DNA of 64,000 nt from an uncultured Clostridia bacterium (GTDB lineage Bacteria; Bacillota; Clostridia; UMGS1883), in NCBI GenBank assembly GCA_947626145.1, contig CANQRB010000004.1, positions 29,250 through 93,249 on the forward strand, read 5' to 3'. Every line of letters begins with the position of its first letter. Positions within the stretch are counted from its first letter, which is position 1. Positions 1 through 64,000 of this stretch are shown here, in pieces. The position numbers were made by a program, and so were the translations under genes. The notes below the pieces were generated by a model. The model did not search any database. It worked only from the letters and a program-made list of their open reading frames with translations, and was not told the DNA's origin.

Positions 1-1929
1 GCCCGTGGTGTTAAGAAGGCCGAGGCCGCCTTTAATATAGAGAACCTTTCCGACCCCGAGAACATGAAGCTCAGCCACCACATCAATCAGGCCATCCGTG
101 CCCACGGCATCATGAAGCGGGACGTTGACTACGTTGTGAAGGACGGCGAAGTACTCATCGTTGACGAGTTCACCGGCCGTATCATGGTGGGACGGCGTTA
201 CAGCGACGGCCTCCATCAGGCCATTGAGGCCAAGGAGGGCGTGGAGGTCGCCCGTGAGAACAAGACCCTTGCCTCCATCACTTTCCAGAATTATTTCCGT
301 CTGTACGAAAAGCTCAGCGGCATGACCGGTACGGCCAAGACCGAGGAAGAGGAATTCCGTGGCATTTACGGCCTTGACGTTGTGGAAATTCCCACAAACA
401 AGCCCATCGCCCGCATAGACCAAAACGATCAGGTGTACAAAAACGTCACCGCCAAGTACAACGCCGTTGTCCGTGAGATCGAGGCGGCTCACTCTACTGG
501 CCAGCCTGTGCTGGTTGGCACCGTGTCCATTGACAAGTCTGAAATACTCAGCCGCATGCTGAAGGCCAAGGGCATAAAGCATCAGGTTCTGAACGCCAAG
601 CAGCACGAAAAAGAGGCTCAGATAATCGCTCAGGCCGGCAAGCTTGGGGCAGTTACCATTGCCACTAACATGGCGGGCCGCGGTACCGATATTTCTCTGG
701 GCGGCAACGCCGAGTATCTTGCCAAGAACGAGATGCTCCGCCGTGGCTATACCGACGAGATAATCGCCGAGGCCACAGGCTACGCCGAAACGGACAATCA
801 GGAAATACTTGACGCCCGCAAGGTCTATAACGATTTGTATAAGGAATATAGGGTGGAGGTCGAAAAGGAAGCCGAGCAGGTTCGGGCTCTCGGCGGCCTG
901 TATATCATAGGCACCGAGCGCCACGAGGCCCGGCGTATCGACAACCAGCTCCGGGGCCGAAGCGGCCGTCAGGGCGACCCGGGCAAGAGCACCTTCTTCA
1001 TCGGTCTGGACGACGACCTGATGAGGCTTTTCGGCGGCGAACGCATTGAAAAAATGGTCAGCTCCATGGGCCTGCCCGACGACGAGCCCATCGAGCAGAA
1101 GATACTCACCTCCGCCATTGAAAACGCCCAGAAAAAGGTGGAGGGCCGCAACTACAGCACCCGTAAATACGTGCTCCAATACGACGACGTTATGAACCAG
1201 CAGCGTGAGATAATCTACGGTCAGCGCCAGAAGGTGCTGGACGGCGAGGATCTGCGCGACACCATTCAGGGCATGATAGACGAGATAATCAAGTCCGCCG
1301 TGGACACCTACTGCAACGCCCCGTACCCGGACGACTGGGATCTCAACGGCTTCTACGACTATGTGGAAAAGCTCTTTGTGCCCCAGGGCGCCCTGCGCTA
1401 TACAAAGGATCAGTTCAACGACCTGACAAAGGAAAAGGTGCTTGAGGACCTTCACGACTTTGCCGACCGGCGGTACGCCGAACAGGAGGCCCTCTTCGGC
1501 CCCAATATGCGGGAGGTGGAGCGTGTCATCGTTCTCCGCGCCGTCGACACCCACTGGATGGATCACATAGATGAGATGGATCAGCTCAAGAACGGTATCA
1601 ATCTTCGGGCCTACGGCCAACACAATCCCGTGGACGAGTATAAGTTCCTTGGCTTCGATATGTTTGAGGAAATGGTGGCCGGCATCCGTGAGGACACCGT
1701 TAGATATGTAATGAACGTAAAGCCCAGAATACAGCAGATCCAGCGGGTACAGGTGGCCAAGCCCACCATGGCCGTCCACGGCGACGGCAGCCAGAGCGTT
1801 AAGCCCCGTCCTGCCCAGCGCAAGGCCGTCAAGGTGGGCCGCAACGACCCCTGTCCCTGCGGCAGCGGCAAAAAGTACAAGAATTGTTGTATGGCGAAGG
1901 ACGAGCAACAGGAGGCGGCAAATAAATGA
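1..1929 (+). CDS. secA: Preprotein translocase subunit SecA (5'-truncated at window edge; C-terminal ~640 aa)
   Basis: Frame 1 is open from nt 1. The translation has SecA motor/scaffold-domain features and the C-terminal zinc-binding tail [13 protein letters not shown]. The stop overlaps the prfB ATG (ATGA). Confidence 0.92.
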
Positions 1930-3050
1930 TAGTTGAATACGAACAGTTCAAGCAGGAGCTTGCCGGTCAGGAGGGGCCGATAAAAGAGCTGGGTTCGGCC
2001 CTGAACATCGACGGCGCCCGTGAGGAGGCCGCCGCGCTGGAAAAAAAGACCCTCGAGCCCGATTTCTATTCCGATCCGGACAAGAGCCAGAAGGTGCTTC
2101 AAAAAATAAAGCAGCTTGGCGCGAAGATAAAGCGCTACGACGACATGGTTTCCCTCTGGGAGGACACCACAACCCTTCTGGAGCTGGCTATTGCCGAGGA
2201 GGACGCCAGCGTCATGGAGGAAATTTCCTCCGGCTGTCAGCGTCTTCGGGAGACCGTGGAGGCCACCCGTCTTGAAACCCTGCTCTCCGGCCCCTACGAC
2301 AGGAGCAACGCCATCATCACCCTTCACGCCGGAGCGGGCGGCACCGAGGCTCAGGACTGGTGCAGTATGCTTTACCGTATGTACCAGATGTGGGCCGAGC
2401 GCCGTGGCTATGCCGTGTCCACCCTTGACTTCCTTGACGGGGACGAGGCCGGAATAAAAAGCATAACCATTCTTGTGGAGGGGCTCAACGCCTACGGCTA
2501 CGCCAAGTGCGAGAAGGGCGTCCACCGTCTGGTGCGCATTTCTCCCTTCGACGCGGCGGGCCGCCGGCATACCTCCTTCGCCTCGGTCGAGGTCATGCCC
2601 GACATTGAGGACGACATAGAGATAAACATCAACCCCGACGACCTTAAGATAGACACCTACCGCTCCAGCGGAGCCGGCGGCCAGCACGTCAACAAGACCA
2701 GCTCCGCCATCCGCATAACCCACATTCCCACCGGCGTTGTGGTCGCCTGTCAGAACGAGCGCAGCCAGTTCCAGAACAAGGACACCGCCATGAAGATGCT
2801 TAAGGCCAAGCTCATGGAGATTGCCGAGGCCGAGCACAAAGAAAAAATCGAGGACATCAAGGGCGTGCAAAAGGAAATAGCCTGGGGCAGCCAGATACGC
2901 TCCTATGTTTTCCACCCCTACACCATGGTCAAGGATCACCGCACCGGCTACGAGGTGGGCAACATAAGCGCCGTCATGGACGGAGATCTGGACGGCTTCA
3001 TCAACGAGTACCTGCGCAAGGCCAGTCTGGGCCAGCTGGAGCTGAAATAA
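1926..3050 (+). CDS. prfB: Peptide chain release factor 2 (RF2)
   Basis: 374 aa with the SPF tripeptide ([15 protein letters not shown]) and the GGQ motif ([12 protein letters not shown]). It is encoded in one uninterrupted frame with no CTTTGAC-type +1 frameshift site. The secA-prfB order is the usual Firmicutes arrangement. Confidence 0.92.
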
Positions 3051-3069
3051 AACCTTTGCCGACTGTTTT

Positions 3070-3609
3070 ATGAGTGAACTTAAGCGAAAAATCAAAGCAT
3101 GGCTTGACGACTTCCAATTCCGCCACAATTTCAATCTGGCATGGTTCATACGCTACGCCCTCGGCGGCACCGCCACGGTGATTTTGGAGTACACGGTAAT
3201 GTACCTGCTGCTGTGGTGGACCCTGCCATGGGACGTGATAGTGGCCCTCCTGCCGGAAAGGCTGCAGGCCGCCGCCGCAGGCGAGCTCAGCACCTGGGCG
3301 CTGGTTGTCAGCAACGTCATGAGCTATGTTTTCAACTATTTTGTCTCAAAATACTGGGTGTTCCGCAGCCCCGACACCAAACACAGCCGTGACGCGGCGC
3401 TGTTTTTCCTGTCCTGCGTGGTGAATTTGATCCTCGTTTCGGTCACCGGCAGGCTCGCCCTTGCGGGGCTGGAGCTTCTGCCCCTCGCCGGAAAGACGTG
3501 GGAGATGCTGAAGCCCGCCGTGGCCAAGACCGTGTCCAACATAGTAGCCTATATCTCGGTGCTGCTGTTCAAGCGGTTCATAATCTGGAACGATACCAGC
3601 AAATATTGA
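3070..3609 (+). CDS. GtrA-family small polytopic membrane protein
   Basis: 179 aa with 4 predicted TM helices. The N-terminal FIRYALGGTATVILEYTVMYLL resembles the GtrA family signature. Confidence 0.5.
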   Translation: MSELKRKIKAWLDDFQFRHNFNLAWFIRYALGGTATVILEYTVMYLLLWWTLPWDVIVALLPERLQAAAAGELSTWALVVSNVMSYVFNYFVSKYWVFRSPDTKHSRDAALFFLSCVVNLILVSVTGRLALAGLELLPLAGKTWEMLKPAVAKTVSNIVAYISVLLFKRFIIWNDTSKY

Positions 3610-3613
3610 TATT

Positions 3614-4198
3614 ATGTTAATAGACGAAGCCGCGAATTTGATAATGGAAAAGGCCGCCTCTCTCCGGCGCGGGGAGGGGCCGCTTGTTATTGCTCTGGAC
3701 GGCCGCTGCGCCTCGGGCAAGACCACGCTGGCCGGTAGGCTCGGGGAGCTGATGGGCTGCGCGGTTTTTCACATGGACGACTATTTCCCCCGGCCCGAAC
3801 AGCGGACGGAGCGCCGCCTTTCGGCCCCCGGCGGCAACGTGGATCACGAGCGCTTCCTGTCGGAGGTGCTTATTCCCCTGCGCTCTGGAGCGGAGGAGAT
3901 ATGCTTTCGTCCCTTTGACTGCCATAAAATGGAGCTGGCCCCGCCCGTTAAGGCGCGGGTCACGCCCACCGTGGTGGTGGAGGGCTCATATAGCTGTCAT
4001 CCGGCCCTGTGGGATTGCTATGACTTGCGGGTGTTCCTCACGGTAACTCCGGAGGAACAGCTCCGGCGCATAGCCCTGCGCAACGGCCCCGACGGGCTGA
4101 AAAGCTTCCGTGAGCGGTGGATACCCATGGAGGAGCGGTATTTTTCCGCCTTTCGGATAATGGAGCGATGTGATATTGTGGTCGGAGATCGGGAGTAA
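3614..4198 (+). CDS. P-loop nucleoside/uridine-kinase-like ATPase
   Basis: Walker A IALDGRCASGKTTLA near the N-terminus, followed by MDDYF. This resembles the uridine kinase/AAA-ATPase family. About 194 aa. Confidence 0.5.
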   Translation: MLIDEAANLIMEKAASLRRGEGPLVIALDGRCASGKTTLAGRLGELMGCAVFHMDDYFPRPEQRTERRLSAPGGNVDHERFLSEVLIPLRSGAEEICFRPFDCHKMELAPPVKARVTPTVVVEGSYSCHPALWDCYDLRVFLTVTPEEQLRRIALRNGPDGLKSFRERWIPMEERYFSAFRIMERCDIVVGDRE

Positions 4199-4231
4199 TA
4201 GAAAATCGGCAGTAATAACTTTTCACACGAC

Positions 4232-4262
4232 AAAAACGGAACCTTTCGGTTCCGTTTTTGTT
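4232..4262 (+). terminator. Rho-independent terminator after the kinase-like gene
   Basis: aaaaacggaacc-tttc-ggttccgttttt: a perfect 10-bp stem followed by a T-run, 34 nt after the stop codon. Confidence 0.7.
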
Positions 4263-4532
4263 TGGCTCGGGCCGCCCTGTGGTCGAGGCAGGGCGGCCTT
4301 GTGCCTGTAATTTAAGGAAGAATTATAACCACGCTTTCTTTCAGCTCGGTTTTCCGGGCGGCAGCTTCCTCGCGCGCGCCGCCTTTTTTCTGTCCGGCTC
4401 CGCTGCAGACGGGCGGATCAGGGATGGCCTCGCCTTTGGAAAGCGGCGGTTAACTTGGGTCGGGGTGGCCGGTCTGTTGCGGCCACGGTGTGAGTGGAAT
4501 CAGTTTGCAAAAATCTGTTAACACAAAATAGT

Positions 4533-4706
4533 TTATTGTTTCTGCTTCCAAACCTTATAATCGTCAACAACAGATTTTGTATCTGTGATAACTTTTGCCC
4601 CGGTTATGCCTAAACTGGTCGCTTGGAACAGAACCCCGTCCATAACGGCCTTATCGGGAGACAGGTCTTTAATATCTATTGCGGGATTTTCAAATGCTTT
4701 TCTCAT
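4533..4706 (-). CDS. Small hypothetical protein (57 aa) directly downstream of the large surface-protein gene
   Basis: Not in the ORF track (<60 aa). ATG at 4706..4704 is preceded by GGAGG with a 9-nt spacer. Translation: MRKAFENPAIDIKDLSPDKAVMDGVLFQATSLGITGAKVITDTKSVVDDYKVWKQKQ. It begins 15 nt after the stop of the 1034-aa gene. Confidence 0.4.
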   Translation of the reverse strand: MRKAFENPAIDIKDLSPDKAVMDGVLFQATSLGITGAKVITDTKSVVDDYKVWKQKQ

Positions 4707-4720
4707 TTTAATCTACCTCC

Positions 4721-7700
4721 TTACAGCTCGGGAATGAAGTCGACTTCCGCACCAGCGGAATCAGCTTCGGTCTCGGCGATTTCGGTACTTACAAACTCAA
4801 TCTCAACACTGTCTAGGCTGAAGATCATAGCACCATCAACGCCTTCACAAGTAACATCATTGCCATTGATAGTTATCTTATAGAACAAGCCCTCAGTTTG
4901 AGTTGCTGTTTTATCTGTGCCGTTTACATCAACAATGGTAGATACCTTGAAGCCTATACCATTATCGTAAAGGGCTTTATCCAGTTCTATCGTTGTTCCT
5001 GCTTCACTGCTTGTAACTTTAATGAATTCTTTACGAACATCGTTAATAGCGTTCTTGTCATCAAGAACAACACCGCCGGTGCTGAGAATAGCAATGGCCT
5101 GTTCAAGCTTTTTTGCATCAAATTTTTCACGATTCAAAGTATCTTTGTAGTCGCTAAGGTTGGTTTTGATATCGTTAGCAAGCAACTCATAAAGAGATGC
5201 TTCAGCTTGAGCGATGAGATAACCGCTATTTGTGTCAACAAGCCTTGCCATATAGTAAATATTGCTTCCATTGTCTTTTTTCGGAATAACAAGTACAGAC
5301 GGAGCCCCGTTACTGAGGACAGAAGTGTCTATAGTCGTATTGTCTACTCCTTTACCGCCTTTTTCATTTGTTGTTTCGTGAAGATCAATAGCTGTAACCT
5401 TTAGCGTCTGTCCATCATAAGCACCATCGGCAGTAAAAGTTATGCCCAAAGTATCCGCACTGTCTCCATCAGCAGCAAAGCCAAGTCCAGCGGTGAGTGT
5501 AGCCGTCGCAGGAACGTCCACGCCACCTGCATATACGGCAAACTTGCTGATCTCAAGGTCTCCTTCACTTGAGGGATTGTTTCCAAAGAAGGAAACACCG
5601 TCAATTCCTCCATTGTTACGGAATGGTATGCCCATCAACATTTTACCTTCACCGGATGATTCATTCCGCACGGAAAGATTATATGTGTTATTTGTAACAT
5701 CAACATCTACGATAAAAGCATATGACTGATTAAGCTCCATTGTCATAAATTCTTTCTTGGCGGCGTTGTCTCTGTAGTAAATTTTGTCGCCACCGATAGG
5801 CAAATGAATACGAAGATTTGTGCCATACGCATCTGTCCCTTTTGCGTCGTACTTAAAAAATCCGATAGCGTTGTCGCCGTTTTGTTTGGCAACAAGAGTA
5901 AATGCGACGGTAAATTTGTCTGATATTTCTTTAGGGAAACGATACATTTCACTAAATGTCCTACCCTGATTGTTGATTACTGAGTTAGAACCAACGGTCA
6001 TGCCGGCTGTAGGATCAAATGTCTTTTCATGAGTCACAACATTTGCCGTCAAGGTAAGGCCTGTATCGGCGATAGTGCCGGTAGTATCCTCCCATGTTAC
6101 GGGCAATTCCTCGGCTGTCACTGCATCACTGTCAACAGTGGTCTTAATTGCGGTGGGAAGAACATAGTTATATCCTTCGAGAGTATTAATGTCAATGCTG
6201 TCGGGGCCGGTGATGGTGGCAGTTAACTCGGCCTCAACCTCAATTTCCTTAGTAGTGGTTGCGATAATAGTATCCTGATCAGACGCCTTATTGGTATAAT
6301 ATTTATCTGCTATGCGACGATTAGTAATAATCTTGCCATCACTGGCGGCACGGCCTTGATCAACGACCTGGTTTTCTGCAACTTTTACCGTTTCGCCTAC
6401 CTTGCCGGTCTGTTTCTCGATAGTGGCTACAGTTTGACCCTTGTATTTGGCATTTATGACGTAATCCACATCGTCGTTTTCAAGATTGCTAAGTTTGGTT
6501 ATTTTGAAGTTGTCGATGATGGGCTGAGTATCGTTACCGACCCAAGCGGTCTTAAAGCCCAGTTTTGTCTGCTTGGAACCGGTCCATACAATAAACTGCT
6601 TCGTCTCAAATTGATTGAGAGTGTGCAGGGTCATCTGCTGAAGCTTTTGGCTGGTATTGTCATTTTTGTCGGCATACCAATCAGCGCAGGGGTCGTCGGC
6701 CTCGCCGGTGCCATTGGCATCGGTTACGTAAAGCCACATATACTGATCCTTTGCCTGCTTGGTTGGCATGACGTCAAAGCTCACGAGATAACGGGTATTG
6801 GGGTCAACATTCCAAGTGCCGCCGAAAACAGTTCCGGCCGCACCGGCAACGCCCTTGAGCCAAAGAGCCTGGCTTCCTTCGGTCTTTTGGTTCTCACCCT
6901 TGACTATCTCATATTCTTCATTGGGTATATTAGTCCAACCATTAATACCATTTTCAAAGCCGTCGTTGGTGCCGGTAACAGTTCCCTCGACATTTTTTAC
7001 ATGTTTGGCGGTAATGTCGTAGTTGTTATTACCTTCACTCAAAGTGATCTCTTTGATTTCGGGGAGAGCAAGTTCATAAAGCTTTTCATTTTTAACAAGG
7101 TACTTGTTGCAACTGTTGAGAGAAAACTTATCTCCGGCAAAGTATTCCTTTTTATTTCCGTTTGGATTAGACTCCTCCAAAACATTTCCGCCGTCCATTA
7201 TGCGAACATTGACAGCAGCGTCGGGAGACAAAACCTTAACATCAGCAAGGTAAGCATCCTTAAGAGAAGCTACACCCCCAGTGGCATCTCCGCCGTGGAT
7301 ATTGGAGAGCAGAAAAGCGACCTTACCACCAACTATCTTATCGGCAGGAATACGGAGCTGAGACGTCACCTCAGTCCATGAATTAGATACATTTGATGTA
7401 CTCAGTGTTCCGACAAGAACTCTGCCCTCAACAGCAGTATCGAGCAGAGCGTTGTTCTCAGCTTCAACAGCTGCAGGGTCAACAGCAAAAATGGCAGCTT
7501 TAGATATACGGTCGTTAGCACCATTGTTAGACCATGCCTGAACCTTAAAGGTAGCCCGAAGAATTTGACCGGCAGCAACATTAGTGTCTTCTGGCAGTGT
7601 GAATTCAGCAAAACCCGCACGGTTATTTGAGAAAGACACTATGGCAGACTGAGCGTCTTGAACTTTGTATTCGTCAAATGTTTGCGGACGCTTAGCATCG

Positions 7701-7825
7701 GAATTAAAATTCCAACCATAAAGCTTATCTGCGGCGATATCTCCATCAGCCGCAAAAGCTACGGGCACTACTGTCAATACCATGGCCAAAACCACAGCCA
7801 ATGACAGAACTTTTTTGATTCTCAT
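4721..7825 (-). CDS. Large secreted multidomain protein (1034 aa) with CBM4/9-like and Ig-like modules; function unknown
   Basis: Signal peptide MRIKKVLSLAVVLAMVLTVVPVAFAADG. GGAGG RBS 8 nt upstream of the ATG. Internal stretch GFENGINGWTN...ALWLKG...RYLVSFDV looks like CBM_4_9, with beta-rich repeats elsewhere. Acidic C-terminus, no LPXTG or SLH motif. Lower GC than flanking DNA. Confidence 0.8.
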   Translation of the reverse strand: MRIKKVLSLAVVLAMVLTVVPVAFAADGDIAADKLYGWNFNSDAKRPQTFDEYKVQDAQSAIVSFSNNRAGFAEFTLPEDTNVAAGQILRATFKVQAWSNNGANDRISKAAIFAVDPAAVEAENNALLDTAVEGRVLVGTLSTSNVSNSWTEVTSQLRIPADKIVGGKVAFLLSNIHGGDATGGVASLKDAYLADVKVLSPDAAVNVRIMDGGNVLEESNPNGNKKEYFAGDKFSLNSCNKYLVKNEKLYELALPEIKEITLSEGNNNYDITAKHVKNVEGTVTGTNDGFENGINGWTNIPNEEYEIVKGENQKTEGSQALWLKGVAGAAGTVFGGTWNVDPNTRYLVSFDVMPTKQAKDQYMWLYVTDANGTGEADDPCADWYADKNDNTSQKLQQMTLHTLNQFETKQFIVWTGSKQTKLGFKTAWVGNDTQPIIDNFKITKLSNLENDDVDYVINAKYKGQTVATIEKQTGKVGETVKVAENQVVDQGRAASDGKIITNRRIADKYYTNKASDQDTIIATTTKEIEVEAELTATITGPDSIDINTLEGYNYVLPTAIKTTVDSDAVTAEELPVTWEDTTGTIADTGLTLTANVVTHEKTFDPTAGMTVGSNSVINNQGRTFSEMYRFPKEISDKFTVAFTLVAKQNGDNAIGFFKYDAKGTDAYGTNLRIHLPIGGDKIYYRDNAAKKEFMTMELNQSYAFIVDVDVTNNTYNLSVRNESSGEGKMLMGIPFRNNGGIDGVSFFGNNPSSEGDLEISKFAVYAGGVDVPATATLTAGLGFAADGDSADTLGITFTADGAYDGQTLKVTAIDLHETTNEKGGKGVDNTTIDTSVLSNGAPSVLVIPKKDNGSNIYYMARLVDTNSGYLIAQAEASLYELLANDIKTNLSDYKDTLNREKFDAKKLEQAIAILSTGGVVLDDKNAINDVRKEFIKVTSSEAGTTIELDKALYDNGIGFKVSTIVDVNGTDKTATQTEGLFYKITINGNDVTCEGVDGAMIFSLDSVEIEFVSTEIAETEADSAGAEVDFIPEL

Positions 7826-7879
7826 TTTTGTTACCTCCTTAAAATTTTGCTAAAAAATAAATCCTCGATTTCATGCGCA

Positions 7880-7905
7880 CTTCCTATAAGAAATGCTATC
7901 GGAAG
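7880..7905. promoter_or_regulatory. 26-nt hairpin/palindrome in the 5' UTR of the large surface-protein gene (copy 1)
   Basis: cttcctataagaaatgctatcggaag is the near-reverse complement of the perfect palindrome at 8188-8213. It lies 55-80 nt upstream of the ATG at 7825. Confidence 0.45.
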
Positions 7906-8022
7906 TAAATTTATGCCGTTTTACGGCAATATTTACAACATAAAAATGAAAATTAGAAATTATTTGTTGAAATTGCACAATTACTCACAACAATTTTGTA
8001 CATTATGGATAAGGGAAAGATA

Positions 8023-8052
8023 TTGACTTTTTTATGGCAAAAGTAGTATAAT
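8023..8052 (+). promoter_or_regulatory. Near-consensus sigma-A promoter (TTGACT-18-TATAAT) with no adjacent coding gene
   Basis: -35 TTGACT at 8023-8028 and -10 TATAAT at 8047-8052. The next convincing plus-strand CDS starts 420 nt away. Confidence 0.5.
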
Positions 8053-8059
8053 TAGATTA

Positions 8060-8283
8060 TAAAATTTCATGTGCCGATCATAGGAAAGCCTCGGAAAAAG
8101 GCCGTGTTAAGCCGGATTTGCCCGGTTGACGGCGCAGAGGTCGACTGCAAAGCCAGCCTTGGAGCGATGAATGGCCGCTCGGTTTTACTTCCGATAGCAT
8201 TTCTTATCGGAAGTTCGATGAAATCATACAAAAAAGCACCTGTGACAAGCTCTTTATCGTGAGCTTGCCGCAGGTGTTTTTTT
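8060..8283 (+). ncRNA. Candidate ~220-nt structured transcript (sRNA or cis-regulatory leader) between the orphan promoter and a strong terminator
   Basis: Several internal stems, including the perfect palindrome cttccgatagcatttcttatcggaag (8188-8213). It ends in a 16-bp hairpin + T7 at 8237-8283. The only ORF (8071-8262) has no RBS and a non-protein-like composition. Confidence 0.3.
8237..8283 (+). terminator. Strong Rho-independent terminator
   Basis: cacctgtgacaagctc-tttatcgt-gagcttgccgcaggtg followed by ttttttt. Confidence 0.7.
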
Positions 8284-8318
8284 AATGTGATGCCGTTATT
8301 TTCGATATAACGCAAAAA

Positions 8319-8343
8319 GCAGCCGATTTCGGCCGCTTTTTTT
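8319..8343 (+). terminator. Second tandem terminator
   Basis: gcagccga-ttt-cggccgc followed by ttttttt. Confidence 0.55.
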
Positions 8344-8425
8344 ATTATACGCCTACGTCGCAATCCGTTCTTTGGTATCATAGTTGTATAGGCTTGTATT
8401 TCGCATAAAAAATTTAAAATTTTCC

Positions 8426-8454
8426 TGCAACTTTTCGATCCTTTGCAACGAATA
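8426..8454 (+). promoter_or_regulatory. Putative ECF-type (autoregulated) promoter for the sigma operon
   Basis: TGCAAC-N17-CGAATA, with the AAC -35 core and CGA -10 core typical of ECF sigma promoters. It sits ~20 nt upstream of the TTG start. A second GCAAC direct repeat follows. Confidence 0.35.
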
Positions 8455-8471
8455 TATTAAGTGGAAGGAGG

Positions 8472-9041
8472 TTGAGCGGATTGGCGGCGGAGCACGAGGA
8501 ACTTAAATGGATAAGGAAAATCAAGCTGTTCGGTTCAAAAAAAGACGCCGACAGTCTGGTTCGGTCTTATTACGATGAGATTTACAGATATGTATCCCGA
8601 CAGCTTCCCGACAGCGGGGACGCCTGGGATCTTACTCAGGAAATCTTTATATCCATGCTGCGCTCCATAAAGTCGTACAAAAAAGAACGGTCGTCCTTCC
8701 GCACATGGCTGTACCGCATCGCCACAAACAAAATTATAGACTGCCGCCGGAAAAAGGTTCCGACGACTGCCGCGCCCGACGAAGTCAATACAGCCGACGA
8801 TGCCGATTTTATAAGTCAAATCGCCCAGGCCGAGCTGCTGAAAAAAATCGAGGGCTATGTCAACCGCTTTTCGCCCGCCGTGCAGCAGATATACAGACTG
8901 CACATTTACGGGGATTTTACCTTCGCAAGCATCGCTTCAGCCCTGGACATCCCTGAGGCCACCGTAAAATCCCACTATTACAGATTGCAGAAAAAAATAA
9001 GAGAGGAGTTTGGCGATGAGTACAGAGACGTTGTCGAATGA
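8472..9041 (+). CDS. ECF-family RNA polymerase sigma factor (sigma-70 region 2/4)
   Basis: TTG start with GGAAGGAGG RBS. Region 2 DLTQEIFISMLRSIKSYK..FRTWLYRIATNKIID and region 4 HTH EATVKSHYYRLQKKIREEF. 189 aa. Confidence 0.85.
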   Translation: MSGLAAEHEELKWIRKIKLFGSKKDADSLVRSYYDEIYRYVSRQLPDSGDAWDLTQEIFISMLRSIKSYKKERSSFRTWLYRIATNKIIDCRRKKVPTTAAPDEVNTADDADFISQIAQAELLKKIEGYVNRFSPAVQQIYRLHIYGDFTFASIASALDIPEATVKSHYYRLQKKIREEFGDEYRDVVE

Positions 9042-9759
9042 CGAAAAGGATATTGCCATAAAAAAAATTTTGGACGCGGGCGTCGTTACCCCTTGGGACA
9101 GGGTGAAAAAAAACTTGCTGGCGCTCCGTTTCTGCGCGCCGAAGCACATATTTTTCGACATGGGCGACTGCCTGTTTTTGGGACTGCTGGCGGCAGCGGC
9201 AGGTTGGATATTGCTTTTGAATATAAACGGCGGCTTTGTCTGCTGTTCCCTGCTGCTCGCCTCCCCTTTTGCATATATGATAACCTGCCTTCTGACGGCG
9301 TGGAAGGAGCGTCAACGGCGGATGTATGAAATAAAAATGACCTGCTATTTTAATCTGCATCAGGTGACGGCCCTCCGGATGCTGTATTTCAGCGGCCTTA
9401 ATTTAATTGTAAATTTTGTCATGATTCTGCTCGAACGCCGAATTTCTATTTTGGGAGCTTTGTTCTGGCGGCTTTTGGGCATTTCCTTTTCCGGCATATT
9501 TATTTACGGAGTTTTGCTAATAGCTTTCCAAATAAAAGTCCATGGCAGAATGTCCGTTATCTTACCGCCTGTTTTTTGGCTGATGATAAACAGCGTGATA
9601 TTCATTGTATGGAACGAAAGAATAGAATTTATAATATTAAATTTATCCGTTTATATAGTATATCTTGTGACGGCGGGACTGCTCATGCTGTATATTGCGA
9701 TGCTATACACCTATATGACGAATTGGAGAGGAGAAACAGACTATGCTTTCAGTGAATAA
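9016..9759 (+). CDS. Polytopic membrane protein co-transcribed with the ECF sigma (candidate anti-sigma/sensor)
   Basis: ATG at 9016 with GAGAGGAG RBS (the track start 9010 is TTG). ~70-aa soluble N-terminus followed by ~6 TM helices. Overlaps the sigma gene's 3' end. Confidence 0.6.
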   Translation: MSTETLSNDEKDIAIKKILDAGVVTPWDRVKKNLLALRFCAPKHIFFDMGDCLFLGLLAAAAGWILLLNINGGFVCCSLLLASPFAYMITCLLTAWKERQRRMYEIKMTCYFNLHQVTALRMLYFSGLNLIVNFVMILLERRISILGALFWRLLGISFSGIFIYGVLLIAFQIKVHGRMSVILPPVFWLMINSVIFIVWNERIEFIILNLSVYIVYLVTAGLLMLYIAMLYTYMTNWRGETDYAFSE

Positions 9760-10600
9760 CGTCACAAAAAAATACGGTGATTTCACTGCGCTTCAAGACA
9801 TAAACATTGAGTTTGACCGAGGAGTTTACGGACTGCTGGCGCCCAACGGAGCCGGAAAAACCACTCTGATGAAAATGCTGGCCACCCTTTCCTTCCCAAC
9901 AAAGGGGGAGATTTTGTGGAACGGCACGGATATATTTCAACTGGACGAGGAATACCGTGATATTCTGGGCTTTTTGCCGCAGAAGTTCGGCTATTACAGG
10001 AATTATTCCCCGCGCAGGTTCTTGGGCTACATGGCGGCGTTAAAAGGCATAGAAAAAAACGGGGCGGAGGAAAAAATCGACTCACTTCTTAAAAAGGTCT
10101 TTCTCGAAGAATTTGCGGATAAAAAAATGAAGCAGTTTTCAGGGGGTATGCTCCAACGGGTAGGCATCGCTCAGGCTCTGCTCAACGACCCCGAGCTGCT
10201 TATTCTGGACGAGCCCACCGCCGGACTTGACCCAAAGGAGCGGGTTCGCTTTCGCTCCATGCTCCACTCTTTGGCCGGTGAACGCATAGTTATTCTGTCA
10301 ACTCATATCGTTTCCGACATTGAAACAATAGCTGATAAAATAATTTTGCTTAAGGATCATAAACTGCTTTGCTGTGCCGCGCCCACAAGGCTGTGCTCCG
10401 CGTTGCAGGGCAAAATTTTTGAGATACCCGCCGACAGGCATATTGACGCGCCCTGTGAAATTCTGTATGAGCGCCAGACCGGAACAGGGACCGTCCTGCG
10501 TATTTACAGCGAGTCACGCCCTGACGGAGCAACGGAAACGGCCGCGAACCTTGAGGACGTGTTCCTGACGGTTTACCGTGACGAAAGGAGACAAAAATGA
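9743..10600 (+). CDS. ABC transporter ATP-binding protein
   Basis: Walker A LLAPNGAGKTT, ABC signature FSGGMLQRVGIAQAL, Walker B LLILDEPTAGLD. GGAGAGGAG RBS. Confidence 0.9.
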   Translation: MLSVNNVTKKYGDFTALQDINIEFDRGVYGLLAPNGAGKTTLMKMLATLSFPTKGEILWNGTDIFQLDEEYRDILGFLPQKFGYYRNYSPRRFLGYMAALKGIEKNGAEEKIDSLLKKVFLEEFADKKMKQFSGGMLQRVGIAQALLNDPELLILDEPTAGLDPKERVRFRSMLHSLAGERIVILSTHIVSDIETIADKIILLKDHKLLCCAAPTRLCSALQGKIFEIPADRHIDAPCEILYERQTGTGTVLRIYSESRPDGATETAANLEDVFLTVYRDERRQK

Positions 10601-11751
10601 AACTGATAAAATCGGAAATTAAGAAGCTTGTATTTAACAAAAGCCTGTATTTTTTTCTGGCCATTTGCCTGACGTTAAATCTTGCGCTGATCGCTGTGAC
10701 GGGCGGCGAACGTTCTTATATAAAATATATTGGAGAAATCACGGCGAACGCCGGAGACAGGATCAACCGTTCTTTTCTTAATTATGTCAGCGCTTTGCCG
10801 GACAGCGAGTTCATCGACCGCCTCACAGCCGCCTGTGCCGGTGCGGGAAAAATCTTCGACAGCTTTGACGCGGCGGCATTGGGCAGAAACTGGTATTATG
10901 ATGAATACTATATAAAGTCCTCTTTCCTTCATAGAATGTTATATGAGAAATACGAAAAATTAAACAATTCAGTGAAATTGCTGAATTCCGAAAACGCCGA
11001 TCTGTCCGTTTACGGGGCCGACGCCACGGGGAATTTCCATGAGGCTCTGTTTACATATACACTCAAAGCGCTGATGATAGAGGGATTTATACTTATTTCT
11101 CTCCTTACGATCCACATAATGGGCATTGAACGTCAAAGCCTTACCGAGTCCATAATATATTCCAGCCGAAGAGGTCGGGCCCTTGTCAAAGACAAAATGT
11201 GCGCCGCCTGGATAGTGAATACCGGCTGCATCTTGCTGCTGTACGGGTCAACGCTGGCGTTTTTCTTTTCGGTATGGGATATCGGCGGCCTTTGGGAAGC
11301 CAACGTGTCAAGCTGCTTCCACCTTGTGACGGACGTTGATCTGCCGTTTCTGAAGCCTTTCCTCACTTGGACAAGCTTCACGGTAAGAGAGTATTTCACC
11401 GCGACTCTGCTTTTGGAAGCCGCATTGCTGTTGGTGTGGCAGCTCATATCCTCCTGCATCGGAATTTTGTGCGGCAGTTCCGCCAAAGGATTTCTGACGG
11501 CGGCGGCCTGCCTTACGGGTCCGTATTTTCTGCCGTTTGTTTTTAAATCGCTGAGCTGTGGGTGGTCATTTTATATTAACACCTTTTCCATCTCAATGTT
11601 AACGCTTAATCAGCATTTGTGGTTTACGGACATGGGTGTTTACGAGCTGCTGCCGTGGCAGGAAACCTTGTCGGCCGGAATACATTTATCCGTGTGTGTT
11701 CCGCTCTTTTTTACGGCAATTAAAATATTCAAAAGAAGGGAGCTGATGTAA
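10597..11751 (+). CDS. Polytopic membrane protein (ABC-2-type permease-like), function unknown
   Basis: 384 aa with multiple TM segments. Its start overlaps the ATPase stop (ATGA). Confidence 0.6.
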   Translation: MKLIKSEIKKLVFNKSLYFFLAICLTLNLALIAVTGGERSYIKYIGEITANAGDRINRSFLNYVSALPDSEFIDRLTAACAGAGKIFDSFDAAALGRNWYYDEYYIKSSFLHRMLYEKYEKLNNSVKLLNSENADLSVYGADATGNFHEALFTYTLKALMIEGFILISLLTIHIMGIERQSLTESIIYSSRRGRALVKDKMCAAWIVNTGCILLLYGSTLAFFFSVWDIGGLWEANVSSCFHLVTDVDLPFLKPFLTWTSFTVREYFTATLLLEAALLLVWQLISSCIGILCGSSAKGFLTAAACLTGPYFLPFVFKSLSCGWSFYINTFSISMLTLNQHLWFTDMGVYELLPWQETLSAGIHLSVCVPLFFTAIKIFKRRELM

Positions 11752-12933
11752 ATGTTTGTCTGGGAGCTCAGAAAAGTTTGGACAAAGGAGCATATCTTAC
11801 TCATCGCCGCGGTCACGCTTCTTTTTTCTCTGACCTTTCTTGTACCGCCAATAAGGTCGGTGACTGTGACAGAAGAGGGCGAGGAAATCTTCTCCGCGAG
11901 GATGGGGATAATCAAGGAGTGGCTCAATAAATATGACACACAAATTACGCCTCAGGAATTTGAAGAGATAAAAAGGATCTATGATGAACGCCTTTCCGAC
12001 GGACAGGCTGTCATTTCAACGCAGCCCTATTTCGCGGAGAATAATGTGTTTACTTATGACGACTATCTTTCTTACGGTAATAACGCCCTGAACGGCGCGG
12101 AAGGCTACTCCTACGACAGCTTCCGCAAAATGCGTGAGTTCATATCCGAAGGCACCGATTATTCCGCCATGTATTATCAGGAGTATGAAGATCTCATACA
12201 TAAATATGTTGACGGCAGCTCGCGAAAAGCTCGTTATATTGAAACGCTCCTGTCCGGCAAAGCCGAAAAGGCCGCAATATCCGAGCTCGACACGCTTCGC
12301 CGAACCAAAGGCGTCGGCAGTCTGCTGCCCGGCGAACTTGTGTACGCCGCAAACCGTTACTATGTCAACCTCTCAATTTTGCTCATTATATTGGCGATGT
12401 TCATTTCCGGGCCTGTCATGGTCAACGATAATGCCAATAACATTCGGCCGGGGCAATACAGCAGCAAAATCGGTCTCAAAATATATCAGCGTCAGTATGC
12501 GGCCATGGCGGTTTCTCTTTCCGCACTTACGGCACTCATGCTCATCGGCAGCTTGACGCTTTGGCTTGCAGTCGGGGCCGGCCGCTTTTTCCAATGCGGC
12601 ATCTTTGCTTTTCAAATGATGGAAACGCCGGTGACGGGCGATCTATCGTTTGGCGTGTATTTGGTTTTGATTTCGGCGCTGATTTTTATTCTTGTAAACG
12701 GTGTTGGCGGGCTTATGTTTTATCTTTCCGGCACGAGCCGCAATTTTATCGAGATGCTGATGAAATCGATACCCGCCGCGGTTTTTGGGATAATGCTGTC
12801 GCTTTCTTTAAATGACCTGTTTCTCAATACAAACTTTCTTTTCCGTATGACAGGGATAAGAGGTGTGGAGATTTTTCCGGTTATTTTGATTTTCATATTT
12901 GGATTATTGATAAATTTAAAAGGGATACGTTAG
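11752..12933 (+). CDS. Polytopic membrane protein with a large extracytoplasmic loop, function unknown
   Basis: 393 aa. N-terminal TM, a ~180-aa soluble loop, then 5-6 C-terminal TM helices. Starts 1 nt after the previous stop. Confidence 0.6.
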   Translation: MFVWELRKVWTKEHILLIAAVTLLFSLTFLVPPIRSVTVTEEGEEIFSARMGIIKEWLNKYDTQITPQEFEEIKRIYDERLSDGQAVISTQPYFAENNVFTYDDYLSYGNNALNGAEGYSYDSFRKMREFISEGTDYSAMYYQEYEDLIHKYVDGSSRKARYIETLLSGKAEKAAISELDTLRRTKGVGSLLPGELVYAANRYYVNLSILLIILAMFISGPVMVNDNANNIRPGQYSSKIGLKIYQRQYAAMAVSLSALTALMLIGSLTLWLAVGAGRFFQCGIFAFQMMETPVTGDLSFGVYLVLISALIFILVNGVGGLMFYLSGTSRNFIEMLMKSIPAAVFGIMLSLSLNDLFLNTNFLFRMTGIRGVEIFPVILIFIFGLLINLKGIR

Positions 12934-12995
12934 TAATGCGGTATGGAGAAGCTGTCTGTTGGGCTTGGCGAAGTTAGCATGGTATCACCTCAAAA

Positions 12996-13030
12996 CGAAA
13001 CGGACGCTCCGCTTGGAACGTCCGTTTGAT
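12996..13030. terminator. Bidirectional terminator between convergent operons
   Basis: aaacggacg-ctccgcttggaa-cgtccgttt, flanked by A/T runs on both sides. Confidence 0.55.
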
Positions 13031-13092
13031 TATCTTTTTACTCTACCATTTTAACACATATATAACTCTCATTCAATCACATTTACTCTCAT

Positions 13093-13404
13093 CTATTCTA
13101 ACTTTTTTTGATAATCGCTTTTAGCATAAACGACTCTCGTAACAGTTATCAGCTTCTCGCGCTCATCCACACGATAAAACATAATATAATTCTTAATCAG
13201 CAGTTTACGGTACTCATATTTTAAAGTTTGGAGTGGGCGATAAACAGGCATGGAATACGGAAAAACTCTGATTTTTTCCGCTTCGGTTATAAACTCCTCA
13301 GCTAACCGTCCGGCCGCAATGGGATTTGATAATGTTTTGCCGATATATGTCACAATGTTAATCATATCCTGTTGGGCGATAGGCTGAAACTCCAAATCAT
13401 ACAT
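13093..13404 (-). CDS. Type II toxin, RelE/ParE family
   Basis: ~103 aa. MYDLEFQPIAQQDMINIVTYI...YRKLLIKNYIMFYRVDEREKLITVTRVVYAKSDY matches the ParE/RelE fold pattern. Its start overlaps the antitoxin stop (ATGTATGA). Confidence 0.8.
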   Translation of the reverse strand: MYDLEFQPIAQQDMINIVTYIGKTLSNPIAAGRLAEEFITEAEKIRVFPYSMPVYRPLQTLKYEYRKLLIKNYIMFYRVDEREKLITVTRVVYAKSDYQKKLE

Positions 13405-13675
13405 TTTCGGTTTCTCCAATCGCCTCGCGCATATTTTTCAAGACTTCTTTTGGTGAAAACCGCTTGTTTGTCATTTCCGCCTCATACTCCGCCTCCTTAA
13501 GCTTAAAGTACACTTCGCTTTCAAACTGAAGATTTTCATAAGCTTCCATACTCATAACAACCATGTCGCCAAAACCGTTTTTTGTTAAGAAAACGGGCTG
13601 CTTTGTTTCGTGGACTGTCTTGGAAATATCCGCAAATTTATTTCTTAAGTCCGAAACGGGTCTTATTAAATTCAT
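13397..13675 (-). CDS. Type II antitoxin, Phd/YefM family
   Basis: Start at MNLIRPVSDLRNKFADISKTVHETKQPVFLTKNGFGDMVVMSMEAYENL, a classic Phd/YefM N-terminus. AGGAGG RBS 7 nt upstream. Confidence 0.8.
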   Translation of the reverse strand: MNLIRPVSDLRNKFADISKTVHETKQPVFLTKNGFGDMVVMSMEAYENLQFESEVYFKLKEAEYEAEMTNKRFSPKEVLKNMREAIGETENV

Positions 13676-13705
13676 AAAAATTCCTCCTATCATATTATGA
13701 TTGTA

Positions 13706-13727
13706 TTTTAGCACAATTATGCTAAAA
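13706..13727. promoter_or_regulatory. Perfect inverted repeat (candidate Phd/ParE operator)
   Basis: ttttagca-caatta-tgctaaaa, 30 nt upstream of the antitoxin start. TA promoters are typically autoregulated through such palindromes. Confidence 0.45.
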
Positions 13728-13778
13728 TTGCAAGAGGAAATTTTTATTTTTATAAAGTGATTTCCTTGCTAAAGCTAC

Positions 13779-13813
13779 AAAAAATGAGCTATGGAGGGTT
13801 GGCTCCATAGCTC
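13779..13813 (-). terminator. Rho-independent terminator of the M4 protease gene
   Basis: On the minus strand gagctatggag-ccaacc-ctccatagctc is followed by tttttt. Confidence 0.6.
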
Positions 13814-13927
13814 GATAACTTACGTAGTGCCTATATTGTACAGTCTTGCGCCTGACGCACCGCGGTCGCAAAGCTTCCTATTCGAGGGCAAATGACCTGA
13901 TAAGTGATAGCCTATTGCAAATCTAAA

Positions 13928-16900
13928 TTATAAGGCTATCATACCATCAGTTTCATCATTACCATTAAGTTCTTCGTCCTTTTTGCCTGTGTTTTTATTC
14001 TCAGATATATCTCCTTCGAAAGCTGTTTCGACGGACTCTTCATTTTTAAGTTCTTTGCCTCCAAACTCATTACTGATATCCTTTATTGGCACTTTGTCTG
14101 GCAAGGATTCAATAGAAACTAGTGACTCTTCATCATGATAATTTATTAATATGCCATTAGATATTTTGAATACAGGCCAAGAGTTTCCTGATTGGTTAGA
14201 AGAAACTTTGTACACCTCAACTAAGTTATTTCCATTATATAACTCTACCTGTGCACCCGAAGTCGCCCAAGTACCTTCACCGTAGAACCAGTATACATAA
14301 TATTCATATGTGCTATTTATGTCCACTTCAAATGTAACGGTTTCCGGCCCTTCTCCATCGGTATCATCCACATCCAAATTGGCCACCAAATCTCCTGATG
14401 CATTATATCCGTTTCTGTTAGAAAAATATACATGAAAGTTTCTATGGTCTGAAAGGCTTCCAACCAAATGAGAGTCTAAGTCGCTGGGATTCATGTTCCA
14501 ACGAAGAACTGCCCTATATTGATTGCTAGTCATCGAAGGAGAAATGCTTCCATTTTGATTGGCAACTTCTCTTCCCCCAATTATTGTGACGTTGAAATAT
14601 CCGGTGGTGTATCCGTACTTTTCCATTTCTATTGTATAATACCCAGAGGATGCAGTTAGTGAATATTCACCACTACCGTTAGTTATTGTTGAAGATATTT
14701 CCTCACCTTTACTACTATTCCACCCGTTTCTCAACCTGACTATTACGCCATCAATAGGATATCCGGTTGTTGCGCTTGTAATAACGCCGCTTATTTTTCC
14801 TTCACCAGACTTTACAAGTTTAACAAGTTCTTCTGTTTGGTTGTCTTTTGTTACTGTCGCAAGCCCGTAGAAAGGCATATAACCGTCTTTTTCAATAACA
14901 ACAGAATATGTTCCCACATCAAGAGACAGTTCTTTTGCTCCCTCTGCGCCTATTTGAACTTTCCCAATCAAGAAATCATCATCAAGTATAGATATAGTTG
15001 CATCTTTTATAAATGTTTCATCTTCCGCATCAACAATTTGTATATAAAGAGTACCTCTATCCCCATATATACCAACATCATCAAATGCACGTTTTATAGT
15101 CATTTTTTCCGCTTTAGACAATCCCTGAGTATCAGCTTGAAGCAGTACATTTCTCCTTACGGTTTTAAAGTTAGAATTTGCACTGAAGCCCTTGCCCAAC
15201 GAACCATACCATAGGTCTATAAGCTTAGACATTGAAATGGCCGGAAGACTATAAGAGGGATAGCCTTGTGACATTAAATATGCAGCATGAGAAATTACTG
15301 ATGAATTCGTGTGAGCAAATACTGATTTATTACCAGTATTAGTGCACCAATTAGTTCCACCAACTTTACTGGGCTTATGGCAGGAAGATGGATCCTTAAC
15401 ATTTCTTAATGGTCGCCAGTCCTCCCCTATGGTATAGTTATTATCATCAACGAACCATCCAAAGATATCTGCGTATGCTTCGTTGATTGCATAAGATATA
15501 TGACCATTACTGTGATCGTGACTAAGTCCATTCCCTGTCTTAAACTGAACTACTCCATGAGTGTACTCATGAGCAATAATATCAAGTCCGCTGGCCGTAG
15601 TAGTTTGGAGATTACTGTCGTTATTACTATTATCATAAAAATAGAATTCTTTGTTGCCGCCTGTCCAACACGCATTACTACTGCCTCCAAATTTATGAAC
15701 AGTTACTTTAATAGGATATCCATTCCCGTCCACAGAGCGTCTGCCCAAAGTGTCCGCATACCAATTATATACATCTATCATATTGGTGTATGCAGAAATA
15801 GCCGTTTTATCTCGCCATACATTAAATTCACTGCCAACTCTACTATTAACAAGTCCCCCATCATACATTTTAATGTTTCTCTCTGAATCTTCCATATAGT
15901 AGAATAACCAATCCCATTGTTTAAATTGTACGGGGAATGACACTTCGGTATTTTTTTCATTTTCACCGCTACCAGTTACTCTTTTGTCGCCCCAGTCTAA
16001 AATATTGCTTCCAGAATAAATTACGGAACCAGTATATCCATTTATGATTACAGTTTCGTCAATATTGTCGCCAGACAAACAAATTACATATGCTACAACA
16101 GGACTTTGCTCATATTCATCAAGAGAATATATAACTACCTCTGTTGATACAACATCTACTGATTCTTGCGGGTACTGACTTTTAGCAATATTTATTGCTT
16201 CACTTTCTGATATCACGGGGTCGGTATTTACATCAACTAAGTTTGCAGATGCAACTACATCGGATGTTAATGAAGTAGATGTTCCATTATTATCTACAGA
16301 CACGGTTAAATTTCTATCATAAACGTCAAGCCCATTATATTGTTGACTAAAAGTATAATCAGTTCCGTATTTGCCAGAATTTGTCACAGATATATTTAAT
16401 TCTTTTATTGGATCGTTCATGCCAAGAATTGTTCGAACTCCGTATATTGCATAAAGAGCATCGTCTGGGGAGTTTATATCAATATCACTTATTTTACCAC
16501 TTATCGCTGTTACTTGGGATCCCTCTTCATTGTATTCTATATAAGTATCAAAATCTGCATCCTTATTCATTTGCTCTATATCGACAACTGAATTATTAGG
16601 AGACTCATTAATATTAAAGTTACTTTCTTTTATAACCGTAACTTCAAAAGATTTTGTTAAATTATAGTCTCCTTTCGATATGCTAGCGTTGAGTCTAACA
16701 TTTTTATTCTCATTTATCGGACGTGAGACGGAACCGCTTTCTGAAACTACATTAATATTGTTACTTTCCCATGATATATCTACTGTTTCAATCATTGTTG
16801 GTAAAATCAAATCATGAGTAACAGATTCTTTACAGTCACCTTTACTATATGTAATTTCAAGAGTATCATATGCATATTGAACTATCGCTTTATTAAATTC

Positions 16901-18244
16901 ATTCTCATCATATTCTACCCACCTTGCATACAAAGTTAATTTATTGTTAACGGCCAATTTAAAATCATAGATATTTTCGCAATCCCTATCAGTATACCAG
17001 CCACCAAACAAATAATCTTTACGTTCAGGGTCTTTGGGAATTGTAACATTATTTCCAGCTAAAATCTCTTGACTTTCAGGCGCATCCTCTGCCCCTTCAT
17101 AATTCAAATCAAAGGTGACAGTGTAAACGCCGTCCTCCTCAATTTCTTCTTCCCAACCAGCATACAGAGTCAAGCGCTCGGTAATTTCCGTGTTCTCAAA
17201 ATCAAACTCATAAACGCATTCCTCATCTGTGTACCAGCCCGTGAAGATATAGCCCTCTCTTTCGGGATCATCGGGACGCTCTGCATAATCGTTCTTCTTT
17301 ACTTTCTGGGTAGCCGGAGGATTTTTCGCTCCTGAATAATTCAGGTCAAATTTTACATTGTATCTCGTGGTGCCGCCGGAGCTTCCGCCACCACCGCCAC
17401 CACCGGTGGAACGACTTATCGTATATTCAACGCTCATCACATCGCTGACAAGAACATCATCTTTTACCGCGATTGCCTTCAGTGTCGCGGTAGACAGTAT
17501 ATTTATATTGCCACCTGTGTATTCCTCGCTGTCAACTGTGGGCTCTGTTCCATCGGTCGTATAGTAAATCTTAACGCCCTCGGTGTCGCTCTTAAGCGTT
17601 ACAAGCTGATTTACATAATATGTGCCCGCCTCAACGGACGCGACAGGGGCGGCTACCGTTGTGCGGAGACCGTTATAAACCATTACGGCAATGTCCCCAC
17701 GGGTAGAGGCTGATCCCTTTCTGCCCTTGAGGTTATCCGTTATACCGTTATCCTCAGCCGCTTTAATATAGCCGGCAGACCAATCATCAGGGTCGGATTC
17801 AACATCGTCGCCAAGACCGACGCCGCAAACCACCATCTTTATGGCCTCTTCATATTTGACGTCGTCATCCGGCATAAATCCGCCGCTACCGTTGCCGTTT
17901 ATTATCTCCTCTTTCGCGGCGACATTGATGTAGCCGCTGGCCCAGTGGTCGGCGGGAACATCGTCAAACTTTGTGGCGCCCTTGGAATTGCGGGCATCGT
18001 TCTCCTTGCCTATCATGCGGCATACTACCGCCGCCATTTCGGACCTTGTGATAGATTTATCCGCCCCAAATGTACCGTCGGCGTAGCCGGTGAAAATGTC
18101 GAGCTTTTCCAGAGCGAGAGCCGCCTCGGCGTAATACTCATTCCCCGTAACATCGGAAAAGACCGTGCCTGCGGCAAAAGCACCGATCGGCGCAAGCGAC
18201 AGTGTCATTGCCAAAACTAAAATGATGCTTAAAAATTTTTTCAC
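13928..18244 (-). CDS. SLH-domain cell-surface M4 (thermolysin-like) zinc metalloprotease, ~1438 aa
   Basis: Likely GTG start (MKKFLSIILVLAMTLSLAPIGAFA signal peptide) with a GGAGG RBS. Three SLH repeats sit at the N-terminus. A chitobiase/Fn3-like domain and a Gly/Ser linker follow, then two Listeria-Bacteroides (Flg_new) repeats (YIFTGWYTDEEC, YLFGGWYTDRDC) and a PepSY/FTP-like propeptide. The M4 catalytic core has HEYTH (HExxH) and the third zinc ligand in AINEAYADIFG. Carboxypeptidase-regulatory-like beta domains are at the C-terminus. Low GC. Confidence 0.85.
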   Translation of the reverse strand: MKKFLSIILVLAMTLSLAPIGAFAAGTVFSDVTGNEYYAEAALALEKLDIFTGYADGTFGADKSITRSEMAAVVCRMIGKENDARNSKGATKFDDVPADHWASGYINVAAKEEIINGNGSGGFMPDDDVKYEEAIKMVVCGVGLGDDVESDPDDWSAGYIKAAEDNGITDNLKGRKGSASTRGDIAVMVYNGLRTTVAAPVASVEAGTYYVNQLVTLKSDTEGVKIYYTTDGTEPTVDSEEYTGGNINILSTATLKAIAVKDDVLVSDVMSVEYTISRSTGGGGGGGSSGGTTRYNVKFDLNYSGAKNPPATQKVKKNDYAERPDDPEREGYIFTGWYTDEECVYEFDFENTEITERLTLYAGWEEEIEEDGVYTVTFDLNYEGAEDAPESQEILAGNNVTIPKDPERKDYLFGGWYTDRDCENIYDFKLAVNNKLTLYARWVEYDENEFNKAIVQYAYDTLEITYSKGDCKESVTHDLILPTMIETVDISWESNNINVVSESGSVSRPINENKNVRLNASISKGDYNLTKSFEVTVIKESNFNINESPNNSVVDIEQMNKDADFDTYIEYNEEGSQVTAISGKISDIDINSPDDALYAIYGVRTILGMNDPIKELNISVTNSGKYGTDYTFSQQYNGLDVYDRNLTVSVDNNGTSTSLTSDVVASANLVDVNTDPVISESEAINIAKSQYPQESVDVVSTEVVIYSLDEYEQSPVVAYVICLSGDNIDETVIINGYTGSVIYSGSNILDWGDKRVTGSGENEKNTEVSFPVQFKQWDWLFYYMEDSERNIKMYDGGLVNSRVGSEFNVWRDKTAISAYTNMIDVYNWYADTLGRRSVDGNGYPIKVTVHKFGGSSNACWTGGNKEFYFYDNSNNDSNLQTTTASGLDIIAHEYTHGVVQFKTGNGLSHDHSNGHISYAINEAYADIFGWFVDDNNYTIGEDWRPLRNVKDPSSCHKPSKVGGTNWCTNTGNKSVFAHTNSSVISHAAYLMSQGYPSYSLPAISMSKLIDLWYGSLGKGFSANSNFKTVRRNVLLQADTQGLSKAEKMTIKRAFDDVGIYGDRGTLYIQIVDAEDETFIKDATISILDDDFLIGKVQIGAEGAKELSLDVGTYSVVIEKDGYMPFYGLATVTKDNQTEELVKLVKSGEGKISGVITSATTGYPIDGVIVRLRNGWNSSKGEEISSTITNGSGEYSLTASSGYYTIEMEKYGYTTGYFNVTIIGGREVANQNGSISPSMTSNQYRAVLRWNMNPSDLDSHLVGSLSDHRNFHVYFSNRNGYNASGDLVANLDVDDTDGEGPETVTFEVDINSTYEYYVYWFYGEGTWATSGAQVELYNGNNLVEVYKVSSNQSGNSWPVFKISNGILINYHDEESLVSIESLPDKVPIKDISNEFGGKELKNEESVETAFEGDISENKNTGKKDEELNGNDETDGMIAL

Positions 18245-20366
18245 GATTGTAACCTCCAATTTTATTTATTCACTTTCTAATTGCAGGAAAACACCGCCAC
18301 TGTATGTCACGCCCCCTTTTGGGCGAATTTGTCCTCCGTACAATAAAAAATGCGCAGCTCATCGGAGCCGCGCACGAAAAATGCTTAGCTCCGAATTTAC
18401 TGCGACATAAATTAATATAACACAAAAGAAACGCATTTTTGGCACTCGCTCATTAAAAATGCAACCAGAGCGTTACAGGAGCAGCATTTTTACCAATGCT
18501 AATGTTGCTCCGGTTAGCACTTTTATACGTTAGAATGTTAAAACAATGATAGAAAATATAGGTACTCAAAAAAGAGCGCAAAAAGCGAACTTAATAAGCG
18601 TTTCTATATTAATCTATGTCGCAAATAAAGTATACCACACATTTTTCCGGTTGTAAAGTGTTTTTTTTTCGTAAATGAATAATTTTTTATAACATATTCG
18701 CCGCGAAACCCATCTAGGCGCTTATCTTGCTGCTGAACGGCTCCCCGACTGTTTTACAAAAGAGTCGAACATTGCACAAATTCGTTCTTCGTAGGAAGGA
18801 GCTGCCACAACATTTCCCTCCTTTTGCTAAAAATTGTTCTTGGTCGGTTTTCCCCCCCTTTGTAATACCGGAACAATTTAAGTTATACAAAATCGGAAAT
18901 TTTTTTAAATTATCTGAAAAAGTCAAAATAAAAAGGACAGATTAATATCTATCATTCTCAGTATTCAATTACATCGCCTTTAAAAATCCCCTCCGGCGCA
19001 TGAGGGGGTTTACGCCGGAGAAAATTTTATATATCAAAGAGGCCCGTGCCTCTTAATTTTTGCGGCCGGTTATGCCTGAGTCGCGGCGTCCGTCTTGACT
19101 CTGCGGAAGCGCACCAGACCCGTACGGTGAAGGGCAACCATTATTGCCGGGATAAGCACAAGTTGAAGTATTATTCCGGGGATGGCGTTAAGCACCGCAG
19201 TCTGCGCAGGACAAAAAACCTGAAAAGATGTCGATTTCGCCTGACTTTGTTGGTCTATGTTGCATGGCGATCCGCTTCTGTGCAAGCTCAAAGATTTCTT
19301 CGTCAATTAACGGCTCATGCGTATTAGGTAAGAAATAGCGTTGTTCTGCCTCTTTTTCGACTTATACGAAACCTTGTGTGTTTTCTCAGTGATGATATGC
19401 CCTAAATACTTTTACCGTGTCAGGATGTCAAACAGCGTTTTCTCCGGCCATGTGTAAGGAGCGATCAAGGCTTTCTGATGTCGCGCATTCCTCGTCCGCT
19501 CATAACGTAATGCACCGATTGTCAAAACCTTGTTGTCGTCAAGCCATCGCTGAATATCGCACATCTGAGTATCCTTCACATACATGACGAAAATCTGCTT
19601 GACTATGAGATGTATCCGTATGGATATTCCCCGTTGACGTGCTCGCCCTTTTGAGTCCGCGCCTGCTTTGCGGCTCGGTGGTTGTCGCTCGGCATATTCT
19701 CTCGGATATGTGTCATGGCACACCCGCCGTATGGCTCGGCGCAAAAGGGATGTGTCCTTTGTTGCTGTTATGATGCCTCGCTGTTATCTTGCGGGCAAAT
19801 TTGTCGAGGTTCGTACAGATGGGGAGTATCGGAAAGGGGGATTTATGCGCCGCTCCAGGTCGTCGGGTCAGTTCACCTGAAAAGTCAGAATTTTTGTAAT
19901 GAGCTTCGTTTCCAGTCTGCTGATCTTCGTCTACGCACAAATGAGGATTGCCATACTCGTCGTTTTCGATGTACACTGTATGATCCAGAATACCGAAAGC
20001 CCTGTCCTCTTTGAAATAACTGTCTCAGACTGAAAGCTGATTCATTACTTCAACAGGAAATTCGACAAAGAAAATCGCCTGCCTGCACATGGCAGGCGGG
20101 CGAAACGGAACTAACAGAAGTATTTACGTGATTTATGTGTTCATCTTCCTCGGCAGGGTATCCCGCTTGCTGGGTCAGACTTCTTTTGAGCGAAGAACCA
20201 TTGCCGGAATTTGTCGATATGGAATAGGCTTCATGGCGGCTACCTCCTGTTAGCCGCCATACCTGTTAGCCTGCAGTTTCTTCCCTTGTATCAAGAGAAA
20301 TGGCAGCCTATGAAAAACAAGCATATAACCAAGAGCAGCAGTATATAGGCTCTGCGTCTATGCGTC

Positions 20367-20530
20367 TTACTCTTTTACAACCTCGATCCGTAGGTGTTCC
20401 TCGTTAATCAGCGTTTTGCGTTTGCATTTGGGACAATACAACGGAAAGTTCTCCAGAATGGTATCTTCCAGTATTTTAATTCGTGTTTTGCTTTTACAAA
20501 CAGGACACAACACCAAAACGCTTTTATTTA
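20367..20530 (-). CDS. Cysteine-rich KTR-domain small protein (~50 aa), likely from a mobile-element backbone
   Basis: Minus-strand translation LCPVCKSKTRIKILEDTILENFPLYCPKCKRKTLINEEHLRIEVVKE matches the Cys_rich_KTR family (two CxxC pairs). The start is probably GTG/TTG. Not in the ORF track (short). Confidence 0.4.
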
Positions 20531-20716
20531 CTCCGATTCGAACTACTCCCTGCGAATTGCAATAAGTGTTTTAAACTATTACCCTCAACAAAGCACAACA
20601 ACCAGATATTTCCTGACGGCAATTTTTTGCGAAATGATTCCCGTAATTATCGTCGATGCATTGCTGTGAGCAGGTATTTATTTTGTAAAAAGTCGTTGCT
20701 GCCCGTATTTTAATTT

Positions 20717-21340
20717 TTACGATTTTTTGAACTTCGTTTTAAGCGCCTCAAAGTTTGCTTTCAGCTTGGCACGCTCAGCTTCCATTTTCTGCTTGCGTTC
20801 TGCGCTACGCTCAGCGTGCATCTTACGGCGAGCTTCGTCGGCAAGTTCTTTTTCTACGCGCATTGCTTCTTCTACCTCGTCCTGTACCAATGTAGCATCG
20901 CGTCGAAGAATCGTCGTTTGAAACTTATCGAACCGAAAATCCAGTGCATGATCTGTTTCCTCCTGCGCAAGGAGAAGAATCGCGACCTCACCGTCCTCCA
21001 GCTTTGATCCAACCGTTTCCAGCATTGTGTTGTTCCGATCCACATCATCAATGTCTTTGGCGCTTCCAATCAGATGACCTGTCATACCACCCAAAAGGAT
21101 GCCGAGAGGACCACCGAGAATTCCGATCAGACCGCCAATCAGACCGCCCGCGAGGGCGTCATCGCTGCTGTCCATGCCGCTTGTGAATGAGTCTATGGTG
21201 GAAATTATATTACCGTTTTTCTTTACAAGCGCCCCTTGCAATACGGTATATTGCGGCATAATTGGCTGCTTTTTGATTCCCATGTAGGCTTGATAGCCCT
21301 CGCTTTCCACATTGAACAAAATAGTTAAGACATTTTCCAT
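20717..21340 (-). CDS. Hypothetical protein with a glycine-zipper core and Lys/Glu-rich coiled-coil tail
   Basis: 207 aa. GGLIGGLIGILGGPLGILLGGMTGHLIGS glycine-zipper motif, and a C-terminal ERSAERKQKMEAERAKLKANFEALKTKFKK. GAAAGGAAG RBS. Confidence 0.7.
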   Translation of the reverse strand: MENVLTILFNVESEGYQAYMGIKKQPIMPQYTVLQGALVKKNGNIISTIDSFTSGMDSSDDALAGGLIGGLIGILGGPLGILLGGMTGHLIGSAKDIDDVDRNNTMLETVGSKLEDGEVAILLLAQEETDHALDFRFDKFQTTILRRDATLVQDEVEEAMRVEKELADEARRKMHAERSAERKQKMEAERAKLKANFEALKTKFKKS

Positions 21341-21538
21341 TCGTGAAACTTCCTTTCTTTTGTTGTTATTTTAATCACTAAATTGCTTTTGCCAATCTAT
21401 ACACGAAATCAATTATATTGCGCCTAAAAACTTTGTATATCGGTGTTTCGGGCAATAGGGGTAACCATTAACGGACGCCGCGTCATCTCGTATTTAATCG
21501 CAAGTTTTCCTCGATCAAAGAGAAACGTAATTGCCTTT

Positions 21539-21988
21539 TTATCTCCTGTTTGCTTTTTTCAGTTCCTTTTGGGCGGCTTTGATTTCCCGTTGCAGTTCGT
21601 CAAGTTCCTGTTCCAGTGCGTCGGCAATATAATCTCCGGTAATCACAGCGGCACGAATCATACAGGCGGTGCTTACAATGGCATCCTCCACCTCTTTTCC
21701 GAGTCCGAGGAGTTCCAGAGAACCTGTGCCGTTTTCATCGTACAGCACCACGTCCGGAATCCCGTTTTTATCCGTGTCTCCGAAGTACAGATTGAATTCT
21801 CCGTCGCCGGTGAGATCCACCGCCAGCGTGTCAATATCTCCGTCGCCGGTGGTATCAAGCAAAGCCAAATCCGCTTCTTTATCTCCGTCAATATCGATCA
21901 AAATCTCGTCTTTTCCACTGCGAAGCAGTGTCTTGTGCCAGTCGCGGTCAAATTTCATTTTAGTTTTCAATTTTCTGAGGGTTCCCAT
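21539..21988 (-). CDS. Hypothetical protein with tandem DxDxDG (EF-hand/dockerin-like) calcium-binding repeats
   Basis: 149 aa. DIDGDKEAD, DTTGDGDID, DLTGDGEFN and DTDKNGIPD loops. C-terminal amphipathic helix LEQELDELQREIKAAQKELKK. AAAGGAG RBS. The overlapping plus ORF 21443-22039 is rejected. Confidence 0.7.
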   Translation of the reverse strand: MGTLRKLKTKMKFDRDWHKTLLRSGKDEILIDIDGDKEADLALLDTTGDGDIDTLAVDLTGDGEFNLYFGDTDKNGIPDVVLYDENGTGSLELLGLGKEVEDAIVSTACMIRAAVITGDYIADALEQELDELQREIKAAQKELKKANRR

Positions 21989-22039
21989 AGGTCATTGCTC
22001 CTTTTCTTTTATTTTGGGCTTTTTCAGCCTTTTTTATAG

Positions 22040-22330
22040 GGTTATTCTGTCCGCAACACAAACAGGGGCTCTCTTTGCGGCATTTCTGGAGGGGATGATG
22101 CCGGCAATTTCTGACGCAACAAGCACCCCACCCCTGTGGTGGCCGGGTAGTGTTTAACTTCGAAATAAATCAATGAAATCATTAGTAATCTTATAACTTC
22201 TCCCTTGATTTATTCCGTTTCATCCGATCCCATTTTTGCAGCAGCCTCTTTATAGAAACATCCAAATATCCAATATAATTTTGCCACCGTAAAATCCGCT
22301 TATGATAGGGGCCTTCCTTTCCAAAAAACT
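22040..22330 (-). pseudogene. Rearrangement scar: relic SAS leader fused to a GT8 3' end fragment and a pgsA-like 5' fragment
   Basis: 22040-22140 parallels the first ~35 codons of the PgsA-like gene (22987..). 22140-22260 parallels the last 15 codons of the GT8 gene (FYKEAAAKMGSDETE vs FYKEAVAKMRSDETE) plus the intergenic spacer. 22290-22330 repeats the SAS gene leader/RBS (ttttttggaaaggaagg). No intact ORF. Confidence 0.6.
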
Positions 22331-22368
22331 TGTTGGATTGATACCGTCTCTGCCGCTTCTCACAAATC

Positions 22369-22403
22369 ATGATAGCAGAGAAATCTAAACTGAAACGAAA
22401 CTG
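22369..22403 (-). promoter_or_regulatory. Conserved promoter module, copy 1 (TTTCAGTTTAGATT box + TGC-TATCAT)
   Basis: Minus-sense GTTTCGTTTCAGTTTAGATTTCTCTGCTATCATGA. It lies upstream of the scar and of the 21988/21340 genes. Confidence 0.55.
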
Positions 22404-22414
22404 TCTTTTTTCTT

Positions 22415-22987
22415 TTATTTGTGCGGAACAGGATTGTTTTTACTCAAAATATGCTTATAGTATCGGATATAAAGGATGAGAGACATAATCATCAAACATC
22501 CGCTTATTAGAATTAGACCATTTGCTATTTTCAATGGGATATCGGGGAAAAGGATAAGCACAGATATAACAATATACAAAAAAACTGTGTTCAACTTTCC
22601 ATACCATTTTGCGCTGTTGACAGTATCTTTTCGTTTCAAAGCAAGATATCCAAGCGTGGCCATGCAGATTTCTTTTCCGATAAACAATACGATCAGAACA
22701 GACATCCACTTATACCGACTCGAAAGGCAGACAATAAGTACACATTGCGTCAATTTATCCGCTATGGGGTCTAATATCTTGCCAAGATCGGATACCATAT
22801 GGAACTTCCGTGCAATGATACCATCAGCAATGTCCGTAATTGCTGACGCGACAAGCACTCCTGTGGCTGCTTGGTAGTGTTTGACCCCGATATAAAGCCA
22901 TACGATCAGCGGGATCATCAGTAATCTTATAACGCTAAGCAAATTCGGTATGGTCAGGATTTGGTCTTTTTTGAATATCCTGTGCAT
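22415..22987 (-). CDS. CDP-alcohol phosphatidyltransferase (PgsA-like)
   Basis: 190 aa, polytopic. Signature DIADGIIARKFHMVSDLGKILDPIADK (D-G-x2-A-R...G...D...D). Confidence 0.8.
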   Translation of the reverse strand: MHRIFKKDQILTIPNLLSVIRLLMIPLIVWLYIGVKHYQAATGVLVASAITDIADGIIARKFHMVSDLGKILDPIADKLTQCVLIVCLSSRYKWMSVLIVLFIGKEICMATLGYLALKRKDTVNSAKWYGKLNTVFLYIVISVLILFPDIPLKIANGLILISGCLMIMSLILYIRYYKHILSKNNPVPHK

Positions 22988-23005
22988 TGAATATCCTCCC
23001 TTAAT

Positions 23006-23851
23006 CTATTCCGTTTCATCTGATCTCATTTTTGCAACAGCCTCTTTATAGAACACATCCAAATCTCCGATATAATTTTCTTTCCACGGTTTATTCCTTC
23101 CGCAGTAGTGAATTATAATGGAGTGCTTTCGTACCCAATTCAAATCAAGACTTTTTTCAAATGGACTGTGCACCCGATAAAGCCACTCTGTCATGTTATA
23201 TCGAAATGGGTCCAGCGTATAGATTTTGCTGCCATACAGGCTGCTGATAATGTCCTGATCCGGAAAGACAAGATGAGATTTTCTCTTTTCGATGAAGTGA
23301 AACACATCCGCATAGTCCTGCTCTTTCCGTAAAAGCGAGAGGTTCATGAGCAACACGCCGGAATTAATATATGGGCTGTTGTCATCCATATCCAGACGCA
23401 GTTCATTGAACTTATGGAGAAACCCAAGACTGTCAATGTGTGACGCTGCCGCATAATAGTATTCTTCCATCGAGGTCTGATACAGTGGAAGAATCGAACC
23501 ATTGAGAACAAGATCGGGGTCAAGATAGAGCACGCGGTCGAGAGTCTCCGGCAGATAGCGTGCAGCAAAAATACGGTAATAAATCTCTTGTGGATAGCGC
23601 GAAGTTGTTGGGGCCTCGTCAAGCGCCAAATAATCAGCCTTTATTGGGATCAGACATCCTCCTGCCTTAAAAAGCATTTTTTCGGTTGCTTTAAGCGCCT
23701 GCTTTGAAATTGAGGAATGAAGAAGATACACATGGAATACGCAGCCTGGGTTGGAGCGAATCAAGGTTGAAAGCATCACATTCAAATAGGGGATGTAGTT
23801 TTCATCCAAAGTAACAAGAATATTAATCGGATTTATCAATCCAGGATTCAT
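23006..23851 (-). CDS. Family 8 glycosyltransferase (GspA/LPS glucosyltransferase-like)
   Basis: Start at MNPGLINPINILVTLDENYIPYL (GGAGGG RBS; the track's upstream extension is rejected). YLDPDLV DxD motif and a GT8 core. Confidence 0.8.
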   Translation of the reverse strand: MNPGLINPINILVTLDENYIPYLNVMLSTLIRSNPGCVFHVYLLHSSISKQALKATEKMLFKAGGCLIPIKADYLALDEAPTTSRYPQEIYYRIFAARYLPETLDRVLYLDPDLVLNGSILPLYQTSMEEYYYAAASHIDSLGFLHKFNELRLDMDDNSPYINSGVLLMNLSLLRKEQDYADVFHFIEKRKSHLVFPDQDIISSLYGSKIYTLDPFRYNMTEWLYRVHSPFEKSLDLNWVRKHSIIIHYCGRNKPWKENYIGDLDVFYKEAVAKMRSDETE

Positions 23852-23917
23852 TTTAATCCCTCCCTGTTTCTTATGTTGTATATAGTCTTCTTCACCCATT
23901 CACAAATCCTACCATTT

Positions 23918-24625
23918 CTATCGTGGTTTCAGAGTATTTTTATTTTGTTGGGTCTTTTTTAAGAGGTTATCCATTCTCCGATCAAGTTCCGCGCTGAGGT
24001 TTGCGCACTGATAAAGTTCCTCAGCCATTTCCGGGGTAAATGCAGAATCCTTTTTATAACGAAGCTGATGTTCAAGGCTGGCCCAGAAATCCATCGCTAT
24101 CGTGCGCAGCTGAATTTCTACTTTCATCATCCGTTTTTCATGTGCCAAAAAGATCGGAATTGCTACAATCAGATGCAGACTTCTATATCCGTTGGGTTTC
24201 GGGTTTTTTATGTAGTCCTTTTTTTCAATCAGGGTAATGTCATCCTGTATGAGCAATGCCTCTGACAGCGCATAAACATCGTCCGGAAATGAGCAGATTA
24301 CTCGAACACCGGCAATATCGTTTAGATTTTCTTCTATAGAGGAAAGTGTGGGCGGGATGCCCCGCCGCTCCAATTTTTCTTTTATGCTGCGGGGATTTTT
24401 CAGTCTGGTTTTGATACTGCTTATCGGATTACGGTCGAATTCCAAAGAATATTCTTCATTCAACACATTGAATTTTGTTTCAATCTCCATCATGGCACAT
24501 TTGTAATAGGACATCAGGCGGATAAAAGGTACAGATTTTCTCTGCATCCAGTCGATTGTCTGATCGTCCACAATAGAGAGCATTCGTGTTTTTATATTTT
24601 CATCCTCTTGATTCCATTCAGACAT
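23918..24625 (-). CDS. Small alarmone synthetase (RelA/SpoT-domain GTP pyrophosphokinase, RelQ/RelP-like)
   Basis: Start at MSEWNQ with GGAAAGGAAG RBS. Synthetase motifs GYRSLHLIV, EIQLRT, DFWASLEH.LRYK. ~235 aa with no hydrolase domain. Confidence 0.8.
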   Translation of the reverse strand: MSEWNQEDENIKTRMLSIVDDQTIDWMQRKSVPFIRLMSYYKCAMMEIETKFNVLNEEYSLEFDRNPISSIKTRLKNPRSIKEKLERRGIPPTLSSIEENLNDIAGVRVICSFPDDVYALSEALLIQDDITLIEKKDYIKNPKPNGYRSLHLIVAIPIFLAHEKRMMKVEIQLRTIAMDFWASLEHQLRYKKDSAFTPEMAEELYQCANLSAELDRRMDNLLKKTQQNKNTLKPR

Positions 24626-24692
24626 TCTGATCTTCCTTTCCAAAAAACAAAGCTTGTTGGATCAATACCGGCTCTGCCGCTTTTCGCAGGTA

Positions 24693-24724
24693 ATGATAGC
24701 AGAGAAAACTAAACTGAAACAAAA
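24693..24724 (-). promoter_or_regulatory. Conserved promoter module, copy 2 (upstream of the SAS-GT8-pgsA operon)
   Basis: Minus-sense GTTTTGTTTCAGTTTAGTTTTCTCTGCTATCATTA. The -10 is ~70 nt from the start codon. Confidence 0.55.
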
Positions 24725-24818
24725 CAACGACGGACCCTTCGAAAAAGAAGAATCCGTCTGACCGCTTTACGGCGGAAGTAATAAACTAATTTTATAACCA
24801 TTTCGCAAGTTGACTGTA

Positions 24819-26588
24819 TCAAGCTGCAAGGCAGCGAGCGTTGGCGCTGGATTGCTCCAGCCGGTCAGATGCTGCTTTGATTGCAGCCATCTCACTTTCA
24901 GTTACGGTTTCCGGTTTATATTTGCCAAGCAACTTTCGTAATGCAGAACAGTCTTCTTTAATCTGCTTTTTTTCTTCTTTTTCAAGCTGCTTCCCAACTT
25001 TGTGCAATGCCTGTTCAGCTTCTGATAATACCTTCCCTGCGCGATTAACCATTTCTAAAGAGTTACGGCGAACACCATCCTGTGCCGCATACTGTTCCGC
25101 ATCGCGAATCGCCTGTTCAATCTCCGCATCGGACATTTTATCATTGTTCGAAATGGTAATAGACTGTGCTTTCCCCGTATCCAAATCTCTTGCGGACACT
25201 TTTAAAATTCCATTGGCATCAATGTCGAAAGTAACTTCAATCTGCGGCACTCCTGCGGGGGCTTTCTTAATTCCGTTAAGTTTGAATTTGCCGATGGTCT
25301 TATTATCGCGTGCCATTGGCCGTTCTCCTTGTAGAACATGAATTTCCACACTGCTTTGAAACGGTGCCGCGGTTGAAAAAATCTGTGAATAGTGAATGGG
25401 CAAAGTGGAATTTCTCTCCACAAGACGTGTTGCGACACCGCCTACTGTTTCAATAGAAAGGCTGAGAGGGGTAACATCCAAAAGAAGGATACCGTTTTCC
25501 GAACCGGCAATCTGCAGCGAACCGCCAGAAAGCGTGTCTCCCTGAATGGCGGCGCCCTGAGCAACACACTCATCCGGATTGATATTCTTTGACGGTATAA
25601 TACCGGTCAATTGACGCACTTTTTCCTGAACAGCGGGAATACGGGTTGCGCCTCCGACAAGGATGACCTTGCCAAGTTCGGATGGCGCAATACCAGCATC
25701 ATTCAAGGCGTTCTGTACCGGAATTGCTGTTCGATCCACAAGATCGCGGGTCAGCTCGTTGAATTTGGCACGGGTGAGGATAGTATCAAAGTGTATTATG
25801 CCGTCCTTTTCCTGGGCCAGGTACGGCAGGCTTATCATAGCGTTCTCTGAGCCGGACAGTTCCTTTTTTGCCTGTTCAGCCGCTTCACGCACACGCTGCA
25901 ATGCTACATAATCTTTTTTTACATCTGTATGATACTGCCTCTGAATTTCCGAAATCAAATACTCAGTGATACGCTCATCAAAGTCATCGCCGCCCAAATG
26001 GTTATCACCATTTGTTGCCAGAACTTCTATAACGCCGTCTCCAATCTCAATGATGGAAACATCAAAAGTACCGCCGCCAAGGTCATATACCATGACCTTT
26101 TGCTGTGTTCCGTTATCCAGCCCGTAAGCAAGCGCGGCGCTGGTTGGCTCATTAATAATCCGTTTTACATTTAAGCCTGCAATTCGCCCGGCATCTTTTG
26201 TGGCCTGTCGCTGAATATCGTTAAAATAAGCGGGTACAGTGATGACCGCGTCCGTCACTTCCTCTCCAAGAAAGGCTTCTGCATCCTTGCGCAGTTTTCG
26301 TAGAATCATTGCACTGATCTCCTGCGGCGTAAATCTTTTACCGTCAATATTGATAGTCCAATCCGTCCCCATGTGACGTTTCACAGACGAAACGGTTCGG
26401 GACGCATTAGTAACCGCCTGTCGTCTTGCCGTTTCACCCACTAACCGTTCACCGGATGCGGTAAAAGCAACAATGCTGGGAGTGGTTCTTCCGCCTTGTT
26501 CGCTTGGAATGATAACGGGTTTGCCGCCCTCTACAAAAGCGACGCAGCTATTCGTTGTTCCAAGATCAATACCGATTGTTTTTCCCAC
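24819..26588 (-). CDS. Hsp70-family chaperone paralog (DnaK-like, not in a canonical hrcA-grpE-dnaK-dnaJ context)
   Basis: Probable GTG start at [14 protein letters not shown] (GGAAAGGATGG RBS). Complete actin-like NBD ([24 protein letters not shown]) and substrate-binding domain. Neither grpE nor a full dnaJ is adjacent. Confidence 0.85.
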
Positions 26589-26605
26589 AGTAATTCCATC
26601 CTTTC

Positions 26606-27406
26606 CTACATACATCTAAGGCAGCCAAATGGGCCGCATAGGAATTGCATGGCTAAAAAGCCAAAACATATTTTTTGTATATTAGTGGCTTCCATATCGA
26701 AGCCTTTTGCATTTTGTTCATAGGTTTGCTCTGAACGGCGAAATTTTTGCAAAAGCAGATGATAGGTGCGATTATTCGGCTCCATTTGTGATGCTCTCTG
26801 CATATGGTCGATTGCCTGAACGGTGTTACCAAGACCATGATTGGCAAGAGCGCTTAAATAATACCACCTTGCACCTCGTCCTACGCTCGGTATACGGGTC
26901 AAAATCCAAATTGCCTCTTGATAGCGATGGTTATTGATTTCAGTAATGGCCTGCCTGATTTCCATATTGTCGCCCGGCTCAGGCTGCGGATTCATAAAAA
27001 CGGCATCATCATTGCCGTTCCGTTCAAATCCAAATCCAAAAATATTCCCAAAGTCAAAGCCGCCAAAATCGCTCGACCAGCCACCCGGACCTCGATAACC
27101 GCCAGAGCCGCCCTGCCTTTCATATCCGGTTCCACTATAACCGCCGTTTTGATTTTCCGTATATCCCCCATATTGCCTACTCTGTCCGTAAGATTGGCGC
27201 TGCTGTGCTCGCCTTGCCTCATACTTCTGCGGATTCATCAACATATCGTAGGCTTCATTCACCGCATTCATTTTTTGGCTCGCGGTCGGATCATCGGGAT
27301 GCAAGTCAGGATGATATTGCTTTGCCTTTTGACGATATGCTTTTTTTATTTCTTCTTTAGTCGCTCCTTTAGGAACGCCCAGAGTTTGATAAGGGTCATT
27401 GACCAT
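26606..27406 (-). CDS. J-domain protein (DnaJ N-terminal domain only) with a Gly/Tyr-rich linker and a helical C-terminal domain
   Basis: YQTLGV...[15 protein letters not shown] contains the HPD motif. It lacks the CxxCxGxG zinc-finger and the client-binding domains of true DnaJ. Confidence 0.8.
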
Positions 27407-27409
27407 GGC

Positions 27410-28228
27410 TCACTTTTTCCTTTCCGTCTGCATTTGCCGGTTATATTTGATCCAAACGCCAGAATAAAGAATGTTCCTTAAAATGTGGGCGTCCTGGACA
27501 AGCGGCAGCGATTCAAAGGCTTCAGCAGCTTCTCCGAGAATGGTCTTCAGCATGGAGCGGATTTCTTCCTGACTCAGAGTGACAGAAGAAAAAGGATTAT
27601 AACTTCCTTTTTTCTGGTCATGCCTTAAATCAATCGCGGCATCGGCAAGATAGATATACTTTCCGATATGATAACCAAACTTCTGCAAACGCGGCATCCA
27701 GTGATCCGGCTCAACCACAAAAATCGTTGACATCAATCTGCCAAAGCTGTTGGCTGCCGCATCTGGAGAGGCGAAGCAGGATTTCTCAATTTCAGAGATT
27801 TCATTTATTTCCTTTTCGATGATCGAACACTGATCTTTTCTTGCTGCTCTGACTTCTTCATAAGCCTTTTTAAGCAGAGTGGCATAGCACTTGTGGGAGA
27901 TATTTCGATCATCGTTCCAGTCGTCAAGACATTTGAAGTATGTCAAGGCTATTGTCATATCGGCGGCATAGTCTATATATTTACCGGACAGATAATTATG
28001 TTTCTTGCATGGATGCACGGCACATCGCACCGCTTTGCTGGTTTCCTCCGGTTCATACAAGGATGATAAAAACATAGCCAAGAATGTCAGATCGTATGTC
28101 AGTCCCAATCGCGACCTAAATCCATACCTTTCCCCCAACGCATGACACAATCCGCAATAAAAGGCACGATACCGTTCTTTTTCTTCATCAGTAAGACCGG
28201 ATAAATTGGCCTGTATGATTCCAAACAT
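27410..28228 (-). CDS. Uncharacterized Cys-rich cytoplasmic protein co-operonic with the J-domain/Hsp70 pair
   Basis: 272 aa; N-terminus MFGIIQANLSGLTDEEKERYRAFYCGLCHALGERYGF. From memory it resembles DUF5685-type proteins that accompany Hsp70/J pairs in Clostridia; this is not verified here. Confidence 0.6.
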   Translation of the reverse strand: MFGIIQANLSGLTDEEKERYRAFYCGLCHALGERYGFRSRLGLTYDLTFLAMFLSSLYEPEETSKAVRCAVHPCKKHNYLSGKYIDYAADMTIALTYFKCLDDWNDDRNISHKCYATLLKKAYEEVRAARKDQCSIIEKEINEISEIEKSCFASPDAAANSFGRLMSTIFVVEPDHWMPRLQKFGYHIGKYIYLADAAIDLRHDQKKGSYNPFSSVTLSQEEIRSMLKTILGEAAEAFESLPLVQDAHILRNILYSGVWIKYNRQMQTERKK

Positions 28229-28237
28229 AGTGCCACC

Positions 28238-28648
28238 TCATGTTTTGCGGGTTATTTTGCCTTTACATACCGGACAAGTGATTTCAATTTGCCCTTTTCC
28301 TTTCGGAACTCGTAGCCAACTTTTGCAGTTCGGACATTTATAATACCGATGCGTCTTTCGATCTCGCCACATATTTTTCCGACGTTTGAAACTCTGCTTC
28401 ACTTTGTCTGTATATTTCAAGAAAGTTTCCCGCTCCTTCTGTCGTTTTTCAAGATTGCGGGAAAAGCTGCGAAACATCGACCAAATCAACAGAATCATCG
28501 CAATCGGATATAGCAGAGGGACGAGCGGGGAAATGAGTACGAAAACCAGCACCGCAATCAATAGAAATTTGGAAAGCTCGTCATAGCCGTATCTTCCGTA
28601 CATCCATGCCTGCATTTTTTCTCCGAGCCTTTGCAACCATCGTTTCAT
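28238..28648 (-). CDS. Small membrane protein with a C-terminal zinc ribbon
   Basis: 136 aa; one or two TM helices, then CPNC...CPVC near the C-terminus. First gene after promoter module copy 3. Confidence 0.65.
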   Translation of the reverse strand: MKRWLQRLGEKMQAWMYGRYGYDELSKFLLIAVLVFVLISPLVPLLYPIAMILLIWSMFRSFSRNLEKRQKERETFLKYTDKVKQSFKRRKNMWRDRKTHRYYKCPNCKSWLRVPKGKGQIEITCPVCKGKITRKT

Positions 28649-28688
28649 TTTCCGTTTCTCCTTTATCGGCTTACTCTTTTTACACCAA

Positions 28689-28722
28689 ATTTTACAGCAA
28701 GAATCTAAACTGAAACGAAACT
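28689..28722 (-). promoter_or_regulatory. Conserved promoter module, copy 3 (upstream of the zinc-ribbon/DUF/J-domain/Hsp70 operon)
   Basis: Minus-sense GTTTCGTTTCAGTTTAGATTCTTGCTGTAAAATTT. The -10 TAAAAT is ~40 nt from the ATG. Confidence 0.55.
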
Positions 28723-28928
28723 AAGGAAGAGCTTTCTTCCAGACTATTTTTTCGGTAAGTTCAGTTCTGATAGATTTACTGAATAGCCGCAGAAGTCATA
28801 GACCTACATAAAAAAGAACCTCCACAACGAAGGCTCTCACGGTAAATCTCATATTGGAAGCGGCAGTATGCCTCACAGCACACTGCCACTTTACGCTTCT
28901 CATGCTTAATTAAATGTCCCGCACTATT

Positions 28929-29714
28929 TTATCCAATGCCTCTGAAAGCATTAACGGAAAGAATCGCCACGCCTAAAACCGTCAGCACCACACCAACAGC
29001 CCTGTTGAGCGTTTTGGCGCTGGCCTTGTTTGCGAACAATGCGGCGATCCTTGCCCACAACAGAGTAAACGCCACGCAGAGAGCGAGACACCATAGGTCG
29101 GGCATATCGCCAATGGCAAAATGACTGACGGCGCCGGTCAGCGCGGTAAAGGTCATAATAAAGACACTGGTACCCACAGCGGTTTTTAATTCATATCCCA
29201 AAATGCTGGTCAACAGAAGCAGCATCATCATTCCACCGCCTGCGCCCACAAAACCACAAATGAAGCCGACGACCATTCCGCAGACAATCGACTGAATCGT
29301 CCGCTTTTTTGCGCTTACGACAGCCATCGCCTCCTTTGTGGTCATGACAGGTTTTACAATAAATTTGATGCCCAAAAGCATCGTCATGAAGACGGAGAAG
29401 CTGCCCATAGTGGCGTTGGAGACCAGACTGGCTACCCAACTGCCTACTAAGGTGAAAAGCAAGACGGCCACCATCATAACAAGCCCGTTGCGAATGTCGA
29501 TGTTTTTGTTTTTTCCATAGGTATAGGCGCTGACCGCACTTGCCAGCACGTCACTTGCCAGAGCGATGCCTACCGCTTCATAAGCCGGCATACCCATAAA
29601 TGTGATCAGCATTGGGCTGATGACTGCGGCGGCGCTCATTCCGGCAAAACCGGTTCCCAAACCCGCTCCGATACCTGCTATAAAACAAACTAAAACTTTT
29701 ACCCACAGATTCAT
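28929..29714 (-). CDS. TauE/SafE-family (sulfite exporter-like) membrane protein
   Basis: Start at MNLWVKVLVCFIAGIGAGLGTGFAGMSAAAV with GGAGAAAAA RBS. Two repeated 4-TM halves with G-rich motifs, typical of TauE. The track's 5' extension is rejected. Confidence 0.75.
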   Translation of the reverse strand: MNLWVKVLVCFIAGIGAGLGTGFAGMSAAAVISPMLITFMGMPAYEAVGIALASDVLASAVSAYTYGKNKNIDIRNGLVMMVAVLLFTLVGSWVASLVSNATMGSFSVFMTMLLGIKFIVKPVMTTKEAMAVVSAKKRTIQSIVCGMVVGFICGFVGAGGGMMMLLLLTSILGYELKTAVGTSVFIMTFTALTGAVSHFAIGDMPDLWCLALCVAFTLLWARIAALFANKASAKTLNRAVGVVLTVLGVAILSVNAFRGIG

Positions 29715-29845
29715 TTTGCGTTTTTCTCCATATATTTTTTTATATTCTTTTCCACCCGCGTTATGTAGGACTGAAACTGCCGCTGACCTCTTTGTCAAGA
29801 TCGTCTGCGATGATATCCGCAAAATCGAAGCACTCTGATAAAAAA

Positions 29846-30940
29846 TCAGTTTTTCTGGCTTTCTTCTTCTGCATTTAGCTTTGATTTCGGCAATGTAACC
29901 GTAAACATGGTAAGATTGTTTTCGCTTTGAACCGAAACCGTTCCGTTGTGCAATTCCACCACTTTTTTGACAATTGCAAGCCCGATTCCGTTTCCCTCAC
30001 CGGAGTGTGAACTGTCAGCCTGATAAAATTTCTGAAAGATTCGTGATATACTTTCCGCAGGAATTTCCTCTCCCGAATTGATGATATCCACGGACAGGGA
30101 AGACGGTTGATTTTTAATATTGACTTCAATGACTCCTCCAGCGGGAGAAAATTTGATCGCGTTATCCAGCAGATTGATCCACACCTGTTTCAAAAGCTCC
30201 TCATTGGCAGAAATCCTGTATTCACCGAAATCCACTTTAAAGTCCAGTTGCTTTTTTTCCCACTTGTCGGCAAGCAACAGGATGGAAGACCGGATTTGTT
30301 CTGAAAGGTTAAACTTTACAACATCCGTTAAAATCGTTTGATTTTCTACCCGCGTCAGATTCAACACGTTTGTCGCCATATCAGAAAGCCGCAGAGATTC
30401 TTCTTCGATAACCGCCAAATATTCCCCTTTTTGTTCTTCTGTCAGGTTGCCTCGGCGAAGCAGCTTTGCAAAGCCGGCAATAGATACGATGGGCGTTTTG
30501 AATTCATGCGAAAAATTATTTACAAAATCCCCACGAAGCATCTCTGTATTTTTGAGTTCAGAAGCCATTCGATTGAAGCTGTGCGAAAGCTGCGAAAAAG
30601 TAGGATGTTTGGATATGGGCCATCCGAAATCCAATCGGGCACTGAAATCACCGGATGCCAGCCGATCGATTTGATAAATTACATTCCGCAGGGGGCGGGC
30701 GGATATTTTACTGGATAAATAGGCAACAATGACACCGACAATATTACTGATGACGATCATGTAGAGGATGATAATACCGATGTTTGATCGGATATCGGTA
30801 TCAAGCGTGACAACTTGAAAATGTACCAGCATATAAATAATAGAAGCGGTTATTGAAGTAATAATAAATTGAATGAAAAAAATAAGTGTCGATATTAAAA
30901 ACGTGAGCGCAAAATAATGTTTTCGATTTTGTTTGTTCAT
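29846..30940 (-). CDS. Sensor histidine kinase (two N-terminal TM helices, HisKA, HATPase_c)
   Basis: H-box FSHEFKTPIVSIAGF, N-box LLDNAIKFSPAGG, G-boxes GEGNGIGLAIVKK. Overlaps the regulator gene stop. Confidence 0.9.
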   Translation of the reverse strand: MNKQNRKHYFALTFLISTLIFFIQFIITSITASIIYMLVHFQVVTLDTDIRSNIGIIILYMIVISNIVGVIVAYLSSKISARPLRNVIYQIDRLASGDFSARLDFGWPISKHPTFSQLSHSFNRMASELKNTEMLRGDFVNNFSHEFKTPIVSIAGFAKLLRRGNLTEEQKGEYLAVIEEESLRLSDMATNVLNLTRVENQTILTDVVKFNLSEQIRSSILLLADKWEKKQLDFKVDFGEYRISANEELLKQVWINLLDNAIKFSPAGGVIEVNIKNQPSSLSVDIINSGEEIPAESISRIFQKFYQADSSHSGEGNGIGLAIVKKVVELHNGTVSVQSENNLTMFTVTLPKSKLNAEEESQKN

Positions 30941-31611
30941 ACTTTTTTCACCGCCTTATATCCGAGCCCGCGCACGGATTCGATATCAAATTCTTCCCAA
31001 CCCTCGAACCGTTTGCGGAGCCTGCCGATGTGAACCGTCACAGTTTCCCACCCGGTATCGCTCTCAGCGCCCCAGATTTCATCCATCAGTTGAATCCGTG
31101 TAAAAATCTTTCCGGGGTATGACAGCAATTTATAAAGTAACAAAAATTCCTTTTGCGGGAGTTCTTGTGTCTCGCCGTTTTTGGTCACGGTAAAGGAATC
31201 GTAATCCAAAATTACATTTCCAATCGTCATTTTACGTTCGTTGGCAATTTGAGCGCGGCGTAGAAGTGCTTTGATTCGCCAGAGCATTTCTTCCTCATCA
31301 ATCGGTTTTGTCATGTAGTCGTCAATCCCTAATGAAAAACCTTTATGTTTATCTTCGGGGAGCTGTTTTGCCGAAACCATAAGAATGGGAAGATTGTTCT
31401 TGCTTTCGCGGAGGATTTTTGTAAATTCATATCCGTCCATTTTCGGCATCATTATGTCGAGAATCACAAGGTCAATATACTCTTTATCCATTACATCGAG
31501 GGCGTCTTCACCGTTTTCCGCAGTAAATACAGAATAGTGCTCCGTTTCAAGCACGGCTTTGAGCAGCCGGCGTGTATTTTTATCGTCGTCTACAACAAGA
31601 ATTTGGAACAT
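30937..31611 (-). CDS. OmpR-family response regulator
   Basis: Receiver domain VVDDDKN...DLVILDIMMPKMDG plus a winged-helix C-terminus (GYEFTK...RGLGYKAV). Confidence 0.9.
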   Translation of the reverse strand: MFQILVVDDDKNTRRLLKAVLETEHYSVFTAENGEDALDVMDKEYIDLVILDIMMPKMDGYEFTKILRESKNNLPILMVSAKQLPEDKHKGFSLGIDDYMTKPIDEEEMLWRIKALLRRAQIANERKMTIGNVILDYDSFTVTKNGETQELPQKEFLLLYKLLSYPGKIFTRIQLMDEIWGAESDTGWETVTVHIGRLRKRFEGWEEFDIESVRGLGYKAVKKV

Positions 31612-31642
31612 TGTTTACACCTCCTAATAATCAATATAAGAT

Positions 31643-31675
31643 AAGATAACATACAAATCTAAACTGAAAAGAAAG
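31643..31675 (-). promoter_or_regulatory. Conserved promoter module, copy 4 (upstream of the response-regulator/kinase/TauE operon)
   Basis: Minus-sense CTTTCTTTTCAGTTTAGATTTGTATGTTATCTTAT. The -10 TATCTT with TGT is ~30 nt from the ATG. Confidence 0.55.
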
Positions 31676-32096
31676 TGTGCGAGTTTAATCCCCAAAATTT
31701 ATTATTTCGTTCAGCAGGCTTTTTCGCGTCTTTGAGCAACAGCCACATCTTTCCCATTTTATCGACTCCTGCAATACGTCCGGCAAAACAGTAATAATTT
31801 AATCATGCGGGGAGAGATACCCCATTTTTCGCTGCCTATTTGAACGTCATGTAATTAAAATATCGCACCTCCACATATAAAATTATATTTCGTTATCTTG
31901 AAGAAAGCAAGTGCATTTGATGAACATTAGATGAATTATTTACCCTCGCTACTGAAACTGTAAAGACATATCCAAATAAAGAAAGGGACTGTAAAATGGA
32001 TCAATTTCAATAAAGCGGACAGAAAAACATAAGATGGCAGGAAATTATGTAAAATATTCAATATCCATATTTCTCATAAAGTATATCACATAAAAA

Positions 32097-32318
32097 TCAT
32101 AAAAGATATTTGTCTTGATTTTCGATTACATATTGAAGCCATTCCTCTGGAGTAGGAATGTCGTTTGAAGATGGTATTTTTTTCCACTGTGCTCTAATTT
32201 CAGGATTTGAACTGGTCATTCCAAATTTTATTCGCTCTGAAATTATAACTTTAATTTCGTCAACCGTCATATTCCTTTTCTCAGCTATTTCGGCTAATGT
32301 TATTTTTATCTGTTTCAT
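32097..32318 (-). CDS. Small hypothetical protein (73 aa), divergent from the XRE regulator
   Basis: AGGAGG RBS 6 nt upstream. MKQIKITLAEIAEKRNMTVDEIKVIISERIKFG. Confidence 0.55.
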   Translation of the reverse strand: MKQIKITLAEIAEKRNMTVDEIKVIISERIKFGMTSSNPEIRAQWKKIPSSNDIPTPEEWLQYVIENQDKYLL

Positions 32319-32472
32319 GGACCGCCTCCTATTAATTTATTGTTTGTATTATTCCATAATATAACCGTATGCCCTTTGCGGGGCGTATATAATCTACTGA
32401 TTATGACTATTATATCACATTTTTGTGATTTAGAATAGTATTAATAGAAATTATTTTTAGAAGGTTATCTTT

Positions 32473-32787
32473 ATGGATGTACAAAAGCGCATCAGGTAGT
32501 TGATGGCGGAAAGAGGCTGGTCAGACTATAGGCTTGCAAAGGAGTCCAACCTCTCTCACTCAACTATAACGAATATATTCAACAGAAATAACGCCCCAAC
32601 GCTGCCAACATTGGAGTCCGTATGTTCCGCTTTGGGGGTAACCATGTCACAGTTTTTCACTGAAGGCGACGAACCCGTTGTGTTGAGCAGCGAACAAAAA
32701 ATAATACTTGATAGGTTCAACACGTTATCACCGACTCAGAGAAAAGTCATTATTGAACTGCCTGGCAATATGAACAAAGGCACATGA
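32473..32787 (+). CDS. XRE-family HTH transcriptional regulator interrupted by an in-frame TAG at codon 9 (alternative start TTG/ATG at 32500/32503)
   Basis: MDVQKRIR-TAG-LMAERGWSDYRLAKESNLSHSTITNIFNRNNAPTLPTLESVCSALGVTMSQFF is a canonical HTH_3. The TAG at 32497-32499 would be CAG in an intact IRQLMAERG helix 1. Confidence 0.6.
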
Positions 32788-32837
32788 TGTCATAACAAGA
32801 CAGAGACCGGTCGATGAGCTTTTTTCGACATTGCTAA

Positions 32838-32871
32838 AAAACCTGCATACATTTCTGTGTGCAGGTTTTTC
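32838..32871 (+). terminator. Rho-independent terminator after the XRE gene
   Basis: aaaaacctgcatac-atttctgt-gtgcaggttttt. Confidence 0.6.
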
Positions 32872-32879
32872 AAATATAA

Positions 32880-32995
32880 AAATCTAACGATTACTCAATA
32901 ATCCAACGATTACCCCAAAAAACTAACGATTTCCCATAAAACCAACGATTTCCCATAAATCCAACGATTTCCCATAAATCCAACGATTACACGGC
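32880..32995. repeat. Iteron-like tandem array: six copies of a 19-20-bp unit (consensus tCCAACGATTtcCCATAAA)
   Basis: AACGATT cores at 32886, 32905, 32925, 32944, 32963 and 32982. The last three units are near-identical. There are no spacers, so it is not a CRISPR array. It lies between the XRE terminator and tRNA-Ser. Confidence 0.7.
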
Positions 32996-33153
32996 GGCGA
33001 GTTAGGATGGATAATTTCCGAAAAGCAAAAACTGCATTTATTGCCTCCGTAAGGTGCGGAAAAATTATGCCGACCATACAAAAAAGCCGATAATATCGGC
33101 TTTTTTGCACAAAGAAAGAACCTTGACTTTGTATCAAAATCAAGGTTCTTATT

Positions 33154-33244
33154 TGGCGGAGAGAAAGGGATTCGAACCCTTGATCGGGGTTAACCGATAC
33201 ACGATTTCCAGTCGTGCGCCTTAGACCAGCTCAGCCATCTCTCC
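33154..33244 (-). tRNA. tRNA-Ser (anticodon GGA)
   Basis: Minus-strand GGAGAGATGGCTGAGCTGGTCTAAGGCGCACGACTGGAAATCGTG...long variable arm...GGGTTCGAATCCCTTTCTCTCCGCCA. 7-bp acceptor stem, CTGGAAA anticodon loop, class II variable arm, encoded CCA. Confidence 0.85.
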
Positions 33245-33368
33245 GCGCTGACAAACGGTATTATAGCACATATTTTGCCGTTTGTCAAGGACTTTTTTCA
33301 ATTCTTATATCAAAAATTTATATCTTATATCAAAAATTTAAACAAAATTTAGAAAAGAATTAGGAAAA

Positions 33369-34067
33369 TCATTTACAGGCCTCAACGAAGCTGAGAAGGA
33401 TCTTAAACTGATCCTCATCACCGCGCCAGGAAAATTCCGGGTGCCACTGTACCGCCTGAACAAAGCGTTTCTCCGGACAGTATACGGCTTCGATCAGGCC
33501 GTCGGGAGCGGCGGCCATCGCCTTCAGCCCCGGCGCAAGAGCCTTTATGCCCTGATGATGATAGCTGTTCACACTCAGGATATCCTTCTGCAAAAGATGC
33601 CGCAGCGGTGAACCGGGCACGAGACAGACCTCGTGCCAGCCGCGGTCATAGGGCGGCACCATTTTATGACAGACGGCATCCTCCTTTTGAGACGGGATAT
33701 CCTGATACAGCGTACCGCCCAAGACCGCGTTGATAAACTGTATTCCACGGCATATGCCGAAAACAGGCCTGTCCAGCTCAAAGGCCTGACGGAACAGCTC
33801 CGTTTCCAACCGGTCACGGGGCGGATAGGGAGCGCCGCAGGAGCGCAGCCTTTTCTCACCGTAAAGCGCCGGATCCACGTCCTGACCTCCGGTAAACAGG
33901 AAGCCGGAGCACAGCTCCGCCATCTCCCCCACGCTGTCGGGGTCAAAGGGCAGGATCACGGGCAGCGCTCCGCAGGCCGTCAAGGCGTCCACATACCCCG
34001 GCAGCATCCAGATACTGTCTTTTTCCGTATCAAAAAGGGGCACAACGCCGATAACAGGTTTTTTCAC
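33369..34067 (-). CDS. Class I glutamine amidotransferase-like gamma-glutamyl hydrolase (peptidase C26, PuuD-like)
   Basis: Catalytic Cys in CRGIQFINAVLGGTL and the His/Glu pair near the C-terminus (WHPEF). 232 aa. Confidence 0.75.
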   Translation of the reverse strand: MKKPVIGVVPLFDTEKDSIWMLPGYVDALTACGALPVILPFDPDSVGEMAELCSGFLFTGGQDVDPALYGEKRLRSCGAPYPPRDRLETELFRQAFELDRPVFGICRGIQFINAVLGGTLYQDIPSQKEDAVCHKMVPPYDRGWHEVCLVPGSPLRHLLQKDILSVNSYHHQGIKALAPGLKAMAAAPDGLIEAVYCPEKRFVQAVQWHPEFSWRGDEDQFKILLSFVEACK

Positions 34068-34146
34068 ATAAATTACCTCGTTTCGTCGCCGCCCCTTTGC
34101 GGTCGGTATTCAGAAATTTGTATTAAATATCCATAGCGCCGGCAGG

Positions 34147-35244
34147 TCAGCCCAGCTTCTTATAGTTGCCCAGGAACCGATAGCTGGGGGCGTAGGCCTT
34201 GAGCTTGTCCAGCGTGGCGCTGACATCCATCTTGCCCACGTTGCCCTCAAGGTCCACAAAGAACAGGTACTCGCCCAGCTTGTCGGGAATGGGGCGGCTC
34301 TCTATCTTAGCCAGATTCAGGCCGGACTCCTTGAAAAAGCCCAGAGCCTCGAAAAGGGCTCCGCTGACGTGCGGCGTGGAAAACATGATGGAAATTTTGT
34401 TGTTTTGCTCATCTGTGATTGGATTTTTACTTATTATGATGAAGCGGGTGCGGTTGTTGTCGGCAAAATTGATATTTGTCTGAAGTATCTTCAGGCCGTA
34501 TATCTCGGCGGCCCGGGCGGAGCATATCGCCGCCTTGGAGGGGTCGTTCATCTCGGCCACCATGTTGGCGGCCACGGCGGTGTTCACCACCTTGGTCTGT
34601 ATCCACTCCTTGTCGGAGAGGTATTCCTTGCTCTGATAAAAGCCCTGCTCGTGGGAGTAAACCTGCTCAATGCCGTCTATTTCCGCGTCCTGAGTGCCCG
34701 CCAGACAGTGGCGCACCTCCACGTAGGTCTCGCCGGCGATATAGACCTCGTACTTTTTCAGCAGGTCAAAGACCTCCATAATGGAGCCGGTGGAGTAATT
34801 TTCCACCGGAAGCACGCCGTAGTCGGCCCGGCCGCTCTCCACCTCGCGGAACACATCTTCAAATGTAAGGACGTTGTAAATGCTGTCGCCGAACACCGCC
34901 GCCGCAGCCTCGCTGCCATAGCTGCCGTTAAGGCCCTGATAAGCCGCCGTGCCGCTGAGACGGCCCTTTTCGTAGGTGCGCATTATGCTCCGCTGGAGCT
35001 TGCGGCTCTGGGATAATATGCACTTGAATATTTCCTCAATGTGCCTGTGGTAAGCGGGGTTTTCGGCACGGGAAACACGGTCGGCCAGGATGAGCCGCTC
35101 CCGCTCGGGGTCAAGGATTTTCATGCCGTTGAGCATTTTAATGTTGCCGACCTCCTCGCTGGCGGCCATACGCTTCTCAAAAAGAGCCACCAGCTGGGTG
35201 TCCACCTCGTCGATTATTTTGCGCTGTTGTTCCAGTTCAGTCAT
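34147..35244 (-). CDS. pheA: Bifunctional chorismate mutase / prephenate dehydratase
   Basis: N-terminal chorismate mutase helix bundle (RKIIDEVDTQLVALFEKRMAASEEVGNIK). PDT domain (AYQGLNGSYGSEAA...TRF) and a C-terminal ACT domain. Confidence 0.85.
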   Translation of the reverse strand: MTELEQQRKIIDEVDTQLVALFEKRMAASEEVGNIKMLNGMKILDPERERLILADRVSRAENPAYHRHIEEIFKCILSQSRKLQRSIMRTYEKGRLSGTAAYQGLNGSYGSEAAAAVFGDSIYNVLTFEDVFREVESGRADYGVLPVENYSTGSIMEVFDLLKKYEVYIAGETYVEVRHCLAGTQDAEIDGIEQVYSHEQGFYQSKEYLSDKEWIQTKVVNTAVAANMVAEMNDPSKAAICSARAAEIYGLKILQTNINFADNNRTRFIIISKNPITDEQNNKISIMFSTPHVSGALFEALGFFKESGLNLAKIESRPIPDKLGEYLFFVDLEGNVGKMDVSATLDKLKAYAPSYRFLGNYKKLG

Positions 35245-36331
35245 TTATCTTCTTTCCTCCCAGTAAAAAATCCATGGCGCACAGAGCGGCGCAGCTCTCG
35301 ATGACCGGCACGGCCCGGGGCACGATGCAGGCGTCGTGACGGCCCTTTATCACCAATTCGGTATCTGTGGCGGTTTTAAAATTGACGGTGCTCTGGGGCC
35401 TTGAAATGGACGGAGTGGGCTTGACGGCCACACGGAAAACAACGGGCATGCCGTTGGTTATGCCGCCGTTTATACCGCCGTTATTGTTGGTTTTGGTTCT
35501 CACTCTGCCGCCGTCCATGTAAAACTCATCGTTGGCGGCGCTGCCGGTCATTTTCGTTATGCCGAAGCCCGCGCCGAACTCCACGCCCTTTACCGCCGGA
35601 ACGGCGTACAAAAGCTCCGCGAGGCGGCTTTCAAAGGCGCCGAAGATCGGATCACCCAGACCGGCTGGCAGACCGGCAATACTGCATTCGATCACTCCGC
35701 CAACGCTGTCGAGGCTGTTTTTTGCCTCCATGGCACGGTCGTACATCAGCCTGCCTTTTTCGTCGCTGAAGGTGGGAAAGAGCTTGTCCTTGACGGCCTT
35801 CGCCTGTTCATAGGTCAGGGTTTCGATGTCCGGCCCCTCGTCCTCTATATCCATTATGCTTTTGATGTGTACGGCACAGTAAATGCCCCGCCCCTCCAAA
35901 AAGCCCGTGGCAAGCCCGCCGGCGAACACAATCGGAGCCGTGAGCCGTCCGGAGAAGTGGCCGCCGCCCCGATAATCGTTATTGCCGCCGTAGCGCACAA
36001 AGCCCGAATAGTCGGCGTGACCGGGACGGGCGTTCTCGGCAAGATTGGAATAGTCGGCGCTGTGCTGATCGCTGTTGTATATGACAAAGGCCAGCGGCGT
36101 ACCGGTGGTTTTGCCGTTAAAAACTCCGCTGAGTATCTCGGGCCTGTCCGGCTCCTTCCGGGCGGTGGTGATGGCGCTCATACCGGTGGCGCGGCGGGCC
36201 AGCATACGTTCTATCCCTTCCGTATCCACGGGGATGCCGGCGGGCAGGTCGTCAATGACGCCGCCGATGCCGCGGCTGTGGGACTCGCCGAAAACCGTCA
36301 GCTTAAAGTTCTTTCCCCAATACGAGCTCAT
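35237..36331 (-). CDS. aroC: Chorismate synthase
   Basis: FGESHSRGIGGVIDDLPAGI N-terminal signature and a conserved C-terminal half. Confidence 0.9.
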   Translation of the reverse strand: MSSYWGKNFKLTVFGESHSRGIGGVIDDLPAGIPVDTEGIERMLARRATGMSAITTARKEPDRPEILSGVFNGKTTGTPLAFVIYNSDQHSADYSNLAENARPGHADYSGFVRYGGNNDYRGGGHFSGRLTAPIVFAGGLATGFLEGRGIYCAVHIKSIMDIEDEGPDIETLTYEQAKAVKDKLFPTFSDEKGRLMYDRAMEAKNSLDSVGGVIECSIAGLPAGLGDPIFGAFESRLAELLYAVPAVKGVEFGAGFGITKMTGSAANDEFYMDGGRVRTKTNNNGGINGGITNGMPVVFRVAVKPTPSISRPQSTVNFKTATDTELVIKGRHDACIVPRAVPVIESCAALCAMDFLLGGKKIND

Positions 36332-37500
36332 CTTATTTTACCTCCAAGCCTTTCAAATCTTTCCCAGAAATCGGGCATACTCTTGTTCACGCACTCGGCC
36401 CCGTCTATGACCAATTCGCCCTCCACATGGGGCGAAAGCGCGGCCAGAGCCATGGCGATGCGGTGGTCGTTGTGGGAGCCGCACACCGCTCCGCGCAGAG
36501 GTCTGCCGCCGCGAATGACAAGGCAGTCCTCCCCCTCTTCCACGTCCGCCCCAAGGCGGCGCAGCTCCTGAGTTATGGCGGCGAGGCGGTCGCTTTCCTT
36601 GATGCGCAGGCGGCCGGCGTTGACTATTCGGCTTTCGCCGGGGACGGTCGCCATTACGCAGGCCAGAACCGGCACAAAGTCGGGTATCTGGCCCACATCG
36701 ACCACGGCGGGAACAGCGGCGGTACCGTTTGTTGAATATCCGCCGTCAATCTCGTTTATCTCCATGCCCATCCGGCGGTATACCTCCACCGTGGCTCTGT
36801 CCCCCTGAATTGAGGCGGAGTTCAGGCCAAGGCAGTTTATCCGGCCCATAGCCATAAAAAAGCCCGCCTGAGAAAAGTCGCCCTCAACAGTGTATTCGGC
36901 GGGGCGATATTTTTGCCCCCCGCTTACGTAATATCCGTATTCCGTATTTTCTATTTTTATCCCGAATTTCTCAAGGACCTCTATCGTCATATCCACATAG
37001 CCTTTGGACTGGAGTCCGGTGGTAAGGATTATGCGGCTGTCCCCCTCAAGCAGCGGCAGGGCCAGCAACAGGCCGGTGATAAACTGGCTGCTTACGTCCC
37101 CCCGAAGCCTGTAATCCCCGGGCCTGAGCCTACCCTCGGCCCTGAGGACGGAATTTTCCGTTTTGTATTTTATGTTCTGTTCCTCAAAAATGCGGAAATA
37201 GTCGTCCAGCGGCCGCTCCATGAGCCGCCGGGAGCCCTTTATCTCCAGCCTGCCGTTGAGGGCCAGAGCGAGAGGTATCATAAAGCGCAGGGTGGAGCCG
37301 GACTCGTTCGCGTCCATGACGGCCCCTGTTTTTAGGGCTTCCATGCACTGCTTTGTTGCCCTGATGTCATCGCTGTCGCCAAGGTTCAGAGCCTGTCCGC
37401 CGCCCAGCCCGGCGCAGATAAGCGCCCGATGACTGTAGCTCTTCGACGGAGGCATGACCATCGTGCCGGACAGGGGCGAGGGGGTTATTGTGACCTTCAT
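36328..37500 (-). CDS. aroA: 3-phosphoshikimate 1-carboxyvinyltransferase (EPSP synthase)
   Basis: PPSKSYSHRALICAGL and the EPSPS fold signature. Overlaps aroC by 4 nt. Confidence 0.85.
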   Translation of the reverse strand: MKVTITPSPLSGTMVMPPSKSYSHRALICAGLGGGQALNLGDSDDIRATKQCMEALKTGAVMDANESGSTLRFMIPLALALNGRLEIKGSRRLMERPLDDYFRIFEEQNIKYKTENSVLRAEGRLRPGDYRLRGDVSSQFITGLLLALPLLEGDSRIILTTGLQSKGYVDMTIEVLEKFGIKIENTEYGYYVSGGQKYRPAEYTVEGDFSQAGFFMAMGRINCLGLNSASIQGDRATVEVYRRMGMEINEIDGGYSTNGTAAVPAVVDVGQIPDFVPVLACVMATVPGESRIVNAGRLRIKESDRLAAITQELRRLGADVEEGEDCLVIRGGRPLRGAVCGSHNDHRIAMALAALSPHVEGELVIDGAECVNKSMPDFWERFERLGGKIR

Positions 37501-38549
37501 GCCCCATCCCCCCTGACTATGTCATTAAGAACGGATTTGTGTACCTTCATGTAATAGCCCTCTCCCATCTCGTGAACCAGCACGATGCTCAGACTGTCGC
37601 CCTTGCGCTTTTTGTCGTGAACGGCAGCGGAGGCCAGCTCGGCCCGGTGTTCGCAGTCGGTGGGAAGGCCGTATTTTTTGTTAAGGGCTTTTATGATGTC
37701 GAGGGTTCCGGCCTTGGTGTACCCCATCTTTTCGGCGTACTCGGTCATGATGCACATACCGATGGCCACGGCGGCCCCGTGGCTAAGGGTTCCGTAACCG
37801 TAGTAATTTTCCACGGCGTGGCCTATCGTGTGTCCGAAATTGAGGAGCATACGTTCGCCGGTGTCCCGCTCGTCATTCATCACTATTTCGGCCTTTATCT
37901 CGCAGCACCGGGCCACGACATCGGCCAGATCATAATCGCCGGAAAGGAGGGCCTCGCCCATCTTCTTATCCCTGATGGCGGCGTATTTGATTATTTCCGC
38001 CATGCCGCAGGCCACCTCGCGTTCGGGCAGGGTTTTGAGGGTGTCCATATCAATTATGACCGCGGAGGGCTGATAAAACGTGCCCACAAGGTTCTTGCCT
38101 ACAGGGAGATTGACGGCGGTCTTGCCGCCGACGGAGCTGTCCACCTGACTCAGCAGCGTTGTAGGCACCTGCACAAGGGTCACGCCCCGGAGCACCGTGG
38201 AAGCCACGAAGCCCGCCAAGTCCCCCACAACTCCGCCGCCAAGGGCGATAACGCAGTCCGTGCGGGAAAAGTCGTTTTCCAGTATCTCGCCGCAGACCCG
38301 CTCAAAGACGGAGATGCTCTTGCTGTTCTCCCCAGCCTCCACCACTACCTTAAACGGATTTGCTCCGGCGGCGGTGAGCTGGGCCTCCAGCGCGGAATAA
38401 TAAAGGGGCTCCACATTGGTGTCGGTTATCACGGCGGCTTTTCTGCCCTTTACTATCGGCTCGAGGATTGAGGCGCAGCCCTTCAGCAGCCCGCTCTCAA
38501 TATAGATTTTATATTCCCTGCCGGGAATGTTAACGTCAATGGTACGCAT
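37497..38549 (-). CDS. aroB: 3-dehydroquinate synthase
   Basis: GGGVVGDLAGFVA Rossmann motif plus metal-binding His residues (NFGHTIGHAVE). 350 aa. Confidence 0.9.
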   Translation of the reverse strand: MRTIDVNIPGREYKIYIESGLLKGCASILEPIVKGRKAAVITDTNVEPLYYSALEAQLTAAGANPFKVVVEAGENSKSISVFERVCGEILENDFSRTDCVIALGGGVVGDLAGFVASTVLRGVTLVQVPTTLLSQVDSSVGGKTAVNLPVGKNLVGTFYQPSAVIIDMDTLKTLPEREVACGMAEIIKYAAIRDKKMGEALLSGDYDLADVVARCCEIKAEIVMNDERDTGERMLLNFGHTIGHAVENYYGYGTLSHGAAVAIGMCIMTEYAEKMGYTKAGTLDIIKALNKKYGLPTDCEHRAELASAAVHDKKRKGDSLSIVLVHEMGEGYYMKVHKSVLNDIVRGDGA

Positions 38550-38578
38550 TACATCAGATCCTTACAGTATGATATACT

Positions 38579-38607
38579 ATTTTACTATAATTTTGGTTTT
38601 TTGTCAA
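38579..38607 (-). promoter_or_regulatory. Consensus sigma-A promoter of the aroB-aroA-aroC-pheA operon (TTGACA-17-TAAAAT)
   Basis: Minus-sense TTGACAaaaaaccaaaattatagTAAAAT, ~30 nt upstream of the aroB ATG. No T-box/attenuator-length leader. Confidence 0.6.
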
Positions 38608-38709
38608 TAGAAAAAGGGGCCGCAATTCTGCGACAAAAAAATCTATTGCATTTTTCGGAAATATGTGATAGAATGTTAATGTACTGATTTTTCCAAAGGT
38701 GGCGGATGC

Positions 38710-39612
38710 GTGAAAACTCTGAGAGCTTTAAGAGATATAATACTCAGCGGGGCCAACAAGCTGGCCCACGACAGCATAGGGGCCTACTCGGCGCAGGCGG
38801 CCTTCTTTCTGCTTACCTCTCTTTTCCCGTTCATAATGCTGCTGCTGTCCCTTTTGCAGTTCTTCCCCTTCGAAATGGAGGATCTGATAAGCGCCGCCAC
38901 CGGCGTCATGCCCGACGCCATAAAGGGCTTTCTTGTGCCGGTAATAACCGAAATATACGAAAAGGGCACTCCCGCCCTCATTTCAGTGGCCGCCATTACC
39001 ACCCTGTGGTCCGCGTCCACGGGGGTAAACGCTGTCGTCCGCGGCCTGAGCCGTATCTTCGACACCGACAAAACCGAAACATGGATAAGGCTGAGGCTGG
39101 AATCCATAGTCTATATGCTCTGCCTCATCATAGTTATCATTCTGTCCCTGGGCCTGTCGGTGTTCGGCAGCTCCTTCATGGGGAAAATACTGGAGTTTTT
39201 CCCCGCCCTGAACAAGCTCGGCTTTCTCTCCCAGGGGGTGCGGCTGGTGTGCAGCTTTTCACTGCTTACGCTGATTTTTGACCTTGTGTACATCTTCGCC
39301 CCGCTGCGCAAGAGCCGGTTCACGGCCCAGCTCCCCGGAGCCATCGTGGCCGCCGTGGGCTGGATGGGATTTTCCTTTCTTTACTCCTTCTATGTTGACA
39401 ATCTGGCCAACTTCAGCGTTTACGGCAGCCTTGCGGCGGTAGTTTTCTTTATGCTGTGGATGTACGTATGCTTCTACATACTCTTTATCGGGGCGGAGAT
39501 CAACGTGTTCATCAACGTCCTGCTAAACCGGCTCAAAGCCCTGCGCCGCCCCGAATCCGAAAGCAAAAATTCCGTCAAAAAGAAAGCAGAAGAGTCTGAA
39601 GCTCGTCCATAG
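38710..39612 (+). CDS. YihY/BrkB-family membrane protein
   Basis: GTG start. The N-terminus ...DSIGAYSAQAAFFLLTSLFPFIMLLLSL is the YihY signature. 6 TM helices. TTGCAT-17-TAGAAT promoter with TG at 38648-38676. Confidence 0.8.
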   Translation: MKTLRALRDIILSGANKLAHDSIGAYSAQAAFFLLTSLFPFIMLLLSLLQFFPFEMEDLISAATGVMPDAIKGFLVPVITEIYEKGTPALISVAAITTLWSASTGVNAVVRGLSRIFDTDKTETWIRLRLESIVYMLCLIIVIILSLGLSVFGSSFMGKILEFFPALNKLGFLSQGVRLVCSFSLLTLIFDLVYIFAPLRKSRFTAQLPGAIVAAVGWMGFSFLYSFYVDNLANFSVYGSLAAVVFFMLWMYVCFYILFIGAEINVFINVLLNRLKALRRPESESKNSVKKKAEESEARP

Positions 39613-40219
39613 TGCCGACCGTCCACCGGGCGCCGGCGGCCTCCAGCTCGCCCTCGGCGGCGTAGCCGAAGCCCACGCCCACGGCGCTCACTCCGTTGGC
39701 GGCCGCGCCCAGCACGTCGTGCTCCCGATCTCCTATCATGACGGCCTGCTCCGGAGCGGCCCCCAGCCTTTTCAGAACCTCGGCCACCACCTGAGCCTTG
39801 TCGGTCAGCCGGCCGTCCAGCTCGCTGCCCACTATCAAATCAAGGTACGGCGCAAGGCCGTACTTTTTTACTATCCGCTCGGCGAAGACCTGGGGCTTGC
39901 TGGTGGCGAGGGCAAGGGTTTTTCCGACGGCCTTCAGCTCCCTCAGCAGCTCAACGGCCCCGTCGTAGACCCGATTTTCGAATATGCCGACAGGCGCGAA
40001 GCGCTCCCGGTAGACCGTCACCGCCTCCTCCGCCTGCTCAGGGGTGAAGCCGCAGTAACGCATGAACTGCTCCTTGAGCGGCGGGCCGATAAAGCACACC
40101 AGCTCACCGCAGTCCCGTTCGATGCCGAAGCGGCGCAGGGCGTACTGAACGCATTTGGTTATGCCTTCTTTCGGGTCGGTGAGGGTGCCGTCAAGGTCGA
40201 AAAGAAAATATTTTATCAT
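39575..40219 (-). CDS. HAD-IA family hydrolase (phosphoglycolate phosphatase-like)
   Basis: Motif I FDLDGTLTD, motif II T.K, motif IV GDREHDVLGAAANG. Confidence 0.85.
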   Translation of the reverse strand: MIKYFLFDLDGTLTDPKEGITKCVQYALRRFGIERDCGELVCFIGPPLKEQFMRYCGFTPEQAEEAVTVYRERFAPVGIFENRVYDGAVELLRELKAVGKTLALATSKPQVFAERIVKKYGLAPYLDLIVGSELDGRLTDKAQVVAEVLKRLGAAPEQAVMIGDREHDVLGAAANGVSAVGVGFGYAAEGELEAAGARWTVGTMDELQTLLLSF

Positions 40220-40560
40220 TTGCAGCCACCGCAGGGCTTAAAAAACTCTTTAATGTTGACCGCAAGCCCGTTTTCTCCGTCCTTAAAGCCCAGCAGATAA
40301 AGGGCGGGGAACATGGTCTCATTTTTGCAGAAGCCGGTCTCAACGCCATTCAGATCAAGATGGTTCAGAGCCGCGCGGATCAAAAGCTCAAAAACGCCGT
40401 CCCTGTCCACAACGTACAGCAGCTCGCCGGTCTCCTTAAAGGCGCACCAACCCTTACAGTCCGGCCCCTCCTGAGCCCAGGCCACGCGCATATCCTCATC
40501 CGGATCGGGGTGAATGGACGCTATTACCTGTTTATTGTCAAAAATTACTACCTTTATCAC
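40216..40560 (-). CDS. Small Cys-containing hypothetical protein (~114 aa), translationally coupled to rluB
   Basis: GTG start overlaps the rluB stop (GTGA). The track's longer N-terminal extension would overlap rluB by 57 nt and is rejected. C-terminal CGGCK. Confidence 0.55.
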   Translation of the reverse strand: MIKVVIFDNKQVIASIHPDPDEDMRVAWAQEGPDCKGWCAFKETGELLYVVDRDGVFELLIRAALNHLDLNGVETGFCKNETMFPALYLLGFKDGENGLAVNIKEFFKPCGGCK

Positions 40561-41264
40561 TTTTTCCGCCGTCCCTTCAGCTTGTTTATCTCGGCGTCGT
40601 TGAGGTGCCGCCACTTGCCCTCGGGCAGATTGCCGAGGGTCACGCCGCCCACGGCTATGCGCTTAAGGCTCAGAACCTCAGCGCCCACGGCCTCCAGCAT
40701 CTTGCGAACCTGACGGTTGCGGCCCTCGTGAATGGTTATTTTTACCTCGGGGAGCCTGCCGTGGAGCTGTTCCACTCCGGCCGGCGCGGTAAGGCGGCCG
40801 TCGATTTCCACTCCCTTGCGGAGCGCGGCCTCCTCGCTCTTGTCCAAAGGACGGTTGACACGGGCGATATAGACCTTGTCCACCGAATGGCTGGGGTGTG
40901 TGACCTGATTGGCAAAGGCCCCGTCGTTTGTCATGATCAGCAGACCCGAGGTGTCGAAGTCCAGCCGTCCCACCGGGTAAATGCGGGCGTCAATGTCCCC
41001 GACCAGCTCCATCACGGTGGGGCGGCCAAGGTCGTCGCTGACCGTGGTGACGTAATTTTTTGGCTTATTCAGGGCTATATAGTACAGCTTTTTCTCGGGG
41101 GTTATGACCTTGCCGTCAACGCTGACCTCGTCTCCCTCCCCCACCTCGCAGCCCATATAGTCCACCAGACTGCCGTTGACCTGCACCCGTCCGCTTTCGA
41201 TGAGCCGTTCCGCCGCTCTGCGGGAGGCCACGCCGCACATGGCGATATATTTTTGCAAACGCAT
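40557..41264 (-). CDS. rluB: Pseudouridine synthase, RsuA/RluB family
   Basis: S4 domain (QKYIAMCGVASRRAAERLIESGRVQVNG) and catalytic motif GRLDFDTSGLLIMTNDG. Confidence 0.85.
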   Translation of the reverse strand: MRLQKYIAMCGVASRRAAERLIESGRVQVNGSLVDYMGCEVGEGDEVSVDGKVITPEKKLYYIALNKPKNYVTTVSDDLGRPTVMELVGDIDARIYPVGRLDFDTSGLLIMTNDGAFANQVTHPSHSVDKVYIARVNRPLDKSEEAALRKGVEIDGRLTAPAGVEQLHGRLPEVKITIHEGRNRQVRKMLEAVGAEVLSLKRIAVGGVTLGNLPEGKWRHLNDAEINKLKGRRKK

Positions 41265-42365
41265 TTACATCAGTTCCTTCGCTATTTTTATCAGATTGTC
41301 CAGGAAGCCCTCTTCCTCCTCAATGTCACGGTCGGCCAGCAGATCCACCCCGCCCAGGAACTCTCCCTCGCAGAACATATAGAGCCGGGCCAGCTTTTGG
41401 CCTTTTTTTATGGGCAGTGTCATGTCGCCGGCCTCGGTGCGGTACTCCACGGCCCAAAGCTCGGCTCCGGTCAGTGAGGTGACAAAATCCCCGGCGCATA
41501 CCAGCCCCAGCTCGGAGCTGTCGAGGGTCACCGTCTCCCAAAGCTGGCCCGCCTTGGTGAGGGCGGCCGTTTCATAGTCGCCGAAGCCGTAATCCAGCAG
41601 CCGGGCATGATCCTGCCAGTCGTCGGGGGCGTTGAGAGTCACGGCCACAAGCTCGCGTCCGTCCCGAAGGGCCGAGGAAACAAGGCATCGGCCCGCCTTT
41701 TTGGTGAAGCCGGTCTTGACGCCGGTGCAGCCCTCGTACTGCCAAAGCAGCTTGTTATGATTTTTCAGGCTCCTGTCCCACTCGTGGCCGCTCCAAGGTA
41801 TATTTTTCTGCTTTGTGCCCGCTATTTCTCTGAATTTCGGCAACGTCATGGCATGGCGGGCCAGAACCGCCATATCATAGGCGGTGGTGTAATGGCCGTC
41901 GCCGTCCAGACCGTTCGGCGTCTCGAAGCCGGTGTTATACATTCCCAGCTCCTTCGCCTGGGCGTTCATCAAAGCGACAAAGGCGTCGACGCTTCCGGCG
42001 GTGTGCTCGGCAAGGGCAACGGCGGCGTCGTTGCCGCTGTTCAGCATAAGGCCGTACAGCAGCTGCTCCACCGTGAGCTGCTCACCGGCGGCAAGCCATA
42101 TCGACGAGCCCTCAACTCCCGAGGCCACGGGACTGACCGTGACAACGTCGGCCATGGAGCAGTTTTCTATGGCGAGGACGGCCGTCATGATTTTTGTGGT
42201 GCTGGCCATAGGCAGACGCTCGAAGCCGTTTTTCTCGTACAACAGCCGGCCCGAGGCGGCGTCCATGAGCACGGCACTGCGGGCGGAAAGGCCCTCCGGC
42301 GCCTGAGCGTGAGCCGCGGCCGTAAGAAATATTACCGTAAAGATAATTGCCGTCAGTTTTTTCAT
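41265..42365 (-). CDS. D-alanyl-D-alanine carboxypeptidase (peptidase S11, low-MW PBP)
   Basis: Signal peptide from MKKLTAIIF (AGGGGATAAGGG RBS). SxxK (ASTTK), SxN (NSGND), KTG (VKTGFT). Confidence 0.85.
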   Translation of the reverse strand: MKKLTAIIFTVIFLTAAAHAQAPEGLSARSAVLMDAASGRLLYEKNGFERLPMASTTKIMTAVLAIENCSMADVVTVSPVASGVEGSSIWLAAGEQLTVEQLLYGLMLNSGNDAAVALAEHTAGSVDAFVALMNAQAKELGMYNTGFETPNGLDGDGHYTTAYDMAVLARHAMTLPKFREIAGTKQKNIPWSGHEWDRSLKNHNKLLWQYEGCTGVKTGFTKKAGRCLVSSALRDGRELVAVTLNAPDDWQDHARLLDYGFGDYETAALTKAGQLWETVTLDSSELGLVCAGDFVTSLTGAELWAVEYRTEAGDMTLPIKKGQKLARLYMFCEGEFLGGVDLLADRDIEEEEGFLDNLIKIAKELM

Positions 42366-42419
42366 ACCCTTATCCCCTTCACAAAATGCTACTATCATTT
42401 TATGAGGGCTTGTTCGGTT

Positions 42420-43799
42420 TTATTTAAGATTTTCCAGAGTCTCCTTCGCCGCCGCGATGGATTTTGCCACAGCCGACGGAGCCGGCCCGCCGGTGACGGT
42501 GCGGCCGTTCACACAGGTCTCAAGGCTTATTTCCCCGTAAATGTCCTCGCCGATGAGGGGGCTGCACTCCCTCAGCTCCTCAAGGCTCAGCTCATCGATG
42601 CCGACGCCCTTCTTTTCGGCGACAAGCACCATATGTCCCACCACGGCGTGGGCCTCACGGAAGGGCAGGCCGTGCTTCACAAGGTAGTCGGCCACATCGG
42701 TGGCGTTGGTAAAGCCGCCGTTGGCGCCCCTGTACATATTTTCGCCGTTTATCTTCATTGTCGCCACCATGCGGGTGAACACCGGCAGGCAGAGCTTAAC
42801 CGTGTCTATGGCGTCGAACAGAGCTTCCTTGTCCTCCTGCATATCCTTGTTATAAGCCAGAGGCAGACCCTTCATCACCGTGAGCAGGGCCGTCAGATCC
42901 CCGTAGACCCGTCCGGTCTTGCCACGTATCAGCTCGGCAAAATCCGGATTTTTCTTCTGGGGCATGATGGAGCTGCCGGTGCTGTAGGCGTCGTCCATGG
43001 TGACGAAGCGGAACTCGTTGCTGCTCCAAAGTATAAGCTCCTCGCAGAACCGTGAAAGGTGCATCATTATCACCGAGCAGTCAAACATGGTCTCCAGAGC
43101 AAAGTCCCTGTCGGACACTCCGTCCAGAGAGTTCATGGTTATCGCCGAAAAGCCCAGCTTCTCCGCCACAAATTCCCTGTCAAGGGGGTAAGTAGTGCCG
43201 GCCAGAGCCCCGCTGCCAAGAGGCATAACGTCGGTGCGTTCATAGCAGTCGCCCAGCCTGTCCATATCCCGCAGGAACATATTCACATAGGCCATGAGGT
43301 GGTGGGCCAGGGTGATGGGCTGAGCCTTTTGAAGGTGGGTATAGCCGGGCATAATAGTGCTGAGGTTTTCCCCGGCCAACTTGATAAGCGTTTCGACAAG
43401 CTCCGCCAGCATGGCTTTGATTTCGTTTATAGCGTCCTTGGTGTACATTCTCACGTCCAGCGCCACCTGATCGTTACGGCTGCGGCCGGTGTGGAGGCGT
43501 TTGCCCGCCTCGCCTATACGGTCGGTGAGGATTTTCTCTATATTCATATGGATGTCCTCGGCGTCAACGAGGAACTCCACCTTTCCGGCCTCGATGTCCT
43601 CAAGTATACCGCCGAGGGCCTCGACTATCCGGCGGCTGTCCTCCCCGGGGATTATACCCTGACGGCCCAGCATCTCGGCGTGGGCCATGGAACCCATTAT
43701 ATCCTGACGGTACATCCTTTGGTCAAAGCGTATTGACGACTGAAAGTCGTTGGCCTGAGCGTCGGTGGCCTTTTCAAAGCGTCCGCCCCAAAGCTTCAT
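42420..43799 (-). CDS. argH: Argininosuccinate lyase
   Basis: Start at [10 protein letters not shown]. Fumarate-lyase signature [11 protein letters not shown]. 459 aa. Confidence 0.9.
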
Positions 43800-43864
43800 A
43801 AAAATTTCCCCTTTGCTGCAACTCCCCGGCACGTGTGCGCCGGGGAGTGATGATATTTATTTGT

Positions 43865-45082
43865 TTATTTGTTTTCCTGATTTTGCTTCATGAGCGCGCG
43901 AACCTTGAGGGGCAGGCCGAACAGGTTGATGAAGCCCTCGGAATCCTTATGGCTGTAAAGCTCGTGGCTGTCGCCGAAGCTGGCGATGGTCTCGTTATAA
44001 AGAGAATAGGGGCTCCTGGCGCCGGCGGAGGAAATGCCGCCCTTATAAAGCTTGAGGCGCACCTCGCCGGTGACGGTCTCCTGAGTGCTGTCCACAAAGG
44101 CGGAAATAGCCTCACGGAGAGGGGTGTACCATTTGCCGTCGTAAACCAGCTCGGCAAGCTTGATGGCCACATGACGCTTGAAGGCCTGAGTGTCACGGTC
44201 AAGGCAGAGGTACTCCAGCTCGTTGTGAGCGTAGTAAAGTATCGTGCCGCCGGGGGTCTCGTAGACGCCGCGGCTCTTCATGCCCACAAGACGGTCCTCA
44301 ACTATGTCGGCTATGCCGATGCCGTAGGCGCCGCCTATCTCGTTGAGCTTTTCCACAAGAGCTCTGGGGGCCATTTTTTCACCGTCAAGGGAAACGGCCT
44401 CGCCCTTTTCAAAGCCTATGGTGATATACTTGGGCTCGTCAGGGGTCTTCTCCGGCGGAACGGTGAGCTTGAGCAGATTGTCAAGCTGAGGCTCGTTGGC
44501 GGGATCCTCAAGATCCATGCCCTCGTGGCTGATGTGCCAGATGTTGCGGTCGCGGGAGTAGAGATCCTTCTTGGTAACGGGAACCTGAATGTGATGGGCC
44601 TCGGCGTAGTCCACCGCGTCCTCACGGGACTTGATGTCCCAAATTCTCCAGGGAGCGATTATCTTCAGCTGAGGAGCGAGGGCCTTGATGGTCAGCTCAA
44701 AGCGAACCTGATCGTTGCCCTTTCCGGTGGCGCCATGGCAGATAGCCGTGGCTCCCTCCGCCAGAGCTATCTCAACAAGTCTCTTGGCGATGATGGGGCG
44801 GGCGTGGCTGGTGCCAAGCAGGTACTTGCCCTCATAAACGGCCCCGGCCTTGACCACGGGATAAATGAAGTCCTCAACGTATTCGTCTCTCAGATCCTCA
44901 AGGTAGAGCTTGGAAGCGCCGGCCGCCTTGGCCCGCTGTTCAAGGCCCTCGGTCTCCTTGCCCTGTCCCACGTCGCCGCAGACGGCAATAACCTCGCAGC
45001 CCTCATAGTTCTCCTTGAGCCAGCTTATAATGATGGAGGTGTCAAGACCGCCGGAATAAGCCAGTACGATTTTTTCTGCCAT
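43865..45082 (-). CDS. argG: Argininosuccinate synthase
   Basis: [11 protein letters not shown]-loop and a conserved ArgG body. 405 aa. Confidence 0.9.
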
Positions 45083-45169
45083 TGAAATTCCTCCTAAACA
45101 GTTTTTACGATGTAGTAATTATACATCAAAATGCAAAATTATGCAATACCTTTTTATAAAATTTTTCGG

Positions 45170-45766
45170 CTATTTTAACAGCCCTTTTTGTATACCCTGA
45201 CATATTATCCAGTCGGCAAGGGCAGCGGTCTCGTCGTCCATGGCCGCCTTTACGGGTTCCATGCGCCTGTACACCTGCTCGGCACGGACGTTTCCCTTCT
45301 TCCATGTGTGGTAGTTGGTGAGGTGGTTGTTTATCAGGGGCTGGAGCCGGTCGATGGCGGCGGCGTAGGCCGCGTCGGGAGTGGCTTTTTCGTCAAATTC
45401 CTCCCACAGCAGGCGGTACTCCCGTCCCTGCTCCTCGGGCAAAAGGCCAAAGAGCCGGTCGGCGGCGGCCTTTTCACGGGCGACCTTGTCCCTGCCGGCC
45501 TCCTCGTCGTAGCAGAAGGTATCGCCGGCGTAGACCTCCACAAGGTCGTGTACAAGGGCCATTCTTATCACCATGTCAAGATCGATCTTATCCTTGTCCC
45601 GGGCGTGGTCAAAGAGGGTCAGGGCCATGAGGGCGAAATGCCAGGAATGCTCGGCGTCGGTCTCCTGACGGGAACCGTCGGCAATCAGGGTCTGACGCAG
45701 GACGTTTTTCATTTTGTCCGCCTCGACGAGGAAGCGGAGCTGCTTTTCATAATCCCCGCTTATCAC
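45170..45766 (-). CDS. HD-domain phosphohydrolase (YfbR-like 5'-deoxynucleotidase family)
   Basis: GTG start overlapping the pepP stop (GTGA). HD motif ...AEHSWHFALMA...VHDLVEVYAGD. Confidence 0.75.
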   Translation of the reverse strand: MISGDYEKQLRFLVEADKMKNVLRQTLIADGSRQETDAEHSWHFALMALTLFDHARDKDKIDLDMVIRMALVHDLVEVYAGDTFCYDEEAGRDKVAREKAAADRLFGLLPEEQGREYRLLWEEFDEKATPDAAYAAAIDRLQPLINNHLTNYHTWKKGNVRAEQVYRRMEPVKAAMDDETAALADWIICQGIQKGLLK

Positions 45767-47544
45767 CGGCACACCTCCCGGGTATACCGTGTCAGCCAGT
45801 CCTGCTCCTCCTGAGAGAGCCGGGGCATGAGGCGCTTGCGGCACTCAAGGTGATAGCGGTTTATCCATTCTATCTCCTCGTCGGTGAGCAGAGAGGGATC
45901 AATGCCGTTTACGTCAATAGGCACGAAGGACAGCAGTCCGAAGCCGTAAAACTCGCCGTGCCCGGTGGTCTTCCACGGCACGACGACAACGTCGTTCTCG
46001 GTGCGGATGCCGTATTTGCCCTCTATGTAAACGCCTGGCTCGATAGTGATGTTCATGCCCGGCTCAAAGGGGATGGAGCGCAGGTTCTGGCTCATGTTCT
46101 GGGGACCTTCGTGTACGTTGAGATAGAAGCCCACACCGTGACCGGTGCCGCACTTGTAGTCGATGCCCTCCCTCCACAGGGGCTCACGGGCCAGAATATC
46201 CAGATTTGCGCCCGCGGCGCCCTTAAGGAAGCGGGCGGAGATAAGGGCTATGCTGGACTTGAGCACAAGGGTGAAATTGCGGCGCTCCTCCTCGGTTATG
46301 GGGCCAAGAACCAAAGTTCTTGTTATATCGGTGCTTCCGTTCAGGTAGTGGCCGCCGGAGTCGATGAGGAGCATACCCTCGGCCTTAAGAACGGCGTTGT
46401 TTTCGGGAGTGGGACTGTAGTGCATCATGGCCGCGTTGCCCCTGTAAGCGGCAATGGTCTCAAAGCTGGGCCCCATGTTGTAGGGCTGCTGAGCCCGAAG
46501 CTCCAGCAGCTTTTCGCACACGTCAAGCTCGGTAATTGGACGGCCGCCGCTGAGGCAGTCATAAATATAGTAAAAGCCCTTGACCAGCGCCACGGCGTCG
46601 TTTTCGTAGCACTCCACAAGATTTTGATTTTCGGTCTTGTTTTTCACGGCCTTGAAGGGCGTCACTATGTCCCAGATGTACTTAAGGCTGCACTTTTGGG
46701 CGGCGGCCGCGAGAGCGCTGTTGTTTATGTCGAAATCCATGCCAAGGGTGCAGTCCTCGCCCAGGGCGGCAATATCGCCGTAAATACCGCCGTATTCATA
46801 CAGGCTGATGCCCTGCTGCTCAAGAGCGTAGCGCTCGTTCTCGCCCACCTTGGCGGGGTCGATATAGAGACGGACGCCGCCGGGGCCGACGAGCAGATAG
46901 CTGAGAGCGAAGGGGCAGCAGTGGATGTCGGAGCCGCGTATATTGCAGAGCCACATGATGCAGTCCAGCTTGCCAACGGCGTAATGGGTGAGGCCGAGCT
47001 TGCTCATCTCCTCGCGGACACGGGCGATCTTGCTCGAGGCGCTCTCCCCGCACCACTTTTCGTCGTGGAGGATTATTTTTCCGTCGGGAATGGGAGGCCG
47101 GTCCTGCCAGATGACTGACAAATCCACGGAGCTGTCCAAAACCAGCTTTTTCTCCCCGAATTTTTTCTTCATATCATTTATCGACGACTGGGAAAACAGC
47201 TTTCCGTTTACGCCTATTTTCGCGCCCTCGGGCAGCTCGTCGCAAAGGAACTGAACGTAGCTCTTCACGCCGGGGTCATAGGCCCGGAACAGCGCTATCT
47301 CGCTGCCGGAGAGCTGGTTTTCCGCCTGAATGTAGTAGCGTCCGTCTGTCCAAAGGCCGCTCCTGTCCTTTGTGACGGCCACGGTTCCGGCGCTGCCGGT
47401 GAAGCCCGAAAGCCAGCGGCGGAACTGATAGTGCTCCGGCACATACTCGCTCAGGTGCGGATCCGCCGAGGGCACAATGCAGGCGTCAAGGCCGTTTTTC
47501 TCCATTTCCTGCCGCAGGAGGGCAAGCTTTTCGTTAACTGTCAT
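45763..47544 (-). CDS. Xaa-Pro aminopeptidase (M24B, aminopeptidase P family)
   Basis: Creatinase-like N-domains and an M24 pita-bread C-domain with metal ligands (D..D..H..E..E pattern; HGVGFYLNVHE). Confidence 0.85.
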   Translation of the reverse strand: MTVNEKLALLRQEMEKNGLDACIVPSADPHLSEYVPEHYQFRRWLSGFTGSAGTVAVTKDRSGLWTDGRYYIQAENQLSGSEIALFRAYDPGVKSYVQFLCDELPEGAKIGVNGKLFSQSSINDMKKKFGEKKLVLDSSVDLSVIWQDRPPIPDGKIILHDEKWCGESASSKIARVREEMSKLGLTHYAVGKLDCIMWLCNIRGSDIHCCPFALSYLLVGPGGVRLYIDPAKVGENERYALEQQGISLYEYGGIYGDIAALGEDCTLGMDFDINNSALAAAAQKCSLKYIWDIVTPFKAVKNKTENQNLVECYENDAVALVKGFYYIYDCLSGGRPITELDVCEKLLELRAQQPYNMGPSFETIAAYRGNAAMMHYSPTPENNAVLKAEGMLLIDSGGHYLNGSTDITRTLVLGPITEEERRNFTLVLKSSIALISARFLKGAAGANLDILAREPLWREGIDYKCGTGHGVGFYLNVHEGPQNMSQNLRSIPFEPGMNITIEPGVYIEGKYGIRTENDVVVVPWKTTGHGEFYGFGLLSFVPIDVNGIDPSLLTDEEIEWINRYHLECRKRLMPRLSQEEQDWLTRYTREVCR

Positions 47545-47578
47545 ATTAAATTACCCCTTTCCTCTGTCTAATCTTTAT

Positions 47579-48577
47579 TTATTCCAGTCTCAGCTGAGGC
47601 TCGGCGTTCAGTGTCAGGTCGGCCCGCATACCGGCGGCGTAGTTCAGGTACCCGGCGCAGGAGATCATGGCTCCGTTGTCGGTACACAGGTCTATGGGCG
47701 GGCAGTACATTTTCATGCCCGCGGCCCTGGCGGCGGCTTCAAGGGCCGAGCGCAGGGCGGTGTTGGCGGCCACTCCGCCGGCAAGGCAAACGGTTTTGCA
47801 GCCCGCCTGCTTTGCGGCGCCTACGGTGTTCTCCACCAGCACGTCCACGACCGCCTGCTGGAAGGAGGCGGCAATATCCGCCCGATTGAATTCCTCCCCC
47901 TTCTGTTCGGCGGTGTGAACATAGTTTATCACCGCCGTCTTCAGGCCGCTGAAGCTGAAGTCAAAGCCGTGATGGGGCCGGGGGAAGGCTATGGCGTTGG
48001 GGTCACCCTCCTTCGCCAGAGCGTTGACCTTCGGCCCGCCGGGATAGCCAAGTCCCAGCACACGGGCCACCTTGTCAAAAGCCTCGCCGGCGGCGTCGTC
48101 GGTGGTGGCGCCCAGCACCTCAAACTCGTGATAGTCCTTCACATGGAGGATGTGGCTGTGCCCGCCGGAGGCCACAAGGCAGACAAAGGGCGGTTCAAGC
48201 TCCGGATGGGCGATGTAGTTGGCGGCGATATGGCCCTGAATGTGGTTCACGGGCACGAGGGGCCTGTTTATGCCGTAGGCGAAGGCCTTTGCCACGCTTA
48301 CCCCAACCAGCAGGGCCCCCACAAGGCCGGGATTGTAGGTCACGGCCACGGCGTCCAGCTCTTTTTTGTCTATGCCGGCCTCCTTCAGAGCGGCGTCAAT
48401 TACGTATATAATCTTGTCGATATGCCTGCGGGAGGCTATCTCCGGCACAACGCCGCCGTAGACCTCGTGCAGGGCTATCTGAGTATATATAACGTTGGAG
48501 AGGACCTCCCGCCCGTCACGGGTGACGGAGGCCGCGGTCTCGTCGCAGGAAGTTTCGATGCCTAAAACCAATGCCAT
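47579..48577 (-). CDS. tsaD: tRNA N6-adenosine threonylcarbamoyltransferase
   Basis: [13 protein letters not shown]-terminus and metal-binding His pair (HIQGH). 332 aa. Confidence 0.9.
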
Positions 48578-48578
48578 A

Positions 48579-48989
48579 CTATCTTCTCCATTTCATAACT
48601 ACCGCGTCCTCGCCGCCGCCATAGTAGTTTTTTCTTATGCCGATCTTTTCAAAGCCCAGCTCCGTATAAAGGGCCATGGCGGGCAGATTGCTGACGCGCA
48701 CGTCCAGAAAGGCCTCGTCGGCGTCCTTTAACGCCTCGCAAACGAGGGCGCGGCCGATCCCCCTGCGGCGCCCGTCGGGAGCGACGGCGATGTTGTATAT
48801 CTCCGCCTCGCCGCAGATACAGGAAAAAATCACGTAGCCGCCGACCTTTCCCCCGTCCCACACAAGAAAGCTCACCCCCGGATGCTCCAGAAAGCTCCGG
48901 AAATCCTCCTCGATCCATGGGTCGTCAAAGGATGCGGCTTCAATACGTACTATTTCGTCCAAGTCGCTGTCATTTGCGGCACGTATCAT
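48579..48989 (-). CDS. rimI: Ribosomal-protein-alanine N-acetyltransferase (GNAT)
   Basis: GNAT motif A ([10 protein letters not shown]). Its position between tsaC and tsaD is typical for rimI. Confidence 0.8.
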
Positions 48990-49960
48990 ATAACCTTACC
49001 TCCGGCGGATTTCAAAAGCCTGTTGCGCACCGCGACTCCGATGCCCTTATTTTCCGGCAGACGTGCATAAAGGGTATCTATCCCGTCCTCGTCGGCCTTG
49101 CGGAGGAAGTAAAAGAGCTTGGCGGCATAGTCCTCCACCGTCCCGCCGGCGTCGTACACCGGACGGTCGAAGCTGCCCCCGCCGTAAGTGAGTATGGCGG
49201 AATTTTCCGCAAAGGGTATCTTTGTCATGTCGCTGACGGCCCAGACCTTGGCTTTTGGACTGTAATGGGTGTACTTCATGCCGGGGCACTTGGGGGCGTT
49301 GGCGTAATCCCCGCCGTAAACGCAGTCCCCGGCCACGGCGGCAATATCCTCGGCGGTTATTGCGCCGGGCCGCAGCACCGTTGGCACGTCAAGGGTCATA
49401 TCCACCACAGTGGACTCCACCCCTATGAAGCTGTCGCCCCCGTCGATTATCATATCCACCCTGCCGTCCATGTCGTCTATGGCGTGGCGGGCGGCGGTGG
49501 GACTGGGACTGCCGCTGAGGTTGGCGCTGGGGGCGGCGATGGGCACGCCGGCGCGCCGTATCAGCTCATAGGCCACGGCGTGGCTGGGGAAACGTATGCT
49601 CACCGTGTCCAGTCCGGCGGAAACTATGTCCGGCACCTCGGGCCGGCGCTTAAGTATCACCGTCAGCGGCCCGCCCCAGAAGTGCTCCATGAGCCTCCGT
49701 GCCCGGTCGGGTATCTCCGAGGCCAGTTCCTCCGCCTGCTCAAGAGAGCAGATGTGGGAAATCAGGGGGTTGTCGGCGGGGCGGCCCTTGGCGGCGTAAA
49801 TTTTCGCCACAGCCGCCGGGTCAAAGGTGTTTGCCCCAAGCCCGTAAACCGTCTCGGTGGGGAAAACCACCAGTCCGCCCCGCAAAATAACCTCCGCCGC
49901 CCTGTCCATGAGCGCCGCGTCAATATTTTTCGGGTCTGTTTTTATGATCTCGGTGTTCAA
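48986..49960 (-). CDS. tsaC: L-threonylcarbamoyladenylate synthase (Sua5/YwlC type: YrdC domain + Sua5 C-domain)
   Basis: YrdC fold with PTETVYGLGAN and KGRPADNPLI. 324 aa with the C-terminal Sua5 domain. Confidence 0.85.
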   Translation of the reverse strand: MNTEIIKTDPKNIDAALMDRAAEVILRGGLVVFPTETVYGLGANTFDPAAVAKIYAAKGRPADNPLISHICSLEQAEELASEIPDRARRLMEHFWGGPLTVILKRRPEVPDIVSAGLDTVSIRFPSHAVAYELIRRAGVPIAAPSANLSGSPSPTAARHAIDDMDGRVDMIIDGGDSFIGVESTVVDMTLDVPTVLRPGAITAEDIAAVAGDCVYGGDYANAPKCPGMKYTHYSPKAKVWAVSDMTKIPFAENSAILTYGGGSFDRPVYDAGGTVEDYAAKLFYFLRKADEDGIDTLYARLPENKGIGVAVRNRLLKSAGGKVI

Positions 49961-49972
49961 GCTATCACTCTC

Positions 49973-51571
49973 TCAGATGACAAAATAAAATTCCACTCCG
50001 CCGTCCCGGTTCTCGAAGCCGCAGCTGCCCCCGTGGAGCTCCACGCACTTCTTCACTATAGTGAGGCCCAGACCGCTGCCGCCGTAGGCCCTTGTCCGGG
50101 CCTTGTCCAGCTTGCCGAAGCTCTCCCAGATCTGATCCGCCCCGCTGTCCGGTATGGGCGCGCCGCTGTTGTACACACCAAAACGCGCCCTCTCCCCTTC
50201 ACGGCGAAGGCTGACCCTGATAAGGCCCCTTTCGTCCACGTGATGGAGGGCGTTGGTTATGTAATTGTCTATCGCCTGGGTCACGGCGTTCTCATCGGCG
50301 GTTATTTCGATTTTTTCCGGGCAGTCCAGCTCAACGGAAGCACCCTGGCGCCTGGCAAGAATGTCAAAGCCCCGAACCTCTCTTTCCACCAGAGCGGAAA
50401 GGTCGAGAGCCGTCCTCTCGGGCTCGCCGCCCTCGGCGGCCTCCAGCTCGGCGACTGTCAGCATCTGCCGTATTATCTTATCCATACGCCCGGCCTCGTC
50501 GATGATAACGTCGCAGTAATAGTTTCTGTCCTCGGCGCTGGCGGCTATATTTTCCTTCAGGCCCTCGGCGTAACCGCCGATTAGGGCTACCGGCGTCTTA
50601 AGCTCGTGGGAGGCGGCGGCGATGAACTCCTTGCGCATACGGTCGATGGAGTTCTTGAGCTCGATGTCCTTTTCCAGACGGGCGTTTTTCTCCCGCAGCT
50701 CGTTGATGTTTTCCTCAAGGCGGGCGCTCATTATGTTGACGCTGCGGCCAAGATCGCCCACCTCGTCACCGGACTTGCCCTCGTATTTTCGGCTGAAATC
50801 CAGAGCGGACACGGCACCGGCTATTTCCGTAAGCTGACGGATGGGACGGGTGGCGGCGCCGGAGGCCGCAAAAACAATGGCGATGCCAAGCACAAGGGCC
50901 ACAACGCCGATAAACATCAGCAGTTCGTTGGCGGTACGCGCCGCCTCGTCCACCGGAGCCATGGCTGTCTGTAAAAACAGATAGTTTCCGTTGTCAAGAC
51001 GTGCGGTAAGACTGAGTACGGCGCCGCCCAGCCGCTCGTCATGGCGGGGGCTGAGGACGTATTTTTCATCGCCGAGGATCCTTCCGGCAATTTCGGCAAC
51101 GGGGATTTTTTTCTCCCAGCCGTGCCGGTCGCCCTCGGGAGGCGGGCCGCCGCCGCTTTCGTCCTCTCCGTCAGCCGGAGCCGGAGGCTCCGGAGGGCGG
51201 CGCCAGTCTTCGCCGCCCTCCTCCCAGGGATTTATGCCCTCACGGTCAAAAAGGCCCTCACGCAGCATGAAGAAAATATTCTGGGCGTTACGGACGGAGG
51301 CGAAGATCTCCTCGCCGTTCCCGTCACAGATAAATATGTCTATCCCCTCAACGGAGGAAATTTTGTCCAGCTCCAGCTCGTTCTCGACGGAGGACAGGGA
51401 GTTGACGGTGTTGTAGGCGTCCGTCAGGGCCACGCGCTTGTCCCGCTCGTAAAGCCGGGACAGCAGGATACGGTTGGCCACCGCTATCCCGCCGATGGTG
51501 ATAAGCAGTATCGCCGCAAAAATCAGCACAAATTTGGCCCTGAGGGTAACGCGGAATTTTTTATTTTTCAA
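49973..51571 (-). CDS. Sensor histidine kinase (TM-sensor-TM, HAMP, HisKA, HATPase_c)
   Basis: H-box ASHELKTPVALIGGYAEGL, N-box DNYITNALHH, G2 box GGSGLGLTIVKK. A Pro/Gly/Glu-rich extracytoplasmic segment. Confidence 0.9.
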   Translation of the reverse strand: MKNKKFRVTLRAKFVLIFAAILLITIGGIAVANRILLSRLYERDKRVALTDAYNTVNSLSSVENELELDKISSVEGIDIFICDGNGEEIFASVRNAQNIFFMLREGLFDREGINPWEEGGEDWRRPPEPPAPADGEDESGGGPPPEGDRHGWEKKIPVAEIAGRILGDEKYVLSPRHDERLGGAVLSLTARLDNGNYLFLQTAMAPVDEAARTANELLMFIGVVALVLGIAIVFAASGAATRPIRQLTEIAGAVSALDFSRKYEGKSGDEVGDLGRSVNIMSARLEENINELREKNARLEKDIELKNSIDRMRKEFIAAASHELKTPVALIGGYAEGLKENIAASAEDRNYYCDVIIDEAGRMDKIIRQMLTVAELEAAEGGEPERTALDLSALVEREVRGFDILARRQGASVELDCPEKIEITADENAVTQAIDNYITNALHHVDERGLIRVSLRREGERARFGVYNSGAPIPDSGADQIWESFGKLDKARTRAYGGSGLGLTIVKKCVELHGGSCGFENRDGGVEFYFVI

Positions 51572-52241
51572 ACCTGTATCCCACTCCCCTCACCGTTTGC
51601 AGCATATCCCCCCACTGACCCAGCTTTTTCCTCAGCTTGGTCACATGGGTGTCAATGGTGCGGGCGTCGCCGAAGTAGTCATAGTTCCAAACGTTGTCAA
51701 GAATTTTCTCACGGGTCAGGGTGGAGCCCCGATTCTCCATGAGGTACAGGAGCAGGTCATACTCCTTCAGGCTCATATATATCTCCTCGCCGTCCACATA
51801 GACGGTGTGGGCCTCCCTGTCCACCCTTATCCCGCCGACGGTAAGCTCGCTGCCCCCGTCGGAAGAGGCCGTGCGCCGGAGCATGGCCTCGACCCGGGCC
51901 ACAAAGACCTTGGGCGAAAAGGGCTTGGTCACATAATCGTCCGCCCCGGCCTCGAAGCCCTCCACCTCGTCGCTCTCCTGCGAAAGGGCGGTGAGCATGA
52001 TAACGGGTACGTCCGAGGTTTTGCGCACCTCGCGGCAGACCTCCCAGCCGCTCAGCCCGGGCATCATCACGTCAAGGATCAGCAGCTTTATTTCCTTTGG
52101 CTGGGCGTTGTACAGCTCCAGCGCCCGGCTGCCGTTCTCCGCCTCGACAACGCTGTAGCCCGCCGCCTCAAGGAAGTCCCTGATAAGCCGCCGCATCCTG
52201 TCCTCGTCGTCGGCGACGAGAATTTTGATTTTAGAGCTCAT
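51561..52241 (-). CDS. OmpR-family response regulator
   Basis: Receiver domain LVADDEDRMRRLI...LLILDVMMPGLSG plus a winged helix. GGGAGG RBS. Confidence 0.9.
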   Translation of the reverse strand: MSSKIKILVADDEDRMRRLIRDFLEAAGYSVVEAENGSRALELYNAQPKEIKLLILDVMMPGLSGWEVCREVRKTSDVPVIMLTALSQESDEVEGFEAGADDYVTKPFSPKVFVARVEAMLRRTASSDGGSELTVGGIRVDREAHTVYVDGEEIYMSLKEYDLLLYLMENRGSTLTREKILDNVWNYDYFGDARTIDTHVTKLRKKLGQWGDMLQTVRGVGYRFEK

Positions 52242-52253
52242 GCTTTACCTCCC

Positions 52254-53000
52254 TCAGTCCAGATCACCCGAAGCCTTGGCGGCGTTGTAGCTGTTGGCGG
52301 TCTCGTTGACCGTTTCGTTTATTTCATTGGCGGCGTTCTGAATATCGCCCAGCATGGCGTTGAGCAGCTCGGGAGTCAGGGCCGGACGAAGGACGCCGTC
52401 GCTGCCGGTATCCAGCCGAATATACACGTCCGTGGAAGTGTTGTTTATCTCGCCCGACTCCAGCACCTCCACAAGAGCCCGGTCGTTGAACTCGGCGGCC
52501 TCCTCGCTGGTGGCAACCTCTCCGTTCATCATGGCGTCGTTCATGCGTATGAACACCTGACCGTAGACCTCGCGCATGGAAGGGGCCGATATTTTGGCGC
52601 TGATATAATTGACGCCGTTTTCGGTAAGGCTCTCGCCCAGCTCGTAGCTCATACGGGGCAGCAGAGCGGCATAGGCCACATTGTTACGCGCGCTTTCCAC
52701 GTCCATCAACTGACGGTCCTCCTCACGGGCGTTGGCAAGAGCGCCCTCATAGTCCAGCTTTTGGAAGCAGTCCAGCATAGCCGAGGCGGCGGCGCGGTTG
52801 GCGGCGATAACCTCCTCGTCCGTCACCGGCTGAAATTCGTGTTCCTCCTCTTCCGGCAGGGCGTCCTCAGTCCCGGTCTGCTGTGCCGCACTGCCGTTAT
52901 AGCTGTTGCTGATTTGTTCGTCGGGCTTGTCGGCCTGCTTCCTCCCGCATCCGGCGAGGGCAAGGACGAGCACAAGGGCGATGATCACATTCTTTTTCAT
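52254..53000 (-). CDS. Lipoprotein of unknown function, upstream of the TCS
   Basis: Lipobox LVLALAGC-G. The mature protein starts with an acidic low-complexity linker followed by a globular domain. 12 nt from the regulator start. Confidence 0.75.
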   Translation of the reverse strand: MKKNVIIALVLVLALAGCGRKQADKPDEQISNSYNGSAAQQTGTEDALPEEEEHEFQPVTDEEVIAANRAAASAMLDCFQKLDYEGALANAREEDRQLMDVESARNNVAYAALLPRMSYELGESLTENGVNYISAKISAPSMREVYGQVFIRMNDAMMNGEVATSEEAAEFNDRALVEVLESGEINNTSTDVYIRLDTGSDGVLRPALTPELLNAMLGDIQNAANEINETVNETANSYNAAKASGDLD

Positions 53001-53153
53001 AAAAATCCTTCCTTTTACTGTTCAACATTACACACAAAAAGCCCTGAATGGGCTTTTCGGAGCGGGGCCGCGCTCCCGTAACAGACGGCCGGCCCCGCCT
53101 CACATTATCCCCGCAGGAGCCTTGTAATTTTCAAATACTGACATATGACAAAT

Positions 53154-53423
53154 TTAACCCTTATTTTCTCCGTGTACATCCTCAAACGGTTTGGGGCAGT
53201 CAGGGTCAAGGTCACAACAGAACAGAAGAAATTCCGAAGAACTGGGTGAGTTTTCTTTTATAAACTCTATCATTTTTTGTGCCGTGCCAAGCCTTTTTGC
53301 GTCTATGCACGCACCTATTTCAAGGCCCTCATAACATCTCGGTATTGTCCTGACCCATTTTAACAGCTCCTGAAATTCTTCCCGCTCAAGCAGCGGGACT
53401 TTTTTCGTTTCTTTATTTTTCAT
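53154..53423 (-). CDS. Small Cys-containing hypothetical protein, paralog A (89 aa)
   Basis: Start at MKNKETKKVPLLEREEFQELLKWVRTIP. ~70% identical to the upstream paralog. The track's N-terminal extension is rejected. Confidence 0.6.
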   Translation of the reverse strand: MKNKETKKVPLLEREEFQELLKWVRTIPRCYEGLEIGACIDAKRLGTAQKMIEFIKENSPSSSEFLLFCCDLDPDCPKPFEDVHGENKG

Positions 53424-53676
53424 TTTGTATATCCTCGAACGGTTTGGGGCGTTTGGGGTCAAGGCCATAACAGAACAAAACGAGTTCTGAAGAGCTGGGG
53501 GAGTTTTCCTTGATGTAGTCAACGATTTCCTTCGTCTTGCCAAATTTTTTTGCTTCTATGCAAGTACCTATTTCAAGATCCACGTAACAGTCCGGTATCG
53601 TTCTGACCCACTTTAACAGCTCCTGAAATTCTTCCTGCTCAAGCAGCGGTATTTTTTTCGTTTCTTTATTTTTCAT
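53413..53676 (-). CDS. Small Cys-containing hypothetical protein, paralog B (87 aa)
   Basis: MKNKETKKIPLLEQEEFQELLKWVRTIPDCYVDLEIGTCIEAKKFG...SSSELVLFCYGLDPKRPKPFEDI. No signal peptide. Overlaps paralog A's start by 11 nt. Confidence 0.6.
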   Translation of the reverse strand: MKNKETKKIPLLEQEEFQELLKWVRTIPDCYVDLEIGTCIEAKKFGKTKEIVDYIKENSPSSSELVLFCYGLDPKRPKPFEDIQNEK

Positions 53677-53730
53677 TATTTATCATCCATTCTTAAACAT
53701 TTTCAATGCGGCAAATCGGGCCTTACCGGC

Positions 53731-55209
53731 CTATTCCGTAACGGGCTCATACCTGTCCGCCGGGCAAAGAGGTTCGAGTTTGTCCATCATCCAGACCATG
53801 TGAGTCACCGGATCAAGGGACATATAATCCTTCGTGGTGACCGAGCTGCGCGGGGCAAGGGTTACGGCGGAGGTTTTCTGATTATACTGAACGCCGTTAT
53901 TGCTCGCCGCCCATATATCCGTCACGGTATAGCTGTCAAAGCCGCTGTTGGTTATGGTCGCGGATGCGGTGAAGCTGTCGCTGTCAAAGCTTATGCCGCT
54001 GACGGTTATTTTCCTGCCCAGAAGGGTATCCATCATCCTGCCGACGTCCACGATGCCGAAGCCGTAAAAGGTGTCCCAGCCGGGAGCCCCCATATCACGG
54101 GACGTGGCCTGAATAAGGGAGCGGAACCGGTTCACGTCCGCCTCGGGCTCGATCTGCTTGACAAGAGCCGCCACGGAGGCTATGTATGGCGAGGAAAACG
54201 ACGTGCCGCTGTTTTGCCCGAAGCCCATATTCGACAGGTCTTTGAAATTGAGGACGGAGACGCTTCCGCCGCAGGCGGCCACATCCACCTGACTGTTATG
54301 GTACGAAAAGCTGGAATAGTTGCCGTTGCTGTCCACCGAGGCCACGCTTATCACGTTGTTAAAAGCGCCGGGGTACATAAAGGGGCTGTCCTTATTCAGA
54401 TCGTTTTTGTTGTTGGTCGTACTGTCGTGATTGCCCGCGGCGGCCACCACTATGATGCCCCTGTTGGCGGCGTTGTCAATAATTTCCTTCATGGACTTTA
54501 TGGCGGCGGCATTGTTGGCGTCTTCCTTCGCGCCAACACTCATATTTATAACGTCGCAGCCCTGCCTTACGGCGTAGTCCAAGCCGAGGATGAGGTTGCT
54601 GACGGCGGTGGTGTTTGAGTTGCCGGGGAAGGCCTTTATCACCACGAGATCAACGCCGTCGGCCAGGCTGGAAAGTCCCCTGCTGTTGTTGGTCGCGGCG
54701 CATATCATCCCGGCCACAGAGGTGCCGTGGCCCTGATAATCGGTGACATCCTCCGCCTTGGGGTCAGTCTCCTTGACGGTCACATCCCGCCGTCCGACGA
54801 CCTTGGCGTAGTTGATATCCGGATGGCCGTTGGCGATGCCCGTATCAATGATACCCACCTTGACGCCGGAGCCGTTATACGTTCCGTTGTTAACCACGCC
54901 GATAGCGTTTGTGAGCCGGAACTCATAGCTCCGCTGGCGCTCGTAGCCCGTGTCGTCGGCGGCATCCATGAGCTCCACCGAGGCGTCGGGGCCGTAATAT
55001 TCAATTATGCCCGCCTCATACAGGCGCTGAAGCTCCTCAAGGTCGTCGCTGAGATAGATGGCCCCGCTTAGGTGGTTCTGCTCCATCTCAAGGCTCATTG
55101 GCATAACAAGGCCGTCCCTGTACCGGAATATGTAGTCCTGGGCATACGCGGCAGAGCAGAACAGCAGCGCCATCAGCCCGGTCAGAAAAAAACTTTTGAC
55201 AAATTTCAT
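53731..55209 (-). CDS. Secreted subtilisin-like serine protease (peptidase S8)
   Basis: Signal peptide MKFVKSFFLTGLMALLFCSAAYA. Catalytic triad D (VGIIDTGI), H (HGTSVAG), S (GTSFSSPY). A C-terminal beta-rich domain. Confidence 0.9.
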   Translation of the reverse strand: MKFVKSFFLTGLMALLFCSAAYAQDYIFRYRDGLVMPMSLEMEQNHLSGAIYLSDDLEELQRLYEAGIIEYYGPDASVELMDAADDTGYERQRSYEFRLTNAIGVVNNGTYNGSGVKVGIIDTGIANGHPDINYAKVVGRRDVTVKETDPKAEDVTDYQGHGTSVAGMICAATNNSRGLSSLADGVDLVVIKAFPGNSNTTAVSNLILGLDYAVRQGCDVINMSVGAKEDANNAAAIKSMKEIIDNAANRGIIVVAAAGNHDSTTNNKNDLNKDSPFMYPGAFNNVISVASVDSNGNYSSFSYHNSQVDVAACGGSVSVLNFKDLSNMGFGQNSGTSFSSPYIASVAALVKQIEPEADVNRFRSLIQATSRDMGAPGWDTFYGFGIVDVGRMMDTLLGRKITVSGISFDSDSFTASATITNSGFDSYTVTDIWAASNNGVQYNQKTSAVTLAPRSSVTTKDYMSLDPVTHMVWMMDKLEPLCPADRYEPVTE

Positions 55210-55253
55210 AGCTTTATCCCCTGAAATCAACAATCAATAATATTACATTTTCT

Positions 55254-55282
55254 ATTGTACAATAAAAAAGGAAATTTGTCAA
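55254..55282 (-). promoter_or_regulatory. Strong sigma-A promoter of the S8 protease gene (TTGACA-17-TGtTACAAT)
   Basis: Minus-sense TTGACAaatttccttttttatTGTACAAT, ~45 nt upstream of the ATG. Confidence 0.6.
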
Positions 55283-55365
55283 ATGAATTTTTTGTTATTT
55301 TTATTTTAAACTAATCCCAAATTAAAATCATAAATATGTGAGTTCATTATGGTAACAATGACAGA

Positions 55366-55530
55366 TTAAAAAGGCTTCCCCTCGAGGGGAAGCTGTCAGC
55401 GACAGCTGACTGATGAGGTGTAGCCGCTGTGCGGCGTTAGCATAGCCGTAAACGTATAACGGATGCTTCGCATCCTACACCTCATCCGGCACTTCGTGCC
55501 ACCTTCCCCTCAAAGGGGAAGGCTTTATTA
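55366..55530 (-). ncRNA. Structured GC-rich element in the mazF 3' region / S8 upstream region (terminator + multi-stem domain)
   Basis: Nearly identical palindromic hairpins at both ends (gcttcccctcgaggggaagc; ccttcccctcaaaggggaagg). A 12-bp long-range stem gatgaggtgtag/ctacacctcatc encloses the hairpins gatgcgaagcatc and ggcacttcgtgcc. The first hairpin plus an A-run forms the minus-strand terminator. Confidence 0.35.
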
Positions 55531-55708
55531 TCTGCTATATTTAATACTACTTTCTAATTAAAATCATCAATTCACGGCAGTCTTTTTGGTCTCTTCCTTG
55601 TCTGACACGAAAAATCCTCGCCACTCGGTGTCTGCTTTTAATAGATTAGTATTAAATAAATAAGGGGACAGGCTTTCAGATCAAACCGAAAACCCGTCCC
55701 CGCTCCGC

Positions 55709-56059
55709 TCACCTTCCGCTCAGCCCGAAGCTGACGGATATGGCGTCGTTGACCTTTACCATCTGCAATTCATCCAAACGGCCTATCTTTTCACGAAGGC
55801 GCTTTTTATCTATGGTCCGTATCTGCTCCAGAAGGACGACGCTGTCCTTTTGGAGGCCGTACTGGGCCGCCTCTATCTCAATGTGCGTGGGGAGCTTGGC
55901 CTTGTTGATGCGGCTGGTTATGGCGGCGGCTATGACCGTGGGGCTGTACTTGTTGCCCACGTCGTTCTGCACCACCAGCACCGGCCTGACGCCGCCCTGC
56001 TCTGAACCCACCACCGGACTAAGATCCGCGTAAAAAATGTCGCCTCGCTTGACAATCAC
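55709..56059 (-). CDS. mazF: Type II toxin, MazF/PemK (EndoA/NdoA) endoribonuclease
   Basis: [33 protein letters not shown]... is the canonical MazF/EndoA sequence. 116 aa. Confidence 0.9.
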
Positions 56060-56065
56060 TAAACT

Positions 56066-56341
56066 TCACTCTCCGATAAAATTTTCGTAGGCGTACAACG
56101 CGATTTCATCAGTTGGAAGGGCTTCATTAGCGATTTTCAGATTTATCTCGGCCATCTCGAGATACCCCGACCGCATAAGGGACTTAAGCTCCAGCCGCCG
56201 CTTTTCCCTCAGGTAAGAGCGGACGATCTGGACGATAAAGTCGCTGCGGCTGTTGCGTCCGGGACCGGCGAGAAGGTCTATCTCGGACAGCATGGAATCG
56301 GGTATACTCAGTGAGATCTCCTTTTCACAGCGCTGTGGCAT
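56066..56341 (-). CDS. mazE: Type II antitoxin, ribbon-helix-helix (EndoAI/NdoAI, MazE-like)
   Basis: ISLSIPDSMLSEIDLLAGPGRNSRSDFIVQIVRSYLRE...MRSGYLEMAEINL matches B. subtilis NdoAI. The alr-mazE-mazF order is conserved. Confidence 0.85.
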   Translation of the reverse strand: MPQRCEKEISLSIPDSMLSEIDLLAGPGRNSRSDFIVQIVRSYLREKRRLELKSLMRSGYLEMAEINLKIANEALPTDEIALYAYENFIGE

Positions 56342-56443
56342 ATCTGTTCCTCCTTCACATACGGGAGCTGACCCCTATTATATATGAATATTATACAACA
56401 AATATGCCCGGGCGTCAAACCACAAACTCCGGAAAACGTGCCG

Positions 56444-57571
56444 CTATATGTAAATTCGGGGAACGCGCTTTCCGACGGTACAGATGACCTCATAGTTTAT
56501 TGTGCCCATAATTTCCGCAAGCTCTTCCACCGGCACGGTCTGTCCTCCGTCGCTGCCGAACAGAACCACACTGTCGCCTACAGAAATATTTTGGACATTT
56601 CTCAGGTCAATCATACATTGATCCATACAAATTCTGCCCAGGACGGCCTTTTTTTCTCCGCCGACAATGACCCGGGCTCTGCCGCTGAGGGCGCGGGAGT
56701 AGCCGTCGGCGTAGCCGGCGCTGACCGTGCCGATTTTCATATCCTCGGGAGTGGTGTAAGCTCCGCCGTAGCTGACGAGGCTGCCCTCTGGCACGGTCTT
56801 TATTTCGGAAATGCGGGCCCTCATGCTCATGACGGGCCTCAGCGGCAGGCGGCTCCTGTCCACCTCATCCGAGGGATACAGGCCGTAAAGCACTATCCCC
56901 GCCCGCACCATGTCAAGGTGCATCTCCGGAGCGTTCATTATGGCCGCGCTGTTGCAGCAGTGCCGAACCTTTATATGCACTCCGGCGGCCTCTATCCTGT
57001 CCAGACAGTCCATGAAGCGCCGGAACTGCAGCTTTTGATACGTGTTGTCCCGCTCGTCCGCCTTGGAAAAATGGGTGAAGGCTCCCTCCACCTCTATGCC
57101 GGGCAGATCGGCTATTTCCCTGACCCTGGCGGCAAGCTCCGGATCGGAATAGTACAGGCCCAGCCGGTTCATGCCGGTGTCCAGCTTGATATGCACCTTC
57201 ACGCTCTTATCCTGTGCGGCGGCCTCACGGCTCAGCACCCGGGCAAGGGCGAGGTCAAATACCGCCGGTATCACATCCAGCCGCACAATGTCGGCGGCGT
57301 TTTCCTCGTCGGCCCCGCTGAGCATGTGTATCGGGGTCTCGGGGAAGCGCGCCCGCAGCTGAGCGGCCTCGTCCACGGTGGCCACCGCAAGCCGGTCGGC
57401 CCCGTTTTTAAGCAGCACCTTTGACACCTCAACCGCGCCGTGGCCGTAGCCGTCGGCCTTGACCACGCCCATGACCATGGCCCGGGGGTCGGTTATGCTC
57501 CGCACGTTCCTCATATTTTCGGCAAGGGCGCCCAAATCTATCTCAGTCCAGACTCTTCCGTGACCGCTCAC
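56444..57571 (-). CDS. alr: Alanine racemase
   Basis: PLP-lysine motif VVKADGYGHG, TIM barrel plus C-terminal beta domain. Probable GTG start with GGAGG RBS; it overlaps the nnr 3' end by 29 nt. Confidence 0.9.
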   Translation of the reverse strand: MSGHGRVWTEIDLGALAENMRNVRSITDPRAMVMGVVKADGYGHGAVEVSKVLLKNGADRLAVATVDEAAQLRARFPETPIHMLSGADEENAADIVRLDVIPAVFDLALARVLSREAAAQDKSVKVHIKLDTGMNRLGLYYSDPELAARVREIADLPGIEVEGAFTHFSKADERDNTYQKLQFRRFMDCLDRIEAAGVHIKVRHCCNSAAIMNAPEMHLDMVRAGIVLYGLYPSDEVDRSRLPLRPVMSMRARISEIKTVPEGSLVSYGGAYTTPEDMKIGTVSAGYADGYSRALSGRARVIVGGEKKAVLGRICMDQCMIDLRNVQNISVGDSVVLFGSDGGQTVPVEELAEIMGTINYEVICTVGKRVPRIYI

Positions 57572-59054
57572 TGTTATCAACCTCCATAAATGCGTATTTA
57601 AGATTATCTATGATGTCGTCGGCGGTGACGGAATACGCACCGATGCTTTTCTCGCAGAACATTCCGCTCCGTCCGTGGAGCCAGACCGCGAGAACAGCCG
57701 CCCGGTCAGCCGGTATGCCCTGGGCGCAGAGGGAGCCTACAAGCCCCGCCAGAATGTCGCCGCTGCCGCCCCGTGCCAGAGCCGAGGTGGCCGACAGCGA
57801 GACCCAGGCCTCCCCATCGGGCCGGGCGACAACCGTCCTCGCCCCCTTCAGCAGCACCGTGACGCCGTATTCGGAGGCAAAGCTCCGGGCGGCGCCCAGC
57901 CGGTCGGCCTCTATATCCTCAACACTATGCCCCGTAAGGCGGGAAAATTCCATTGGGTGGGGCGTTATCAGCACTTTCCCTCCGCGCAGAAGCTCCGGAC
58001 GCCCCTTCAGTGCGTTGAGGGCGTCGGCGTCCAGTATCACCGGCCCGCCGGCGGCCTTTATCACACCGGAAATAAAGCCCGGCGCCAGGGTACCGCCGCT
58101 GCCGCAGCCCATTACCGCGGCGGAGGCCGACCTCACGGCCTTTTCCAGCCTTTCGTCGCTAAAATCGTATTTTTTCACCGGCAGCGCCACGGCCTGGGGG
58201 GCCATGAGGTTCATAAAATTCTCCGTTCCGTCGGGGCAGGCCGCCGTCACCAGTCCGCAGCCGCCGCGGAGCGCGGCCCGTGCCGCCATGGACGCGGCTC
58301 CCATCATGCCGTGACTGCCTGTGACCAGCAGCAGACGCCCGAAGGTTCCCTTGTGGGAAAACCGGGGACGCCGCGGGAGTATCTCCGCAGCAAGGCCGGG
58401 AGTTATGGGTATGGGCTGCTCCGCCGGAACCTCGCCCCAGTCCACCGGTATGCCGGCGTCACGGACAACCGTTTCGCCGCAGGGCTCCACGCTTTCACTG
58501 TTTAAAAATCCGGTCTTCGGCGCCGTAAAGGTGACGGTCTTATCCGCCATGACGCAGACCCCGCAGGGCCGTCCGCCGTCGGCGTCCAGTCCGCTGGGTA
58601 TATCCGCCGACAGGACGTAAGCGTCCATGGAATTTATGTAGTCGATGGCCTCCCGTGCCGGGCCGACCACCCCTCCCCTGATGCCGATGCCGAAAATGGC
58701 GTCAACGACAGCGTCACAGATGGGCTTTTCCATATTTTTGTCAAATGACTTTATGGCAATGCCGGCTCTGCGGCACTCCTCCGCCAGCGTCCTGCACTCC
58801 GGAGTGAAGGGCTCGGCCACGCTGACGACGCCCACTCTTTTTCCCATGTCCGCCAACAGCTTCGCCGTCCTGTAGCCGTCGGCGCCGTTGTTGCCCTTGC
58901 CGCAAAAAACGCAAACCGCGTCAAAGAGCCTCAGCTCCCTGACGCAGGCGCGGGCGGCGTTGTCTATGAGCTCAAGGGAGGCCTCGGGGCCGGTTATGAC
59001 CCGGCTCTCGAAATCCCTTATCTGACCTGAAGTCAAAAAACGCATAACAAACAC
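57543..59054 (-). CDS. nnr: Bifunctional NAD(P)H-hydrate epimerase / ADP-dependent dehydratase (YjeF_N + YjeF_C)
   Basis: N-domain CGKGNNGADG, and a C-terminal carbohydrate-kinase-like domain with the GxGD motif (GGSGDILAG). Confidence 0.85.
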   Translation of the reverse strand: MFVMRFLTSGQIRDFESRVITGPEASLELIDNAARACVRELRLFDAVCVFCGKGNNGADGYRTAKLLADMGKRVGVVSVAEPFTPECRTLAEECRRAGIAIKSFDKNMEKPICDAVVDAIFGIGIRGGVVGPAREAIDYINSMDAYVLSADIPSGLDADGGRPCGVCVMADKTVTFTAPKTGFLNSESVEPCGETVVRDAGIPVDWGEVPAEQPIPITPGLAAEILPRRPRFSHKGTFGRLLLVTGSHGMMGAASMAARAALRGGCGLVTAACPDGTENFMNLMAPQAVALPVKKYDFSDERLEKAVRSASAAVMGCGSGGTLAPGFISGVIKAAGGPVILDADALNALKGRPELLRGGKVLITPHPMEFSRLTGHSVEDIEADRLGAARSFASEYGVTVLLKGARTVVARPDGEAWVSLSATSALARGGSGDILAGLVGSLCAQGIPADRAAVLAVWLHGRSGMFCEKSIGAYSVTADDIIDNLKYAFMEVDNSERSRKSLD

Positions 59055-59059
59055 CTTAT

Positions 59060-59566
59060 TTATCTGAAAATTCTGCTCCTCACATAAACCGACATTCCGT
59101 CCAGTATTTTGTCGTTGGGCTCGAACACCAGCATACAGCTGCCGCCCTCGCCGGCAAACACGGCGAACATAGCGCCGGAAGCATCGGGAGCGGACGCCGC
59201 CTGTATCACCTTGGCGAAGCTCCGCTTCATCTCCCCCTTTTTGTCCGGATCGTCAACCCGGGCGCAGAGCTCCATGGCCTCCATATCGAAGCCGCAGAGC
59301 CGCCGGCGGTTCCTGCCGCCGATTATCACGTCCACGTCCAGATGGTCGTTGGTGAGGATATATTCAAATTCTCTTTTTATGCCGGAGGCCAGCCACCAGG
59401 CCCCATAGCCTCCCAGCACCAGAAGCACCAAAGCGCTGGCAAAGCCCAGCCACAGTCCGGCTCCGCCGCATATCACGAACAGAGCCAGGATTATGAGACA
59501 GTATTTGAGCATATCGCTTCGGTCGAATTTTTTCTTTACAAGATATTCAGTATAGTTTTCCATCAA
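59060..59566 (-). CDS. Small membrane protein of unknown function
   Basis: 168 aa. Two N-terminal TM helices followed by a soluble domain. Sits between the PBP1A and nnr genes. Confidence 0.6.
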   Translation of the reverse strand: MMENYTEYLVKKKFDRSDMLKYCLIILALFVICGGAGLWLGFASALVLLVLGGYGAWWLASGIKREFEYILTNDHLDVDVIIGGRNRRRLCGFDMEAMELCARVDDPDKKGEMKRSFAKVIQAASAPDASGAMFAVFAGEGGSCMLVFEPNDKILDGMSVYVRSRIFR

Positions 59567-62235
59567 AAGCCTCCGTCGCTTACGACCTCGCCGCCGGAAG
59601 GAGCGGTTCCGCCGCCGTCACCGCCGCCGGAGGGAGCCACGCTGCCGCCGCCACCGCCGGAGGGCGTTACACTGCCGCCGCCCGAAGGCGTTACGCTGCC
59701 GCCACCGCCGCCGGAAGGTGTTACGCTGCCGCTGTCGCCGCCGCCGGAAGGCGTTACGCTGCCGCTGTCACCACCGCCGGAAGGCGTTACGCTGCCGCTG
59801 TCGCCGCCGCCCGAAGGCGTTACGCTGCCGCCACCGCCGGAGGGTGTTGTGCTGCCGCTGTCGCTGCCGCCGGAGGGCGTTGTGCTGCCGCTGCCGTCGC
59901 CGCCGCCGGAGCCATCACCGCCCGCGGGCTCGGCGGAAACCGTTTCGCCGCCTTCGCCCGAGGTCGTTTCGCCTGAGCCGGAGCCGGAGCTTCCGGAATC
60001 GTCATCATCGTCGGAGCTGCTGCCGGAACTCGTATTACGCCTTGACGACGAGCCGCTGCTGCTTGTCGCCTTGCCCTCGCTGAGGACATTCTTGCTGCCG
60101 GTCACAAGGGGATGGAGCTTGCAGCGCGTAGTGGGGATGCTGCCGCTCTTGAAAATCTGACTCTCCACACGGTCACAGCCCGGATTGGCCCGCTGTCCGC
60201 TGTCGGAGCAGATCATCACCGAGACCTCCTTGCCGGGTCTCTCGAAATCCTTATATTTCAGATCCTCGTGAATGGGCATCATCACCTTGCGCCAGGTGAG
60301 GGCCGCCGGGTTGGAAGAAAATCCGCTGAGGTTCCGGGGCTGGTCATAGCCGAACCACACCGCGCCCACATAATAGGGTGTCATACCCACGAACCAGCGG
60401 TCATTGCTGGTGGTGGTGCCGGTGGTGCCGGTCTTGCCGGCTATTTCCATTCCGCTGAAGTTGGCCATCTTGCCGCTGCCGTAGCTGACAACGTCCTTAA
60501 GCATCGAGATCATGTCGGCGGCGGTCTTTTCGCTCATGGCTATCTCATGGGTGGGCTCGCCGCTGAGGATAACGCCGCCGTTGGCGTCCAGCACCCTGGT
60601 GTAAAGGGTGGGCTTGTTGTAAAAGCCGTCGTTGACAAAGGAGCAGTAGGCCGCCGTGAGCTCAAGCACGCTGACGCCGTCGGTAAGGCCGCCGAGGGCC
60701 AGAGGCGCCAGATCCTTATCGGAGAAGGTCTTGCCGTTGCGCTCCTCAAAATCCACAAGGGTGGAAATGTGCATACGCTCGGTCATATAGTCGAAGGAAT
60801 TGTCCACGCCGAGGTAACGGCACACCTTGACGGCGGGCACGTTACGGGAATTGGCAAGGGCGCTGCGAACCGAAACGTTGCCCACAAAGCGGTTGTCCAC
60901 GTTTTTCGGGGACCAGCCGTTATAGGTGACGGGGGCGTCCTTTACCGTGGAGGTGGGCGTTATGAGGCCGTATTCCATGGCCGGACCGTAAACGCCGATG
61001 GGCTTGATCGTGGAACCCGGCTGGCGCAGGGACTGAGTGGCACGGTTAAGTGTGAGGTTGCCCTCCTTATCTCCGCGTCCGCCCACAAGGGCCTTTACCT
61101 GGCCGGTATAGGGATCCATTATGACCATGGCGGACTCGGGCTGTACCTCGCCCCTGCCCTTGGGGAACGCCGACTCGTCGGCGTACACGTCGTCCATGAT
61201 CTGCTGGAGGTTCATATCCTGAGCCAGATATATCTTGAGGCCGCCGTTAAATAGAACGCGCTGGGCTATATCCTTTGTATAGTTATACTGGGTCATAAGA
61301 TCGTCAATGATCTGGTTTATGGCCGCGTCAACATAGTAGCTCTGATAAACTATCTCATCCTGAGTCTTAAGGGGCACAAAATGGAGCTCCTGCGCCACGG
61401 CATCCTCATACTGAGCCTGAGTGATGTGGCCCAGCTCAAGCATTTTTCCAAGGACTACCTCCTGCCGCTCCTTATTGTTTTGGGGATTTGCGTAGGGGTC
61501 GTACTTGGAAGGGGACTGGGTTATGCCGGCTATGCAGGCGCACTCGGCCAGAGACAGCTCCGATACGGGCTTGCCGAAATATACGTTGGCCGCCGAGGAA
61601 ACGCCGTTGCACTGCTGACTCAGGAAAATGGTATTAAGGTAATATTCGAGGATTTCTTCCTTGGACAGCTCATCCTCCAGCTTGAAGGCCCGGTATATCT
61701 CCTGAATTTTTCTTTCAACGCTGTAGCCCTTTTCGCCGGTAATGTTCTTTATGAGCTGCTGTGTCAAGGTGCTTCCGCCGAAGGTACGGTCGCTGGTGCC
61801 CCTGATCTTGCCGTAGACATAGGTTACCGTCGCGCCTATGGTACGCTTGATGTCAACGCCCTTATGGCTCCAGAAGCGCTCGTCCTCAATGTCAATGAAG
61901 GCGTTCTGAAGGTCCTTGGGTATATCGTCAAGGTCCACCCAGATGCGGTTTTCGTTGTCATAGAGCCGCTGCACCTCAACGGTGTTGCCGTCGGGGTCGG
62001 TGCCGTAAACAAAGGACGTCATGTTCAGCTTTATGTTGTTCACGTCGATGGTGTCCACGGTCTCAACATAGCCGAACAGGGCTCCCGCCACTATACCGGC
62101 GCCGATAATGCCGATGAGCAGCACAATGAGCAGCAGCGCCAGAAAGACGTTCCTGAACGACAGGAGAATCGCCATTCCGACGCTTCTCTTCTTTTTGCCG
62201 GAAGAGGTTCCCCTCCGAGTTCTGTCATTTGCCAT
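59563..62235 (-). CDS. Class A penicillin-binding protein (PBP1A: transglycosylase + transpeptidase) with a C-terminal Gly/Ser/Pro-rich repeat tail
   Basis: Start at MANDRTRRG with GGAGGTG RBS. GT51 motifs (EDERFWSHKGVD, GGSTLTQQ). TP motifs SxxK (STIKP), SxN (SRN), KTG (GKTGTT). ~170-aa tail of SGGGDSGSVTP repeats. Confidence 0.9.
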   Translation of the reverse strand: MANDRTRRGTSSGKKKRSVGMAILLSFRNVFLALLLIVLLIGIIGAGIVAGALFGYVETVDTIDVNNIKLNMTSFVYGTDPDGNTVEVQRLYDNENRIWVDLDDIPKDLQNAFIDIEDERFWSHKGVDIKRTIGATVTYVYGKIRGTSDRTFGGSTLTQQLIKNITGEKGYSVERKIQEIYRAFKLEDELSKEEILEYYLNTIFLSQQCNGVSSAANVYFGKPVSELSLAECACIAGITQSPSKYDPYANPQNNKERQEVVLGKMLELGHITQAQYEDAVAQELHFVPLKTQDEIVYQSYYVDAAINQIIDDLMTQYNYTKDIAQRVLFNGGLKIYLAQDMNLQQIMDDVYADESAFPKGRGEVQPESAMVIMDPYTGQVKALVGGRGDKEGNLTLNRATQSLRQPGSTIKPIGVYGPAMEYGLITPTSTVKDAPVTYNGWSPKNVDNRFVGNVSVRSALANSRNVPAVKVCRYLGVDNSFDYMTERMHISTLVDFEERNGKTFSDKDLAPLALGGLTDGVSVLELTAAYCSFVNDGFYNKPTLYTRVLDANGGVILSGEPTHEIAMSEKTAADMISMLKDVVSYGSGKMANFSGMEIAGKTGTTGTTTSNDRWFVGMTPYYVGAVWFGYDQPRNLSGFSSNPAALTWRKVMMPIHEDLKYKDFERPGKEVSVMICSDSGQRANPGCDRVESQIFKSGSIPTTRCKLHPLVTGSKNVLSEGKATSSSGSSSRRNTSSGSSSDDDDDSGSSGSGSGETTSGEGGETVSAEPAGGDGSGGGDGSGSTTPSGGSDSGSTTPSGGGGSVTPSGGGDSGSVTPSGGGDSGSVTPSGGGDSGSVTPSGGGGGSVTPSGGGSVTPSGGGGGSVAPSGGGDGGGTAPSGGEVVSDGGF
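59590..59900. repeat. Tandem ~33-nt coding repeats (GGxDSGSVTPS units) in the PBP1A tail
   Basis: About 9 near-identical units, gaaggcgttacgctgccgc(tg/ca)tcgccgccgccg. A likely slipped-strand/recombination-prone tract. Confidence 0.8.
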
Positions 62236-62433
62236 AAAAAGCGCACCTCCGAAGTTATTTGAGGAGTAGTAATTATAGAAAGACATAATTAACTTATTAT
62301 ATTTTACATCAAAACCGTTAAAAAAGTATTACAAAATCCCCTTTTTCCACTTTTATTTTGCGGGAAATTGCATTTTGAATTTTTACTGCGCATATTGCAC
62401 AAAAACATTGTAAAATTATTGTATAATTCTGAC

Positions 62434-62558
62434 AAAATGCTTCTTGCAAAACCTGAAACCCTGTGGTAAGATATATACGTACTCGATGAGAGTGCAAAAA
62501 CTTTTTTCATTTTCCCTCCTTTTTTAGTGGCAGATACACAGTGTCTGTCATTTTTTTT
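62434..62558 (+). ncRNA. Candidate sRNA unit 1 (extended -10 promoter -> ~125 nt -> hairpin+T8 terminator) with a UUUUCCCUCCUUUUUU anti-SD-like motif
   Basis: TGtATAAT at 62420-62427. Terminator cagatac-aca-gtgtctg + tcattttttttgc at 62531-62558. The 3' 65 nt are duplicated in unit 2. Confidence 0.3.
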
Positions 62559-62669
62559 GCGCTCTGCCGCCGTTATTATAAGTTTTGCACAAAACCTCGC
62601 CGCTTTCTTTATAAAAATTGAATAAAATTACCGTTGATATGGCGCTTTAAAAGCTGATATAATAACAGT

Positions 62670-62748
62670 GCGCCAGTAGAGTGCATAAGTTTTTTTCATT
62701 TTCCCTCCTTTTTTAGTGGCAGATACAACGTGTCTGTCATTTTTTTTG
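62670..62748 (+). ncRNA. Candidate sRNA unit 2 (TTGATA-18-TGaTATAAT promoter -> ~80 nt -> identical terminator)
   Basis: -35 at 62634-62639, -10 at 62658-62663. It shares gagtgcaTAAgtttttttcattttccctccttttttagtggcagatacaacgtgtctgtcattttttttgc with unit 1, and ends 30 nt before the DUF815 gene start. Confidence 0.3.
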
Positions 62749-62778
62749 CAATAATACTACCTTAAAAGAGGTGCCGTC

Positions 62779-63975
62779 ATGAACAGATACGCTTATTTAA
62801 ACTCCCGTCTGGGTACGCTGACCGTATTCCGCAATATCCTCGGCGAGCCCGTGATAGCAAGGCTAAGGGAGCTTCTCTCCTGCGAGGACTGGGACAAGCT
62901 CCGTCTGGCCGAGCTGTACTGCGGCTTTGTACACGAGCTGTACCTCACCGGAGACAGCCTTACCGACTGGGTGCTGCGGTACATATCCGGCGACGAAAAC
63001 CCATACGTGGGCCGCATTATTTCCGGCGGGGTTCCGGGTAAGTTAATGGAAGAGAGCCTGACAAACGAGCTGAAAATTCTTGAAGAGCTGGCCGCGCTGG
63101 ACTGCGGAGAGGTTGCGGAGGCCATTAACTGCGGGCTTGAGCTGCCCCGCTGGGAGAGCCGCCGCGAGGATCTGACCGCCGCCTGCCGCCGGAGAATTGC
63201 CGAGATACCCACCAGGGGCTACGGTATATTTGCCAAATATCATATGTTCACCCTGGACGGCGACGGAAATCTCGTGCCCGTCCGCCATCCCGACCCACAG
63301 ACTCTTGACAGCCTCTACGGCTATCAGCGGGAGAGGGAGACCGTAATGCGCAACACCCTCGCCCTTATCGAGGGCCGGGGCGCCAACAACGTCCTCCTCT
63401 ACGGGGACGCCGGCACCGGTAAGAGCTCCACGGTCAAGGCCATCGCCAACGCCCTTAAGGACAGGGGTCTGCGCCTTATCGAGGTCAGGAAAAACCAGCT
63501 CTACCTGCTGCCGGGGCTGATGGACAGCCTTGAGGGCAGCCCGCTGAAATACATCATATTTATTGACGATCTGAGCTTCGGCGGCGGGGACGCCGACTTT
63601 GCCGCCCTGAAGGCCATACTGGAGGGCAGCGTCAGCAGCCGCGGCACAAACGTGGCCGTTTACGCCACCAGCAACCGCCGCCATCTGCTTAAGGAGAGCA
63701 TGAGCGACCGTGACGGGGACGACATTCACGCCTCCGACACCCGTCAGGAGCAGCTGAGCCTTTCCGCCCGCTTCGGCCTGACGGTGACCTTCCTCCGGCC
63801 GGAGCATGAGCTTTACTGCGAAATAGTGGAAAAGCTGGCCCGTGAGCACGGCATAACCATGGACAGGGATCGGCTTCTGGTCAAGGCTGAGGCCCACGCC
63901 ATCAGGAACGGCGGCCGCAGCCCCCGCACCGCCAAGCAGTTTGTGGAAATGCTCAGTCAGGGAGTTATAGAATAA
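62779..63975 (+). CDS. DUF815-family AAA+ ATPase
   Basis: Walker A LLYGDAGTGKSS, Walker B YIIFIDDLSF. 398 aa. AAAAGAGGTG RBS. Confidence 0.8.
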   Translation: MNRYAYLNSRLGTLTVFRNILGEPVIARLRELLSCEDWDKLRLAELYCGFVHELYLTGDSLTDWVLRYISGDENPYVGRIISGGVPGKLMEESLTNELKILEELAALDCGEVAEAINCGLELPRWESRREDLTAACRRRIAEIPTRGYGIFAKYHMFTLDGDGNLVPVRHPDPQTLDSLYGYQRERETVMRNTLALIEGRGANNVLLYGDAGTGKSSTVKAIANALKDRGLRLIEVRKNQLYLLPGLMDSLEGSPLKYIIFIDDLSFGGGDADFAALKAILEGSVSSRGTNVAVYATSNRRHLLKESMSDRDGDDIHASDTRQEQLSLSARFGLTVTFLRPEHELYCEIVEKLAREHGITMDRDRLLVKAEAHAIRNGGRSPRTAKQFVEMLSQGVIE

Positions 63976-64000
63976 AAAAAGAATAATTTGCGAAAAAGCG

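Follow-up and report, generated by a model that had tools for sequence, protein, structure and literature searches.

A low-GC genomic island with the remains of a Tn1549/CTn5-like ICE beside tRNA-Ser(GGA) in an uncultured gut Oscillospiraceae genome

Introduction

Tn1549-like elements are modular, with recombination, accessory and conjugation parts (PMC3383454, PMC3158075). Examples with serine recombinases and differing accessory modules have been described (PMC3158075, PMC3383454), and large serine recombinases of the Tn1549/CTn5-like family target short non-tRNA sites (PMC3158075). In Tn1549, the accessory slot holds the vanRS-vanYWHBX cluster. A small HTH gene adjoins vanS-vanR directly and sits between this cargo and the Xre, MobC and relaxase genes. 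The regulatory region of Tn5397/Tn916 contains orf7 (sigma-like), orf8 (HTH) and orf9 (Xre), and TndX is a serine recombinase.

Here we analyze a low-GC region within a window of 64,000 nt, the whole stretch of DNA under study, whose numbering is used throughout. The region, from the genome of an uncultured gut Oscillospiraceae bacterium, is a genomic island of an ordinary kind. It resembles the tRNA-linked islands and prophages that tyrosine integrases insert at an attB in the tRNA-Ser 3' end in its adjoining tRNA 3' end, low GC, mosaic accessory genes and toxin–antitoxin (TA) module. Its closest counterparts are serine-recombinase ICEs of the Tn1549 family, namely CTn2, CTn5 and Tn6103 of C. 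difficile and the elements of Monoglobus pectinilyticus (NZ_OY725736) and Vescimonas fastidiosa (NZ_AP023416). We think it probable that 4498–33153 is made up of several blocks of horizontally acquired DNA, among them the carcass of a Tn1549/CTn5-type ICE with a stress regulon as cargo, and that it is now fixed.

Results

An earlier note on this DNA had described a GC drop across ~4.2–33.2 kb and suggested a sliding-window analysis of GC and tetranucleotides. The drop is real, and both signatures diverge from the core. Entropy segmentation divided the window into 1–4497 (GC 0.576), 4498–31574 (0.435), 31575–33420 (0.359) and 33421–64000 (0.571). The low-GC stretch as a whole, 4498–33153, has a GC content of 0.431, versus 0.576 and 0.571 in its flanks. 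Mean GC in 1-kb windows was 0.432 ± 0.042 for the island (n = 28) and 0.571 ± 0.044 for the flanks (n = 34; Mann–Whitney, p = 3e-10). Island genes showed GC3 values of 0.34–0.61, compared to 0.67–0.78 for secA, prfB, gtrA, the kinase, C26 and the aro genes. Tetranucleotide usage correlated with that of the core at 0.49–0.64 for island blocks and 0.87–0.95 for core blocks, the exception in the island being the ECF/ABC block (r = 0.84). Thus, 4498–33153 is atypical of its host in GC, GC3 and tetranucleotides.

The last gene before the island, AAA_18/uridine-kinase-like (3614–4198, plus strand), is core-like in composition (GC3 0.73), and synteny with the sister species ends immediately before it, at 3610. 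It is followed by a GC-rich non-coding stretch (4199–4497) with a bidirectional terminator hairpin at ~4232–4262 and additional perfect hairpins. Hairpin potential is strong here (z = –4.5 and –5.9, one per strand), and no Rfam family matched. The stretch is compositionally core, with a GC change point at 4497/4498, and so the true left change point is 4498. The hairpinned, GC-rich edge described earlier is therefore real, while the island start placed at 4230 shifts to 4498.

The sole recognizable mobile element in the low-GC region is the Tn1549/CTn5-like ICE remnant, at ~19.2–32.8 kb. A large serine recombinase pseudogene (19194–19689, minus strand) retains residues 141–327 of 558 in three frames. 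Comparison by tblastn revealed two frameshifts and loss of the catalytic N-terminus and of the C-terminus, so that, unlike its counterparts in Tn1549-family ICEs, it has no catalytic domain. The pseudogene shows ICE ancestry rather than a functional member. Next come fragments of the ICE regulatory pair (19871–20075, minus; HTH residues 48–79 of 79 and sigma-70-like residues 41–84 of 142) and an intact Cys-rich KTR gene (20367–20516, minus; PF14205, E = 8e-24), which bounds the ICE accessory slot on the left. On the far side of the cargo lies a small-HTH pseudogene with two in-frame stops (31698–31859, minus). Its homologue is a 61-aa HTH 'DNA-binding protein', and it matches that of Tn1549 at 46% over 54 aa (E = 2e-12). 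A 73-aa ORF (32097–32318, minus) belongs to no family, and the reference elements have nothing that corresponds to it. The last ICE-like gene is an intact Xre/HTH_3 regulator (32500–32787, plus), whose 95-aa product is weakly similar to the ICE Xre (28% over 50 aa, E = 0.008).

When 18260–20720 was compared by blastn with clostridial elements, it matched the recombinase, TnpW, HTH, sigma-70 and KTR regions of elements in Monoglobus, Vescimonas and Subdoligranulum, at 73–76% DNA identity. The relics are colinear with Tn1549-family ICEs (serine recombinase, (TnpW), HTH, sigma-70-like, KTR, slot, small HTH, Xre), and the Vescimonas element runs in the same order from sigma through KTR, cargo and small HTH to Xre, an arrangement paralleled in Tn1549 by vanS-vanR beside its small HTH gene. 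Hence the regulatory pair is present, as is a slot bracketed by KTR on one side and small HTH and Xre on the other, with KTR intact, the pair and the small HTH as fragments, and the Xre similarity weak. The layout is also presumably like that of Tn5397/Tn916, with sigma-like and small-HTH genes beside a terminal large serine recombinase and, we assume, an Xre-type regulator across the accessory gene; the cargo slot here is much larger, and conjugation genes are absent.

Unlike Tn1549-family ICEs, only the accessory module and regulatory/recombination scraps are left, without TnpW, MobC, relaxase, oriT, T4SS genes or either end. Downstream of Xre, tblastn found no MobC match, and there was no similarity to the Xre–mobC intergenic oriT region. 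Pfam scans of island ORFs gave no relaxase or MobC domain, and no conjugation (T4SS) genes were seen among the ORFs of 4.5–33.2 kb. Both ICE ends appear deleted. With these and the mobilization/conjugation module gone, the element would be unable to excise or transfer.

The cargo block (20717–31611, ∼11 kb), with all genes on the minus strand, occupies the slot between KTR and the small-HTH/Xre pair. It encodes a DUF1269 protein, a 149-aa protein (21539–21988), a CDP-alcohol phosphatidyltransferase, a GT8 protein, a RelA/SpoT-type small alarmone synthetase (RelQ-like), Hsp70, a J-domain protein, a DUF5685 protein, a 136-aa protein and TauE. It also contains a two-component system (TCS), made up of a HAMP histidine kinase (29846–30940) and an OmpR-type response regulator (30937–31611). 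A shared motif of ∼34 nt lies ahead of four transcription units (22371, 24695, 28691 and 31645) and may be a promoter motif shared by four co-oriented cargo operons. As in Tn1549, a TCS and its target operons fill the slot, yet the genes carried here are those of Hsp70/J/DUF5685, RelQ-like, GT8, CDP-OH transferase and TauE, and do not form a resistance operon. We infer that the TCS regulon arrived as ICE cargo. Copies of the TCS module at 84–91% DNA identity lie in different chromosomal contexts elsewhere, one on a 43%-GC contig (L101) and one in a low-GC patch with flanks of 56–59% GC (L102). Neither has ICE genes nearby, so the module may have other ways to spread or to be maintained; or else the KTR and small-HTH relics could derive from two separate elements and bracket it by chance.

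The left half of the island, 4.5–18.3 kb, yielded no mobility relics. A 57-aa ORF (4533–4706, minus) is paired with the adjacent gene for a 1034-aa secreted surface protein (4721–7825, minus; GC3 0.42), and no Pfam family scored above cut-off for the ORFs of 4533–7825. An operon on the plus strand (8472–12933; GC3 0.54–0.61) begins with an ECF sigma factor (8472–9041) and continues with a putative anti-sigma (9010–9759), an ABC ATPase (9743–10600) and two permease-like proteins (10597–12933). On the minus strand are a ParE toxin (13093–13419) and its Phd/YefM antitoxin (13397–13714), a pair with GC of 0.37. These are followed by the gene for a 1443-aa SLH-anchored surface M4 (thermolysin-type) metalloprotease with Listeria–Bacteroides repeats (13928–18259, minus), whose GC3 of 0.34 is the window minimum. 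The left-half proteins looked up fall in 90%-identity clusters of 1–2 members, versus 21 and 59 for cargo proteins. The two surface proteins, ParE/Phd and the ECF/ABC genes were probably acquired separately, as accessory genes, with the ECF-sigma/ABC operon being either an older acquisition or native. Overall, the genes match those listed earlier (surface proteins, TA pair, ECF/ABC operon, mobile relics, TCS regulon), and the picture of a fixed mosaic of foreign composition, with mobile-element relics and no working integrase, is supported.

At the right boundary, Rfam identifies tRNA-Ser(GGA) at 33154–33244 on the minus strand, with CCA encoded and, as previously noted, its 3' end toward the island. 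A hairpin directly after the 3' end (33117–33149) and a bidirectional terminator hairpin (33079–33107) are both kept in the sister species. Beyond them are six tandem repeats of 19–20 bp (32875–32990; core YAACGATTWCCC), an array that the sister-species contig L099 also has, with one unit fewer.

The two island flanks are not neighbors in the sister species, where they are themselves rearranged, so no empty site is recoverable. Evidence of acquisition thus comes from composition and relics, not presence/absence. One relative, with PrfB 87% identical, has a genome GC of 43%, which means that low-GC donors exist within the clade.

Discussion

We favor a history in which a synteny breakpoint in an Oscillospiraceae chromosome collected acquired blocks that are now fixed. 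In the order of events that we infer, the right half would have been an ICE with a large serine recombinase, whose recombination/regulatory module decayed to pseudogene fragments. The accessory slot between the Cys-rich KTR and the small-HTH/Xre pair survives intact, with its two-component system and four co-oriented operons. These operons encode an extra Hsp70/J-protein/DUF5685 set, the small alarmone synthetase with GT8 and the CDP-alcohol transferase, and TauE, DUF1269 and the 149-aa protein. The mobilization and conjugation genes (oriT, MobC, relaxase, T4SS) would have been deleted, as would the two ends of the element.

The earlier note had proposed integrase-type entry at the tRNA-Ser 3' end. 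In such a scenario, one or more islands, single or tandem, were inserted there by a tyrosine integrase, and the integrase and distal att were later lost. The tRNA 3' end does face the island, and the six 19-bp repeats beside it could be arm-type sites of such an element. Moreover, the 26 nt of this 3' end recur unchanged in eight contigs of IMG/VR, of which five lack a tRNA gene. In four of the five, the 3' end, acting as the att sequence, lies within ∼200 bp of a gene for a 366–370-aa tyrosine integrase; another contig, L110, has both the tRNA and, 9.4 kb away, a partial repeat. This pairing means that an older tRNA-directed event may have occurred at tRNA-Ser. Yet no copy of the 3' end was found in 1–33100, in either orientation, at 16 nt with 2 mismatches, 18 with 3, 20 with 4 or 26 with 3. 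The absence of a direct repeat thus extends to degenerate matches, including the 15–20-nt match near the left boundary that had been suggested as a check (none at 16/2, 18/3 or 20/4). Nor does any significant repeat link 4150–4750 with 32750–33300. There is indeed no intact integrase, and a tblastn search of the window for a tyrosine-integrase relic gave nothing below E = 0.17. The six queries were viral integrases from tRNA-Ser-linked contigs, four beside a gene-less 3'-end copy and two beside whole tRNA-Ser genes. Pfam scans of candidate ORFs also gave no tyrosine integrase. The recombinase relic here comes from a serine recombinase and is 13.5 kb away from the tRNA, and the sequence beyond the tRNA did not match viral att–int regions. 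Unlike tyrosine-integrase tRNA islands, with their precise presence/absence junctions, the foreign DNA here does not start right at the tRNA 3' end. Over the first 270 bp past this end (33153 to 32885), with the tRNA terminator hairpins and the 19-bp repeat array, identity to L099 is 88%, against only 79% in the coding flanks; the homology runs to 32885, where that contig ends, and ICE-like sequence ends at ∼32787. Entry at the tRNA is therefore unlikely, and the tRNA-Ser gene is a neighbor, not a demonstrated integration site.

Slightly less likely still is that the region is ancestral and intrinsically low in GC, a home for surface and stress genes, with the ICE fragments being a small later insertion inside it. 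The ECF/ABC block, host-like in its tetranucleotides, would fit, as would the L102 copy of the TCS module, which is low in GC within a different high-GC genome, otherwise placed and free of ICE genes. So would the conspecific contigs, all of which carry the same junctions, and the RseC-like/DUF5685/J-domain triads that Oscillospiraceae such as Pusillibacter carry as housekeeping genes. But in GC3 the island genes fall 0.2–0.4 short of every flanking gene, seven of the eight island blocks have the low tetranucleotide correlations, and the TCS regulon is flanked by the ICE relics instead of enclosing them. The module is also more similar to its copies elsewhere than the housekeeping flanks are to those of the sister species (79–83%). 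Finally, no homologue of an island ORF (at least 100 aa; tblastn, E ≤ 1e-8) lies beside the kinase in any of 13 kinase-linked relative loci, and no island gene was called in relative loci centered on pheA or prfB. A last idea is that low-GC DNA from another organism was joined to a high-GC contig in assembly or binning, given that the DNA lies on a 191-kb metagenome-assembled contig and that the GC step at 4498 is very sharp. That idea is effectively refuted by independent metagenome contigs from other samples and different assemblers, which span the left junction (L001, 766–6562, 99.97% identity) and the right junction (L002, 29439–38778, 99.95%). The junctions are thus no assembly artefact, and a further contig, L004, reaches 32881.

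Composition and boundaries of the low-GC island

A sliding GC profile with entropy segmentation divided the window into four segments: 1–4497 (GC 0.576), 4498–31574 (0.435), 31575–33420 (0.359) and 33421–64000 (0.571). Mean GC in 1-kb windows was 0.432 in the island versus 0.571 in the flanks (Mann–Whitney p = 3e-10). GC3 ranged from 0.67 to 0.78 for secA, prfB, gtrA, the AAA_18 kinase gene, the C26 peptidase gene and the aro genes, and from 0.34 to 0.61 across every island gene. Deviations in tetranucleotide usage correlated at r 0.87–0.95 between core segments, versus 0.49–0.64 between island blocks and core. The exception among island blocks was the ECF/ABC operon, with a correlation of 0.84. 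These three measures bear out the GC drop reported in the earlier note. Its left boundary, placed at 4230, has to be shifted to a change point at 4498, because 4199–4497 compositionally belongs to the core. This stretch is GC-rich and non-coding, with perfect hairpins throughout (z = -4.5 and -5.9). Rfam searches of the whole window and of 4150–4750 recovered the tRNA alone, leaving 4199–4497 without a family, and the sole match to 4199–4530 among all fetched loci (tblastx, blastn) was a conspecific contig.

Contigs from other samples span both junctions, ruling out an assembly artefact. L001 (766–6562) crosses the left junction and L002 (29439–38778) the right, at 99.95–99.97% identity. A further contig, L003 (Logan ERR10663698), is 100% identical to 34983–33153 and stops exactly one base past the tRNA 3' end. 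Its end at 33153 could come from strains that differ at the tRNA boundary and make the graph branch there, or could just reflect low coverage.

The gene list previously drawn up for the island also stood. The left half encodes a surface protein of 1034 aa, an ECF sigma factor with a putative anti-sigma factor and ABC operon, a ParE/Phd pair, and an SLH-anchored M4 protease of 1443 aa, whose GC3 is the window minimum. The right half encodes a histidine kinase and response regulator, together with a set of minus-strand operons that have a common upstream motif of ∼34 nt. Predicted functions are surface and proteolysis, an ECF-controlled exporter, an addiction module, and a sensor-controlled proteostasis/alarmone/envelope response. 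In the left 14 kb, composition is heterogeneous and mobility relics are lacking; this DNA was probably gained in several independent events, with the ECF/ABC operon possibly an older or native component. Searches against plasmids and phages, run with the left half, with the cargo and with the segment next to the tRNA, gave generic domain matches only, the ICE relics described below excepted.

A probable decayed ICE in the right half

The non-coding-looking stretch 18260–20720 is 73–76% identical to clostridial elements, in which the matching DNA is annotated as genes for a recombinase, TnpW, an HTH protein, a sigma-70-like protein and a Cys-rich KTR protein. The recombinase relic (19689→19194, minus strand) covers residues 141–327 of 558 in three frames; missing are the N-terminal portion, which is catalytic, and the C-terminal portion. 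Also on the minus strand are an HTH relic (19961→19871, residues 48–79), a sigma relic (20075→19944, residues 41–84) and an intact KTR gene (20367–20516; PF14205, E = 8e-24). At 31698–31859 (minus strand) lies a small-HTH relic with two in-frame stops, 46% identical over 54 aa to a 61-aa 'DNA-binding protein' of Tn1549 (pMG2200; E = 2e-12).

The order in the window is thus sigma relic, KTR, an 11-kb run of minus-strand genes that closes with HK–RR, small-HTH relic, a 73-aa ORF and Xre (32500–32787). In Tn1549, the 61-aa DNA-binding gene sits between the vanS–vanR cargo and Xre–MobC–relaxase. The Vescimonas element runs sigma, KTR, cargo (ABC transporter, MerR), small HTH, Xre and MobC. Past Xre, we found no MobC, relaxase or oriT-like sequence. 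The relics, and a gene order colinear with both elements, identify ∼19.2–32.8 kb, on sequence grounds, as the accessory module of a Tn1549/CTn5-type ICE with scraps of its regulatory and recombination modules. Elements of this type are modular, often use a large serine recombinase, have 2–15-bp repeats at their ends, and target sites within or between genes, as opposed to tRNAs (PMC3158075, PMC3383454). A second TCS lies in the high-GC core (49976–52244), with a response regulator 42% identical to VanR-B and a kinase 30% identical to VanS-B; it is nearer to VanR-B/VanS-B than the island TCS is.

We propose that the island is a composite of separately gained blocks. Its right 13.6 kb would have arrived as a serine-recombinase ICE carrying the two-component regulon as cargo. 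The conjugation module and both ends would next have been deleted, and point mutations would have killed the remaining backbone genes, leaving the cargo fixed in the chromosome. ICE decay would then be a route by which a cargo regulon becomes fixed in the chromosome of a gut commensal. Clostridia commonly carry decayed ICEs and mosaic islands, and the present one is an ordinary genomic island of an uncultured, Oscillospiraceae-like lineage, located on a MAG contig of 191 kb.

The tRNA-Ser gene as a proposed integration site

ARAGORN and Rfam placed tRNA-Ser(GGA) at 33154–33244 on the minus strand, so that its CCA end points at the island, as described before. The earlier note had gone further and taken this 3' end for an integrase target. 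Such geometry is meaningful in principle. Eight IMG/VR contigs contain the exact 26-mer of the tRNA 3' end; the tRNA gene is absent from five of them, and in four of these five a 366–370-aa tyrosine integrase lies within about 200 bp of the fragment. In two others, the whole tRNA-Ser is beside an integrase. In the window, the 26-nt 3' end has no second copy at ≤3 mismatches. Nor did looser searches (16 nt with 2 mismatches, 18 with 3, 20 with 4; both orientations) find a copy in 1–33100, which upholds the reported absence of a direct repeat at the left boundary. Comparing the boundary regions with each other gave chance matches of ≤10 nt only, and tblastn with six integrases from those IMG/VR contigs revealed no tyrosine-integrase relic in the window (best E = 0.17).

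A contig of the sister-species MAG CANQKL (GCA_947624455), L099 (PheA 92%, coding DNA 79% identical), carries aroC–pheA–C26–tRNA-Ser and matches the window at 88% identity between 33301 and 32885, where it stops. The shared span takes in a pair of terminator hairpins plus an array of six tandem 19–20-bp repeats (32875–32990; core YAACGATTWCCC) lying between Xre and the terminators of the tRNA. The L099 array (reverse complement, about 2830–3080) has one unit fewer. L099 and an independent contig, L004, both stop inside the array, and the 19-bp unit had no match in IMG/VR. DNA right past the tRNA 3' end is not specific to the island: tRNA-Ser, together with its terminators and the 19-bp array, was already present before the sister species diverged, and is the island's neighbour.

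With no att copy, no integrase relic, and tRNA-proximal DNA common to the sister species, the reading of the tRNA 3' end as the integrase target is not supported. That a tRNA-directed event took place earlier and left nothing but the repeat array is improbable in our view, even with the IMG/VR precedents. The sole identifiable vehicle is the serine-recombinase ICE, a type without tRNA targeting. A tRNA beside a low-GC island is no evidence of integration there, which corrects a plausible, untested reading.

The cargo regulon and its copies elsewhere

A motif of ∼34 nt, core AATCTAAACTGAAA, occurs in four copies (22371–22404, 24695–24728, 28691–28724 and 31645–31678), each upstream of one of four co-oriented minus-strand transcription units, the RR–HK operon among them. 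The regions 22325–22401 and 24649–24725 share 86% identity over 77 nt. Judging from its repetition, the motif is probably a candidate binding region of the OmpR-type regulator.

At 90% identity, the response regulator falls in a cluster of 59 members and the DUF5685 protein in one of 21; clusters for the surface protein and an ABC permease of the left half have 1–2 members. The cargo was examined in two other genomic contexts. One, L101, is the end of a 43%-GC contig, where RR–HK (89% DNA identity), TauE together with the 136-aa gene (84%) and a copy of the alarmone synthetase gene (84%) are interspersed with other genes. L102 has a 43–52%-GC patch inside 56–59%-GC flanks, with RR–HK at 91%, TauE/136-aa/DUF5685 at 87% and the 149-aa gene at 90%. 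No ICE genes were found near either copy. Housekeeping genes compared between the window and sister species are less identical (79–83%). Because it is found in both contexts, the cargo module is a recurring low-GC unit across several chromosomal contexts. A contig of a relative, L195 (Logan SRR30592907; PrfB 87% identical, order secA–prfB–gtrA), has about 43% GC over 13.6 kb, versus about 57% in the window core. Low-GC donors therefore exist within the clade, where genomic GC varies widely.

The island's 136-aa/DUF5685/J-domain/Hsp70 operon (24819–28648) is an extra one. In Pusillibacter faecalis (L197, 8586–10508), an RseC-family gene followed by a distantly related (33%) DUF5685/J-domain pair sits amid the core genes cdaA, gmk, rpoZ and priA. 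Since that pair is housekeeping, the island set is an extra paralogous copy; the core setting of the Pusillibacter pair also makes DUF5685 seem a conserved, putative J-protein partner. The TCS-controlled Hsp70/J/DUF5685 and alarmone-synthetase module, as a unit of several genomic contexts, may merit its own study.

A bolder reading, which we hold only tentatively and think rather doubtful, is that the ∼11-kb cargo is a self-contained mobile stress regulon across high- and low-GC Oscillospiraceae, here the payload of a dead ICE, and that the 19-bp array is the footprint of an as yet unknown integrative element. The OmpR/HAMP TCS may then drive four motif-marked operons, which may comprise the extra Hsp70/J-domain/DUF5685/RseC-like set, a small alarmone synthetase, envelope-lipid/sugar transferases and TauE; the array, common to two species, may represent arm sites or iterons.

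Comparing 22169–22257 with 22905–23053 shows, downstream of the CDP-OH transferase gene, a 58-nt (91%) and a 29-nt (83%) copy of the GT8-end/CDP-OH-transferase-start junction, suggestive of a partially duplicated segment or a pseudogene fragment.

The locus in relatives

No empty site was recovered via the kinase, PheA or PrfB neighbourhoods of relatives. The kinase search of genome contigs gave 80 loci, all at ≤70% identity, and the nearest, L006 and L012, have unrelated gene surroundings. PadR, an FtsW-like gene and ComEC come after the homologue (70%) in the sister MAG CANRHW (GCA_947630525). In one other genus (nine MAGs, mutually 80–90% identical), the kinase lies 3.4–5.5 kb from pheA–aroC–aroA–aroB, with spoIIR, a GHMP kinase gene, aroE and aroQ between. 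This single independent lineage hints that the kinase and aro operon, now separated by low-GC DNA, were once close.

Relatives with PheA 71–81% identical each differ in the genes after pheA. In L098 (PheA 95%), these are C26, a 193-aa gene and groES–groEL; the tRNA is absent. The 193-aa gene was rejected as a kinase orthologue for lack of similarity. A suspected correspondence between the giant protein encoded ahead of the L006 kinase and the one upstream of aroB in L091/L094 was also rejected, as the two do not match. On the other side, L194 (CANRHW; PrfB 95%, DNA 83%) and the more distant L195 have secA–prfB–gtrA–carD–ispD–ispF. The last three genes are missing from the window, and homology ends at 3610, just short of the kinase. 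The C26 search of metagenome contigs yielded only relatives at ≤58% identity, without synteny. Because flank neighbours differ among relatives on both sides, the island locus is a rearrangement breakpoint.

CANQKL contigs break at the equivalents of both island boundaries, L006 43 nt past the kinase stop and L099 in the repeats past tRNA-Ser, as expected if an atypical or repeated segment between them was lost in assembly or binning. Further repeats in the window are a 253-nt tandem duplication (53164–53669, 79%), eight 33-nt tandem repeats within a 907-aa ORF (59557–59910) and, within a low-GC intergenic patch, two 72-nt repeats lying 189 bp apart (62489–62749; 93%).

Follow-up and report, generated by a model that had tools for sequence, protein, structure and literature searches.

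The DNA analysed here is a stretch of 64 kb (the window), in which the feature under study occupies positions 7876-8350. It lies in a low-GC island (4.5-19 kb) of a chromosome with a GC content of roughly 57%. On one side of the feature, a minus-strand gene encodes a secreted, variable surface protein of 1034 aa and is directly followed by a short conserved ORF (Table 1). Pfam searches with the surface protein returned weak CBM-like (carbohydrate-binding-like) matches only; the protein ends with an acidic C-terminal tail (...EFVSTEIAE...DFIPEL). On the other side, the plus-strand neighbour is an ECF sigma operon made of the sigma factor gene, a putative anti-sigma gene and ABC transporter genes. 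Translation of the sigma factor would begin with a TTG codon (8481), and an identical protein is on record. A candidate ECF-type promoter for the sigma gene itself was read from the sequence at 8426-8452.

A preliminary description of this DNA had proposed that the region between the two genes holds a near-consensus promoter followed by a structured transcript and two terminators, with no convincing ORF behind the promoter. Our analysis recovered each of these elements. The promoter agrees with the consensus at 11 of 12 positions. It was the best promoter-like site between 7000 and 9500 and the only strong one; the promoter scan found no minus-strand promoter in the same interval. The predicted transcript (8058-8283, 226 nt) folds at -87 kcal/mol, compared with -62.4 +/- 4.3 kcal/mol for shuffled sequences (z = -5.8). 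The terminators, initially placed at 8237-8283 and 8319-8343, correspond to folds at 8230-8284 and 8312-8350, each followed by a T7 run. A simple terminator scan missed both of them, since each stem contains one mismatch. Terminator 1 has A and T runs on its flanks and could work bidirectionally. There is no plus-strand gene for these terminators to terminate. The promoter and terminator activities of the elements between 8023 and 8350 are predictions made from sequence.

The 63-aa ORF found behind the promoter (8071-8262) has no Shine-Dalgarno sequence and no Pfam match, crosses the repeat described below, and starts at a codon that is not conserved in paralogous loci. It was rejected as a small protein on these grounds, and an exact look-up indicated that it is absent among recorded called proteins. 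An Rfam search, suggested as a check in the preliminary description, gave no family match. The searches covered the whole window and eight related loci at gathering thresholds and the interval 7700-8600 at permissive thresholds (E-values up to 10), and together they returned only noise and tRNAs.

Table 1. Positions of the surface-protein gene, the putative switch and their component elements in the window.
Feature	Position	Strand	Description
Conserved 57-aa ORF	4533-4706	-	Directly downstream of the surface-protein gene; from translation
Gene for the 1034-aa secreted variable surface protein (putative regulated gene)	4721-7825	-	ORF; signal peptide MRIKKVLSLAVVLAMVLTVVP
5' UTR, fixed part	7826-7878	-	RBS AAGGAGG at 7834-7840; read from sequence; outside the putative invertible segment
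Gene-proximal recombination site (putative)	7879-7906	-	ACTTCCGATA-GCATTTCT-TATAGGAAGT (minus-strand reading); full repeat 7876-7909
Invertible segment (putative), 280 bp	7907-8186	.	Between the inverted sites; here in the proposed OFF orientation
Conserved upstream element	7973-8002	+	TTGCACAA ... TTTTGTAC; kept in switch paralogues
Promoter, sigma-70-type (predicted)	8023-8052	+	TTGACT-N18-TATAAT; directed away from the surface-protein gene
Leader RNA, about 130 nt	8055-8186	+	Fold and motif common to family leaders
Leader hairpin	8134-8148	+	GCAG-AGGUCGA-CUGC; within the leader RNA
Distal recombination site (putative)	8187-8214	+	ACTTCCGATA-GCATTTCT-TATCGGAAGT; perfect 10-nt arms; full repeat 8184-8217
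Terminator 1 (predicted)	8230-8284	+	-32.6 kcal/mol, then T7; predicted end of the OFF-orientation transcript
Terminator 2 (predicted)	8312-8350	+	-13.7 kcal/mol, then T7; second insulator

Inverted sites on either side of the promoter

The preliminary description also reported a palindrome at 8188-8213 and a near reverse complement of it at 7880-7905. Both copies are present, although the exact unit is a 10-8-10 structure that extends from 8187 to 8214. Each site consists of a 10-nt arm, an asymmetric 8-nt spacer and a second 10-nt arm, for a total of 28 nt. The outer arm of the gene-proximal site is degenerate, with TATAGG in place of the TATCGG found at the distal site. The sites are part of an inverted repeat of 34 nt (7876-7909 and 8184-8217), complementary at 32 of 34 positions, with 274 nt between the two copies. 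When each copy is read along its own transcript, both have the same orientation. A search of the 64 kb for the palindrome pattern and its near reverse complement yielded these two copies only, against a chance expectation of 0.

Invertons are defined by a pair of inverted repeats (10-40 nt) around a short DNA segment (PMC11892184), and the window contains such a pair around a segment of 280 bp. At the sequence level, the promoter inside this segment would face the adjacent surface-protein gene once inverted. The sites also have the organisation of a tyrosine-recombinase core site, in which inverted arms surround an asymmetric overlap of 6-8 bp that is matched between partners; this was judged from the 10-8-10 geometry (10-9-10 at the related locus L021) and from spacer matching in five pairs.

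Conservation of the module in a family of surface-protein genes

The 1034-aa protein is rare, and a profile built from its relatives identified at least 12 family members, each a paralogue or an allele. They have a near-identical signal peptide (MRIKK[VI]LSLAVVLAMVLTVVP) and an acidic tail (...IEFVET...DFIPEL), and their middle parts are very different. In another strain, the locus of the window gene is occupied by a 1188-aa allele that is only 25% identical in the middle. Every family gene examined is followed by an ORF of 52-60 aa. Hypervariable secreted surface proteins of this type are typical inverton cargo (PMC11892184, PMC2268961).

On related metagenome contigs, the module found in the window precedes at least three other family genes, P0007 (L013, L014), P0006 (L016, L017) and P0010 (L018-L020). 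At L013, L016 and L018, the order of elements is terminator or terminators, site, reversed leader, reversed promoter, upstream element, site, RBS and ATG, and the module leads in all three genes into a signal peptide starting with MRIKK.... The segment between the sites measures 278-280 bp at the four loci (window, L013, L016 and L018), and the fixed part of the 5' UTR is conserved in paralogous loci. The four loci have diverged and are about 85% identical, with sites, spacers, promoter hexamers, terminators and genes of more than 1000 codons all maintained. Neither promoter hexamer shows any change at L013, L016 or L018. The two terminators are conserved as parts of the module: terminator 1 is kept in L016 and L018, where U-A replaces a C-G pair in a compensatory manner, and terminator 2 has homologous hairpins in the same two loci, with a different terminator at the equivalent place in L013. 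Homology between loci stops where the distal site ends on its outer side, or just past the terminators. That the duplicated palindrome links the transcript functionally with the 1034-aa gene is in agreement with the preliminary description.

Other members of the family, P0002 (L003, L004), P0003 (L005), P0005 (L010) and P0004 (L015), have no such sites. Their genes are preceded by a sigma-70 promoter and a GC-rich leader that are fixed in sense orientation. At L004, L005, L010 and L015, these sequences comprise the same upstream element, promoter and AGGUCGAC leader as the window. The upstream element is recognisable before the four fixed promoters and before the promoter of L021 gene B; it is possibly a regulator-binding site. 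The motif of the fixed leaders, (C)CGG-A(A)GGUCGA-CCG-(R)AA(C)-CCCGG, was aligned by direct reading, as MAFFT misaligned it. The AGGUCGAC motif occurs in the leaders of nine loci, always in sense orientation; its AGGUCGA loop is conserved, and the stem differs between clades by a compensatory exchange of A-U for G-C. The likeness between the window segment and distant fixed leaders is confined to this short motif, and pairwise local alignments gave z = 1.6-3. Since the hairpin is common to the sense leaders, the orphan transcript corresponds to a family 5' leader that points the wrong way.

One related locus, L021 (GCA_947630975.1), displays the ON architecture. Its gene B, encoding 1247 aa, is preceded by upstream element, promoter (TTGCCA-17-TATATT), leader (containing AGAGGUCGACUGC), site, RBS and ATG, all in sense orientation. 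When the window segment was inverted in silico, it became collinear with the L021 gene B region from the TTGCACAA element to the start codon. A 13-nt exact match between the two leaders was found in the flipped orientation only. At a distance of 11.45 kb, an identical inverted site precedes the convergent gene A (P0009); the UTR and signal peptide of this gene are identical to those of gene B, and it has neither promoter nor leader. The inner edge of the site is the exact point from which the upstream regions of genes A and B are similar. The L021 site also appears to mediate a large inversion that swaps the two genes.

Comparison of the sites across loci revealed the general form ACTTCCGATA-N8-9-TATNGGAAGT. 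The arms are conserved between loci; the central 8-9 nt vary, yet they are matched within each pair. Proximal and distal spacers both read GCATTTCT in the window and L018, GCATTCCT in L013, GTAATACT in L016 and ATATTCCCT in L021, where the spacer is 9 nt long and the site has an odd length of 29 nt. At least four spacer substitutions are mirrored in the partner site. By comparison, the proximal outer arm is degenerate at 4 of 4 small-switch loci (TATAG, TATAA or TATAT versus TATCG at the distal site). The single exception to spacer matching is the 1188-aa allele (L011), with a mismatch of 1 nt (proximal GTATTTCT, distal GCATTTCT): either position 2 of the spacer lies outside the overlap region, or this allele flips poorly.

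The combination of matched spacers, exchangeable inner arms and stationary outer arms is the pattern predicted by conservative site-specific recombination. Strand exchange over the spacer would form a heteroduplex, so that a change in one spacer could be copied to the partner, and the outer arms would stay in place. General gene conversion is disfavoured because it should have restored the outer arm as well. Neither a shared operator nor a shared RNA hairpin predicts the coupling of spacers within a pair, and both are disfavoured for this reason.

Proposed promoter inversion and alternative explanations

We consider it very likely that the 7876-8350 feature is an invertible promoter switch (an inverton) of the 1034-aa surface-protein gene, and that the window captures it in the OFF state. 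In this state, the promoter would fire away from the gene, and the transcript would pass the distal site and stop at the two tandem terminators. The surface-protein gene would keep its RBS and have no detectable promoter. A recombinase encoded elsewhere is proposed to bind the arms and exchange strands within the spacer, causing the 280-bp segment to flip. In the resulting ON state, the order would be promoter, leader, site, RBS and gene; the surface-protein mRNA would have the 130-nt leader as its 5' UTR, and the protein would be made. Inversion predicts flipped-junction sequences such as ...GGCCGCTCGGTTTTACTTCCGATAGCATTTCTTATAGGAAGTGCGCATGAAATC, and at the window locus the ON junctions would read GAATGGCCGCTCGGTTTTACTTCCGATAGCATTTCTTATAGGAAGTGCGCATGAAATCGAGG (proximal) and TGATTTCATCGAACTTCCGATAAGAAATGCTATCGGAAGTAAATTTATGCCGTTTTACGGC (distal).

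The recombinase is probably of the tyrosine rather than the serine class, because the 8-9-nt spacer is asymmetric and its central dinucleotide is not conserved between loci. A serine-invertase model (12-2-12) appears less likely: the central dinucleotide would be TT, TT or AT depending on the locus, and one site is 29 nt long. No tyrosine or serine recombinase gene was found in the 64-kb window by Pfam searches of about 55 ORFs. The only recombinase seen near a paralogous locus is a tyrosine recombinase located 7 kb from the switch of L018 (L018:16916-18001), among phage-like genes. The arms are common to several loci, so that one recombinase could serve them all, and locus-specific spacers would prevent recombination between loci.

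Further occurrences of the site were sought in sequence collections and in the literature. Genome and metagenome contig collections, scanned with the pattern CCGATAGCATTTCTTATNGG in which the spacer was fixed although it varies between loci, gave one chance match each (L002, a Fluviicola MAG, and L006). A degenerate site pattern gave two matches in viral contigs, about the number expected by chance. A literature search with the site sequence found only unrelated primer matches, and none in two supplementary files of PMC11892184. No published description of the site sequence, the protein family, the built-in terminators or the locus-specific spacers was found.

Occurrence of both orientations in a population is a further mark of invertons, and here a single orientation was seen: 11 of 11 assembled contigs covering a small-switch junction, from four loci and about ten samples, are in the OFF orientation. 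ON-state contigs were also sought through the neighbouring proteins (the sigma factor, the 1034-aa protein, P0006, P0007, P0009 and P0010), and every small switch recovered was OFF. Hypothetical ORFs spanning the ON or OFF junctions are on record in neither form (exact look-up). Contig ends near the switch in L008 (8174), L009 and L012 (about 8255-8275) and L001 (7993) were considered as hints of mixed orientations and rejected, because low coverage and strain mixtures explain them.

This uniformity raises the question of whether the device is a fossil, or a phase-locked switch that arose by site-specific inversion and no longer flips. The promoter would then make a terminated non-coding transcript, and the surface-protein gene would be silent or otherwise expressed. 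Besides the 11 contigs in one orientation at four loci, such a loss of function is in keeping with the degenerate proximal outer arm seen everywhere, the spacer mismatch in one allele and the failure to find a recombinase nearby. We nevertheless regard it as unlikely, since the whole device is maintained over four diverged loci, implying continued selection, and many loci that are each ON in a minority of cells are expected to give an all-OFF consensus. Assemblies represent the majority orientation only, and a minority ON population is compatible with contigs that are all OFF. For some verified invertons, read counts favour one orientation almost universally (PMC11892184).

A second alternative, which we consider very unlikely, requires no rearrangement. 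The element would be an independent sRNA gene or a cis-regulatory leader whose 3' hairpin is common with the 5' UTR of the neighbouring gene and is recognised by one regulator. The element has its own promoter and terminators and a significantly stable fold, the hairpin has identical sequence and orientation in both transcripts, and the arrangement is conserved at four loci, all of which such a model would accommodate. However, a common regulator fails to explain why the loop varies between loci while the pairs match, and identical non-palindromic loops are unable to pair with each other. The model also leaves the surface-protein gene without a promoter and does not account for the L021 homology breakpoint at the edge of the site.

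The nature of the RNA itself argues against the more specific forms of this model. A trans-acting small RNA should be conserved as an independent unit and not as part of an mRNA. Here, the transcribed 130 nt are homologous to the sense 5' leader found directly upstream of paralogous genes, and the free-standing sRNA suggested in the preliminary description was abandoned. Its second suggestion, a leader of the ECF sigma operon, is contradicted by L013, L016 and L018, which have no sigma operon past the terminators, and by the promoter candidate that the sigma gene possesses. A riboswitch-like RNA or attenuator, in which a terminator would compete with an alternative structure, fared no better: there is no match to an Rfam family and no conserved link to the sigma operon, and the transcript is followed by two independent strong terminators. 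The proposal of a shared protein operator holds insofar as a protein probably binds both copies of the palindrome, but it leaves unexplained both the matching of spacers within pairs and the breakpoint at L021.

It is scarcely credible that the element is a non-autonomous, MITE-like insertion that carries a promoter by chance: terminal inverted repeats of 34-46 nt do bound a unit of roughly 340 bp at several loci, but target-site duplications are absent, the flanks are either inverted themselves (ATGAAATC) or unrelated, copies lie only before family genes with homology running on to include the RBS and the signal peptide, the promoter and leader carried as cargo are those of the gene family itself, and beyond the two sites in 64 kb the genome, metagenome and viral scans gave chance matches only. 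The ubiquitous REP-like repeat considered in the preliminary description is likewise discounted, as many unrelated copies were not found and the further copies all lie upstream of family genes.

If the proposed promoter switch flips, DNA inversion gives the organism variation in a large family of highly divergent surface proteins, and each cell would show a changing subset of this family. The identity of only 25% between alleles at one locus points to strong pressure to diversify, such as phage or host immunity might exert. A broader scenario is put forward as a tentative possibility. One unlinked recombinase would act genome-wide on lox-like sites placed before at least 10 paralogous giant surface-protein genes, with heterospecific spacers keeping the pairs orthogonal. 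It would operate in two modes, namely 280-bp promoter flips (window, L013, L016 and L018) and an 11.4-kb inversion swapping two genes behind one promoter (L021), resulting in combinatorial antigenic variation in an uncultured Clostridia-like bacterium; the AGGUCGA leader hairpin would represent a cis-regulatory RNA element new to science and belonging to this gene family. Natural variants of the spacer provide a test case for how one recombinase with many targets could spare the chromosome from scrambling. More generally, when an orphan promoter, a structured RNA and a terminator are found next to a promoterless gene, the flanks should be checked for inverted repeats before an sRNA is called.

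Comparison with known inversion systems

The element described here is most likely of the same functional kind as known invertons and belongs to an undescribed family. If confirmed, it would add a site family with a 10-8-10 core, locus-specific spacers and built-in terminators to the few invertons characterised in Gram-positive anaerobes.

Variable lipoproteins encoded by the vpma genes of M. agalactiae are controlled by the Xer1 recombinase (PMC2268961). Mycoplasma systems are the closest in logic to the one proposed here: they involve a multigene family of variable surface proteins with sites in the 5' UTR between promoter and start codon, and a tyrosine recombinase joins the promoter to a silent gene. 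L021, with one promoter and two genes behind inverted sites, resembles vpma. In the mpl family of M. penetrans, there is one invertible promoter per gene, and the one-switch-per-gene layout of the window resembles this arrangement. Unlike the mycoplasmas, the host is here of Gram-positive type with a GC content of roughly 57%, the proteins measure 1000-1500 aa and the site sequence is unrelated. No recombinase gene is adjacent, spacers are locus-specific and there are dedicated terminators on the OFF side.

In Clostridioides difficile, RecV-dependent switches have been described for flgB, cwpV, cmrRST and pdcB (PMC7446863, PMC8844915, PMC9286219). These switches are the next closest, with short invertible segments upstream or in the leaders of surface and motility genes, and a single unlinked enzyme of the tyrosine recombinase class acting on several loci. 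The flgB and cwpV switches do not include the promoter, and control is exerted by Rho or by terminator formation in the leader. In contrast, the promoter here lies inside the segment, and the repeats are lox-like palindromes of unrelated sequence. In C. difficile, the ability of a segment to invert is altered by point changes in its inverted repeats (PMC11463649).

The general features of gut invertons have been reported (PMC11892184, PMC11602134). Like the switch proposed here, the polysaccharide promoters of Bacteroides fragilis and other gut invertons have segments of about 200-300 bp with inverted repeats of 10-40 nt, a repeat consensus common to many loci, cell-surface cargo and most loci OFF in the population consensus. 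The B. fragilis enzyme Mpi is a serine recombinase; its system has another repeat consensus, and the repeats have neither an internal palindrome nor locus-specific spacers.

The fimS element of E. coli, inverted by FimB and FimE, is an invertible promoter element of about 300 bp that turns a surface structure ON or OFF, and asymmetry near its repeats makes switching favour one direction. This single locus has 9-bp repeats and adjacent recombinase genes; the repeat in the window is 34 nt long, no recombinase gene was found in the window, and several loci are involved. In Cre/loxP and Flp/FRT, inverted arms surround an asymmetric 8-bp spacer that sets directionality, and sites in inverted orientation lead to inversion. 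Partner sites need identical spacers, and spacer variants are mutually incompatible. The sites of the window resemble loxP and FRT in geometry only, with arms of 10 nt instead of 13 and, at one locus, a spacer of 9 nt.

Low-GC island and sigma gene start

Between window positions 4500 and 19000, GC content drops to 31-50%, compared with approximately 57% for the chromosome. This low-GC island, the contents of which are listed in the table, looks like a cell-surface region that was horizontally acquired or is fast-evolving. Directly 5' of the sigma gene lies an ECF-type promoter candidate, TGCAAC-N17-CGAA (window 8426-8452). The start of this gene was assigned to TTG 8481 rather than to position 8472, which would give a longer ORF; the exact 186-aa product of the former is on record.

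Features of the low-GC island and conserved elements of the surface-protein family
Feature	Location	Remarks
Variable surface-protein gene	window 4721-7825	inside low-GC island
ECF sigma, putative anti-sigma and ABC transporter operon	window 8481-12933	in low-GC island
ParE/Phd toxin-antitoxin pair	window 13093-13714	in low-GC island
M4 metallopeptidase with SLH domain	window 13928-18259	1443 aa; in low-GC island
Conserved small ORF, window copy	window 4533-4706	minus strand
Conserved small ORF, other copies	L003:3449-3628; L005:3772-3951; L010:6347-6526; L013:3945-4115; L015:7099-7278
Leader hairpin	window 8134-8148	also L004, L005, L010, L013, L015, L016, L018, L021

Conserved leader hairpin and small ORF

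Nine loci of the surface-protein family share a conserved leader hairpin whose loop reads A(A)GGUCGA; next come RAAA and an outer helix rich in GC. A change in the hairpin stem is compensatory, and Rfam gave no matching family. The hairpin is a candidate for a new cis-regulatory RNA motif; a DNA operator is the other candidate, the leader motif GGTCGACC being palindromic at the fixed-promoter loci. At the opposite end of the genes, a conserved ORF of 52-60 aa (pattern MKK.F..P..E.K.L.....VM ... Y/W.K) was found within approximately 15 nt downstream of every family member examined. This ORF had no match in Pfam; possible roles for its product are those of a partner, a chaperone or an anchor protein.

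Candidate recombinase, contig ends and other repeats

The related contig L018 encodes a 361-aa tyrosine recombinase (L018:16916-18001; domains Phage_integrase and Phage_int_SAM_3) 7 kb downstream of its paralogous switch. On the opposite side of the surface-protein gene, this contig carries genes for a phage portal and a KAP NTPase. The recombinase could be the invertase or just a prophage integrase. Of five independent contigs that include the sigma gene, three (L008, L009 and L012) end less than 100 nt from the distal inverted-repeat site or terminator 1, at window equivalents 8174 and ~8255-8275. These breaks would fit an ambiguous assembly across the switch, but no better than they fit low coverage or a mixture of strains.

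On contig L021 (~18835-18965, minus strand), an orphan consensus promoter, TTGACA-17-TATAAT, is followed after approximately 100 nt by a strong terminator; this unit lies a short way upstream of the promoter region of surface-protein gene B. Elsewhere in the window, 22-nt inverted repeats with TTGACAAATTTC / GAAATTTGTCAA (55186-55292; 63 nt between inner ends) belong to the region upstream of the minus-strand subtilase gene at 53731-55233; they could represent a pair of operators or a further small switch.

Allelic divergence and possible mosaicism

Within one metagenome sample, the same locus was represented by two very different alleles, encoding 1188 aa (L011:504-4070) and 1034 aa (window 4721-7825). 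The family member P0011 looks like a mosaic: it is similar to P0010 in its N-terminal part and shares an identical C-terminal tail with the 1188-aa allele. This suggests that paralogues exchange cassettes, besides ON/OFF switching.

Follow-up and report, generated by a model that had tools for sequence, protein, structure and literature searches.

In a stretch of 64,000 nucleotides of DNA from an uncultured Clostridia bacterium, hereafter the window, a gene for an ECF sigma factor is followed by genes for a membrane protein, an ABC ATPase and two further, larger membrane proteins. This arrangement raises the question of what restrains the sigma factor, and of whether the transporter encoded with it takes part in that control.

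The operon and its promoter

The region from 8481 to 12933 holds five open reading frames (ORFs) on the plus strand, all of which overlap or abut, which confirms the tightly coupled five-gene operon of the original prediction. The genes and the elements around them are given below, with the membrane protein genes referred to as g2, g4 and g5.

8319-8343, unstranded: upstream terminator-like hairpin, GCAGCCG-ATTT-CGGCCGC with one mismatch, preceded by an A-run and followed by a T-run
8426-8431, plus strand: -35 element TGCAAC; all 22 related loci have TGMAAC in this position
8449-8454, plus strand: -10 element CGAATA, 17 bases 3' of the -35 hexamer
8463-8471, plus strand: ribosome-binding site of the sigma factor gene, GGAAGGAGG, ending 9 nt before TTG 8481; its GGAGG is 8467-8471
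8481-9041, plus strand: sigma factor gene, ORF open from TTG 8472; 186 aa, ECF (group 4) sigma factor
9003-9008, plus strand: ribosome-binding site of g2, GAGGAG, before ATG 9016
9016-9759, plus strand: g2, alternative start at 9010; 247 aa, six-helix membrane protein
9743-10600, plus strand: ABC ATPase gene; 285 aa, DrrA/ABC-2-associated type
10597-11751, plus strand: g4; 384 aa, ABC-2/type V permease
11752-12933, plus strand: g5; 393 aa, remote paralog of g4
12998-13027, unstranded: downstream hairpin, 9-bp stem AAACGGACG ... CGTCCGTTT with a 12-nt loop, followed by a T-rich run

The sigma factor gene overlaps g2 by 26 nt (8-14 nt in the related loci L001, L024 and L026), g2 overlaps the ATPase gene by 17 nt, the ATPase gene overlaps g4 by 4 nt (ATGA), and g4 abuts g5. 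The public gene calls give identical products of 186, 247, 285, 384 and 393 aa, the 186-aa sigma factor being recorded exactly, and this agreement favours TTG 8481 as the start of the sigma factor gene and ATG 9016 as that of g2.

The first gene had been assigned to an ECF sigma factor, and its product indeed matches the Pfam families Sigma70_r2 (E 4.1e-20, residues 29-95) and Sigma70_r4_2 (E 1.1e-7, residues 129-171), with 93 bits against TIGR02937, whose cut-off is 42.9. It has the composition of group 4, with sigma-2 and sigma-4 domains only, neither sigma-3 nor sigma-1.1, and a length of 186 aa within the range of 170-200. The nearest solved structure is that of B. subtilis SigW (5wuq, E 9e-14); the SigY equivalog model NF007216 gives 69.4 bits, below its cut-off of 194.

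An AAC-type -35 together with a CG-containing -10 is the signature of ECF promoters (PMC5758882), and both are present as sequence elements before the sigma factor's own operon. The TGCAAC-N17-CGAATA element, singled out earlier for its resemblance to ECF autoregulatory promoters, recurs in all 22 related loci, once per locus and always upstream of the sigma factor gene. In more distant loci the -35 reads TGAAAC, TGAGAC or TGCGAC with the 17-base spacing unchanged, and this spacing is invariant wherever the site is readable, including a subfamily whose g2 is only 20-25% identical. Every readable locus but one (L038, CGACTA) has CGAATA as its -10, while the spacer and the flanking sequence diverge between loci. 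The motif is therefore a conserved element, being retained across related loci with invariant spacing. A further copy of TGCAAC, at 8444-8449, lacks conservation among the relatives.

Within the window alone, the motif is not significant: with one mismatch tolerated, only the exact site turned up, and such a match also appeared, once or more, in 46 of 100 shuffled versions of the window. This figure would suit a chance juxtaposition of unrelated genes with a random promoter-like match, an explanation to which we give practically no credence. It is ruled out by the repeated occurrence of the motif at the same place, by its fixed spacing and by the gene order (sigma factor, g2, ABC ATPase, g4, g5), which is identical in 40 of 40 related loci over the length that each contig covers, and holds down to 20-25% identity in g2. 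The five genes form a genuine ECF sigma operon whose conserved promoter is of the ECF-autoregulatory type and whose sigma factor gene is obligately tied to an ABC transporter; the operon is presumably autoregulated by its own sigma factor.

The cassette is self-contained, beginning at the promoter and ending where g5 ends. The hairpin at 8319-8343, which was found by eye and is absent from the list of the consensus terminator scan, probably insulates it against upstream transcription; a 104-aa ORF on the minus strand that spans this hairpin (8067-8381) has neither a Pfam match nor a conserved counterpart in related loci. At the other end, the hairpin at 12998-13027, also read by eye, sits between the convergent g5 and parE genes and is probably the operon terminator. 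The consensus scan missed it because its loop is longer than 8 nt.

The transporter genes and the mobility of the cassette

The product of the third gene, correctly named as an ABC ATPase, matches Pfam ABC_tran (PF00005, E 3.2e-28), is 60-81% identical among related cassettes and is presumed to form a homodimer. Among NCBIfam models it scores best against drrA, GldA and the lantibiotic-protection ATPase, in each case below the curated cut-off.

The g4 protein starts with an N-terminal interface helix and TM1, followed by a helical extracytoplasmic insert of about 115 aa (approximately residues 36-150) and five more transmembrane helices; its fold is ABC-2, not type VII, and it has the transmembrane fold of type V. 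By hydropathy, g5 has the same topology, with an acidic extracytoplasmic insert of about 160 aa. The two had been described as unrelated polytopic proteins, a description that we correct, as the fold of g4 and the hhalign comparison of the two family profiles (probability 96%, E 3.8e-9, 345 columns) identify them as paralogous ABC-2 permeases. They have in common an SSRRGR motif after TM2, and in the comparison of inter-cassette distances the strongest co-variation is that of g4 with g5 (partial r 0.82); we presume that they are heterodimer partners. None of g2, g4 and g5 has a Pfam match at E <= 1, and hence none matches a Pfam ABC-2 membrane family. Three protein families of the cassette are without a Pfam entry.

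The hosts of the cassette are Lachnospiraceae, Oscillospiraceae and one member of the Eggerthellaceae. Integrase genes adjoin it in L001-L003 and L005, and a ParE/Phd toxin-antitoxin pair does so in the window, where the cassette has a GC content of 0.45-0.48 and lies inside a low-GC stretch of about 30 kb (0.38-0.48) with flanks of 0.52-0.63. In L005 the cassette stands beside a BceAB-like module and VanT/VanY genes. Judged from the range of hosts, the integrase and toxin-antitoxin genes and the GC content, it is a horizontally mobile block that moves between bacteria, including across phyla. Conjugative transposons of C. difficile carry accessory modules of a sigma factor plus an ABC transporter, for which a role against antimicrobial peptides has been proposed (PMC3158075).

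The mobile-element context also fits a different purpose, in which the cassette would provide dedicated immunity to, or export of, a product of the same element, in the manner of LanFEG self-protection, and would not sense a foreign compound. The ATPase is similar to the ATPases of lantibiotic protection (TIGR03740, 159.7 bits), the two permeases differ from each other as LanE and LanG do, and in B. subtilis a link has been drawn between sigmaY and the maintenance of SPbeta, the prophage that carries the genes for making and resisting sublancin (PMC4105308). However, the family's cut-off of 309.75 lies far above the ATPase score, no gene for biosynthesis or for a precursor peptide is conserved beside the cassette, whose flanks differ in every context examined, and the conserved unit ends with its own promoter and g5. 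We therefore consider self-protection of this kind quite improbable.

The membrane protein after the sigma factor

The g2 protein has six transmembrane helices with the N-terminus inside, as had been proposed; the topology was read from hydropathy, and six helices also appear in the AF2 model, which is moderately confident (pLDDT 67.7). Its soluble cytoplasmic N-terminus, for which 70 aa had been claimed, comes to only about 44 aa by hydropathy and in the AF2 model, and it contains two short helices (8-20 and 26-39). The lack of recognisable homology was also upheld, as neither Pfam nor NCBIfam gave a match (Pfam at E <= 1), and ten distant members of the g2 family had no Pfam match at E <= 0.1 except for two marginal, unrelated families. 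In the same Pfam and NCBIfam searches, no class I anti-sigma domain (zf-HC2/RskA type, about 80 aa) was found, and the two-helix N-terminus is too short for the four helices of such a domain.

In an alignment of 130 diverse g2 members, taken from the best 150 matches, the N-terminal helix keeps the motif E-K-x2-A-I-x2-I-L-x2-G. Conservation in g2 is highest at the motif WKE...E...C, in the cytoplasmic loop between TM2 and TM3, which is the coupling-helix position of ABC-2 permeases. The conserved cysteines are C52 in TM1 and C110 in a cytoplasmic loop. The predicted fold resembles ABC-2 permeases, with Foldseek E-values of 0.17-0.4, which are not significant, and TM-scores below 0.5, and hhalign detected no sequence relationship of g2 with g4 or g5.

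Across the 40 loci, g2 is never present without the ATPase or without the sigma factor, and it always directly follows the sigma factor gene with overlapping codons. The +1 position, the coupling, the N-in topology and the conserved N-terminal helix fit an anti-sigma factor, and g2 may be one. Since all gene pairs of the operon are translationally coupled, the coupling does not single out the sigma factor and g2. The partial correlations of inter-cassette distances, obtained from 19 cassettes of a few clades, are 0.50 for sigma factor and g2 and 0.45 for g2 and the ATPase, compared with 0.07 for sigma factor and ATPase and -0.01 for sigma factor and g5; g2 thus appears to co-evolve with both of its neighbours, although these values track gene order and recombination of neighbouring genes could produce them.

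Some of the same observations would suit g2 as a third ABC-2-type subunit of the transporter, either in an alternative or additional transmembrane dimer or as an accessory protein, that does not bind the sigma factor. Control of the sigma factor would in that case fall to positive feedback and promoter access alone, or to a regulator encoded outside the cassette. The coupling-helix position of the top motif, the missing anti-sigma domain, the co-variation with the ATPase and the presence of the ATPase gene wherever g2 is found in the 40 loci point this way. Nevertheless, g4 and g5 already make a complete heterodimeric transmembrane pair for a single ATPase gene, the fold evidence for g2 is of moderate quality, and g2 is just as strictly attached to the sigma factor gene. 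An autoregulated ECF sigma factor without a brake would also be unusual, as a putative anti-sigma factor, typically at +1, accompanies 114 of 157 ECF groups (PMC7826278), and a regulator encoded by the host is unlikely for a cassette that crosses phyla. We regard the third-subunit role as possible but doubtful.

On balance, we lean towards reading the locus as a stress or resistance cassette, an autoregulated and mobile ABC-2 exporter driven by an ECF sigma factor that g2 holds at the membrane. The sigma factor would transcribe its own operon from TGCAAC-N17-CGAATA, and the single transcript would encode a complete ABC-2 (type V) exporter made of the DrrA-like ATPase and the permeases g4 and g5. 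The short cytoplasmic N-terminal helices of g2 most likely keep the sigma factor inactive at the membrane. When induced, the cassette likely exports a compound that acts on the membrane or envelope, for example an antimicrobial peptide, or protects the cell from it. The sequences establish the genes with their families or folds, the conserved promoter, the fixed gene order and the mobility, whereas we infer autoregulation, the binding of the sigma factor by g2, a coupling of g2 with the exporter and the kind of substrate.

The protein may also dock on the transporter or the ATPase, as suggested by its ABC-2-like predicted fold, by the motif at the coupling-helix position and by the apparent co-evolution with sigma factor and ATPase; release of the sigma factor would then depend on the state of the transporter. 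In its most specific form, in which g2 acts as an anti-sigma factor with the scaffold of an ABC-2 permease and is docked on the ATPase, so that the transport cycle holds or releases the sigma factor, the proposal is a speculative one that we put forward as rather unlikely. If true, transporter-coupled signalling would have a counterpart based on an ECF sigma factor and contained in a portable unit of five genes. Such signalling has parallels in flux sensing by BceAB-BceS and in the sequestration of MalT by MalK.

Comparison with known systems

The closest known layout is that of sigY-yxlCDEFG in B. subtilis (ECF31), in which YxlC, YxlD and YxlE are small proteins and in which we take YxlF to be the ABC ATPase and YxlG the membrane permease. 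That operon joins an autoregulated ECF sigma factor, membrane-protein negative regulators and an ABC transporter, and its regulon is in essence the operon itself (PMC4105308, PMC7826278). In the cassette, a single 247-aa, six-helix, ABC-2-like g2 takes the place of YxlC, YxlD and YxlE, a pair of large, paralogous, ectodomain-bearing permeases stands where sigY-yxlCDEFG has one, and the whole is mobile among gut Clostridia. Small regulators of the YxlC/YxlD type were not found at +1 or +2, which are occupied by g2 and the ATPase, and no small ORFs lie between the cassette genes because these overlap.

The original prediction considered a multipass anti-sigma factor to be of an unusual type; six-helix anti-sigma factors are, however, found in five ECF groups (PMC7826278). 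Two characterised examples, NrsF of Caulobacter and CarR of Myxococcus (DUF1109), have about 210-250 aa and a short cytoplasmic N-terminus, are co-expressed beside an ECF sigma factor and sequester it at the membrane (PMC3511200, PMC8156234). With these, g2 shares the six helices, the place beside the sigma factor gene and the short N-terminus. It has no sequence match to DUF1109 (Pfam, E <= 1), which is largely proteobacterial, and the NrsF and CarR systems, unlike g2, are not tied to ABC transporters. The conserved cysteines of NrsF are periplasmic, whereas C52 and C110 of g2 are in TM1 and a cytoplasmic loop.

As in the ABC-2/type V exporters PmtCD, NosFY, KpsMT, Wzm-Wzt and DrrAB, the ATPase, here DrrA-like, and the permeases are separate proteins, and the permeases have an N-in topology, six helices and an N-terminal interface helix. 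Unlike these exporters, the cassette has permeases, g4 and g5, in which a helical insert of 115-160 aa separates TM1 from TM2, and it includes two further fixed components, the sigma factor and g2 as the third ABC-2-like protein.

The label of Bce-like logic that had been attached to the locus does not fit; sigY-yxlCDEFG is the closer comparison. As in BceRS-BceAB, an ABC transporter and its inducing regulator form one unit, with the transporter possibly sensing. BceB, however, is a permease with FtsX domains (type VII) that signals to a histidine kinase, while the regulator of the cassette is an ECF sigma factor and its permeases are of the ABC-2 type; no FtsX, HisKA or Response_reg domain was found in the cassette with Pfam. 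In Firmicutes, the group ECF258 has ABC transporters in its conserved neighbourhood and a DUF4179 anti-sigma factor (PMC7826278), from which g2 differs in matching no Pfam family.

Operon layout and promoter

Positions 8472-12933 are occupied by five ORFs on the plus strand that overlap or abut one another, which agrees with the tightly coupled five-gene operon of the original prediction. In public gene calls on identical DNA, the products have 186, 247, 285, 384 and 393 aa. The starts of the first two genes, TTG at 8481 and ATG at 9016, are those favoured by the sequence. The features of the cassette are the following:

8319-8343: hairpin followed by a T-run, upstream of the cassette
8426-8431: TGCAAC, separated by 17 bases from the next element
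8449-8454: CGAATA
8467-8471: GGAGG, ahead of the sigma start
8481-9041, plus strand: sigma factor gene
9003-9008: GAGGAG, ahead of the g2 start
9016-9759, plus strand: g2, encoding a six-helix membrane protein
9743-10600, plus strand: ABC ATPase gene
10597-11751, plus strand: g4, encoding a large membrane permease
11752-12933, plus strand: g5, encoding a second large permease
12998-13027: hairpin followed by a T-run, downstream of the cassette

Both hairpins were read by eye and were missed by the consensus scan. The overlaps measure 26 nt between sigma and g2, 17 nt between g2 and the ATPase and 4 nt between the ATPase and g4, and g4 abuts g5. A 104-aa ORF on the minus strand (8067-8381), directly upstream of the promoter, was considered as a conserved divergent gene; it has no counterpart in the related loci and no Pfam match, it spans the terminator-like hairpin, and it is probably not a gene.

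The first product is an ECF sigma factor, as had been proposed, according to its Pfam matches (Sigma70_r2, E 4e-20; Sigma70_r4_2, E 1e-7) and to a score of 93 bits on the NCBIfam model TIGR02937, whose cut-off is 42.9; its nearest solved structure is B. subtilis SigW. The third product is an ABC ATPase (ABC_tran, E 3e-28) whose top NCBIfam models, drrA, GldA and a lantibiotic-protection ATPase, all remain below their cut-offs. The Pfam and NCBIfam scans assigned no family to g2, g4 or g5, in accordance with the earlier remark that g2 has no recognisable homology. Profile searches of the PDB sequences with these three families gave nothing meaningful, and PADLOC, run on all five proteins, had no match for these three and showed only generic ABC-ATPase similarity.

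The TGCAAC-N17-CGAATA element is present as originally described, and within the window alone it is statistically unremarkable. Among the related loci, the exact pattern TGMAAC-N17-CGAATA occurs as a single copy in each of 22/22, always about 30 nt ahead of the sigma start, and neither the spacer and flanks nor a second TGCAAC (8444-8449) is conserved. In a distant subfamily, the -35 reads TGAAAC, TGAGAC or TGCGAC, the 17-base spacing is unchanged and the -10 is CGAATA, but CGACTA in one locus (L038). The -35 variants and the region 4 helix of sigma vary together in a weak trend only, with two exceptions (loci L010 and L018). ECF promoters are characterized by a -35 with AAC and a -10 containing CG (PMC5758882); judged from the sequence comparison, the conserved element is a phylogenetic footprint of a promoter with this signature, and its natural reading would be autoregulation of the operon by its own sigma factor.

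Distribution, mobility and neighbourhood

The close relatives of g2 are few, with 29 clusters in a word-indexed search, and an exhaustive profile search expands the family to 443 clusters at 50% identity, with lengths of about 240-260 aa in nearly every case; the g4 family comprises 172 clusters at 90% identity. For the synteny analysis, 40 loci were gathered from contigs with a gene for a relative of g2 or for the g4 protein of the window, from a genome scan and from a metagenome scan, the last seeded with a narrower, distant g2 subfamily (A7) that is just 20-25% identical to the g2 of the window. In 40/40 loci, sigma, g2, ATPase, g4 and g5 follow one another in this sequence as far as the contigs extend, and no gene beyond these five is conserved alongside them.

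The hosts are Lachnospiraceae, Acetatifactor, Eisenbergiella, Oscillospiraceae/Oscillibacter and one member of the Eggerthellaceae. The neighbours vary from locus to locus, with integrases among them in four (L001-L003 and L005), and in the window the cassette has a GC content of 0.45-0.48 inside some 30 kb of low-GC DNA (0.38-0.48) that is flanked by DNA of 0.52-0.63. The cassette is considered mobile because of this host spread, the differing flanks with integrases, and its location in a low-GC stretch beside a ParE/Phd pair; a tblastn search of 72,556 plasmids with g2 and g4 gave no match. Synteny and mobility are both solid, and the cassette is a strictly conserved, self-contained, mobile unit of gut Clostridia.

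The low-GC stretch has the appearance of one large acquired island or of several islands combined. Its surroundings and contents in the window are as follows:

64-4198: secA, prfB, a GtrA-like gene and a kinase-like gene, right after which the stretch begins
4000-34000: low-GC stretch containing the cassette
4721-7825, minus strand: secreted protein of 1034 aa with a signal-peptide-like N-terminus
13093-13714, minus strand: ParE toxin and Phd/YefM antitoxin pair, directly downstream of the cassette and convergent
13928-18259, minus strand: surface protein of 1443 aa with SLH, Listeria-Bacteroides repeats, a thermolysin-type M4 peptidase with propeptide motif, and PEGA/CarboxypepD_reg
23918-28228, minus strand, in coordinate order: RelA_SpoT-domain small synthetase (241 aa), Hsp70 (598 aa), DnaJ-domain protein (266 aa) and DUF5685 protein (272 aa, E 2e-94)

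The ParE and Phd/YefM pair also follows the cassette on L023, an identical public contig. The 1034-aa protein has nothing significant in Pfam, with only a sub-threshold mannanase galactose-binding-like domain. The Hsp70, DnaJ-domain and DUF5685 genes, whose ends overlap or nearly abut, form an accessory Hsp70 module.

Other loci present neighbourhoods of their own. In L005, the cassette is flanked by a BceAB-like module, made up of an FtsX permease, an ABC ATPase, a histidine kinase and a response regulator, and by a VanT-like/VanY pair (flanks at 1213-5752 and 13115-15502), the VanT-like gene being an Acyl_transf_3 plus an alanine racemase; a second ECF sigma is nearby, and this neighbourhood resembles a group of resistance genes against envelope antibiotics. 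In two loci of the Oscillospiraceae-type subfamily (L001, 12582-14713; L003, 7449-9580), the cassette is followed by a 55-aa ORF, a 103-aa protein with only sigma-70 region 4, and an SLH-domain protein, a trio of which the window has no member.

The transporter and the role of g2

By hydropathy, g4 and g5 have a common topology, in which a short helix at the N-terminus and TM1 are followed by a large extracytoplasmic insert, of about 115 aa in g4 and 160 aa in g5, and then by five more TM helices. They also have in common an SSRRGR motif after TM2. BLASTP detects no similarity between them; the two family profiles can be aligned by hhalign across 345 columns (probability 96%, E 3.8e-9), so the two are not the unrelated polytopic proteins they had been taken for. 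Their ABC-2 nature is solid, and a single DrrA-like ATPase gene together with these two paralogs thus accounts for a complete exporter of the ABC-2 type. The suggested Bce-like logic fails on architecture, since the cassette has neither an FtsX permease nor a two-component system.

For g2, hydropathy and the structural model agree on a soluble N-terminus that lies inside, with helices at 8-20 and 26-39, and on six TM helices after it; the six helices proposed originally are thus kept, and the 70-aa cytoplasmic segment is shortened to about 44 aa. Across 130 diverse family members, conservation is found in an N-terminal helix motif (E-K-x2-A-I-x2-I-L-x2-G), FF..DC in TM1, SP..Y in TM2, the cytoplasmic TM2-TM3 loop (W-K-E...E.K.TC), R121 in TM3 and W188. 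The predicted fold is probably, not certainly, ABC-2-like, and in the model the most conserved loop would occupy the position of the ATPase-coupling helix of ABC-2 permeases. Comparison of g2 with g4 and with g5 by hhalign reveals no homology (probability <1%), so the ABC-2 likeness comes solely from the predicted fold. Longer g2 relatives with N-terminal extensions carry no sigma or other domain there and give no evidence of a fusion.

This fold bears directly on whether g2 is an anti-sigma factor or merely a third subunit of the transporter, the main rival, which we regard as possible though rather unlikely. The resemblance to a transporter subunit speaks for the subunit role, as does the lack of any detectable anti-sigma domain in g2; translational coupling joins every gene pair of the operon and is therefore no distinguishing mark of sigma and g2. 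On the anti-sigma side, g2 occupies the +1 position with overlapping codons in every locus, its N-terminus is cytoplasmic with a helix kept family-wide, and a mobile self-activating sigma operon needs to bring its own brake. Six-helix anti-sigma factors are known in five ECF groups (PMC7826278), and two that have been characterised, NrsF and CarR, have short cytoplasmic N-termini (PMC3511200, PMC8156234).

A crude mirror-tree analysis was also carried out.

Partial correlations of distances between 19 non-redundant cassettes, representing few clades
g4-g5: 0.82
sigma-g2: 0.50
g2-ATPase: 0.45
sigma-ATPase: 0.07
sigma-g5: -0.01

These values weakly suggest a chain from sigma through g2 and the ATPase to g4/g5. 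The chain parallels the gene order, and recombination between neighbouring genes could therefore yield an identical pattern. Our best reading, held at slightly better than even confidence, is that g2 would hold sigma at the membrane, perhaps while docked on the transporter. That g2 binds sigma, that signalling is coupled to the transporter, and what the substrate is are all inferred.

Significance and comparison with known systems

The cassette is a real, well-delimited operon for an ABC exporter under the control of an ECF sigma factor, and both the operon and the promoter footprint are solid. ECF sigma operons bearing ABC transporters are already known from sigY, yet they are poorly understood; what differs here is a strictly conserved, self-contained and mobile cassette with three membrane-protein families lacking a Pfam entry. 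It provides a compact, transferable system in which to study how an ECF sigma factor can be connected with a transporter. A link from sigma to the ATPase through g2, if there is one, would be a new mode of ECF sigma control, and interest would be high if g2 were a permease-fold anti-sigma factor coupling sigma activity to transport. Should the exporter protect against antimicrobial peptides or antibiotics, the cassette would serve the gut microbiota as a mobile resistance determinant.

The nearest known layout is the sigY-yxlCDEFG operon of B. subtilis (ECF31), in which an ECF sigma gene comes first, membrane regulators take positions +1 and +2, and an ABC ATPase and a permease come after them (PMC4105308, PMC7826278). 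The sigma factor of the cassette is no ortholog of SigY (it scores 69 bits where the cut-off lies at 194), and its candidate regulator, g2, is a protein of a different kind from those of the sigY operon. In the Firmicutes group ECF258, the association with an ABC transporter is through a DUF4179 anti-sigma factor (PMC7826278), and conjugative transposons of C. difficile carry sigma-plus-ABC accessory modules that have been proposed to act against antimicrobial peptides (PMC3158075).

Follow-up and report, generated by a model that had tools for sequence, protein, structure and literature searches.

The flagged interval (22040-22330) lies in a 64,000-nt stretch of one contig from an uncultured Clostridia bacterium, called the window here. 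All relevant genes are on the minus strand. In 5' to 3' order, they encode a response regulator, a histidine kinase, a TauE-like membrane protein, a Zn-ribbon membrane protein, DUF5685 (for which a single incidental mention was found in the literature), DnaJ-TPR and Hsp70, the last of which ends at 24819. A terminator-like hairpin follows and then SAS, GT8 and PgsA-like genes, the flagged interval, CaBP and DUF1269 (Table 1).

Table 1 Features of the island and of the interval between the PgsA-like gene and CaBP, in window positions
Feature	Position	Strand	Details
M4, module upstream of response-regulator/histidine-kinase genes	31643..31675	-	Strict regular expression
Response regulator/histidine kinase pair	29846..31611	-	Presumed regulators of the modules
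OmpR/PhoB-family response regulator	31611-30937	-	Pfam Response_reg and Trans_reg_C
Histidine kinase	30940-29846	-	HisKA and HATPase_c
M3, module upstream of Zn-ribbon/DUF5685/DnaJ/Hsp70 operon	28689..28721	-	Strict regular expression
M1, parental SAS-operon promoter module	24693..24725	-	Preceded by terminator-like hairpin 24758-24729
Intact parental unit	22415..24692	-	Pfam RelA_SpoT, Glyco_transf_8, CDP-OH_P_transf
SAS leader	24692-24632	-	Part of intact parental unit
SAS (small alarmone synthetase)	24625-23918	-	Pfam RelA_SpoT
GT8 glycosyltransferase	23899-23006	-	Pfam Glyco_transf_8
PgsA-like CDP-alcohol phosphatidyltransferase	22987-22415	-	Pfam CDP-OH_P_transf
M2, second copy of response-regulator box promoter	22369..22401	-	GTTTCG-N5-GTTTAG, 10-nt spacer, TATCAT
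SAS 5' leader copy through RBS (GGAAAGGAAG)	22313..22368	-	5-nt deletion; no start codon after RBS
Putative deletion junction between leader copy and GT8 tail	22283..22312	-	30 nt; no alignment above shuffles
GT8' pseudogene fragment	22210..22282	-	Last 24 codons including stop (TAA 22212-22210); 1-nt deletion
GT8-pgsA spacer copy and pgsA RBS (AAGGGAG), then 2-nt junction	22198..22209	-	Alignment
pgsA' pseudogene fragment	22110..22197	-	Codons 19 to ~50, with indels
Microhomology aattgccggcat at pgsA'/ftsX' fusion	22098..22109	-	Overlap of two similarity tracts
ABC-ATPase/FtsX (MacB-like) pseudogene tail	22042..22109	-	Last ~22 codons and stop, frameshifted
Ancestral ABC-CaBP intergenic region	21989..22041	-	Small stem-loop (GGCTgaaaaAGCC) and CaBP RBS
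CaBP	21539..21988	-	149-aa Asp-rich repeat protein; no Pfam or NCBIfam family
DUF1269 glycine-zipper protein	21340-20717	-	

Four copies of a 33-nt promoter module occur in the window, each on the minus strand and 5' of a gene. The module has the form GTTTCG-N5-GTTTAG, followed by a 10-nt spacer and a -10 element reading TATCAT, TAAAAT or TATCTT, and the strict regular expression for it returned 4 sites in the 64-kb window compared with 3 in 1.84 Mb of distant loci. Its hexamers are direct repeats with an 11-bp period; M2, M3 and most relatives have GTTTCG-N5-GTTTAG, and one related locus (L027) has GTTTAG-N5-GTTTAG. M2 is intact and equals M1 at 31/33 module bases, with identical -10 and spacer. 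A sigma-70 scan, which required at least 4/6 matches in the -35, detected no promoter at any of the modules and recognized no -35 there.

PHO boxes, the sites of OmpR/PhoB regulators, are defined by two 11-nt direct repeat units (PMC4415409). The modules resemble PHO-box-type promoters (PMC4415409) in having two direct repeats 11 bp apart that adjoin a -10 without a -35, and the island likewise encodes an OmpR/PhoB-family regulator with a box 5' of its own gene. They differ in the repeats themselves, which are GTTTCG and GTTTAG here compared with the CTGTCAT box of E. coli, and in the island's gene content, which suggests envelope or stress functions and not phosphate. Against the NCBIfam equivalogs, including PhoB, the window's regulator never reached the curated cut-off. 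We infer that the modules are activator-dependent, PHO-box-like promoters bound by the local regulator, and the position of M4 implies autoregulation of the two-component system.

The original prediction, made from the letters of the window, read the flagged interval as debris of the SAS leader, GT8 and pgsA left by duplication and deletion. Pairwise alignments between the interval and the intact unit gave identities far above chance and not at background level. Between the module and leader (22402-22313) and 24726-24632, 79/89 aligned positions were identical and a single 5-nt gap was needed (local score 118 versus a shuffle mean of 14.5; z = 48), in agreement with the almost verbatim leader repeat that had been placed at 22290-22403. 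For GT8, 22282-22200 aligned with 23079-22996, a parental segment holding the gene's tail, stop, spacer and the pgsA RBS, at 76/83 identity with a 1-nt frame-shifting deletion (z = 44). The GT8 tail is thus real and the intergenic spacer was copied as predicted, along with the RBS, but the gene fragment spans ~73 nt and 24 codons including the stop instead of the ~50 nt and 15 codons first reported. The fragment is 92% identical to the GT8 tail of L108, a sister lineage that is ~89-91% identical to and syntenic with the window from DnaJ to beyond CaBP. The 30 nt separating the leader copy from the GT8 tail (22312-22283), when aligned to SAS and GT8, yielded nothing that scored above shuffles.

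Homology to pgsA was also upheld (22197-22098 versus 22933-22830, 77/95, indels of -7, -2 and +5, z = 27), although it covers codons 19 to ~50 and not the first 35 codons that had been proposed; the parental 62 nt that carry the pgsA ATG and codons 1-18 (22995-22934) have no counterpart in the relic. All pieces are collinear, lie on the same strand as the parent unit and have lost their coding capacity. The alignments confirm 22402-22098 as a degenerate, collinear copy of the SAS promoter and leader, the GT8 tail and part of pgsA. The arrangement was present in 13/13 contigs recovered with the exact CaBP or PgsA-like protein (L001-L013), representing at least 11 samples, and is therefore not an assembly artefact. 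The pgsA' fragment is 81-83% identical to 22933-22842 and 84% identical to pgsA of L024, a related locus, and is thus as similar to the one as to the other.

The 3' third of the flagged interval (22109-22042) has a different source, and here the prediction of leader, GT8 and pgsA debris did not hold. This segment matches the end of an ABC-ATPase/FtsX gene: blastn gave an L016 match of 115 nt at 85% identity (E = 3e-30) and others in L014, L015, L018, L024 and L029, and in tblastn LVASEIAGIIPSRNAAKRAPV of the window aligned with MVLTLIAGIIPSRSAAKKDPV of relatives. The intact gene of relatives encodes ~1000 aa with Pfam ABC_tran and FtsX domains and has MacB as its best NCBIfam match. Its product ends in LIAGIIPSRSAAKKDPVVALRTE directly before the stop in L014, L024 and L029, and L015 and L016 match at the nucleotide level; the window reads LVASEIAGIIPSRNAAKRAPV, a frameshift, and then LRTE and a stop. 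L108 aligned with the window at 90.8% over 576 nt, with similarity resuming exactly at 22108. Similarity to pgsA ends at query position 103 and similarity to FtsX begins at 92-93.

On these matches, 22109-22042 is the remnant of a lost gene for a fused ABC-ATPase/FtsX protein. The 420 bases before CaBP thus combine four sources, namely a copied promoter with its leader, fragments of GT8 and pgsA, and the end of the ABC gene. The lost gene resembles MacB-type transporters in the ABC_tran and C-terminal FtsX domains of its intact relatives, and the relic retains the typical C-terminal motif IIPSR.AAK..P…LRTE. It differs in that only 22 frameshifted codons are left in the window, and the ~1000-aa proteins of relatives fall under the cut-off of the MacB equivalog (281 vs 966 bits).

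We also weighed a functional role for the interval, for instance as a structured regulatory 5' UTR, a small RNA or a small-peptide gene, as opposed to debris. It holds ORFs of 59 codons (22370-22191) and 46 codons (22182-22042), and the last 53 nt before CaBP (22041-21989) are unusually conserved, being 52/53 identical to L108 compared with about 90% in the flanks. Both ORFs are badly placed, lack conservation between strains and appear to be chance occurrences: the longer one starts within the -10 region, before the predicted transcription start, and the shorter one starts 18 nt after the nearest RBS and has its frame broken by a 5-nt indel between strains. The conserved 53 nt correspond to the ancestral ABC-CaBP spacer, which is recognizable in L014, L016, L018 and L094, and lie outside the duplicated material. 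Folding of 386 nt spanning the putative 5' UTR gave a minimum free energy no better than that of shuffles (z = -0.34), and Rfam, at the gathering threshold and in an E<=1 scan, returned nothing relevant in the scar.

Variation among strains also counts against such an element, since one strain tolerates a 174-nt insertion in the scar. The insertion, at ~22157 in L008, is MITE-like, with terminal inverted repeats of 14-18 nt and a flanking TTAA duplication, and neither the window nor the other loci among L001-L093 contain its terminal repeat GGCAATACCGCACA. The 5-nt indel, at 22134, is found in L008 and L010. In qualitative terms, and from a small sample, the scar is under relaxed constraint within the population. 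We regard a functional element as extremely improbable.

Between pgsA and CaBP, a search for terminators found no terminator-like site except one 5-bp hairpin (22142-22128), which arises from the strain-polymorphic 5-nt indel. With no credible terminator in this stretch, transcripts starting at M1 would extend into CaBP even if M2 were absent. Control of the DUF1269 glycine-zipper gene by M2 is uncertain, because the 198-nt spacer between CaBP and DUF1269 holds two sigma-70-like sites of its own (10/12 matches each) and because a DUF1269 homologue was detected next to CaBP only in L075 among 80 related loci.

We then examined what precedes CaBP in relatives. A search for the module core TTTCAGTTTAG with at most 2 mismatches gave no convincing match within 450 nt of CaBP in the 80 related loci, indicating that the module of relatives sits farther upstream, before the ABC gene. 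This was then confirmed: a module lies directly 5' of the ABC/FtsX gene in L014, L015, L024, L029 and L108, and the ABC/FtsX stop lies 53-64 nt before the CaBP start in L014, L015, L029, L094, L102, L104 and L108. The layout varies among loci. L024 has a CmpB-like gene between ABC and CaBP, the module of L094 heads an FtsH-ABC-CaBP operon, and in L027 a variant module lies 145 nt 5' of CaBP itself. In L105, a decayed ABC module, the ABC leader and the ATG plus 3 codons are fused to the CaBP spacer. L102 and L104 have ABC directly before CaBP, but the strict regular expression found no match there. Because module-headed operons end in CaBP in at least six lineages (L014, L015, L024, L029, L094 and L108), CaBP was already module-driven before the rearrangement, and gene order in relatives indicates that the ancestral state is module-ABC/FtsX-CaBP.

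This result bears on the central claim of the original prediction, namely that duplication and deletion put a captured SAS promoter before CaBP and the glycine-zipper gene, both previously outside the regulon, such that the regulon expanded. The duplicated promoter and leader are indeed real and intact, and in the window M2 is the sole module in the 450 nt preceding CaBP. The module-headed CaBP operons of the six lineages argue against expansion, as do the modules before CaBP in L027 and, in decayed form, in L105. The window moreover keeps the tail of the ABC gene that tied CaBP to its old module, M2 occupies the ancestral module position with an ancestral flank, and the glycine-zipper gene has the separate sigma-70-like sites and the sparse association with CaBP described above. 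Expansion is thus very unlikely and that claim does not survive. The event here is loss of the ABC gene with the promoter retained or replaced, and not a regulon gain. It is similar to promoter capture in regulon evolution in that a gene now stands behind a promoter copy from another operon, but differs in that CaBP was under the same box type beforehand, and the outcome is conservation or rescue as opposed to gain.

Loss of the ABC gene is recurrent among relatives. Upstream of CaBP, L016 has a radical-SAM-like gene and then ABC codons 949-1002, L018 has GT8 followed by about 10 ABC codons from the gene's end, L019 and L020 have no ABC remnant, and L105 and L107 have the first 3 ABC codons only, with the module retained (as seen in L105). 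In the window, the last 22 ABC codons are fused to pgsA'. Since the junctions differ between L016, L018, L019/L020 and L105/L107, several independent ABC losses occurred in which CaBP was kept.

The make-up of M2 points to how the window's version arose. M2 starts 13 nt after the pgsA stop of the window, and the ABC module of L024 starts 7 nt after the pgsA stop there. The M2 flank and 5' half (22420-22380) are 90% identical over 41 nt to the corresponding part of the L108 ABC module. GTTTCG is found in M2 and in all ABC modules, while GTTTTG is common to M1 and the SAS module of L108. The spacer, -10 and leader of M2 are of the SAS type, and the ABC leaders of relatives are short and unrelated. 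M2 accordingly looks chimeric, with a 5' flank and first repeat of the ABC-operon type and a spacer, -10 and leader of the SAS type, which is what unequal exchange between a SAS module and an ABC module predicts. The two modules of L108 share an identical 17-nt core, GTTTCAGTTTAGATTTC. Taken alone, the M2 flank matches the L108 ABC-module flank at 15/19 positions (binomial p = 0.017), a likeness that is A-rich, only 19 nt long and spotted post hoc.

The scar records operon decay that probably began with an unequal crossover between modules and went on through three deletions, with M2 left as the predicted CaBP promoter. The comparisons show the four-part homology, the hybrid make-up of M2, the ancestral gene order and the decay; how and in what sequence the events took place, and that M2 is active, are inferred, as follows. 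An ancestor like L024 and L108 would have carried module-SAS-(VTT)-GT8-PgsA, then a second module, the fused ABC/FtsX gene and CaBP. Unequal crossover between the two directly repeated modules would have produced a tandem duplicate of SAS-GT8-PgsA and, in the same step, the chimeric M2 right after the pgsA stop. A first deletion of ~1.5 kb would have run from just after the SAS RBS to GT8 codon ~273, a second would have removed 62 nt with the pgsA start, and a third of ~3.4 kb would have taken out everything between pgsA codon ~50 and ABC codon ~980, the original ABC module included, with the ends joined at aattgccggcat. Today, the phosphorylated regulator would bind the two repeats of M2 and recruit RNA polymerase to the TATCAT -10. 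Transcription would start near 22362 and pass through ~374 nt of untranslated debris before the CaBP RBS and ATG. M2 and read-through from M1 would together leave control of CaBP with the local two-component system, unchanged from the time before the rearrangement. The original prediction had already proposed duplication of SAS-GT8-pgsA and a subsequent internal deletion, and this is still the best reading of collinear, same-strand fragments, now refined to three deletions.

It had also been suggested that related strains might preserve the ancestral duplicate intact. None of the 80 related loci holds an intact tandem duplicate, and no locus among L014-L110 contains two SAS-GT8-PgsA copies. 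An exact search of JGI metagenomes with the M1/M2 promoter pattern gave 0 matches. A 17-nt repeat is short for RecA-dependent exchange, which counts against a crossover. The equal closeness of pgsA' to L024 pgsA and to the window's own copy counts against a model in which the duplicate arose in situ.

The missing duplicate would be expected if no full duplicate ever existed and a single complex repair event, by microhomology-mediated template switching or filler-DNA synthesis during the ABC deletion, copied the snippets. The microhomology at the pgsA'/ftsX' junction fits such an event, as do pieces that are all short, collinear and on the same strand and the 30-nt and 2-nt junction pieces for which there is no template. 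It would, however, require at least 4 template switches in perfect operon order, and the M2 junction lies within a 17-nt repeat where the ancestral module stood, an outcome that simple unequal exchange predicts. Deletion between short repeats in a redundant copy is also the commoner route. One-step repair is therefore unlikely.

A further possibility is that the relic is the original resident copy, which became redundant when an intact Hsp70-module-SAS-GT8-PgsA block was later imported by recombination with another lineage. Three observations are compatible with import: species with 95-98% identical CaBP differ strongly in the mosaic of their islands, some states are common to the relic and L108 but not to the intact copy, and the pgsA' fragment is equally close to L024. 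Yet, from DnaJ to SAS inclusive, synteny between the intact block and L108 is kept at ~89.6% identity, as vertical descent predicts, and a chimeric M2 with a flank of the ABC type is not what import predicts. The three-way site counts show symmetry and no sign of a foreign intact copy: across the leader and GT8 tail, lineage-specific sites counted by eye numbered 8 in the relic, 8 in the intact copy and 10 in L108. We consider an imported block quite unlikely.

The near-equidistance of the relic, the intact copy and L108 suggests that the duplication dates from roughly the time of the split from L108, whose nucleotide divergence is ~10%. Third-position divergence from the next species, L014, is 20-23%. 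A 13-nt match, AAATAAAAGAAAA (22014-22002 versus 22420-22408), was considered as the 3' endpoint of the tandem duplication and rejected, as the same A-rich string is present in the ancestral ABC-CaBP spacer of L016 and L108.

Bacteria are classically known to form tandem duplications by unequal exchange at short direct repeats and then to lose the redundant copy by deletional decay. Operon decay after a module-module crossover conforms to this pattern in that collinear, same-strand fragments lie directly downstream of the intact unit, the join falls inside a repeat, and the fragments are frameshifted, lack a start codon and carry internal deletions as well as indels that vary between strains. 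It departs from the pattern in that the repeats are operator/promoter boxes of one regulon and not IS, REP or rRNA sequences, such that the exchange would have yielded a working hybrid promoter (its activity being predicted), and in that decay also removed the neighboring ABC gene. The scar is of an ordinary kind, unusually well documented; it reveals no new mechanism, and with it one proposed instance of regulon expansion falls away. Its main interest lies in the recurrent transporter loss and in the hybrid promoter, a sequence-level example of apparent exchange between two operator boxes of one regulon.

A broader reading is that the near-identical box promoters at the head of each cassette in this stress island also act as portable homology sites, at which recombination repeatedly duplicates, deletes and reorders cassettes between lineages while every surviving gene automatically stays under the same regulator. 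We offer this as speculation and think it rather unlikely. If true, regulon evolution here would be homology-driven and integron-like, and the chimeric M2 of the window would be a case caught in the act. Its footprints would then include the mosaic gene orders around a 95-98% identical CaBP, together with the recurrent ABC losses in which a module is kept (as in L105) and the SAS debris found behind the L094 module.

For annotation, 22402-22042 is best treated as pseudogene debris (leader copy, GT8', pgsA' and ftsX') and not as ORFs or regulatory RNA, and CaBP as the distal gene that survives from a former ABC-CaBP operon. The MacB-like transporter was repeatedly lost while CaBP was kept under the same control, which indicates that the function of CaBP seems to be independent of the transporter.

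We found the island to be built as a mosaic, its cassettes each headed by a near-identical response-regulator box in the window and in six related loci (L014, L024, L029, L094, L105 and L108). The cassettes include Zn-ribbon/DUF5685/DnaJ/Hsp70, SAS (small alarmone synthetase)/VTT/GT8/PgsA, FtsH, and ABC-FtsX/CmpB/CaBP, and their gene content and order vary among lineages whose CaBP, the Asp-rich repeat protein, is 95–98% identical. The two-component system itself appears to be autoregulated, judging from the position of M4, one of the window's four box promoters (modules), 5′ of the regulator gene.

Gene debris and losses were also apparent in related lineages. At L094:1836-2416, ~580 nt of decayed SAS sequence (pseudogene debris with frames reading …LIQDDITLIEKK.YIKNPKPNGYRSLHLIVAIPIF…) separate a module from the first intact gene downstream, which encodes a hydrolase, making this a second case of a module-driven operon with gene debris as its leader. 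In the sister lineage, SAS was called as two fragments of 86 and 73 aa (L108:2574-3291) despite DNA ~90% identical to the window SAS, and the alarmone synthetase gene there may be a pseudogene. The whole ABC/FtsX open reading frame is deleted almost cleanly at L105:7875-8000, where a decayed module (GTTTCAGCTTAGATTTTCATGAAAAAT), followed by the ABC leader and then ATG plus three codons, runs into the CaBP spacer. The ABC losses in L105 and the window are independent events.

The ancestral ABC-CaBP spacer (21989-22041) matches L108 at 52 of 53 positions, compared to ~90% identity in its flanks. A 4–5-bp stem-loop immediately 3′ of the ABC stop also occurs in L014, L016 and L094, while the stem in L029 differs in sequence (CAGGCgccatGCCTG). 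The spacer stem-loop, which lacks a U-tract, may act in mRNA processing or stability. Within the scar, the pseudogene debris 5′ of CaBP, the sole terminator-like hairpin is produced by a 5-nt tandem duplication (ggggtggggtg) that two strains, L008 and L010, do not carry.

Features of the island and its CaBP-proximal end (window coordinates).
Feature	Coordinates	Location
Cassette island	20717-31675	
Stem-loop GGCTgaaaaAGCC	~22030-22018	within ABC-CaBP spacer
5-nt tandem duplication	22130-22139	scar
Terminator-like hairpin	22142-22128	scar
Sigma-70-like site TATACA-16-TATAAT	21439-21412	coding strand, CaBP-DUF1269 spacer (21341-21538)
Sigma-70-like site TTGGCA-16-TAAAAT	21395-21368	coding strand, CaBP-DUF1269 spacer (21341-21538)
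Cys-rich KTR gene	20516-20367	3′ of DUF1269

Among 80 related loci, a homologue of DUF1269, the glycine-zipper protein gene, was detected close to CaBP in L075 alone, such that this adjacency seems specific to the window's species. Further 3′ (19657-20450), fragments are 80–92% identical to L108:8816-10305; because this L108 segment lies next to sigma-70_r4, HTH_16, TnpW and serine-recombinase genes, the island is bordered by a putative mobile-element remnant.

One strain, 99% identical, carries a ~170-nt insert within the scar (L008:714-883, at window ~22157). The insert looks like a MITE, since it ends in terminal inverted repeats (GGCAATACCGCACA…TGTGCGGTATTGCC) and has a TTAA target duplication; no further copies occurred in the window or the other loci among L001-L093.
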